Of a stretch of 32,298 bases of DNA, positions 1-32,298 are shown piece by piece. Position 1 is the first letter of the stretch, and every line of letters begins with the position of its first letter. Source of the DNA: Reclinomonas americana ATCC 50394. Its lineage: Eukaryota. Both the position numbers and the translations under genes were made by a program. The notes under the pieces are model-generated. The model worked only from the letters and a program-made list of their open reading frames with translations, did no database searches and was not told the origin of the DNA. The stretch lies in the NCBI GenBank assembly GCA_048213135.1, contig PS015360.1:41636-73933 (forward strand), in the 5' to 3' direction.

Positions 1-3000
1 TGATGTGGTGCGCGAGGCGTCGGCCGGTGCGCTGGCGGCGCTTGGTGAGTGTGTAGGGAGTGTGTTAGTTTCCCTTGGAGGACTGTCGTGTCACTCATGC
101 TGCCATGCAGCGTACTACCATCCGGCCAACGCCGAGGCCATTACGAGTCAGCCAGGTGTGCTGTCGGCGCTGGTTGCTTGCATTGCTCCGACGCAGAGCG
201 AGTCGATTCGTTACGCGGCGGCGCGGGCGCTGCAAAACGTAGCCGCCAACCACGCAGGCACACGCATCGTTCTTGCGCAAATCCCCTGCTTTCTGGAGAA
301 TTTGCGCTCCCTTCTCGCCGACTACCTGCCGTCTGAGCTGCACGAGATGGCCTCGGGCACGTTCAGCAACATTGGTCTGTGTTTTGCGGTTCCGCCTCGT
401 CGTAGAGAAATGTCGCTGATTTCAGTGTCCATAAGTCCTTCACAAACCCAACCGCGACGCCATTGTGCAAGCCGGATGCGTGGCTCCTCTCATTGCGTTG
501 CTCGAGTCGCCATCAAAGCGCGTTCAGCTGCACGTGGTACGCACGCTGGATCAGCTGGTGAAGGAGAGCCGTGAGGGTCGCATGGCTGTGATTGACGCGA
601 ATGGCATTGAGCACTTGCGACGACTCAGTGAGAGCCGCAGTGCCGACTCTGACGCCAAGAAGCAGGCCAAGTCGCTCCTGTCTGGGCTTCGTGCTCCAGG
701 TCTTGCCGCGTCCTCTCGTGTATGTATTTCATGACCTTCAGTTCCTCACTCTCCTTCCATGCCAGCTGCCGACGTGGCACGGGCCGCCAAGCCGCCGCGT
801 CCCACAGCACCGCCATCGTCAGCGCCATCTGCTTCGTCACCTTCGTCACCGTCATCCACTGCGCTGTTGGCCTCCATGCCGTCACCACCCTCACAGCCAT
901 CCACACGTCCTGTGGAACGAGCGCGACCGCCGACCACTGCCGCCGAGGGTGCCTCCAGTGCCGGTGCGTGTTGTGTGTGTTTTGCGTGTGTGCACGTGCA
1001 TGTAAGGGACGTTCCTCTAATCTCTTTGTGGTGGTCGACAGGGCGCGCCGGCTCTCTGCGACGTGAGCGCTGATGATGCTTGCTGTTTGCTCTCCCCCGA
1101 TCCTCTCGCTCACTTAAATCGTGTACAGTTCGCGCCGGCTCGTTCTCCATGCCGTTTGCGTTGCCTGCTGGTGTGTATTTTCTTCCACGGTAATGTTGAA
1201 AGGCTGTATGAAACTGAATGTTGGGAGTACACAGGCGCTGTCGAGCCAGTGGGCGGCCCGCCACCACGTCCTCGGCGTCAATGTGAATACCGTGCTTTCA
1301 TTTCTTGCGCTGAAGCGAACTCACCACTCCCTCCGTGTGTTGTGCAGTGCCCGGAAGCTCAGCAGCCGATGCCATGTCACAGCAGCCGCCACGGGGGGTC
1401 GCGACAGATGGTGCACACGGACCTCCATCAGCTGGTCTGTTGGCTCTGAAGTGCACATGATGGTGTTGGCGAGTCCATCTCACGCACTTGTCGCTCTTTA
1501 TATTGCAGCCGCCGGTGCAGTCAGCATGAGTGCTCTCCTCGGCACGCACGTTGGTGTGTGCATCTTATGCGGGCGGGCGTATCTTGTTGCCGGCAGTTGG
1601 TCACTCATCGTCGCGCAGAGAATCGGTCTCCCAGCCGCTCACCACCCTCCAGCGGCACTGCGACTCCGGAGCGCTCACCGCATGGCAGTCCACGCCGCGG
1701 AACCGAATCGCCGCCTCCGCCACCACCGCCACCACCTCGTTACGAGCATGGTCAACTCACGCACACACAAACTACTGCTCAATGCGCAGTTGCTTCCATG
1801 CAGCTCCACTCTTTATCCGCGTGTCTGCCGATCGCCGGGGACTGTCGACAGCAGTGCTTACCGCACTCGACGCCAATGCGTCGCTTGCCGACCTCCGTAA
1901 GGCCGTGTGCGGAGCCGATGCGCAAGCGGACGTGGAGTGCGTCGACGAGGCCACGGGTCGAGTGGACGTACTTGGCACGAATGCCGTTCGTCCTGCCTGC
2001 AGTCGCGAATCCTCGTCTGCTTGAACTCACTTCGTGCTCTTTGCACAGGCGTGGCTCGCATTCAAGCATCGCATGGCCGGCGCTGGATTCGACACCTCGC
2101 AGCTTGTTTTCCAGCGCTCTGCTGGTCGTGCATCTCGCGAAATCGGCAGTGGAATCGGGCCGGGTTCGCTGCCGCCGAGCGTGCAGGTGGACAGTGGCGC
2201 AATGCAAGTGCCAGGGCCATTGCGTGCCAGCTCTCTCACCGACGAACAGTTGCGTGCGTGCGCATGCATTGGCTGACGCAATACTTGTTGACATGGTGCG
2301 TTGCAGGGCCAACTTCTTCCGGCAGACACACGCGCTGTTCGAGGTGTCGTTGCCAGTATTGCGTCGACTTGTGGAATCGCGCTACCGGGCGTTTGTGACG
2401 AAAATGCGTGGAGAGGACCCGCCATTCGACGGTCGCCACTGGTTCCTCAAGCCAGAAGAGCTGTACTGGAGGTAGTGCACGTCGCTCGTTTCCAGCGTCT
2501 CTTTCATTTTGCCTTCTTTTGTGCTGACTTGTGCGCATGGTAGATACAAACGCGCCGTGGCAGGTCCGGCGGGTGGCGTGGTGGAGCAGACAGTGACAGT
2601 GTCATTACCGGAGCACTCGGATGCGTTGCGCGAACTGGCCACTGCCGGCTCTGCACGACTGTTTGACCACACGTTTGCCAGTAGCTTCTTGCAGCGTGCT
2701 TGTTATAGACCCGCAAGTCGTACGGGCGCACGGAAGTGCAGTGCGGTCGAGTGTTTTGATTCGGCGACCGGGCATGATCGATTTGCGGAAATGCTAATCC
2801 CCGAAGACACTCTGGTGTGTGGGGCTCTCGTAGTGGTGTCGTTGCTCCTACATGATATTGCAGCTCATTTCTTGCGTGGTGCAGCGAACGGCAATTGCTC
2901 ACGTGCAGCGGATACGCAACGACACGACGAGAGCGAAGGATATGAGTGTGCCTGTCGACGAGTATCGTGAAAACATGCGCGCCATCAAGAATCTACTGGA

Positions 3001-4591
3001 GCTGGCACACGACGAAGAGGCTCGTCGCAGATTACGCGAGATCCGACACGGTGTGACTGTGCATGTCCGAGAGAGCATCTACGTGGCCTCCAACTCACTC
3101 ACGTTTGCGTGCGCAGTCTCCGACTTGGACATCTCGTACGACGATCTGGCAGGCTGCCGAGCCAATCTCGCTCTCAACATTGTGCCACCGGAGGAACTGA
3201 TTATCGACCGCGACATGATTCTCGGCGAAGGTGCGCGGCAGTGTGATGCTGGTTTACTGTCAACCTCCCATGTTCACCGTCGATCATCGCAGGCGCATTC
3301 AGCATTGTGTATGCCGCCGAGTGGCTCGGTCATCATGTGGCGGTTCGTGGTCCTGCGCGTCGATCGACGGCCTTCGCTGTGGTTGCGCTCACTGTATCTT
3401 GTATGTGTGCAGCTGAAGCAGTTCCGCTGTGGCTCTGGTCAGCGAGCAAAAGTCATGGAGGACATGATCAATGAGGCGACGGTGGCCATTACACTGGCAT
3501 CGTGCGTTGCCTCCTGGCAAAATTGTCACGATTCTTCGATTGTTACCAACTGACTTGATGTGCACAACACACAGCCACCCGGGCATCGCCACCATCTATG
3601 GTCTGGCCATTGATTTGCAGGAGGGACCTGGACTGATTGTGGAGCGTGTGAATGGAACTGATTTGGGAGCGCTGCTGTACGGCTCGAAGCGAAGATCGTT
3701 TTCACCTGCAGAGGTTGGGAGAATGGCGATGCTGTAGCAAGTTCCTTGCGTTGGCTGACCAGGATGACTTGTGTGCAGAAACTGAGCATCTGTGGCCAAG
3801 TGGCGTCGACGCTCGAGTTCCTCGTTGCGTGTGTTGCTGCTGCATCGCGTGTGTTTGCTTTCTGGCCTTGACTTACGACACTCCGTGCGCCATGCAGCAC
3901 GAGAATCGCATCATTCACCGCGACTTGAAACCCGAGAGTTGTGTGCAGTTGCATTACCGTCAACAAAATGCGCTCCTGAAACCCTCCTTGCGCAGATGTC
4001 ATGGTGGAGCGCAACGGGACGGTCAAGTTGCTGGATTTCGGTCTGGCCAAGGTGCAGAGCACGTTGTCCACCATGTCGGGCAGCTTCCTCGGAACGCCTG
4101 GGTATATGGCGCCCGAGATTTGCATGCATCAGGTGAGAGCGAGAGGAGCGGTGCGTTTTTTCTTTTTGCTGACTGCTTCTGCAGCCGTACAACGAGAAGT
4201 GCGACTGCTACGCGTTGGGTACGTGTGCACACCTGCCTACCTCGGTCCTCTGGTCACCTGCTCACTCCATTTCCATGAAAGGCGTGCTGATGTACGAGGT
4301 GTTTTCGGAGCAACGCGCCTACGAGGGCATGAGTGGCCTGCAGGTGATCACGGACATTGTGGCCGGCAAAACACCCGAGCATCGACACAACCTCGCAGCA
4401 CTACCGCCGCCCATTGCACGCATCATTTCCGCCTGCTGGGTACGTGTGTGTATCACGGCTCCCGTATCTCTCTCAATGGGAGAAACCAAGCACTGATATC
4501 TTTGTTCTCACACACACTGTTGCAGCATGCAAATGTCAGCAAACGGCCGTCGGCTGCCGAGGTTCGACAAGCACTGGCGAGCTTGGGATGA
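1..4591 (+). CDS. Multi-exon (~25 exons) ARM-repeat / Pro-Ser-rich / PB1-or-Ubl-like / DZIP3-type HEPN / TKL-family Ser/Thr protein kinase, 5'-partial
   Basis: Spliced frame is continuous from the window start to TGA at 4589-4591. ARM repeats include 'SIRYAAARALQNVA' and 'NRDAIVQAGCVAPLIALLESPSKRVQLHVVRTLDQL'. Kinase motifs after splicing: ILGEG|AFSIVY, VA|LK, alphaC E (MINEA), IIHRDLKPE|N, DFG, GTPGYMAPE, KCDCYALG|VLMYE, CW|HANVSKRPS. Introns GT-AG, e.g. 45-110, 375-435, 964-1041, 1063-1128, 2249-2306, 3824-3897, 3938-3995. Confidence 0.85.
2236..3048 (+). other. DZIP3-type HEPN domain within the kinase gene, catalytic His apparently replaced
   Basis: Spliced 'LTDEQANFFRQTHALFEVSLPVLRRLV...SARLFDHTFASSFLQRAC...IPEDTLRTAIAHVQRIRNDTTRAKDMSVPVDEYRENMRAIKNLL' follows the HEPN_DZIP3 pattern (E..N+.R...L....LR; FD.T....L...C; P.D; RN...H; s+..++Y/F). 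Recognised by eye only. Confidence 0.65.
3170..4591 (+). other. Protein kinase catalytic domain (tyrosine-kinase-like group), all catalytic motifs intact
   Basis: GxGxF, VALK, HRDLKPEN, DFG and APE motifs are reconstructed across introns. 'IVPPEELII' pre-kinase segment and 'CW....KRPS' end are typical of TKL kinases. Confidence 0.93.
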
Positions 4592-4718
4592 GAGAGTGTG
4601 TGTGTGAGACAAGCATTGTAAACATCCGCCTTTTTGCGCCGTAATTTACACCGCTCCTTTGTTCCTTGCACAAGAGAGAGAGGAGTGCGCTCCGTCTGTG
4701 TGCGTGCTTGCGTGAGAA

Positions 4719-4720
4719 GA

Positions 4721-4751
<31 letters not shown>

Positions 4752-4790
4752 GGATAAAGAGAACAGAGAAAGAAGAGAGAGAGAGAGTGC
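4719..4790. repeat. (CA)n-(GC)n-(GA)n microsatellite cluster just upstream of WD40 gene A start
   Basis: acacacacacacacac, gcgcgcgcgcgc and gagagagagaga tracts are directly visible. Confidence 0.9.
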
Positions 4791-4809
4791 GCGTCTCGAG
4801 TTGTCAAAC

Positions 4810-7800
4810 ATGTCAGAGACGCCACCTCTCACAGACTCCATTCACGGCTCCTCACTGGCCCTTCGCCGACGATCAGTTGCGTGTCACCTCCCGACACACA
4901 CAGAGAGAGCGCGCGCGTTTGCGTGCGAGAAACAAGTCATGACACACATACTGTCACAGTCGACCACATTCATGTCGGCCTCGTCACTCCCGCTGCAACG
5001 CAAGTCATCCATGCCAGCCTCACAACTCGCCGCTGCCGCTGCCGCCGCCTCCGCAGCAGCAACAACCACCACCACAACCACACGACGACCTCTGCGCAGA
5101 CAGGCCAGTGATCGCTCACTCGGCGAGGGCAGTCTCGCAGGCAGCAGTGGCTCGGTGGTGATCAAGCGCGTCTCCATGGACTTGCCCGAGGCCGAGATGG
5201 TGTCGACTCCGACGTCGTCGGATGGACTGACGCCGACGGGAGGCGGGCCGGTGACGCCCTTTGATGATGCCGAGTATCAGCAGGCGATGCGACTGATGGG
5301 GCGACGCCGCTCGTCGCTGACGGCGTTGCCGCTGAATGGACTGCCGGTGAGCCTGTTGGTGTCGTCGGTGGCGTCGGTGTTGCCCAAGGACGCGGGGAAG
5401 ACGGCCGCGGAGATGCAACAGCAGTCATGTTGCGGCTGTTGAAGAGTATCTCTCTTGGCATTCTGTGTCGTGACCAACATCTGTGCGCAGCGCATCATCG
5501 GACGACGCGTTCGTTGACGGTGTTTGGCTCGTCGTCGTCGACGACGCGGTCGCCACGGACGTCGCCCAGATCGACGCCGCGTACGACTCCCAAGTCGACG
5601 CCGCGCGCCTCGCCCGTGTCGAGTCCGCGCAGTTCACCGGTGAACGTGTCGCCGTTCTCGCCGGCGCGCATGTTGCGTGTGAGGGTTATCTTGTCTCTCT
5701 TGTTTATTTTGTGTATGTGTGTGACATTGCGTGTCAGTGTGGACTCGACGGCGGCTCCACCGGTGCCGTCGTTCGCGGCCGATCTGGTGTGCACTCTGCG
5801 TGGTCACACGGCTGCGGTGACGTCGCTCAGCTGGCACCCGCGGGAACTGTGTCTGGCCAGTGGCTCCAAGGATTGCTCGGTGCGCCACTGGGATCTGTCG
5901 ATGATGTCGTCTGCGGTGCCGAGTCAGGTGGTGGGCGAGCACGCCGACGCTGTAGATTCGGTCGAATTCTCCGCGGTTGACGGCGCGTGCATCATGGTGC
6001 GCCTGTGTCACTCGCGTTACGTACGTGCACATGCTGTGCTGATTGCTTCTGTTGTTGCAGTCGAGTTCTGGCGACAAGGTGGTGAAAATGTGGAGCGGAG
6101 TCGGCAGCCTGACACCGTCCGTCACCGTGCTGCCGGATCTCGGGCAACTGGCGACGCTGGCCCCCAATGGCGACCTCGTGGCCGCCCGTGGTGCCAACCA
6201 GGAGAGCAGCACGATCCGTCTGTACAAGACCAGTGCCGGCGGCAAGAACGTGGGCTCGCTCCGTGGACACACACGCGGTGTGCTGCACTTGGCGTTTTCG
6301 CCCAGCGGCCAGCAGCTGCTCTCCGTGTCCTCTGACAACACTGGTCGTCTGTGGAGCGTGGCGCAGCGCACCTGTGTGCACGGTACGTTTCAATGATACA
6401 CGGGTGTGATGGGGAAGCGCAGGCGCGCACTCACTGTAGGCTGACCACGGCAGTGCTGGAGGGACACACCAACTGGGTGTGGTGAGTGAGCCGTGTTCTT
6501 GGTCACGCACAGGATGGTTATCATTCTCACCGTGGAACTCATGTCACAGGGGCGGTTGCTTCTCTCCCATGGGAACTCGCGTCGCGACCTCGTCGGGTGA
6601 CAAGTCGATTCGATTGTTGCGTGGATGGGAGGAGAACAGCACTTGTGCCCTTTCCGGTCTCACTCGGACGTGATATCGCAGGTGGGACACAGTGACTGGC
6701 GCCTGTGACATGGTGCTTCTGGGTCACGATGCGGCAGTGCGCGACGTCCGCTGGGATCCGATCGGGCCGTACTTGCTCACCAGCTGTTGCGTCCGTGATG
6801 CTCTTGTTTGCTGTGTCGATTCACTCACCTTTCCCCCCTTCACACAGCCGACGATTCCACGTTGCGCTCTCACCGCATATTAGATCTCCTCTCTCTTCCC
6901 ACTTGCTCACCACTTACACACAGTGTGCGCATCTGGCACTCCGAGTCTGGAGTGTGTCTGACCTTTGTCTCGGCGGTGGACTCCAGCATATCGGCCGTCG
7001 CCTGGGCCGACGACGGCATTCACTTTGCCATGGCGAGCGCAAAACACATTGGCGTGTTTGAGATTGATGCTGCTCGAGTGACGGCGCAGGGAGTGCCGAC
7101 ACCCGAGGTTCGTGTCGACGACTGCGGCTCATGTTTGGTGGTGGAGTTCGACACGTCGTCGCTGCCGCCGCGAGCTTCGGTGCGACTGGTGGTGCAGCGA
7201 GAGCGAGCATCTGGGTCACCGGCGCCGGATATCGGTACGAATTCTTCGTTCTCCACTCCTTGATATCAGATCTCTGACTGACTGACACACACCAGTGTTG
7301 GAGCCACAAGAGTTTGTGCCGCTGGGCGGTCACGGTCGCTTTGGATGCTTCGTGGCGGTGCCCGAGGAAGGCTCCGTGCGTCTCCGACTGGAGGCCCGCG
7401 GTCGCCCCAAGCACCGTGCTTCCGACATTGATCAGTCGCTCTTCTCTCCGTCGCCGTCTGTCGCCTCGCCCGCTAATGACGAACCGTGGTCGGAGGGGCA
7501 GTGGGTCCATGCGACTGTCCGTGCAGGTATGCGCACCTGTGTTACTACAGTGTGTACGAGCACATCGCTGAAGGAGACTCTCTCGTGATCAGGGTACTTG
7601 CACCTGCGCGCGCGTGCAGTCAGTCCTTTCAGCGTATCAGTGAGCTGGAACAGCGATGCGTTCCGCTCCATTACACGTCGCGCACCGTGGGTGAACGAGT
7701 GCAGACGAGTGCCCACGGCATTGCCACTTGAGGACTCCCGATTGTTGCGCACCTCGCATGCAGTGTGCGGTCTCCACATCAGGACAACTGACTTTCTTTC

Positions 7801-9323
7801 GGTGTGTATGCACAGATCGTGCAAAGTCATCAGCATGCGAGACGAGGCTGTTGTGTTCCATCAGCACGATGTGCGTCCATTCACTGACTCCATCACGGCG
7901 TCACGACTGCTGCCGGGCACTCGGTACCGCGTGGAACTCGGCCTTGCGGGTTGCACGCGACCGGCGGAGGTGATCACTGTCGACACGCCCGAGCTGCCGG
8001 CACCCTCCGAGTCGCCGCTGGCCGAGTGTGCGGCTCTGATGGAGAAGGTTGGTTGTCGTGTCACAGGCGACTGTCTTCTTTTGTTGATGGCGTGTGTAGA
8101 TTTCATCCTGGATGATGCCGCTCTCTGGCGGCAGTGTCTCTGCACTCCACTCGTACCGCACTCGTCGCCGAAGCAGGTTGCGTACTGCTCATCTGTCGCA
8201 CCTTTTATTGGCGCGTGCTGTTCACTCACTTCCACGCAGTGCGTCGACGCAACTGAAGCGCATGGCCACCAAGGACGCTCCCGACGGTCCCACAGACGCC
8301 GGTGCTGTGGATGCCGATGCTGCCGCAACGGCCAACACTCGCGATGTGGCGCGTATGATTCTCACCCGCACACACAGTGTGGCCGACGAGTGCGACTCGC
8401 GGTTGGCCGAGGGTCTGCTGAACCACAAGGGCACGGCGGAGATTGGCGGCGAATTCGCGGACCTGCTGTCCGCCAACCTCGGCGACCTTTCGCAACAAGC
8501 CGTGGCGGCGGGGCAAGCGTTGACCGCTGTGGCAGCCACGGAGGATGGCGTGCAGTACGTGACATCGGCCACCGCGGCGGCCTGTGCGCGCAGTCGATTG
8601 CGTGCGTCGGGCGCAGCCTGTGCGTTGTCCGTTGAGCCGTGGGAGGCACGGCGCTCGGATCGCGACATGCCGGTCGCCTGGCAGGATGTGCAGGGCAAGT
8701 GCAGACAGCTGTCGGAGGTGGCACACGAAGCCGCGCAGCAATTGGCGCAGTCGCTTGCGAACCTGCACACCCAGGTGTCGGAGGTCCGCCGCACCAGCAC
8801 CGCCCGACGAGAGCAGCTCGAGGCCGAACTGGCGCGCATCCAGCGAGAGCTGGAGACCGAGACCATCAAGGTCAGACGCAGTTGCTCGCGACTCTGTGTT
8901 GTTTCTCTCGTTCCCTTACCTGTGGCTTGTGTGACAGCTCAAGTACGCCGACGGTCTCGACGCCATCCTCAGCAGCCATCAGAAGCGGGTCGACGGACAA
9001 GTCGACGCGCTGGCGAACCGTGCTGCAACTCTCCGCACTGCTGCCCAGATGCCCGAGGTAAGCCTCGCCCACCCATGCTCTCCCCCTTTTTGATGCTGAC
9101 AGCGTCGTCCACGCAGTGGTTCTGCGCTCGCCTCAGCACCCTCAGCGACGAATGCCTTCGCTTGTGGAACCAGTGGAAATCCAACGAGCAAACCACGCTG
9201 CTCCCGCAACACGCCTCCTCTCTCCTACAAGCACTAGACTCCACCGATTCCACCACGGGCCCCGACACGGACGCCATTCAAGCAGAACTTCGTCAAGTCG
9301 CGTCCCGAGGGACAAACTCATGA
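4810..9323 (+). CDS. WD40-repeat protein with Ser/Pro/Arg-rich N-terminus, FN3/Ig-like beta-sandwiches and C-terminal coiled coil (paralog A, ~17 exons)
   Basis: WD40 repeats: LRGHTAAVTSLSWHP..LASGSKDCSVRHWD, LRGHTRGVLHLAFSPSGQQLLSVSSDNTGRLW, LEGHTNWV|WGGCFSPMGTRVATSSGDKSIRL|WD, LLGHDAAVRDVRWDP. FN3-like motif 'SRLLPGTRYRVEL'; heptad-rich 'RREQLEAELARIQRELE'. ATG 4810, TGA 9321-9323. Confidence 0.85.
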
Positions 9324-9395
9324 ATGAACCCCATTGTCCACTCGCGAGCAATTCGGATATCTTGAGATTACACACACAAACAGAGCGCGACAGAG

Positions 9396-12300
9396 ATGAG
9401 GCACCGCGCAGTGTCACTGGCAGTCACACTGCTGCTGCTGCTCATCTGTGTGGGTGCACTGGTGTCTGGTGAGTGCCACACACACACAGTTGCACGTGCA
9501 CGTGTGTGAGTGTTGCCACTCACCCTCTTGCACGTGCGCAGTGGCAAACGCGAAAAAGTCAAAGAAGGCGCCCTTATCCTCCAACAACAAGCTGGATGAG
9601 GCCGCACGTCAGCACGAGCAGGTGAAGCGCGCACAGGCTGAGCTTGACGCAGAGAGGGCCAAGTCGGGCAAGAAGCAGAAGAAGGCGGTGTTGGGTCCGG
9701 CGGCTCCGGAGGCCGACGAGGCCGATGATCCAGCGCGACAGGAGGCCGAGGACCGGCTGAGAGACTTTGGAGCGGAGCATCGTATGCACAATCCGCAGCC
9801 GTCGCCGCTGGTGCCGCGAGGGAAGAACGAGGGCGACGATGAGATGCCGAATCGCAACCCGAATACCCCGGAGGATGGCATTGTGCCGCACAAGCAGTTG
9901 CGACAAAGAGAGAGGCTGAGCGTTTCGTTGCTGTAGTTGTGCAGTTTCGTGACGCGTGTGTTTTTGTAGTGTGCGTCGCTCGTTGCTGGACTATGTGGAG
10001 CGCAAGATGGCGTTTGATCGCTCCGGTTGCGCCTTCCCTGGCGAGCAGCGTCTGTGCATTGGTCGTATTACCGAGTACTACCAGCAGGTTTGTGTGTCTG
10101 TGCACGCATGCAGCGATGTCTTGCATGTACTGAGAAAGAAGTGATTTTCCTTTGTGTTTCTCTCCAGGTGGTCTCTGGCATCATGCACTACCTGACGGTG
10201 GAGATGGGAGGCGAGCTTCTGGAGGTGCAGATCCACGAGCATCCGGCCAGTGAGCAGGCTGAAAAGTGCGCTGGCTTCACGCTGTTTCATGTCACTTGGT
10301 GGTCGCCGAGGCCTGATTACTTGTCGCAGGCATCACATGCAGTCGATTGACATTCCGCCGCGCCAGCAATTCTACGAGCTGATCAGTGTGGCGCGCCCTG
10401 GTCAGGACCCGCCACCGACTGGCTTCTTTGATCCGTCGGCACCGCGCCTGCCGGAGAAGCAGAATGGTCCCAGCGAGCCGCCGGCCACAGTGCCTGGCGG
10501 TGTGCCGACCACCACTCCTCCGCCCGGCTCCGCACCAACCATGGCTCGCCTGCGCCGTGAGGTGCACGGCTGCATGCTGGCGTTTGATCGCGCTCGCGAG
10601 GCACAGGCTTGCCGTCGCCGCAAGCTGTACGTGGCCGAGAACGTGAACCTGACGCGTTTCTCCAACATGCCCGCCGCACTCAATCCCGCCTCGGCGTTGA
10701 CCACTGCCGCCACTGCGCTGGCGGAGACCTCGTCTGCCGAGGCCACCTCGCGTGTTGTCTCGCAGGAGCAGCTGCTGCAGCTCAGCACAAAAGTGCTGCC
10801 GTCGTCGTTCTCGTGGGTGCCGGCACTGAAGAAGCTCAACTGCCACTGGATCATGAACCAGAAGGGCTGCGGCTCCAGCTGGGCTTTTGCCGCCGCCACC
10901 GTGCTCAGCACTGGCATGTGTGTGCGCACCAAGGTCGGTGGAGCTGTGTGTGTGTGTGTGGGCACGAAAGAGGAGTTTCACTCACACCTCCCTTCACCAA
11001 CAGGGCGCCGTGCGTCAAGTGGTGTCGCCGCAAGATATTGTGTCGTGCACCTCGCCCGCCGGCTGCAGCGGTGGCTCTGCCTGGGAGGTGTTCCAGCGCA
11101 TGGACCCCGGTGCCGGCAGCAAGGATCATCCGTGGAAGGCACGTACTCAGGGTGTTTTTCTTGTCTGTAGAGTTGGAAGGTGACCTGACTGCTGTTGTGC
11201 AACAAAAAAACACAGACACTTGCAGCTCAGTGCCACCCCTACTCGGCTCGCGACGCCGCACAGGGCGACACGTGCGAAAACATCAATCGCAAGGGCGTCT
11301 GCGAGCAGCCGCGGTTGTACGGTTCGTGTTGTGAGGAAGATACGTTGGTGCTGGCCGGTGAAACTCACAGAAGGAACGCGCAGGTGGCACACACCCGGTG
11401 ATGATGGAGAAGATCCGCGACGGTCACCCAGAGGATGCCATGCACTTGCGTGCACTCATCTGGCACTGGGGACCACTGGCGGTGCGCTTTGACGTGTTCG
11501 AGGATCTGCTTACTGTTGCGTTGCACGGCAACACGCACATGATGTTAGTGTCGGTACTCACTGGCAATCATCCCACAGTATGAGAAGGGCATCTACCGCC
11601 CGACCACCGACAAGCGCGTGGGACCCCATGTGCGTCGCACTTGGAGATTTCCTTGCACTGAGAGAACTTGAGTTGTTGACATGCCCGTGTTGCGCAGGCC
11701 GCTGTTATTCTCGGATGGGGCATTGACGCCGATGAGACACCGTTCTGGATCCTGCAAAACTCTTGGTGTGTATTGTCGGGTGGATGTGCTTGGTTGTGTG
11801 ACGGCAGTGGTGCTCAACAAGAATCGCGAATGCAGGGGCAAGCACTTTGGTGAGGAGGGCATTTTCCGCATCGAGCGCACCATCGAGACGGAGACAATGC
11901 TCAACCTGCGCCACTTTGCGTGCGTTCTTCGTGCCTCACCGTGTCATAAACGTCCACGAATTGTGCACTGACAGTGATCACGCGCAGTACCATTGAACAA
12001 AGCTGGACGCCGACGTGCCCGAGCGAATGCCGCAACGGCTACCAGGATTCCAAGTGCAAGTGCTTCTGCCAGCTGGGTTTCACCGGCGAGAACTGCGATG
12101 GTTTGCTGTTGCATGTTGTGTGTGTTCTGCTTGCTTGGTTCTCCACCGTTCACTGACACGGTGCCCCCTCCTACGCAGTGTGCTCGCTGCAATGCGAAAA
12201 CAATGGCACACTTCAGCAAGACTCGTGCAAGTGCAAGTGCCCGATTGGTTTCCGCGGACGCAGCTGCCAACAAGGTCAGTCTTGCATGCAGCTTTGCCCA

Positions 12301-13194
12301 TGTGGTGCCGCGCCCTCACACCACTGTTGCCACAAAAAAACAGGCATTGAGATTGTGTCCGTCGCGGGCGAGGTCGACAACGAGTCGGTGTGGCCACTGC
12401 CGCCGTTCAAGTTGTCGAAGAAGGCACGCAAGCGCCGTAACAAGCACAAGATCCGCCCATGGGACAAGCCACCGACGAATGTGGCGGACGAGTTCCCACC
12501 GGGCTCGAAGCGCGTCAAGCTGCCAAAGCGACCGGACGGCTCGGAGCCATTCGCCGACCCGTCGCTGACCGCCGAGCAGCGTCGCGCAATGGACCGCAAG
12601 AGCATGTTTGCTCCCGAGCCATTCCTGCGCACAGTGCCGGGTGAGGGACGCATTGTTCCGACTCCCATTCGCGGCGAGAACAAGATCGAGTTCCGTCTGC
12701 GCTTCTCCAACATTAGCATCAGCGAAATGGTTTGTTTTCTTGGGGAAGCTGTGCTTGCAGTCCCCCGGTTCTTGCGTCGCCTGACCCGTTCTTCCGATGC
12801 GCAGGATAAGATTTACATTGTCGAGCGAGACGAGGGTGCCATTGGCGACTACATCAAGAAGTACCAGTTCGTGCACCCCGCATACCCAGACAAGTTCGAG
12901 TTGTTGCTGCACGTTTACGCCACGCGGTTGCACCGCAAGGGGCACTACAAGGTTTGCATGACGCCAACGGACGATCTGTTCTTGCGCGCATGTCTCACGC
13001 CTCCCCGTCTCTCTCTCTCTCTTTGCAGCTCATCCTCTCCAAGTTCCGCGGCTTCAATCGTTTCGGTGAGTCGACACACGCCACTCCTGTGCTTGTCTGT
13101 GCATTTCAATCTGATATCGTAACTCCCGAAACAAACAGGGCGGGAACGTGACTGGGATCCCGAGTACATTGTGGTGCCATTCACGCTGGCATGA
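9396..13194 (+). CDS. Secreted papain-family (C1A, cathepsin B/TIN-Ag-like) protein with N-terminal cystatin-like domain, Ser at the catalytic Cys position, two EGF-like repeats and a C-terminal extension
   Basis: Signal peptide MRHRAVSLAVTLLLLLICVGALVS. Cystatin motif YYQQ|VVSGIMHYLTV. Protease motifs LPSSFSW, NQKGCGSSWAF, SPQDIVSC..GCSGG, CHPY, GPLAVRFDVFEDLLT|YEKGIY, GPH|AAVILGWG, FWILQNSW|GKHFGEEGIFRI. EGF repeats CKCFCQLGFTGENCD and CENNGTLQQDSCKCKCPIGFRGRSCQ. TGA 13192-13194. Confidence 0.9.
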
Positions 13195-13295
13195 GGCGGC
13201 TCTGGCTGCGTCAATGTCGACGCAGAAACTTCATGTATTGTCATCAAAGTAAACAAAAAGAGAAACACAAGTACAACAGCCGCGAGGGGGAGAAG

Positions 13296-16200
13296 ATGCA
13301 GCAAATTCGACTACCAACCGCTGCGATCAAAACGCAGGTCCATGGGCGACAGCGAGAAGGTGGCCTGCTTCCCTCTTCACTCTGCTCATCACATTCTCTA
13401 AACTCACTTTGCACGTCTTCTTCTCTTCTCTCACACACGCAGCCGGCTTCCGCTCGATTCGCGGTTCCCGCGCTGCCGACCTCACGCGCGGCCTCCAACG
13501 CTCATGCGCGCTCTCGCTCTGCTCCCTCGTCAGCGCGCGATCGCCCACGTGCCTCAGTGCCCTCTGTGGGAACAGCAGCAGCAGCAGCAGCGACCGCGGC
13601 AGCCGCAGGTCGCCCTCGTCGCTCTCCTGTGGCCAGTGGATCACGATCGTCACGAACTCCTCCACTGACCACCAGCCCCGGGCGCAGCGCCAAGGCACTG
13701 GATCGCACGTCACCTGCACGCACACCGTCGCCACCGCGGCCGACTGTCACGTGCGTGCTGAATCTGCAGAAGAGTGCGCTGCTGCACCCACCGATCATTG
13801 ATTTTTCGATGTGTGATGCACACCGCAGTCGCGACTGTCGAGGCATGCTGCCGCAGCCGGTGTGCAGCATGCGCTTGGTGCAGACGCTGCAGGGACATGG
13901 TGATTCGGTCACTGCGGTGGCGTGGCATCCGGCGCAGGCCAACGTGCTGGTCAGTGGCGGGAGAGACAACTCGATGCGCGTGTGGAATTTGGCGGAGGCG
14001 TCGAGTCGTGTGCTGGGCGATCACGCGGCGCCAGTGGATCCAGTGCAGTTCTCAGCCGACGGTGCCGTGCTCGTGTCGGTGGAGGCCAAGACGCAGACTG
14101 TGAAGGTGGGATGGTGATTGTGATTGATGGTGGAAACAAAGTTCAGAGTCTTTACGTTGTGTTTGCGCTTGCAGTTCTGGGACACAGAGGGCTCCATGTG
14201 CACGCGCGCATTCACTGACAATGGTATGTCGGCCGCCGTGTCACCCTCCGGTCAAGTGTACGTTTCGTCGGAGATGGACGGGTGCATTCGCGTGCGAAAC
14301 TTTGCCACGTCGCCTACGGGCGGCAAGGTGGTGGCGACGCTGCGTGGCCACACTCGCGGCCTGCTGCGCATGCGCTTCTCACCGAGTGGCACGCGCCTCT
14401 TGTCGGCTTCGTCCGACAACACGGCGCGTGTGTGGCTCATGCAGAGCCGAGTGTGTCAACATGGTGAGAGAACACAGTGTGCGTGAGGAGCGAGTCAGTG
14501 CAGAACCGCTGACTTTTAGCGTTGCGTGCAGTGCTGGAGGGCCATACGCAGTGGGTGTGGGGTGCTGCGTGGTCACCGTCGGGTCTGCGCATCGCGACCT
14601 CGTCTGGCGACCAGTCGATCCGGCTGTGGGACGCGGTGAGTGCGTGCTGTTCGACCGTGCTCTTCAGCTACATGGCGTGCTCAATCGTCTCGCACAGGTG
14701 TCTGGCGCGTGCGAGTTTGTGCTACTCGGTCACACGGCCGCCATTCGTTTCGTAGAGTTTTCTCCCAGCGGAGAACACGTGTTGTCGAGCTGTTGCGTCC
14801 TGCGTGTACTCGGCTGCGTTTGCCACTCTCACCTGCGCTCACCACGGACACCGATTCGCGCAGCCGACGATCACAGCTTGCGCCTGTGGTCGGCCGACAC
14901 GGGTGAGTACGTGGCACACATTGGTGGTCTGTGCACGAGCATTTCGTGGAGCCCGGCGGGGAATCGGTTCGCGGCGGCAACCGAGTGCGACATTTCCGTG
15001 TTTCAAGTGGACGGTGCCCGAGGTCCGTCGCCCCTCGCCTCACCTCCAAAGACACCTTTCCTCTCTTTCTCAAGGCCGTACTTCCCAACTGCAGTGTCGG
15101 TGGATGCGGTGCCTGTGCTGCGGCAAGTCCGTGGCACCGATCAGTGCGGACAGTTTGTGGTGCTGGAGTGGAATCAGGCGAGTTTGCCGGCTGGCGCCGA
15201 ACTGCGACTGGTGCACCAGTTCCGCCACTATTCTCCTGGTGCGAGCACGCGTGCATCATGTGGTGTCCCCGGCTTCCGCTCGCCTCTCATCTCACTCTTA
15301 CCCCGCGCTCATAGCACCGCTGCCGGTCGTGTTCCTCCCAACTGGGCAATCAGGGTGGTTTGGCTGTGTGGTGTCGGTCGTCGGTGACGGCGTGCATCGC
15401 TTCCGGTTGGAGGCTCGCCGTACGTCAGCGTCCTCGTCAGTGACGGCTGCTGCAGCAGCAGCAAACGGTAGGGCGCCCCCCTTCACGACAGTGGACGCGA
15501 CCTCCTCCAGCAACACTGGCCTCTCGTTCACCAGCGACGACGACGACACCGCCCATGGCTCGTTTACTCCCATTGAAAGCCTCATGACAGAGGCTTCCAC
15601 TGTATCCACGGACAAGCATGACGATAGTTTGGGCGATGGTGCCGGCATCGGCGAGGACAGCGAAGACATGCTCACGTGGGTTCCAGGCCAGTGGCTCGAC
15701 GTGGAGTGCCACACGTGTTGCGTCGCCCGCTGCCAACTGCACCTTCATGCGATAGCTGTCCACCAACCGCCTTGCGCACAGCATTCCTGACTCTGGAGGC
15801 GCTCTCTGTGACGAGTTTCGGTGCACTGATCACGTGGGACTCGGCGGTGTTTCGCGTGCTGCCCCACTTGTGCCCGTGGCTCTTTGATGCGGAAACGGGC
15901 GAGCCGCTGGAGACGTGGTGCCCGCACACGACTTGCCATGTCGACTGCCGCGTGCTCAGTCTGCCGGATCGTGCCGTGATTCAGACGCTGAACGATGTGG
16001 CGTCGTCGGCGGGGCGCTTCGAGGTGGACCGCTTGCTGCCCGATTACGGTACGCACGGAAACGCAATCGAGGTGCTTCATATGCATGTTCTGATTTCTGG
16101 TGTGCATGCTCGTGTGCAGAGTATCGGGCAGAGGTGCGCCTTGCCGGTGTGCACGGCGTCGTGCCCGACGTGGTGGTCTTCCGCACCACGGCCTTGCCCG

Positions 16201-16898
16201 AGAGCGATCTCGCGCAGCTGCCGCCAGTCACCGAACGTGCACGATCTGTTATTCGTGCCATGGCCCCACTGGTGGAGCATGCCAACTTGCCAATGTCGCC
16301 GTCGCCACTGGGAGTTGCAGCACTGTCGCCACGGCCACCACCCGCAGCAATGATCCGCGACCAGCTGGCGGAGCTGGATACGTGGGCGATGCAGCAGGCG
16401 CCGACCGCCGATCTCTGTCGGCGTCTGCTCCAGCGCAGCGAAAGTGCCACCGTGCAGTTGCCACCGTCGTCAGCCGACGCAAGCGCTCGCGTGGTGGAGC
16501 TGGCAGTGGAGCACTGCCGACGAGTGCGCGATCACGATGAAGATCCGCACCTCGAAGCCTGGTCGCAGCTCGAGCACGCCGCGCGAGCCGACGCCGCCGC
16601 TGCTGCAGCCGCCGCTCAGAGCCTACAGGCCGGCAGTGTGACCGAGCTCGCCAAGGACATCAACGCGGCGCGTCGAGCCGCCGAGGTGCACCGCGACTTT
16701 TTGCAGCGCGAAATCAGCCGCCTCGATCGCCAGCTGCTGTACATGGACGCCCTGGAGAGACTAATCGCCAGTCAGAGTGCGGATCGGACCTCGCGGCAGC
16801 AAGCTGTGCTGCAGGAACGGGCGCAGGCGCTCGAGGAAGTGGCTGCGTGCGCCGCCGACTGTAGACACATTGTCAGAGGCGAAGGCGGGACTGAGTGA
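13296..16898 (+). CDS. WD40-repeat / FN3-like / coiled-coil protein (paralog B of 4810-9323); exact 3' end uncertain
   Basis: [117 protein letters not shown]. Post-WD segments are collinear with paralog A ([11 protein letters not shown] / DDCGSCLVVEF; WVPGQW / WSEGQW; RLLPDY|EYR / RLLPGTRYR). A further intron near 16846-16932 could shift the stop. Confidence 0.85.
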
Positions 16899-17226
16899 AT
16901 GAACTGATTTCATCTTGGATAACACGAGGCAGGTGAGAGGATACGCAGCGAGTATCTGTGCGGCATGCATGTGTGTGTGCGCGTCGGTTTGCGTTGTGTT
17001 TGGCGTGCGTGTGCAGGAGTGCGAGATGGCACACACGCACAAGACATGGTTGTCTGCCTCTCTCTCCCTCGCCCTTTCTCACACGCACGCACACCCTCGC
17101 CTTCTGCCTGCTCTCGCTCTCTCCTTCACACTCGTGTGGGGCAGTGGTGGATGCGAGTGAGCATTTGTGTTGTGTGTGTTCTGTGGTCTAATGACGAATT
17201 TGATGATGATGCAGAGAGAGAGAGGG

Positions 17227-18309
17227 ATGAGCAGTCGCAGCAGTAGCGCAGGCAGTGCGTCGACCATGGATGGCAGTGGCGCAGTTGTCGCCAATGCGGA
17301 GGCTGCGGGAGCTGCCGCGCGTGTGCCAGCCACCAACGGAGCCGCTGCCGGAGGCAATGACAGCAGCGCCGATGAGGCACATGCGAGTGCGAGTGCAGGT
17401 GGACAGGGAGCGGGTGGCAGTGCACCGGTGATGCTGGCGCAGGCGGTGCAGCAGGCACCGGGTGCACACTCGTCAACAGCCATGTTCTCGTCGGTGGCGA
17501 GGGCGGCGTCGCCGCTGGAGGATCCGCTGTTTGGTCGCGCGCATGAGTTGGAGTTGATTGCGCAAAAGGCTGAGGTGGCGGCCGCCAGTGGAAAGCCGTT
17601 TGTGTTGGTGTTGAGGTGCGTGCGTGTGTGTGTGTGTGTGTATGGGTGTGTCTTGCTCGTGTGCATGGTGATGTTATTTTCACACTTTGCTGCAGTGCAC
17701 CGGGTGGCTTTGGTAAGACCAAGCTGGCGTATGCAGCGTGGAACATCCTGCTGCAGTGGTTCACGGGGCCGAAGCTGTGGGCGCGTCTTCGTGGCCAGCA
17801 TCACTTGCGAGTTTCGTCACCATTGTCGCGTGTCTGTCTGTGCACTCGGTTGTGTGAGATTAACGAATGTCCTTCGCTCGCCATCAGATGGATGGCATCC
17901 TGACCGAGCTGCTCATGTCCTACGACTCCAAGTCCACCGACACGCTGAAGAAGTCAATGGAGCAGAAGATGAGCATGTACAGAGAGTTGCGTCGTGTCTC
18001 GTCGTGTGCTGTCGTTTCCCCAATGTGTGGTGGTCGTTGACACGCTGGGTGAACTTTGCAGACTGGTGAGCAAGAAGGGGCTGGTGCTTCTCGACCACGT
18101 GCATCAGCTGTCGGCAATCGACGAACTCGTCCGGGCACCCGACGCCAACTCGGCGTTCCTGGTGACTACGCGCGAGGATGTGTCGGAGATTCACGTGGTG
18201 GACATGGTGCGTCACATTTGTGTTATATTGCGCGCGCGCGCGTGTGTGTGTGTGTGTGTGTGTGGAGAGAGTGCTCACGCATGCATCGCAGGAGGCCTTG
18301 GTGATCCCA
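17227..18309 (+). CDS. STAND-class P-loop NTPase (NB-ARC-like), 3'-partial, runs into assembly gap
   Basis: After an Ala/Gly/Ser-rich leader: 'LFGRAHELELI' (FxGR..E motif), Walker A 'VLVLS|APGGFGKTKLA', Walker B 'GLVLLDHV', sensor-1 'SAFLVTTR'. Four GT-AG introns. Confidence 0.8.
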
Positions 18310-19031
18310 NNNNNNNNNNNNNNNNNNNNNNNNNNNNNNNNNNNNNNNNNNNNNNNNNNNNNNNNNNNNNNNNNNNNNNNNNNNNNNNNNNNNNNNNNNN
18401 NNNNNNNNNNNNNNNNNNNNNNNNNNNNNNNNNNNNNNNNNNNNNNNNNNNNNNNNNNNNNNNNNNNNNNNNNNNNNNNNNNNNNNNNNNNNNNNNNNNN
18501 NNNNNNNNNNNNNNNNNNNNNNNNNNNNNNNNNNNNNNNNNNNNNNNNNNNNNNNNNNNNNNNNNNNNNNNNNNNNNNNNNNNNNNNNNNNNNNNNNNNN
18601 NNNNNNNNNNNNNNNNNNNNNNNNNNNNNNNNNNNNNNNNNNNNNNNNNNNNNNNNNNNNNNNNNNNNNNNNNNNNNNNNNNNNNNNNNNNNNNNNNNNN
18701 NNNNNNNNNNNNNNNNNNNNNNNNNNNNNNNNNNNNNNNNNNNNNNNNNNNNNNNNNNNNNNNNNNNNNNNNNNNNNNNNNNNNNNNNNNNNNNNNNNNN
18801 NNNNNNNNNNNNNNNNNNNNNNNNNNNNNNNNNNNNNNNNNNNNNNNNNNNNNNNNNNNNNNNNNNNNNNNNNNNNNNNNNNNNNNNNNNNNNNNNNNNN
18901 NNNNNNNNNNNNNNNNNNNNNNNNNNNNNNNNNNNNNNNNNNNNNNNNNNNNNNNNNNNNNNNNNNNNNNNNNNNNNNNNNNNNNNNNNNNNNNNNNNNN
19001 NNNNNNNNNNNNNNNNNNNNNNNNNNNNNNN
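18310..19031. other. Assembly gap (722 N)
   Basis: Run of N, with microsatellite tracts nearby on both sides. Confidence 1.
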
Positions 19032-19038
19032 TGGAGCG

Positions 19039-19042
<4 letters not shown>

Positions 19043-19081
<39 letters not shown>
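19043..19081. repeat. (CT)n microsatellite in the intron next to the gap
   Basis: About 19 CT units directly visible. Confidence 0.95.
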
Positions 19082-19083
<2 letters not shown>

Positions 19084-19128
19084 CCACCACATGTTATGTT
19101 CGGAAATCATCACTTGCTGCATGCGCAG

Positions 19129-20142
19129 CCACTCGTCTCACCGGCGCTCTCTGCTTCTTCGTGTGGATGTCGGGATTCGCACTGTACACGTTGGATGAGT
19201 GGATCATTCATCGCGTTCTGTTCCACATGGTGGCGCTCGTTGCGTTTTCGCCCACCACAACTGTCATGCATCCTCGTCGCTGTGACAACTGACGGACGTG
19301 CGCACGCGTGCAGAAAGCCAAGTGGCCCGACCGCATCTACTACATTGTGCACGGGCGGCATCACAAGAAGCCGGACGAATACGATCGCGTCGTGCTGCCG
19401 GTGGCACACCAGTGGGTGCTGGTGTTCATCATGACCACGTTCTTCCACAGTGCGTTCACTCACTGCATGAGATGCGATCCGGATCACTGGTGAGGCTGAC
19501 ATGCGTGTCGACGTGCAGTTGCCTTGATCTTGCCGCTCGGTGGTGTCTTTACGCACACGTGCGCTCTCGGATCTGGCATGATGGCCGGCTACCTCTTCTA
19601 CGAGATTGTGCATCTGTACTCGCACCAGCATCCGCTGATCATGGCGGTGCCATTCTTCCGCTTCCTCGAATCGTCGCGTGATTACCACGGCTTCCACCAC
19701 CACGGCGACTCGTCCAAGGCGTACGGCTTTTGTTGCGTACTTGTGCTATTCACGGTGGCGTGTTCTTTCTTACTCATTCGATGCAACGAATAGGCTCGCC
19801 GGTGTGGGACTGGGTGTTTGGCACCATTCCGAATGTGTGTGGCCTTTCGAAGCCATCGTTGTCTCACGCGACACGCAACTCATTCTCGTCGTTGCTACAG
19901 GACCCGCATCTCAATCCGTTCTCCCTGTCGGCCATGAACACAATCCCCGGCTTCCTCGCCGCCCTGCCGCTGCCCATTCCATTCTACCACTGGCTGATGA
20001 TGTCATGGGCCGATGTGCCGGCCACCAAGGTGCCACTGTCCACCAAGTTGCGTCTCTCCACTCCTCTTCACAGTCACCGTGTGTGCACCTGACACTGACT
20101 CATTTTATCCCCTGCACCGAGCACAGATCGGTCACCGAGTGA
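19129..20142 (+). CDS. Fatty acid hydroxylase superfamily (FA2H/Scs7-like) membrane di-metal domain, 5'-partial (upstream exons in gap)
   Basis: Four His boxes after splicing: YTLDEWIIHRVLFH, IVHGRHHKKP, YEIVHLYSH, DYHGFHHH, followed by YGF|CSPVWDWVFGT. Hydrophobic TM segments between them. Last exon ends TGA 20140-20142. Confidence 0.9.
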
Positions 20143-20157
20143 CCCAATTGTTCTGCG

Positions 20158-20731
20158 NNNNNNNNNNNNNNNNNNNNNNNNNNNNNNNNNNNNNNNNNNN
20201 NNNNNNNNNNNNNNNNNNNNNNNNNNNNNNNNNNNNNNNNNNNNNNNNNNNNNNNNNNNNNNNNNNNNNNNNNNNNNNNNNNNNNNNNNNNNNNNNNNNN
20301 NNNNNNNNNNNNNNNNNNNNNNNNNNNNNNNNNNNNNNNNNNNNNNNNNNNNNNNNNNNNNNNNNNNNNNNNNNNNNNNNNNNNNNNNNNNNNNNNNNNN
20401 NNNNNNNNNNNNNNNNNNNNNNNNNNNNNNNNNNNNNNNNNNNNNNNNNNNNNNNNNNNNNNNNNNNNNNNNNNNNNNNNNNNNNNNNNNNNNNNNNNNN
20501 NNNNNNNNNNNNNNNNNNNNNNNNNNNNNNNNNNNNNNNNNNNNNNNNNNNNNNNNNNNNNNNNNNNNNNNNNNNNNNNNNNNNNNNNNNNNNNNNNNNN
20601 NNNNNNNNNNNNNNNNNNNNNNNNNNNNNNNNNNNNNNNNNNNNNNNNNNNNNNNNNNNNNNNNNNNNNNNNNNNNNNNNNNNNNNNNNNNNNNNNNNNN
20701 NNNNNNNNNNNNNNNNNNNNNNNNNNNNNNN
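20158..20731. other. Assembly gap (574 N)
   Basis: Run of N followed directly by a (CA)n tract. Confidence 1.
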
Positions 20732-21006
20732 ACACACACACAGACACGCTATGGGTGCGTCTCTCTCACACACCTTGATGCCCATGGGAGCTCTCTGCAG
20801 CAACAAGAGTGTCGACAATCACGCGCGTCCTGCACAACTCGTCGCGATTGTCGGATGAACTTCAGCTGCGTGTGGTACTCGTTTCTCTCTCTCTCTCTCT
20901 CCACCTTGCACATCTTCCCTTATTTTGACGATCAGAGTGAAGCGCGTGGAGCCCATCGAGACACGACTCTCACTTAAGCGCATACAATAATACAACAACG
21001 CGCGCC

Positions 21007-22456
21007 CTACAGCACAGCGCAGCAGCCTCCACCACCCACACGACCGGGAGCGGGTCGAGGAGTTGGCATTCGCATGTCGGGATTCAAAAACGCCTGCTTC
21101 GTATGAGTGAGTCGACTTATTGCAATTGCAGCAGCAACAGACGCGAGTGGCGACGCAACAAGCACGGCTGCATCGAACACGTCCTTGATGCCTACAAAGT
21201 CGAGCGCACTGCACTCCACAAATGCCACCGCGCCGATTGCCCGCGCACACTGGTCGCCCTCGGCGGTTTGCACCTGCGGCGGCCTGGGACTGTCGGCCGT
21301 ATGTCGCAAATCGATCTTGGTGGCCACCAGCACCACCTTGGGCGTTGTCGTCCGTTGCTTCAACTCGGGCAACCACTGCACGATGATGAGAAGAAGGGGA
21401 GAGGCGACGATGATGCGCACAGCAAAACATGCATACCACGTCGGTGATATTGGCAAACGAGGCTCGGTTGTCGACACTGTAGCACAAGACGAACACATCG
21501 GCCTCCTCGTACGCCACTCGCCGCAGTCGAGCTGGTGCGAACAGTGTGTGTGAGAGAGAGCGAGAGACAAGGAGCGAAATAGGTCCACAAGCGCACACAC
21601 CGAAATCCTCTTGCCCTGTGTATGTATGTGTGTGCGCACGCAGCGAGTAAGCAACCACGCAAGCCACTGGTGAGCAGAGAAGACAGAGACAGGGAAGGAG
21701 AGCACACTCACCGCCCGTGTCATGCAACACAATATCCAAACTATCGGCTGCAGATGTTGGTGCGCTGCGCTCCCACCATCAGTGAGAGAGAGAGAGAGAG
21801 AAGCGGGCAGAGAGAGACACGAGCACACCTCGGCTGCTCGCCCTCTTTCCACGCAGTCATTGGAGGAACTTGCACCGAAGGAGTCCTGATGATAATCATC
21901 ATTGCCGTGAGTGAACATAACGACATAACAACAGCCGTGTGTTGCATGCGCGCAACGTTGCCTCCAGCTCTGTTCTGTTAAGAGGGACGTTGACCGTGTA
22001 CACTGTGTGTGTGGAAGCGCACGTGTGTGAGAGAGAGAGAGAGAGACTGCATGCGTGATGATGACAACAATCCAACCACTGCAGCACAGGCGGGAAGTCA
22101 GTCATCTCATCACATGCACACTCACTCTCTCACTCAGACACACTGTGTCGCACGCAACTCGAGCACTGTGGGAGCAAAGGCACGACCGGCGTCGGTGAAC
22201 TCCTCCGTCAGGCGACCGCGCAAGTATGACAGCAAGAGACACGTTTTGCCTGCGAGAGCACACGCTGTGTGTGAGTTGCCTCTGTCACATGCGCTCTTGG
22301 TGAGCACAGGCACAGACCAACAGAGCCATCGCCGACAACAACGCCTGTGAGGAGAGCAGTGTGAGTGCCCTCTCTGTGCTCTCTCTCTCTCTCTCTCCTT
22401 GTCACCACGCAACAGTTGAATGAGGGCGGAGGCTGAGCAGCAGCTGTTTCTGCCAT
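21007..22456 (-). CDS. Rho-family small GTPase (atypical, ~11 exons), CaaX-prenylated
   Basis: Spliced: MAETAAAQPPPSFNC|VVVGDGSVG|KTCLLLSY...FAPTVLD|V|YTVNV...LDIVLHDTGG|QEDFA|RLRRVAYEEADVFVLCYSVDNRASFANITDV|WLPEL...VVLVATKIDLR...FVECSAL...VFDAAVL|AFLNP...GGGGCCAVL*. G1-G5 boxes and C-terminal CAVL present. Confidence 0.92.
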
Positions 22457-22548
22457 GTTCCGCTCCACAACAACAGAGAAAGAGTGATGGAAGGACGGCG
22501 GACACTTTTTGTACGTGTGGTTTGCATTAAAAAGGAAAATCGTCACTC

Positions 22549-25500
22549 TCATGGTCTCTGCCAGGAGGACGGTGTCGGCGCGGAGCCGACGGAGGCGGTG
22601 CCGGAGAGCTGATGAAAGGCGAGTGCCGAAGCGGAGGTGCCGGCGCCGGACGACGTTGTGCTGCTGCACACGGGCGGGTTGAAGACGGCGACTGGAATAC
22701 CGTGCTGGAGGTGTAGTGCGCGGACGCAGAACATGAGGAAGCGGTAGACGTTAAAGACGCCGCTGGAGTGGTTCGGCACGGAGGGTGATGCAGTGCCTGC
22801 TGTTGCTGCTGCCGCTGCTGCTGCGGCTGCTGAGGAAGCGCTGCCAGCTGACGAGTGTGAGGATGAGCCGGCTGACGAAGCAGATCCACTGGACATTCCG
22901 GTCGGCGCGGCACCGGACTCGCCCGTCAATTGCCCCTTCCGCGAGTACCACTCCTGCGCGCGCATGAGGAACTTAACAGCGTCCTTGGTCTTGCGCTCGG
23001 GCACAAAGAGCAGCGTGCAGTCGGGTCGGTAGCTGTGTGTGTGCACGCAGGCGGAGCAGTCAGCGAGGCTGTCTGTCTTCATGCGACACATATGTAAGAC
23101 ACAAACCTCAGCAGCGTGATCAACACCTCCGAGACGTCGATCAGATCGGCCCAGGTGAAGAGGAACACGGGCAGGTTGAAGGATTCGGTGTTCGAGTCGA
23201 TTTGCGTGATGACGTCGAGTGGCGACACCTGCAGCTGCCCCACGTCGAGGAAGCGCACGTACTTGTACTTGCGCCGGTACGACGAGTCGCTCTTGCCGAG
23301 TCGGATCAGCGGCGTGTGGAATGGCGAGTTCGACGAGGCGTCGGTGATGGCGTCGGGCACCTCGTTGCGCAGATGCATGGCATGGAAGTACAGCTCAGCA
23401 ATGTCGGCCTTGCGCTGTCGCTCCTGGGCCGCGAACGCCTTGGCATCGGTCACCGACGAGGCGTAGCACGCAAAGTACTTGGGCACGAGCCAGTTGCCGG
23501 AACGCTCCGTTGTCTGTGCCAACGAGTGAGTGAATAAAAAAAAGAGTCCACAGCTCATCTCTCCACAGACCTCAGACAGGTGGCGTGCCAACAGACTCTC
23601 CAGCGTAAACGAACGCGCCAGCAGCGCCTGGAACATGAGCTCCCACGGGAACAGACGCAGCGAGTGGTTCGTCAGCAGGTACAGCGGCGCTGGTGGCACT
23701 CGCGTTGTGTGCAGATCGGGGAACTTTGGCGCATCACTGGTGAAAATGCGCGCCAACAGACCACGCGACTGCGGTGCCTGTGGCGACTCGCTCGTCACGT
23801 CGGCCAGCGCGCACGGCATGCCTTGCGCCTGCATGCCGACATACGCAAATGGACCCGTAAACACCGTGTCGCGCAACACCTCCGCGAAGCGAACGGCATC
23901 CTCCACAGCCGAAGTGCCAGCCGCCTTCTTCTCCACACGACCCTGACTGACGAGTGCTCCGAGGAACTCTTGCACCTCACTGTCGAGCGTGGTCGCCGCT
24001 CCGGCCACAAGCGTGTCACCAATCACGTCCGATCCTGTGAGACGCAGTGCCGAGGAGCGACGCATCGATGCGGCGGTCTCGCCACCAATCGACGTCGACG
24101 AAGACCGCTGACGTCCACTAAACGGATGCACCGAGGTGAAGCCAGTTCCGGGAAGGTAAAACACCACCACGTCGTACAGCTGGATGGCGTACACCAACTT
24201 GCCGAGGAGCCGCGGAGGCGTCCGTGTCACCGGGAACGGACTGGTGGCACTGCTGGCGGCACCTAGTGAGGGCACAGCCAAGCCGCCACTCTTGCCGTGG
24301 AAGAGTCCTCCGAACTCGGGATCGGCCGACGGTGGTCGACCAGCAGCAGAGGCACCACTCACTGGAGCTGCGGTCGAGCAGGGGCCGAATGAGCACAATC
24401 GACAAGAGAGCAAAAGGAGGGGAAAAACTGAGTGCCCTCTCTCCGACTCACCGATGGGGCTGAAGAGGCCACGCACTCCACCGTCGAACACCGACGATCC
24501 TTGCAAATTGGGCGCACTGGTCATGCTGGGCAGGTGACCACCCAAGCCTCCGCCACCGCCACCACCGCCGACGCCACCGACGCCAACGCCAACACCACCA
24601 CCACCCGACGCAGTGGTGAACGACGCCGCGCGAATGTACTCCATCAAGTTCACCAATCGCCTCGCAATTCTCCGATTCTGTTGCTGGAACTCCACCTGCA
24701 CACAAACCCCGAGTGCACTGTGTGAGACGACACCAGCAAGAAAAATGGAGAGGAAAGCGCGCCCTTCTCACTCACATCCGACAGTTGACCACGCGAGTAC
24801 GACCGCGAAATGAGACGCAGGCGGTAGAAGAGATTCCAGCCGCGCTCGGCATAGCGTTCCATGTCGAGCGTCAGGTTGAGGGCGTTCGCTTGCAGTTTCT
24901 GCAAGTGAACACCAGTCAGTTATCAGGTGACAGATGCTGGCAGGTGGAGGAGAGACATTGGCTGACCTGCGAGGCCGTCGAGCGCACAGTCTGCGAGCCA
25001 ATCATGGAGAACCAAGTGCACATGCGACTTCTCCTACGCGAACTCTTCCAGCTGCCCGATCCCGACGAACTGCCACTTGAGCTGCCCACGGATCCATACC
25101 GGCGACCATTTGTGGTTCTATGACTCTGCCAGTCAGCGGCGCAACACACACACAGCAGGAAGAGGGACACGTGAACAACGCAACAGGCTGCCAACACGCC
25201 TTGTCCGCGTCCCCGACGACGAGTCCAGCGGAGTGCCGTGGAAAGTGGAAAAGTAGTTGCGCTGTGGTGTGGAGGTGGCCGTGTTCTTGGCACGACTGCG
25301 ACGTGCCTCCAGTGCTTGTTTCCGTCTTTCGTGACTGCGCGTCGTGTACCCCGACATGATGCCGGCGCCGCCAGATGCAGAACCACCAGGGGCTGCCGCG
25401 GTGGTGGTCGACGACGACGACGAAGAGCTGTCGCTGCCACTCACAGTGTCGCGAACGGCAGAGAAACTCGGTCGTGGTCTCCGTCTGCACATCACACAAA

Positions 25501-28500
25501 TCAGTGGTAGGTTGGTGGCGACGACAGCGGACACAACCACTCGCGCAACTCGTCAGAGGTCATCACAGGTACTGCGCCATCTTCCGGTGACTCCTCCACA
25601 GGTCGCTTCCTCGCCTGCGTACATCAATCAGCAACTCACGCCCTGCCGCGGCAACAAAGGCATTTGTGTGCATTACGCACCTCGTGCAGCTCCATCTCCA
25701 GCAAGAACAACGCGTCGAAAATCATGAGATTCTCATTCACCACCTCCCTGTCGAAGCACACGAGTGCACGCGAGAGCCGCAGCAAAATGTCGTAAATCTG
25801 CCACATTCACGCACACGCAGAACGTCAGCGGCTGCGGGCAGCAAATACGTTGCGCATCGCTCCGCACCTTTTCTACAAACGGAGGCGGGGCACCGCGTGA
25901 CAGCAACACGGACGTGCCATCCATGAAAAACGAAAACAGCTGATCTCGACATTCGCTCCAAAATGCGCGCGCAGAAGCTGCAGCGATGCACGTCAGCGGT
26001 GAGGAAGCGGATGCAGCAGGGAGAACTTTCAAATTCGAAAAAAAAAAACTCACCGGTGCGCTCTTGCAGAATGCGCAGCTCGGCCATCAGACAGTAACAG
26101 TGGAGACTCATGAAAATGTCACATGTCCGTGCCGCATACGTCATGGACACGGTGAGCAACCGATCAATGTCCGACATGTGCAGCACGCGCTCATCGTCAC
26201 CGCCCTCTGCAGGCACAACGATTGAGGAACGTGCGATACAACAACCGAGTGGACTCGTCGAAAAAAAACGCACCGCAGTGAAGGAGCGCCACCTCGCCGT
26301 ACGGTTGCCGCAAAAGTGCGACCGGCACAAACATGTGGTTGAGCATGGTGCGCGCCTGCGACAAGTAGCACTTGCTCACGCGTCGCTCATCGGCAACAAT
26401 GCGGTAGTAGTGCGCGGCAATCTCGAATGTGTCCAGCGCCAGTGCGACAATGCCACCCACACCGTTGTAGGTGTGAATGTTGTGCTCCAGGGCCAGCAGC
26501 GGCTGCGTCAGGTACTTTGGAAAATGTGAACAAAAGAGTCCACCAGTGATCTGCATGCCGCCGCCAAATCCTGCACGACCTCGGCCGAGTCAGACACACC
26601 ACCGCATGACATCACACTGCACCGCATCCACGCTGCTCACCCGTCATGCCAGCCATGGTCAACGTGGTGGGGAACTCGAGCAGATGCTGACGGTCAGCAA
26701 TGGCCAGCAAGATCTTGCCCTTCATGTACAAGTGCCGACCGAGGCCACTCAAGTTGACGGGCGAGCACATGGAGAGCAGCACGTCGACCCACAGCAGCGC
26801 CTCGACAAAATAGCCCTGCGGCAACCAAAAAATCAATCAATCAACTGCGACTTGTTGCTCGCGTGGAGCAGACGTGTACACACCCCATGGTAACAACACC
26901 GGCATGCCAACTCGACCACCGACAGGTCGGCGCGGACAAGACTGCACGCAGCATGTGAGACAGAAGACTCCATGGTGTGAACCGCTTTCCACGCACCCTG
27001 CGTCACTACTTGATCGCTCTCCTGCAGCACGTCGCGGAACAGGCTCATCCAGCGACCGCGCCAACGTCGCCGTCAGACCCACGGCCTGCTGGAACAGACG
27101 CTTCTTGAGGTACGCCTGCACACACACACACACACACACACACAGTGGTATGAGTGAACACGAAGTAAGACAGGACTACTCGCTTCCTCCCCCCATCTGC
27201 ACCTCGGCCAAGAGCATGAGAACACCGTGCGCCTTTCCACGTGGCAGATCGGCCTCCTTGAGATCCTCCAGCAGGTCGATCGCACGCTCAAAGTAGTACC
27301 CGTCGAGGAACAGACGCGCAAGCTTGACTTGCAAATGGAGGTAGTTGACGTCGATGCGGTACAAGTAGCCGGTCTCCATCTCGTCCAGCTCATCAATGGC
27401 ACTCATGATGAGCAACTCGGCACCGCGCAAGTCACCTCGCTCCAGCGCCATGTCCGCCAGAATCTCCGAAACGTACACAATCTGGCACAAGGGATGGATA
27501 TGAGGGGTGGCGAAGTCGATAGCACTACTGCTTCGTGTATTTCACACACCTCGTTAATGTTGCGATCCTCGCGAGCCTTGCGCAGCACATTGGCGTAGTA
27601 ATCGGTGGCTCGTTTTGCGTCGGAATGCTCTCGACATATCAACGCCAAGCGCCGTATCAACGTGTGGTCCGTGTGGCCAGGGTGCATCAGTGCATACAAC
27701 TGCAGCGAGCTCTCAAAGCACGCAATCGCGTACATGTATTTGCCGTTCGCCAGCAGAATCTCCGCAAACTGAGGAAGCGGAGAAAACATGTGAGGTGAGC
27801 AGCAGCAGCAGCAGCAGAAGCGACAGGAGTGTGTGTGCTTCACTTACCTCAGCAAGCACTGCTGCTCCGAGATCAGACAACACGGCGGCAACACAGCGCA
27901 CGTGTTGTGGCATGTGGTCGACCACAAAGACGGCCTCGAACAGCAGATTTTCTGCCATCATCACATTGCGCTCGTAGTTGCGCAAATGGAGTCCGAGAAG
28001 CCACGCCATCTTGGCCTTGACCTGCACCAACAAGCACTTAGGTCATGCACTGGTCCCGTGAAATGTAGCAACACGCAGCAACGACCCACCTCGGTGAACG
28101 ATGCAATCTTGCCGTACAGCTCCCACATTGCTCGGAGACGAATAGTCGGATCTGTGGCATCCATCGCAAGATCAGCGCCACAAAACCCAACAGTAGAATG
28201 ATGAGGAGCAACGCCGTACGTACCAAACACGAACTGAGAGATGGAAGAGAACTGCTCGGTGACAATGCGGTGACAATGTCTCAGGCAATCGTCTGCGAAA
28301 TCCGCCTCCGAGAACTGCGCAAATGACAGCGACTGGAACAGCACCAGGTGAGCTTCACAGCGCGGCATACAGCGCATGAAAACACAAGATGCGAACGCAC
28401 CTCGTCGCGCCGCAGTGGCAACATCGTGAGCGGACTCTTGCCGGTCAAGTACAAATGCAGGACGCACAAGGCGTCGGCACACAGCTCCTCTTGCGGTGTG

Positions 28501-31500
28501 TTTTCCAGCAAACCGCGACTGCGACCCTCCACGTTCGAGGCAGGTCGGGTGGACGACAGGCGAGCACCACTTGCACTGCACGATTCACAGACGTCATCAT
28601 CCAAACACACACAACGCATGCGCCACATCGCCCCGACAACCGACCTCAAGTTGAGGCTGCGCAGCACCGAGAAGGTACTCTGCAGTACCCGACACAGCGA
28701 CTCGATCACAAGGCGCTGAACAGTGGGCAAGTCGGGAAACGCAAACGTGTGGTGCGCGAATCGCTCGGCCTTGCTCAAGTGCACAAAGGGAACGTGCTCA
28801 GGGAACACGTCAATCAAAATCTCGCACACTCGCTCAAACGCGTTGTGATTCTCCGGCGCCCAGTCCACCGACATGACACGAAGCAACTCCTTGGATCGAT
28901 GAAAGAATCCTGTCACACGTTCGCACGACTCTTCAGCACCAGCGTTCCTCCACCTCAGCAGCGAACACAAAACACACACAAACACACCATTGTGATGCTT
29001 GTAGTCGTCCTCGTCCATCACCGTGCGCTTGGCATCGGGTAGCTGCGTGAAATAGTCCAACGTCGCCTCCATGGCCACCTGCTTCTTGGCATGGCGACAG
29101 GCGCCAGCCACGAATACGAGATACTCGCTTGTCCATTGAGGTGAGAACTGTGTAACACGCAAGAGTAGGTAAAATAAAAGGATTCTGCGGGTGCTACCAC
29201 ACAGAAGCGACGACACCTTGTCGACGTAGAGGACTCGTGCGCGCAAATGTGACAGCGAGAACGTGTCCGACTTGATGGTGTCCGCATGTTTGCTGACAAT
29301 CTTGACGAGCCACTGTTCAAGTTCCTCCTCGCTCAGTAGCTTGATGCCGTCGCGGGTGAGCAACGTCAGCAGCATGGGCGGCTTGTGGTATTTGACAATG
29401 TGGATGTTGTTCATCATGGGGTCGTCGGGAGGCAAGAACTTGAAGCGCGACGGGAACAACTCCTCCTCGGCGGCCGTGGACGCGGTACCGCCTGCCGCAC
29501 CATCTTCGCCGGCACGCATGATCGCGCGCAGCATGGCCACCGTTGAGTTGATTGGAGGGTCGGTGGAGTGCGTGTCACGAGGAACCGCCGACGGATTACT
29601 GCATCGTGACGAAACTCAGAACAATATGCAACCGGCGGCAAACATGCAACTGCGAGAGACAGGTGAGTACGCAACGCTCTGCTCTCCTCCTCCTCAATCT
29701 CCAGATCCCAGTCGGACTCGCTGGAGTCGTCGGCTGCTGATGAGGCCGCCACCGCGGCTGCCATTGCCACAGCCGCACCCATGGATGCAGCGCCGGTGGC
29801 CGCCGACGAACCAATTGGTGTTCCATTGCCGCCACGAGCAGAGAGAGCCAGCAGCGGCGACGCAGTGCCGGCCAAGGCATTCAGCGTCGGCTGCATCACC
29901 GACGATCCGTCCTCAGAGTCGAAAGCATCGCTATAATTGGAACCCGTGCCGATACTGCGATGCTTCGCCTGCTGGAGTCCGGACCGGCCGGCCACTGACT
30001 TGGCGGTCTGCAACAACGAGAGCGCCTCGTGTTCCAAGATCGGATCGTCGATCTGGGACACACACATCGAGGCAATGAGATTCGATCACACATACGAACA
30101 AGAGAAGAGGTGCGGACGTGCCTTCCTGGCGCCCACGATGGCGTGCTTTTGGAACTGGAACGACAGATCGTCGTCGCCGAGGTCGAGTGCGATTTGAGCA
30201 ATGTACAAACACGACATGGCAAATGGTCTGGAAGTATGAAGGTGCGCGTGTGAGCCTTCAACCACATAGTCTCCTCTCCCTTCCCTTTCTTTCCTCCTCC
30301 CTCACCTGGGATAAAATACAGCACCCAACGGCGCAGAAGTACATAGCCTTATGGCGTCCACCAAATGCCGACCTGCCACTGTGGAGCGACCAGCGTCGAG
30401 AGCACACCGGCCCAACAACGCCTCAATGTGCGCTCGCACTCCCGGCAACTCCACCTGAGCCCACGCACCCACAATTCAGCGACATGCATGAAACAGGCAG
30501 GTCTCACTCGATCTTTGTGGCAGCTAATCACCGTGCTCAAAGCCTCCAACGCCCGCTCCAACATCTCGGTGGCGGCCGTAATGTTCTGCAGCTTGATCAA
30601 CGCCTCGCTCATGTGAGCCAAGCACTCGGTCTGCAGTCGGTCAACTGCGGACGACAAAAAAGACGATGAGCGACCCGACCTCTCACGCATCATGCTGAAT
30701 GAGAGACGAAACAATCGGCTCCGCTCAGCGTGTCGCGATACGACGAAATGCGACTGTACGACTGCTCCAGGCGCTGGAAGCACTCGGCATCTAACCGCTT
30801 GTCGCGAAACAGGAGCGCCGTGTCCATCGACACGCGACACTCGTTGACCACGTCACCCTGCTCGCGTGCGGCCGATAACCTGCTCTCCAAGTTGCGTACT
30901 TGCTGCGACACATCCACATAATCGTCCTCCTCTCCCTCGTAGCCAGTGGCGGCCGACGACGACGTGGCCGACTTGCGTGATGGAGATGAACCGAGGGCGG
31001 CCACAGCCTCGAGGAAAGACTCCTCGTCGACACCTGTGTGACAACATTGGTGAGATGGCCCACATGCGCGACCCCTTCCGCTGTACGCAACGTGGAAGGC
31101 CGGGTACCAGATCGGCAAACACTCGAAGCAACTCGCGCTCCTCATCCGTGATCTTGTGACCGCCGTTGGCCGACGCTCCCGCTCCTCCACTCCACGAACC
31201 ACGACGCCGACTCGACAATCGTTTCCTCACCAAGTCACGCTGTGCTCTCTTGCTGCGCGCCAGTGCCCCTTGCAGGCCTGCATCACACCAAATAAGCACC
31301 TGTCATTCAACAACCCTCACTGGCACATACACACGCACCACCAGGCGCCGGTGGAGGTCTCTTGCGCGCCGAGTTATTAAACAAGTGTCCCTGTCCATCG
31401 GCAGTGACAGGCGTCGCCGTCGCCGAGTTCTGTCCACTGCCACCACCACCACTGGCACTGCCACTGGCCGTCGCCGCCGCTGTGAAATGATCGGGGGTGT

Positions 31501-31738
31501 TGGCAGGCGAGTCCTCAAAGATGAAATCGTCGCCCCAATCCTCCTTTGGTGCATTGTCGGCCGAATGACCGAGGATCCTCAACTGCATGAGCGCGACAGT
31601 GAGTGTGGTGGGAAAGAGAGAGAGAGAGACTCTCTCAGTCGTTGATCGCACCGGAGCTGGCCTCTGTTGCTTGGCAGCGGCACCGCCCACTACCAAGCCG
31701 CCCTCCTCAATATCTGACCAATCCTCCGAGTCATCCAT
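22549..31738 (-). CDS. Very large (roughly 2,500 aa, ~25 exons) TPR/alpha-solenoid protein with acidic-Trp motifs at the N-terminus and a degenerate CHAT/separase-like C-terminal domain
   Basis: Open spliced frame from ATG 31738 to TGA 22551-22549. TPR-like helices: 'LAHMSEALIKLQNITAATEMLERALE', 'FAEILLANGKYMYAIACFESSLQL', 'LARLFLDGYYFERAIDLLE'. C-terminal 'PLYLLTNHSLRLFPWELM' resembles the CHAT L..lP[WF]E.L motif. Confidence 0.8.
27119..27144. repeat. Intronic (CA)n/(TG)n microsatellite forming the 3' end of an intron of the TPR gene
   Basis: Uninterrupted CA tract adjacent to the minus-strand acceptor. Confidence 0.9.
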
Positions 31739-32298
31739 GATGATGATGATGATAACTGATCACTTGTGTTCTCTCGCTCGCTCCCTGAGGAGGAGACAAG
31801 ACGGGAAACACACACACACGCGAGAGAGAGGCGTGTGTGTGCGTGTGCGTGTGTGTGTGGAGGGACCTGAGGCCACTGCGCGAAACCCTGCGTGTGTCGA
31901 TGCATCATGAGCGAACAAACGAAGCACAGAATCATCGCTCAATAACACATACAGAGACAGTGAGCATACGCGTGCGTGTGTGTCTGTCTGTCTCTCTGTG
32001 TCACTGCCTGTGCACGCGCGTGTGTGCGTGGAAAGAGAGAGAGACACACACAATGGCGCACACACTTCCTCACGCACTCACCACACACAGACTCCAATGC
32101 CGCACACGCGCTCACAATGGAGAACAACACCACAGAGACACTGTGTACACAGGAGAAGAGCACACACAGAGCTCACACTGACACACACACACACACACAC
32201 ACAAGGTCGTTGCACCAACAATGAGTCACACAAGCGCGGACAATCAATCACTCACACAAGTGCGACGAGGTGTGCGCGTGCGTGCTGTCTCTCTGTGT
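31739..32298 (-). promoter_or_regulatory. Low-complexity CA/GA/GT-rich 5' UTR and upstream region of the TPR gene
   Basis: No credible coding frame; dense (CA)n, (GA)n, (GT)n and (ATC)n tracts like those before other gene starts here. Regulatory role is inferred from position only. Confidence 0.4.

Follow-up and report, generated by a model that had tools for sequence, protein, structure and literature searches.

A frequent GTTGCG class of 5' splice sites at exon ends without G, possibly recognised one base out of step

Described registers and donor classes

Human 5' splice sites of the shifted (+1) register were described by Roca and Krainer (2009) and are summarised in PMC4856993. As characterised in that summary, they carry GU at +1/+2, U at +3, no G at +5 and G at +6, their U1 pairs are moved by one position with cleavage at the GU, and they do not rely on a G at the last exon position (-1). 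These features recur in a class of donors starting with GTTGCG found in the window (the whole stretch of DNA analysed here, 32,298 nt), the displaced U1 pairing being what is proposed here for that class. The human sites are rare, in agreement with what the original prediction had held for +1-shifted registers in mammals (all validated non-canonical registers together make up 1.5% of the 201,541 sites considered in PMC4856993), whereas GTTGCG accounts for about a quarter of the modelled donors of the window. Moreover, positions +4 to +6 read AAG in the human sites, a fit to textbook U1 (PMC4856993), whereas they read GCG in the GTTGCG class, whose predicted pairing with textbook U1 is very weak. 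Compared with the consensus, the human bulge +2/+3 sites likewise have one U added behind the GU; as presented in PMC4856993, however, that register is rare (68 predicted sites). A G at -1 would be expected to stay useful in it, whereas G stands at -1 in 1/25 donors of the GTTGCG class.

Atypical donors have also been connected with changed U1 5' ends: Entamoeba is reported to combine the U1 5' end ACAAAC with the donor GUUUGU, which has U at +3, and Mastigamoeba ACGUAC with GUGCGC (bioRxiv 10.1101/2022.06.08.495308). A changed U1 5' end is a possible explanation here as well, but in the cases given in that preprint one transformed consensus replaces the ordinary one, whereas here two donor classes occur in the same genes. 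Two major classes of human 5' splice sites, set by pairing to U5 loop 1 or to the U6 ACAGA box, have been distinguished (PMC11732430). There too one consensus hides two, with complementary exon-side and intron-side strengths; the GTTGCG class lacks both -1G and +5G and hence belongs to neither human class as defined in that paper.

The GTTGCG class resembles U12-type introns in adding to the genome another donor motif that is sharply defined. U12-type introns have an RTATCCTT donor and a TCCTTRAY branch site. A U12-type identity was rejected: the donor is GTTGCG, the branch-like motifs, CT[CG]AC, do not differ from those of the window's other introns, and acceptor and length also agree with them.

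GTTGCG introns of the window

The sample is this one 32-kb window, and the gene models were made in this analysis, the non-blind ones being trained on donors that included the GTTGCG motif. The host eukaryote is GC-rich and very intron-dense. The models contain about 100 short introns with a median length of about 67 nt, among which GTTGCG is the commonest start. The hexamer is present on the predicted strand at all 26 coordinates that the original prediction had listed as donors (Table 1). On both strands together, the window holds 48 copies, compared with 36.1 ± 5.9 in dinucleotide shuffles, and 1 shuffle in 100 reached that count. With 25184/25145 reassigned, 33 copies are sense and 15 antisense with respect to the genes; of the sense copies, 26 serve as donors in the models, 4 fall within introns and 3 within exons, while 13 antisense copies fall within modelled exons.

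Each of the 26 candidate introns runs from GT to YAG over 58-84 nt and contains a branch-like motif, [CTG]T[CG]A[CT], 8-45 nt from the 3' end, a match that rough arithmetic predicts by chance in about a quarter of introns; the trained branch consensus of the window's introns is ACT[CG]AC. The median length is 66 nt for the GTTGCG class vs 69 nt for the others, and the acceptors, mostly CAG, match those of the other introns. Judged from their ends, their branch motif and the frame or homology restored by splicing, the GTTGCG introns appear to be ordinary major-type (U2-type) GT-AG introns, with conflicts at two sites.

Donor choice was also modelled with a motif-blind chain gene finder in which any GT scored equally as donor. 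Of 2037 GT sites, this finder picked 93, including 13 of the 33 sense GTTGCG copies where 1.5 were expected (hypergeometric p = 4e-10); in the antisense control it picked 2 of 14. These 13 picks are among the 26 listed sites.

The cut before GTTGCG is fixed at nine sites by alignment to homologues, to the tandem paralogue or to conserved motifs: seven by computed alignment (3824, 22413, 6616, 6786, 6861, 14792 and 15717) and two by weaker evidence (11515 and 19732). A GT is also present at +6 in six of the seven alignment-fixed sites and scored far worse than the GTTGCG cut. The frames of the conserved motifs at 3824 and 6616, from which the original prediction had placed the cut at the GT, are upheld by the alignment scores. 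In the WD40 genes, 6786 of paralogue A and 14792 of paralogue B have the same position and the same start, GTTGCGTCC, and splicing at 6861 yields DDS-T/VRIW, which aligns without gap with the contiguous DDHSLRLW of B. At one shared intron position, B has T/GTTGCG (15717) and A an ordinary G/GTATGC (7527). The exons flanking the 11515 intron match C1 peptidases, which partially supports the cut; the GP...GWG spacing is gapless against a presumed cathepsin B/DPP1 sequence only. The exon upstream of 19732 ends at about position 121 of 132 in the Pfam FA_hydroxylase profile, the remainder of which would accommodate exactly the next exon, and the cut is presumably anchored in addition by a motif of this fatty-acid hydroxylase gene.

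That all 26 sites are real donors, as originally proposed, holds in part. Anchored and blind-chosen sites together give independent support to 17 of the 26; at seven of the others the GTTGCG cut is plausible without being the unique choice, and at two, 8177 and 22158, it conflicts with neighbouring frames. The introns at 4876 and 21159 are in frame and stop-free, so that frame cannot decide, and homology cannot decide at 21159 because the C-terminal region of Rho is variable. At 8177, the upstream 76-nt exon prefers another frame (-0.03 vs -2.94 nats), which would use the GT at 8182, five bases downstream; the motif-blind finder bypassed this site via another path. At 22158, phase 2 misfits the next conserved exon unless a downstream GT is used (that at 22153, giving a 151-nt intron) or a 2-nt exon intervenes between the GTTGCG intron and a second intron, an option that gains 15 against all three homologues. 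Taken together, alignments and gene models show GTTGCG(T) to be a genuine and frequent class of predicted donors, with the cut position established at nine sites.

Table 1. Predicted GTTGCG introns and related shift-type introns of the window. A slash marks the splice junction; blind and aware, chosen by the motif-blind or the motif-aware finder.
Coordinates	Strand	Gene	Donor	Finder	Alignment score of cut	Observations
2249..2306	+		A/GTTGCG	blind		58 nt; CTGAC/TTGAC branch-like motifs, GCAG end; in-phase GT at +9 (GTGCGC) a possible alternative
3824..3897	+	kinase	C/GTTGCG	blind	77 vs <=65 for other GTs	EFL/HENRIIHRD
3938..3995	+	kinase	A/GTTGTGT (related)		96 vs 81	splice restores HRDLKPE-N-VMV...DFG
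4876..4959	+		A/GTTGCG, candidate	aware only		84 nt; without homology
5429..5490	+		T/GTTGCG	blind		in-frame TGA 10 nt past donor; in-phase GT at +9
5672..5737	+		T/GTTGCG	blind		T-rich; GTGAC branch-like motif; in frame, stop-free
6616..6681	+	WD40 paralogue A	T/GTTGCG		155 vs 130	splice gives SIRL/WD, contiguous in B
6786..6847	+	WD40 paralogue A	T/GTTGCG		91 vs 62	spacing fits other WD repeats
6861..6923	+	WD40 paralogue A	C/GTTGCG		45 vs 23	follows 13-nt exon; no GT at +6
7744..7815	+	WD40 paralogue A	T/GTTGCG, candidate		49 (splicing) vs 27 (retention), against B	intron needed; in-phase GT at +21
8177..8239	+		G/GTTGCG, candidate			frame conflict
9897..9969	+		A/GTTGCG	blind		GTGAC branch-like motif, TAG end
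11515..11578	+	cathepsin B-like	T/GTTGCG	blind		
14792..14863	+	WD40 paralogue B	T/GTTGCG		91 vs 57, against A	
15717..15781	+	WD40 paralogue B	T/GTTGCG	blind	68 vs 37	
17811..17887	+		A/GTTTCGT (related)	blind and aware		
17986..18061	+		A/GTTGCG, candidate	aware		blind finder preferred in-phase GT 9 nt upstream
19239..19313	+	fatty-acid hydroxylase	C/GTTGCG	blind		
19732..19793	+	fatty-acid hydroxylase	T/GTTGCG	blind		
20047..20126	+		A/GTTGCG, candidate	aware only		blind finder preferred in-phase GT 17 nt upstream; acceptor uncertain (80 or 93 nt); N gap nearby
21094..21159	-	Rho	T/GTTGCG, candidate			66 nt
21886..21956	-	Rho	C/GTTGCG	blind		only GT keeping Rho chain in frame to GQEDF
22079..22158	-	Rho	A/GTTGCG, candidate			phase conflict
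22345..22413	-	Rho	T/GTTGCG	blind	88 vs 27	splice gives N-C-VVVGDGSVGKTC
25118..25184	-	2,200-aa gene	T/GTTGCG, candidate			needed for continuity; blind finder preferred in-phase GT 33 nt upstream
25485..25549	-		A/GTTGCG, candidate			needed to pass TGA at 25501; blind finder preferred in-phase GT 9 nt downstream
29599..29675	-		C/GTTGCG	blind		preceding exon stops just past conserved SDWDLEIE motif
30645..30712	-		T/GTTTCGT (related)	blind and aware		
31034..31091	-		C/GTTGCG	blind		CTCAC branch-like motif 17 nt from ACAG end

Dependence on the last exon base

At the 26 listed sites, the -1 base is T in 12, A in 7, C in 6 and G in one, 8177, which is indeed the single exception that had been named. 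Among modelled donors, -1G occurs in 1/25 of the GTTGCG class vs 55/75 of the others (p = 4e-10); the corresponding values are 0/9 vs 17/20 in the alignment-anchored set (p = 2e-5) and 0/13 vs 37/79 in the motif-blind set. The predicted association of +3T and +6G with a base other than G at -1 was likewise found among the modelled donors of the window: 27/44 of the donors without -1G are of the shift type (+3T, +6G, no +5G), compared with 1/56 of those with it. Conversely, +3T donors that have +5G carry -1G in 8 of 8 cases. In these models, the GTTGCG(T) class is thus tied to a non-G exon end by an exclusive link.

The flanking bases also appear displaced by one position from the local G/GTGCGT consensus. 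T is found at +7 in 19/25 GTTGCG donors and at +6 in 33/55 ordinary donors, and G is scarce at -1 of the GTTGCG class (1/25) as it is at -2 of ordinary donors (2/55). Against a displacement, the -1 base of the class is mostly T (11/25), the -2 base of ordinary donors mostly A (21/55). The shift-type donors comprise 25 GTTGCG, one GTTGTGT and two GTTTCGT, the last three being the sites at 3938, 17811 and 30712, which had been said to obey the same rule and do so, 3938 by alignment and the other two by both finders. G at +4 and C at +5 are nearly invariant (25/28 shift-type donors), a constancy not shared by ordinary donors at +3/+4. Most ordinary-register donors lacking -1G read GTGCG.

Register and recogniser

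The reading that I favour, at about even odds (a probability near 0.5), is that GTTGCG(T) is an abundant donor class of ordinary introns, used at non-G exon ends and recognised in a register displaced by one base from that of the ordinary G/GTNNGT donors. The intron G at +1 would stand in for the exon G at -1, T at +3 for T at +2, and G at +6 and T at +7 for G at +5 and T at +6, while cleavage would stay before the first GT. The shifted reading would be performed by U1 snRNA. Textbook U1 has the 5' end ACUUACCU. Predicted duplexes with this end have a mean of -0.8 kcal/mol for the GTTGCG class vs -5.25 kcal/mol outside it, and 14/25 GTTGCG donors fold in the shifted register with this textbook end, from which the host's own U1 may differ. 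A plain shift would lead one to expect GTTGAGT, GTTACGT and many GTTGTGT, whereas nearly all donors observed are GTTGCG, which counts against it. Since +4G/+5C is almost invariant and pairing with textbook U1 very weak, it is doubtful that standard U1 alone suffices; the near-constant GC may point to a recogniser that has a complementarity of its own, and less to a standard U1 that has simply slipped, and the U1 5' end of this lineage, or a helper, may pair with GCG better than the textbook sequence does. The 32,298-nt window contains no Rfam match to U1 or U6 snRNA genes. The shifted register of the original prediction thus stands as regards the link to non-G at -1, the T at +7 and the flanks moved by one base, but not as regards duplexes with textbook U1, which are near zero, or positions +4/+5, which are almost always GC.

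The same near-invariance and weak pairing, together with the prevalence of GTGCG among ordinary-register donors lacking -1G, would also be expected if the class were real but recognised by an snRNA that is dedicated to it or altered, without slipping of standard U1. One can think of an additional variant of U1, or of a U1 whose 5' end, particular to this lineage and of the type ACGCAAC/ACGCACC, would pair fully with GTTGCGT, and the Entamoeba and Mastigamoeba examples provide precedents for co-evolved U1 5' ends. This reading is somewhat unlikely, for ordinary donors vary freely at +3/+4, as expected for standard U1, and in the same preprint Thecamonas and Mamiellales are given a standard U1 despite +4C donors (bioRxiv 10.1101/2022.06.08.495308). 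Alternatively, U1 could keep to canonical pairing while one U, at +2 or +3, bulges out, GTTGCGT being equal to GTGCGT plus one T; this register is known from the human sites described above. C9 would then stay free for -1G, which should be favoured rather than found in 1/25, and every +3T donor with +5G keeps its -1G; the bulged register fits worse because the need for -1G would persist, and I consider it improbable.

The remaining explanations bear on the introns themselves. Much of the class would be a modelling artefact if the original prediction and the motif-trained finder had snapped donors onto a fairly common hexamer, the real cuts lying at nearby in-phase GTs or at GTTGC/GT. The hexamer excess is indeed modest (48 vs 36 expected), 15 copies are antisense, in-phase alternatives exist at seven sites and frames prefer another GT at two; but the blind enrichment with its clean antisense control, the seven cuts fixed by computed alignment, with the +6 GT far worse in six, and the scarcity of sense relative to antisense copies in modelled exons make this very improbable. 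It is barely conceivable that the introns are copies of a mobile family: they are similar in length and share a start, but the only matches in an all-against-all blastn of the 97 modelled introns were dinucleotide repeats and a single one of 18 nt, these introns show no common body, inverted repeats or duplications, and paralogues A and B have retained one intron in common since their duplication. An introner-like identity was rejected on this ground, the 97 introns having no similarity along the intron beyond microsatellite matches.

If recognition one base out of step is correct, the splicing machinery would read about a quarter of the donors in this shifted way, as a routine class.

Recovery of GTTGCG donors by gene finding

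The hexamer GTTGCG was confirmed at all 26 positions where the original prediction had placed an intron start (the GTTGCG class), with G as the last exon base (-1) only at 8177. Its overall excess is modest, 48 copies against 36.1 ± 5.9 in shuffled sequence, and its orientation relative to genes is biased (33 sense, 15 antisense); modelled exons contain 3 of the 33 sense copies versus 13 antisense ones, with 25184/25145 reassigned.

Introns were modelled using a window-trained gene finder that combines codon log-odds, intron composition, an acceptor matrix, the branch motif and an intron-length prior, and the final models were obtained by chain parsing inside gene spans set by hand. Introns are short (mode 60–80 nt), carry a CT[CG]AC branch motif and end mostly in CAG. 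In the key run all GT dinucleotides were scored alike, so that the donor motif was without influence. This blind finder used 13 of the 26 predicted sites among its 92 introns. Repeated with the large minus-strand gene merged, it picked 13 of the 33 sense GTTGCG copies while choosing 93 donors from 2037 GT sites, for an expectation of about 1.5 (p = 4e-10). No hexamer was more enriched than GTTGCG in the blind run, GTGCGT (8/31) coming next, and in the antisense control 2 of 14 copies were picked. The motif-aware finder, which uses a trained donor model, employed 23 of the 26 sites among 97 introns and added 25184 once the large gene had been joined.

The window (32,298 bases, G+C about 59% outside two N gaps) is eukaryotic, with a very high intron density; genes lie on the plus strand up to ~20,150 and on the minus strand from ~20,730. 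Ten relatives of the large gene were found among 1.8 billion representatives, the named ones being Acrasis kona, Willaertia magna, Pharyngomonas kirbyi (twice) and one plant match that is probably low-complexity. The Acrasis, Willaertia and Pharyngomonas proteins are 1,500–2,000 aa long and 25–33% identical, and since they are collinear from ~29,700 to 22,660, "g10" and "g9", seemingly two genes, are one gene. No other finding points to a taxonomic position, and these proteins may suggest an affinity to Discoba. It matched no family in Pfam, and a metagenome search with the largest exon found no relatives. Searches of a protein collection gave only distant relatives with a WD40 and a Rho exon and none with the hydroxylase exon; an Atlas search returned "papain family" only. 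In the cathepsin B-like gene GCGSSWAF stands where papain-family enzymes have CGSCWAF, serine apparently taking the place of the catalytic cysteine; around the catalytic histidine, GPH|AAVILGWG is retained. The Rho GTPase has additional residues ahead of PTVLE/D; a further ~25 residues, partly in their own exon, are inserted after the YTVNV strand and before the DTGGQEDF motif. The tandem WD40 paralogues A and B differ in introns, 6616 and 6861 being present in A but not B and 14636 and 16049 in B but not A; 6616 and 14636 are 10 nt apart in the alignment. Dinucleotide runs, frequent beside donors or acceptors, are the sole sequence matches between introns.

Genes, other features and alignment-fixed GTTGCG donors, with alignment scores at the predicted GT and at the next best choice
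Feature	Position	Strand	Description or reference	Predicted GT	Next best
ARM-like gene, end part	1-731	+
Protein kinase gene	to 4588	+
Paralogue A	4811 to ~9300	+	WD40 repeats, FN3-like part, coiled coil
Paralogue B	~13,400-18,304	+	WD40 repeats, FN3-like part, coiled coil, P-loop
Cathepsin B-like gene		+	EGF-like modules at 11988-12274
GCGSSWAF, cathepsin B-like gene	~10870-10900	+
Fatty-acid hydroxylase fragment		+
Divergent Rho GTPase	22456-21007	-
Additional residues and insert, Rho GTPase	22249-21827	-	ahead of PTVLE/D; between YTVNV and DTGGQEDF
Single very large gene	31738 to ~22,550	-	~2,200 residues
N gaps	18310-19031; 20158-20731
13-nt exon	6848-6860	+	paralogue-supported
15-nt exon, Rho gene	21615-21601	-	GQEDF
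Possible 2-nt exon, Rho gene	22078-22077	-	TG, flanked by normal-sized introns
(GT)n, (CA)n or (CT)n runs, examples	10946-11003; 17616-17695; 18207-18291; 27116-27202
GTTGCG donor	3824		bacterial-type kinases	77	65
GTTGCG donor	22413		three Rho/ROP proteins	88	27
GTTGCG donor	6616		paralogue	155	130
GTTGCG donor	6786		paralogue	91	62
GTTGCG donor	6861		paralogue	45	23
GTTGCG donor	14792		paralogue	91	57
GTTGCG donor	15717		paralogue	68	37

Position of the cut

It had also been claimed that reading frames fix the cut at the GT of GTTGCG. Each candidate was spliced in silico at this GT, at every other GT from -12 to +15, or with the intron retained, and the resulting local peptide was scored by comparison with homologues or with the paralogue. 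The claim holds, with a clear alignment win, at 7 sites; over all 26, support independent of the motif was obtained for 17, the predicted cut is plausible at 7 and the evidence conflicts with it at 2. Cutting instead at +6 (GTTGC|GT) breaks the frame in 6 of the 7 alignment-fixed sites, and 6861 has no GT at +6. The test at 6786 and 14792 is partly circular, the intron being common to both paralogues; in both proteins, how the remaining WD repeats are spaced agrees with the predicted cut there. One intron position has two donor types, G|GTATGC in A and T|GTTGCG in B, and the cut of the related donor A|GTTGTGT (3938) is set by the motif HRDLKPE-N-VMV (96 versus 81).

Searches with short exons against solved structures and Pfam were too weak to place junctions by coordinates. 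They lent partial support at 11515, a more weakly anchored site where the GP...GWG stretch would be gapless solely against cathepsin B and DPP1. Anchoring is also weaker at 19732: the exon before it reaches about Pfam position 121 of 132, and the remaining Pfam length would be exactly that of the next exon. An intron is required at 7744, 25184 and 25549, given the length of the paralogue, the stop codons and the continuity of the gene, each site having an in-phase alternative GT. In place of 17986 and 20047 the blind finder settled on in-phase GTs lying 9 and 17 nt upstream, and neither the intron at 4876 nor that at 21159 shifts the frame or contains a stop. The 76-nt exon preceding 8177 scores better in another frame (-0.03 versus -2.94 nats), which implies G|GTTGTC at 8053 plus a GT at 8182. 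At 22158, phase 2 is incompatible with the next conserved exon. One solution is an intron of 151 nt that uses the GT at 22153; the other, a 2-nt TG exon flanked by introns of 80 and 75 nt, has the higher score, by 15, with all three Rho homologues.

Donor class and the last exon base

Besides GT itself, G at intron position +5 and G at -1 of the exon are the strongest supports of donor recognition. In a working set of 100 introns, taken from the motif-aware models after eight manual corrections and rebuilding of the Rho gene, -1G accompanies 1 of 25 GTTGCG donors versus 55 of 75 others (p = 4e-10). The corresponding figures are 0/9 versus 17/20 for the 29 introns anchored by alignment or motif (p = 2e-5), 0/13 versus 37/79 in the motif-blind set (p = 0.0013) and 0/11 versus 30/45 for the 56 introns identical in both finders (p = 5e-5). 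The proposed association of +3T/+6G with a base other than G at -1 was borne out within the window: shift-type donors, which have +3T and +6G and lack +5G (GTTGCG, GTTGTGT, GTTTCGT), make up 27 of the 44 introns without -1G versus 1 of the 56 with it. Donors combining +3T with +5G (GTTCGT, GTTTGT, GTTGGG and others) have -1G in 8 of 8 cases, and +5G is found in 63 of 72 ordinary donors (G|GTNNGT type). These counts together indicate that every donor has two G five steps apart, at -1/+5 or at +1/+6. The one-base alignment also holds outside the hexamer, class +7 being T in 19/25 and ordinary +6 in 33/55, and G is scarce at -1 of the class (1/25), just as ordinary donors rarely have it at -2 (2/55). 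Ordinary-register donors without -1G are mostly GTGCGT or GTGCGC.

Pairing register and recogniser

Because length, branch motif and acceptor are common to the class and the other introns, a separate spliceosome is unlikely, and U12-type introns were rejected since the class has the branch motif and acceptor of the others. Class introns are without shared body sequence and hence are not mobile copies. Base pairing between intron ends was likewise rejected, no CGCAAC being seen by eye near the 3' ends. As for U1 pairing, shifted and bulged registers are both established for rare human sites, according to PMC4856993, which counts validated non-canonical registers at 1.5% of 201,541 sites and predicts 68 sites for bulge +2/+3. 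A bulged-U register is the less favoured for the class: such pairing would keep benefiting from -1G, and the statistics favour the register shifted by one base into the intron, as originally predicted. With the textbook U1 end AUACUUACCUG, predicted duplexes averaged -0.8 kcal/mol for the class versus -5.25 for the other donors, and only 14 of 25 class duplexes adopted the shifted register; this argues that textbook U1 slipping alone is an incomplete account of the class.

A second argument to this effect is that shift-type donors are almost monomorphic (GTTGCG 25, GTTGTGT 1, GTTTCGT 2), ordinary donors being variable at +3/+4. A U1 5' end matched to GCG in the donor, or a second U1 so matched, would explain both the near-monomorphic class and the bias towards GTGCG among ordinary-register donors without -1G. 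Within the window no snRNA gene reached the gathering score. It is unlikely, at a probability of about 0.15, that the major spliceosome here uses two parallel donor codes, in which standard U1 would read G|GTNNGT and a sequence-matched second U1 variant, or a U1/U6 pair with an altered box, would read an invariant N|GTTGCGT. If true, about a quarter of the introns would need a recogniser undescribed in other eukaryotes.

Co-evolved U1 ends are described for Entamoeba and Mastigamoeba in bioRxiv 10.1101/2022.06.08.495308, but not for Thecamonas or Mamiellales, whose donors have +4C. No GTTGCG/GUUGCG donor class is described in the main text of the top-ranked open-access literature matches, where a donor drawn solely as a logo would escape notice, and combining the hexamer with splice terms gave primer-type matches only, among the matches listed. 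Whereas non-canonical registers are rare in human, the GTTGCG class represents about a quarter of the modelled introns. On predicted gene models from one window, it may be regarded as a new form of a known non-canonical donor reading. Lacking +5G and -1G at about a quarter of introns, it would show non-canonical reading of 5' splice sites occurring naturally and on a large scale, and would supply hundreds or thousands of natural substrates bearing on how U1, U5 and U6 position cleavage. Gene prediction trained on ordinary donors alone would get a large share of the genes in this unannotated genome wrong.

What the first reader, a model, noticed from the sequence alone, without database searches (positions are those of the whole stretch)
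22003..22158. Probable 2-nt microexon (TG, 22078-22077) in the Rho switch I region
Seen (minus strand): an exon ends ...CCC ACA GTG CTC GA|GTTGCG (donor 22158). An 80-nt intron with CTGAC branch ends ctgcAG at 22079, then come the two bases TG, then GTTGGA opens a 74-nt intron ending cacacAG at 22003, and the next exon begins TG TAC ACG GTC AAC GTC. Including the 2 nt gives PTVLDVYTVNV, exactly collinear with Rac/Cdc42 PTVFDNYSANV. Skipping it frameshifts. The only other in-frame option (C|GTGCGA donor) needs one intron about twice normal length and adds a residue to switch I. Inference: an extreme microexon defined by intron-definition splicing.
Basis: partly seen in the sequence, partly recalled or inferred. 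Interest (0 to 1): 0.75.

Follow-up and report, generated by a model that had tools for sequence, protein, structure and literature searches.

The report
Probable two-base exon in Rho gene
A Rho/Rac-type switch-protein gene of an unidentified, intron-packed microbial eukaryote most likely needs an exon of only two bases (TG) between two ordinary short introns to stay in frame, but no RNA data could be found to prove it.

Summary
The sequence is as described. On the minus strand an exon ends CTCGA at 22159. An 80-nt intron (GTTGCGT...CTGAC...AG, 22158-22079) follows, then TG (22078-22077), a 74-nt intron (GTTGGA...CTCAC...AG, 22076-22003) and an exon starting TGTACACG.

The gene is a divergent Rho-family GTPase: 10 exons, 265 aa, CAAX end.

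I found 15 in-frame GT-AG solutions, one of them also collinear through a 10-nt exon.

The TG model is still the best:
- It scores highest against a profile of 31 relatives: 194.4 bits, against 192.1 (10-nt exon) and 187.7 (single 151-nt intron).
- Its two donors belong to the only two donor classes enriched at intron distance in this window.
- Both introns are 74-80 nt, at or just above the only length range (60-79 nt) with an excess over shuffles.
- Such an arrangement arose in frame in 42 of 60000 simulated single introns.

No RNA run, orthologue or whole genome was available, so splicing is inferred; I put it at about 0.7.

Earlier notes of this scan describe 2-nt exons elsewhere in this genome, also without RNA. 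Plants have proven 1-nt exons.

The parts
22414..22456 (-). Exon 1 (43 nt), from the ATG to ...TTCAACT. It ends in T and is followed by GTTGCGT.
   Evidence: Joining its last T to exon 2 gives FNCVVVGDGSVGKT, which aligns to the P-loop of the Rho profile.
22345..22413 (-). Intron 1, 69 nt, donor T|GTTGCGT, CTCAC 17 nt before the 3' end.
22318..22344 (-). Exon 2, 27 nt, encoding the P-loop (VVVGDGSV).
22250..22317 (-). Intron 2, 68 nt, donor G|GTCTGTG, CTCAC 22 nt before the 3' end.
22159..22249 (-). Exon 3, 91 nt: GKTCLLLSYLRGRLTEEFTDAGRAFAPTVL plus the first two bases (GA) of the Asp codon. It ends in A.
22079..22158 (-). Intron 3a, 80 nt, donor A|GTTGCGT, branch-like CTGAC at 22101-22097 (A 19 nt before the 3' end), acceptor CTGCAG.
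   Evidence: The donor belongs to the class enriched 15 observed vs 2.3 expected.
22077..22078 (-). Proposed 2-nt exon TG. T completes the Asp codon (GA+T) and G starts the Val codon (G+TG).
   Evidence: This is the best-scoring of 15 in-frame models at 194.4 bits. No RNA evidence.
22003..22076 (-). Intron 3b, 74 nt, donor G|GTTGGAT, a (CT)n tract, CTCAC at 22031-22027 (A 25 nt before the 3' end), acceptor CACACAG.
   Evidence: The donor belongs to the class enriched 43 observed vs 17.5 expected.
21957..22002 (-). Exon 5, 46 nt: (V)YTVNVPLNRTELEA..., the beta-2 strand. It ends in C and is followed by GTTGCGC.
21601..21615 (-). Exon 8, 15 nt, encoding GQEDF of the DTGGQEDF (G3/switch II) motif, between introns of 96 and 69 nt. 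It is a tiny exon in the same gene that homology supports.
21007..21375 (-). Last exon, 369 nt with the stop codon: TKIDL (G4), ECSAL (G5) and the CAAX end CAVL.
   Evidence: Pfam Ras E=1.5e-8. The best 60 PDB matches are all Rho-family chains.

Best explanation
The two bases TG at 22078-22077 (minus strand) are a real, constitutive 2-nt coding exon of a divergent Rho-family GTPase gene. Each flanking intron (80 and 74 nt) is a complete, normal-sized unit for this organism, with its own donor, a CTNAC branch-like motif and an AG. Each is recognised across the intron (intron definition). The AG of the first intron and the GT of the second are only 2 nt apart, so the two introns are probably removed one after the other, as in recursive splicing, except that 2 nt stay in the mRNA. 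The T completes an Asp codon and the G opens a Val codon, giving PTVLDVYTVNV in switch I and beta-2. What is shown: the anatomy, the frame requirement, the profile fit and the splice-site statistics. What is inferred: that the mRNA contains TG, the intron-definition mechanism and the stepwise order.
For: (1) Anatomy is exact. (2) Of 15 in-frame GT-AG solutions, the TG model scores highest against a profile built from 31 Rho-family relatives. It scores 194.4 bits, against 192.1 for the 10-nt-exon model, 187.7 for the single 151-nt intron and 185.9-189.1 for the rest. Only the TG and 10-nt models align switch I to the profile without an insertion. (3) In relatives, 30 of the 40 switch-I stretches found have D/E at +3 and an aromatic at +5 from the Thr, which is the spacing the TG model gives. 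Two have the aromatic at +6. (4) I ran a donor test that assumes no donor rule, counting GT sites 58-81 nt upstream of CT[CG]AC..AG anchors against all other GT sites. Only G|GTNNG (43 observed vs 17.5 expected) and non-G|GTTGCG (15 vs 2.3) are enriched. Non-G|GTNNG, the class of the 151-nt model's donor, gives 64 vs 78.8. Non-G|GTNNH, the class of both donors of the 10-nt model, gives 153 vs 163.6. The TG model uses A|GTTGCGT and G|GTTGGA, one from each enriched class. (5) All 9 introns of the gene model follow the same rule: 3 exon ends that are not G are all followed by GTTGCG, and 6 that end in G are all followed by GTNNG. Intron 1's T|GTTGCGT is independently required to give CVVVGDGSVGKT. 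(6) Rule-based candidate introns exceed shuffles only at 60-79 nt (76 vs 28.0). At 140-159 nt the counts are 18 vs 17.3, and at 100-299 nt 122 vs 140.5. (7) In 60000 simulated single 151-nt introns, 108 contained any such rule-conforming tandem arrangement with an exon of 1-5 nt. Of these, 42 were in frame and 3 gave the same protein length. (8) The same gene has a homology-supported 15-nt exon (GQEDF) and a 27-nt P-loop exon. (9) Exons of 1 nt are experimentally proven in plants (PMC4674806, abstract; PMC8831610, passages).
Against: There is no RNA evidence of any kind, and no orthologue or paralogue to test conservation of the AG-TG-GT arrangement. The protein already tolerates loop insertions: 7 aa before switch I and about 28 aa between beta-2 and beta-3. 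A one-residue insertion, as in the 151-nt model, is therefore not excluded by homology, and the profile advantage is only 6.7 bits over that model and 2.3 bits over the 10-nt-exon model. The 80-nt intron lies just above the 60-79 nt range that shows an excess; the 80-89 nt bin has 9 observed vs 12.9 expected. My intron statistics come from one 32-kb window and a simple rule-based detector that takes the first branch-plus-AG after a donor, which disfavours long introns. The null simulation uses a first-order Markov model, not real intron sequence. Anywhere in the window, a 2-nt tandem arrangement is expected 0.2 times per shuffle.
Confidence: 0.7

Rival explanations
1. One 151-nt intron (donor C|GTGCGA at 22153, acceptor at 22003) is removed. 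The internal AG-TG-GT is a coincidence, and the protein carries one extra residue in switch I (PTVLELLYTVNV).
For: It is in frame and GT-AG, and its donor has G at +5. The protein has other loop insertions. An ordinary gene predictor would choose this model.
Against: The profile score is 187.7 against 194.4 bits, and switch I/beta-2 is no longer aligned. The donor's class (non-G|GTNNG) is not enriched at intron distance, 64 vs 78.8. There is no excess of candidate introns at 140-159 nt, 18 vs 17.3. A perfect A|GTTGCGT donor 5 nt upstream would compete and, if joined to 22003, would cause a frameshift. The in-frame tandem arrangement arises by chance in 42 of 60000 simulations.
Confidence: 0.1
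2. A 10-nt exon, TGGTTGGATT (22078-22069), is used instead. It would lie between an 88-nt intron from donor A|GTGCTC (22166) and a 66-nt intron from donor T|GTTGTC (22068), giving the equally collinear PTWLDLYTVNV.
For: It is in frame and collinear, and its 192.1 bits are only 2.3 below the TG model. It uses the same two acceptors. Both introns are of plausible length.
Against: Both donors fall in the class non-G|GTNNH, which shows no enrichment at intron distance, 153 vs 163.6. They break the rule kept by all 9 introns of the gene model. It replaces the near-invariant Val after Pro-Thr by Trp, whereas 30 of the 40 relatives' stretches listed have V there.
Confidence: 0.05
3. A longer protein is made. 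Either donor 22158 is joined to the AG at 22048-22047 (112-nt intron, 14 extra residues LSLSLSHTCASTHT), or one of the other in-frame single-intron options is used (for example 22139 to 22079, 61 nt).
For: These options are in frame and stop-free. The 112-nt option uses the strong A|GTTGCGT donor.
Against: Profile scores are 186.2-187.6 bits. The extra residues are the translation of a (CT)n tract, the same kind of simple CT repeat that lies inside introns 3b, 5 and 7 of this gene. No CTNAY motif lies within 9-32 nt of the 22047 AG (sequence). A 112-nt intron is outside the enriched length range. Donor T|GTCTGA at 22139 is in a non-enriched class.
Confidence: 0.05
4. The locus does not give a normal protein. 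It may be an assembly error (a small indel in a draft with N gaps), a decaying gene copy, or splicing that mostly skips TG and yields a frameshifted, degraded transcript.
For: The assembly is a draft with N runs at 18310-19031 and 20158-20731. No expression data exist. No close orthologue exists.
Against: Everything else in the gene is intact: G1, the switch-I Thr, DTGGQE, TKID, ECSAL and the CAAX end, 265 codons with no stop across 10 exons. An indel would not explain why a complete, rule-conforming AG-TG-GT arrangement sits exactly where it restores frame and collinearity.
Confidence: 0.1

Closest known systems
Constitutive 1-nt exons of plant APC11 and VPS55 (Guo and Liu 2015, PMC4674806, abstract and outline read; Yu et al. 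2022, PMC8831610, passages read)
   Same: An exon shorter than a codon, flanked by two GT-AG introns, required to keep a conserved protein in frame, and missed by standard annotation.
   Different: The plant exons are proven by RT-PCR, RNA-seq and reporter assays and are conserved across land plants. Here nothing is proven at the RNA level and no orthologue is known. The exon is 2 nt, the introns are very short (74-80 nt), and one donor is of the unusual GTTGCGT type.
Recursive splicing at zero-nucleotide AG|GT ratchet points (review PMC13149111, passages read)
   Same: A 3' splice site directly followed by a 5' splice site, which implies stepwise removal of two adjoining intron segments.
   Different: Recursive sites sit in introns of more than 10 kb and leave nothing in the mRNA. 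Here the whole unit is 156 nt and two bases are retained as coding sequence.
Animal microexons of 3-30 nt (Drosophila survey PMC8042270, passages read)
   Same: Very short internal coding exons.
   Different: Those are mostly multiples of 3 nt and often alternatively spliced (both from PMC8042270 passages), and in animals they are thought to be helped by intronic enhancers (recalled). This exon is 2 nt, must be included for the frame, and looks constitutive.
Rac/Rop/Cdc42 small GTPases (the host gene)
   Same: G1 to G5 motifs, switch-I PTV.D.Y spacing (with TG), and a CAAX end CAVL. The best PDB matches are plant Rac-like ROPs, TC10, Rac1 and Cdc42.
   Different: About 7 extra residues before switch I, about 28 between beta-2 and beta-3, and a short region in place of the Rho insert. 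The best relative is 52% identical over the last exon. No orthologue was found.

Membership tests
Sub-codon constitutive microexon (1-2 nt) | The exon is flanked on both sides by complete introns (donor, branch-like motif, AG) of normal size for the organism. | tested here: met
   The introns are 80 nt and 74 nt. They carry CTGAC 19 nt and CTCAC 25 nt before the 3' end, and donors A|GTTGCGT and G|GTTGGA from the two enriched classes. The other 7 introns of the gene are 61-96 nt long.
Sub-codon constitutive microexon (1-2 nt) | Inclusion is needed for the reading frame and for collinearity with the protein family. | tested here: met
   Skipping TG gives a stop after 8 codons. With TG the model has the best profile score of 15 in-frame options, 194.4 bits. 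A 10-nt-exon alternative is also collinear at 192.1 bits.
Sub-codon constitutive microexon (1-2 nt) | The spliced junction is seen in cDNA or RNA-seq. | not testable with these tools
Sub-codon constitutive microexon (1-2 nt) | The arrangement is conserved in orthologues. | not testable with these tools
   No orthologue was found in 1.84 billion representatives, in the 5.8-billion collection in the longer range, or in metagenome contigs. No whole genome is held.
Recursive splice site (zero-nucleotide) | AG is immediately followed by GT, inside a very long intron, and nothing is retained. | tested here: not met
   Two bases lie between AG and GT and are needed in the mRNA. The whole unit is 156 nt.
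Rho-family small GTPase | G1 GxxxxGK[ST], switch-I Thr, G3 DxxGQE, G4 [NT]KxD and G5 SA[KL] motifs in order. | tested here: met
   GDGSVGKT, PTV, DTGGQE, TKID and ECSAL are present in the spliced model. Pfam Ras on the last exon has E=1.5e-8. The motif names are recalled.
Rho-family small GTPase | The closest characterised relatives are Rho/Rac/Cdc42 rather than Ras/Rab. | tested here: met
   All 60 best PDB matches of the last exon shown are Rho-family chains: Rac-like ROPs, TC10, Rac1/3, Cdc42 and Rho-like.
Rho-family small GTPase | The Rho insert helix (about 13 residues between beta-5 and alpha-4; recalled). | tested here: inconclusive
   The stretch DLRHTADSPRPPQVQTAEG aligns to the profile region without extra length. 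The profile itself comes from relatives with short inserts.
Rho-family small GTPase | A C-terminal CAAX prenylation box. | tested here: met
   The protein ends in CCAVL followed by the stop.

The most novel reading that the evidence does not exclude
This organism's spliceosome works by strict intron definition with two donor codes: G|GTNNG, and GTTGCG after an exon that does not end in G. Exon length would then be irrelevant to recognition, and exons of 1-3 nt would be routinely and constitutively spliced across the genome, this Rho gene being one of many. Such exons would arise when a new short intron is gained a few bases from an existing one. The lineage would then be a natural system for asking what the minimum exon is and how adjacent 3' and 5' splice sites are used in sequence.
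Probability: 0.35. Interest if true: 0.8.

Novelty: new member of a known kind. Interest (0 to 1): 0.55.

Why it matters
If real, this is a constitutive coding exon of two bases inside the effector-binding switch I of a Rho GTPase. It would be one of the smallest exons proposed for any gene, and it sits in a lineage far from plants, the only group in the papers I read where 1-nt exons are proven. It bears on three points. It shows how far intron definition can go when two splice sites nearly touch. It concerns the stepwise, recursive-like removal of neighbouring short introns. It also matters for annotation: a standard gene model that does not allow sub-codon exons would have to break this gene or alter its switch I. 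Earlier notes of this scan on the same genome describe other 2-3 nt exons and the GTTGCG donor class. Taken with those, it points to a genome-wide peculiarity that a single RNA-seq experiment could confirm.

Tried and rejected
- RNA evidence: no RNA holder was listed for window 21001-29000. The single search is used, so no reads could be laid.
- Whole genome: none is held.
- Orthologues with the last exon (122 aa):
  - The longer-length search gave 1 weak hit of 2188 candidates, a Cucumis Rac at 33% identity.
  - The exhaustive representative search gave 670 hits, only generic Rho relatives, the best at 52% identity and none an orthologue.
  - The metagenome scan matched 561 pattern stretches, none confirmed.
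- Organism identity: the neighbouring 562-aa ORF gave no hit among 8000 scored candidates and no Pfam family. The organism remains unidentified.
I replaced them with 108 of the 190 stop-to-stop ORFs of at least 95 aa.
- Introner-like copies: blastn of each half-intron against the window found only simple (CT)n/(CA)n matches, so there is no evidence that either intron is a mobile repeat.
- Literature:
  - GTTGCG with intron and splice site gave 8 papers, none about a donor class.
  - Six phrasings of '2-nt exon' gave 4 papers (3 listed), none whose title or abstract start concerns a 2-nt spliceosomal coding exon (listing only, not read).
- The first null simulation timed out and was rerun.
- Earlier-notes look-ups by place near the finding and by sequence returned nothing.

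Full report
**Observation**

Reading the minus strand and recomputing it by script confirms every coordinate of the finding.
- Exon 3 ends ...CCCACAGTGCTCGA at 22159.
- The next 80 nt (22158-22079) begin GTTGCGT, carry CTGAC at 22101-22097 (its A is 19 nt from the 3' end) and end CTGCAG.
- TG follows at 22078-22077.
- The next 74 nt (22076-22003) begin GTTGGAT, contain a (CT)n tract and CTCAC at 22031-22027 (A 25 nt from the end), and end CACACAG.
- The next exon starts TGTACACGGTCAAC at 22002.

With TG the protein reads APTVLDVYTVNV. Without it the protein reads APTVLDVHGQRPS followed by a stop.

**The gene**

From the sequence I built a 10-exon model on the minus strand, running from ATG at 22456 to the stop at 21009-21007. 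Exon lengths are 43, 27, 91, 2, 46, 57, 53, 15, 95 and 369 nt, giving 265 codons with no internal stop.

It encodes the following features:
- CVVVGDGSVGKT
- PTV in switch I
- DTGGQEDF
- TKIDL
- ECSAL
- a CCAVL end

Three results place it in the Rho family.
- The last exon matches Pfam Ras at E=1.5e-8.
- The 60 best PDB matches of the last exon that were shown are all Rho-family chains: plant Rac-like ROPs, TC10, Rac1/3, Cdc42 and a Rho-like GTPase.
- The exhaustive representative search gave 670 hits, with a best identity of 52% and no orthologue.

The protein is therefore a divergent Rho/Rac-type GTPase. It has about 7 extra residues before switch I and about 28 between beta-2 and beta-3.

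Two other very short exons of the gene are fixed by homology:
- the 27-nt P-loop exon;
- a 15-nt exon (21615-21601) encoding GQEDF, between introns of 96 and 69 nt.

**Alternatives**

I enumerated all GT donors (22209-22060) and AG acceptors (ending 22109-21989). I allowed introns of at least 40 nt, taken singly or as two introns around an exon of 1-12 nt. This gave 15 in-frame, stop-free models.

I scored them with a profile built locally from 31 Rho-family relatives. These were the proteins of 175-270 aa that carry a P-loop motif.

| Model | Profile score (bits) |
|---|---|
| TG exon | 194.4 |
| 10-nt exon TGGTTGGATT (donors at 22166 and 22068; PTWLDLYTVNV, also collinear) | 192.1 |
| Two models that delete the PTV segment | 189.1 and 188.5 |
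| 112-nt intron (adds LSLSLSHTCASTHT) | 186.6 |
| 61-nt intron, 22139 to 22079 | 186.2 |
| Remaining 8 models | 185.9-187.7 |

In the profile alignment, only the TG and 10-nt models align switch I and beta-2. The 151-nt model pushes that segment into an insertion.

I also checked the spacing in relatives. There were 63 P-loop motifs in the 151 stored proteins, and 40 had a recognisable xT[VIAL] stretch after them (23 did not).
- 30 have D/E at +3 and an aromatic at +5, which is the spacing of the TG model.
- 6 have only the D/E.
- 2 have the aromatic at +6.
- 1 has only the aromatic at +5.
- 1 has neither.

**Splice grammar of the window**

A simple detector recovered all nine introns of my model, with one acceptor 5 nt off. 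Its rules were a donor of type G|GTNNG or non-G|GTTGCG, a CTNAY motif, and the first AG at least 8 nt after that motif.

Window-wide, on both strands, such candidates exceed dinucleotide shuffles only at 60-79 nt.

| Length bin (nt) | Observed | Expected from shuffles |
|---|---|---|
| 60-79 | 76 | 28.0 |
| 80-89 | 9 | 12.9 |
| 140-159 | 18 | 17.3 |
| 100-299 | 122 | 140.5 |

The detector takes the first acceptor it meets, which disfavours long introns. Even so, there is no sign of a population of ~150-nt introns.

To avoid assuming the donor rule, I anchored on acceptors (CT[CG]AC followed by the first AG within 30 nt). I then classified every GT lying 58-81 nt upstream (312 sites) against all other GT sites (4021).

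| Donor class | Observed | Expected |
|---|---|---|
| G\|GTNNG | 43 | 17.5 |
| non-G\|GTTGCG | 15 | 2.3 |
| non-G\|GTNNG | 64 | 78.8 |
| non-G\|GTNNH | 153 | 163.6 |
| G\|GTNNH | 32 | 46.0 |

Only the first two classes are enriched. Two other settings gave the same picture.

At the 7-mer level, three words stood out:
- TGTTGCG: 8 observed vs 0.8 expected
- CGTTGCG: 4 vs 0.8
- GGTGAGT: 4 vs 0.8

GTTGCG is also strand-biased in the direction of the genes, 20 vs 8 in 1-18300 and 10 vs 6 in 20732-32298.

Within the gene, the three exon ends that are not G are all followed by GTTGCG, and the six that end in G are all followed by GTNNG. The T|GTTGCGT donor of intron 1 is independently required to give the P-loop in frame.

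The TG model uses A|GTTGCGT and G|GTTGGA, one donor from each enriched class. The 151-nt model uses C|GTGCGA. The 10-nt model uses A|GTGCTC and T|GTTGTC. All three of these fall in non-enriched classes.

**Chance**

Pairs of rule-conforming introns separated by 1-30 nt number 15 in the window, against 3.7 per shuffle. For a 2-nt spacer the count is 1 against 0.2 per shuffle. One such arrangement somewhere in 32 kb would therefore not be remarkable by itself.

What matters is the place. I simulated 60000 single 151-nt introns with the real 3' end and first-order Markov sequence elsewhere.
- 108 contained any complete rule-conforming arrangement with an exon of 1-5 nt.
- 42 of these were in frame.
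- 3 gave the protein length of the TG model.

**What could not be done**

No RNA run was listed, no genome is held, and no orthologue or related locus was found. The neighbouring 562-aa ORF has no relative, so the organism stays unidentified. Neither half-intron has repeat copies in the window beyond simple repeats.

**Known parallels**

- Plants have a proven constitutive 1-nt exon in APC11 (PMC4674806, abstract), and 1-nt exons in APC11 and VPS55 confirmed by RNA-seq and RT-PCR and missed by annotation (PMC8831610, passages).
- Recursive splicing uses AG|GT zero-nucleotide sites in very long introns (PMC13149111, passages).
- Drosophila microexons are mostly multiples of 3 nt (PMC8042270, passages).
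- A search with six phrasings of '2-nt exon' found 4 papers (3 listed), none whose title or abstract start concerns such a spliceosomal coding exon (listing only). A search for GTTGCG as a donor found nothing relevant among 8 papers.

**Earlier notes of this scan**

These are unchecked AI notes and I used them only as leads.
- On other pieces of the same genome they describe the same GTTGCG donor class after exon ends that are not G. My reproduce this independently in this window.
- They describe 2-nt exons in an RBX1 gene and in an RCR ligase gene, and arrays of 3-nt exons, all without RNA data.
- A note on another genome describes a 1-nt exon in a Naegleria Rho gene.

So the scan has found this kind of thing before on other DNA.

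**Mechanism and verdict**

The best reading is that TG is a real constitutive 2-nt exon.
- Shown: complete, normal-sized introns on both sides; the frame requirement; the best family fit; donors of the two classes that this window actually shows enriched at intron distance; and a low chance expectation at this site.
- Inferred: that each intron is recognised across itself (intron definition).
- Inferred from general knowledge of how U1 and U2AF cover splice sites (recalled): because the AG and GT are 2 nt apart, the two introns are removed one after the other in either order.

Both orders leave valid sites. The G of the microexon supplies the -1 G of the second donor, and the T supplies the first exon base after the first acceptor.

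My probabilities are:
- TG exon: about 0.7
- 151-nt single intron: 0.1
- 10-nt exon: 0.05
- longer-protein options: 0.05
- a non-productive or misassembled locus: 0.1

It is a new member of a known kind (sub-codon exons). It is of moderate interest on its own and of higher interest as part of a possible genome-wide pattern.

Noticed in passing
window 21097-21159 (minus strand), inside the last exon: A 63-nt stretch begins T|GTTGCGT, has CTCAC 11 nt before an AG and is a multiple of 3. It could be a tenth intron whose removal deletes 21 residues (VASPLASVAAAIAISRLTHTK) just after the G5 helix. Retained or removed, the frame stays open.
   Followed up: partly
window 21601-21615 and 22318-22344 (minus strand): A 15-nt exon encodes GQEDF of the DTGGQEDF motif and a 27-nt exon encodes the P-loop. 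Both are fixed by homology and flanked by 68-96 nt introns.
   Followed up: yes
window 12786-12790 (-), 19794-19801 (+), 6848-6860 (+), 6357-6476 (+): These are further candidate tiny exons (5, 8, 13, 26 and 23 nt) between rule-conforming short introns. The last three lie in or near a WD40 gene on the plus strand. Whether they are coding was not tested.
   Followed up: no
window 22457-22549 (minus strand): Only about 95 nt separate the stop of the long upstream ORF (22552-23394 frame, ending ...SSWQRP) from the Rho ATG at 22456. This stretch is locally AT-richer. It is either a very short intergenic spacer or an unrecognised link between the two.
   Followed up: no
window 23082-24767 (minus strand): A 562-codon open frame has no Pfam family and no relative among the 8000 candidates scored from the 5.8-billion-protein collection.
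   Followed up: partly
window 18310-19031 and 20158-20731: There are two runs of N (722 and 574 bases), so this is a draft assembly. The second run lies about 280 nt downstream of the Rho stop codon.
   Followed up: no
window 1-18300 (+) versus 20732-32298 (-): Gene orientation switches. Pfam hits (Arm, protein kinase, WD40, papain-like peptidase) and donor motifs are on the plus strand in the first part and on the minus strand in the last part.
   Followed up: partly
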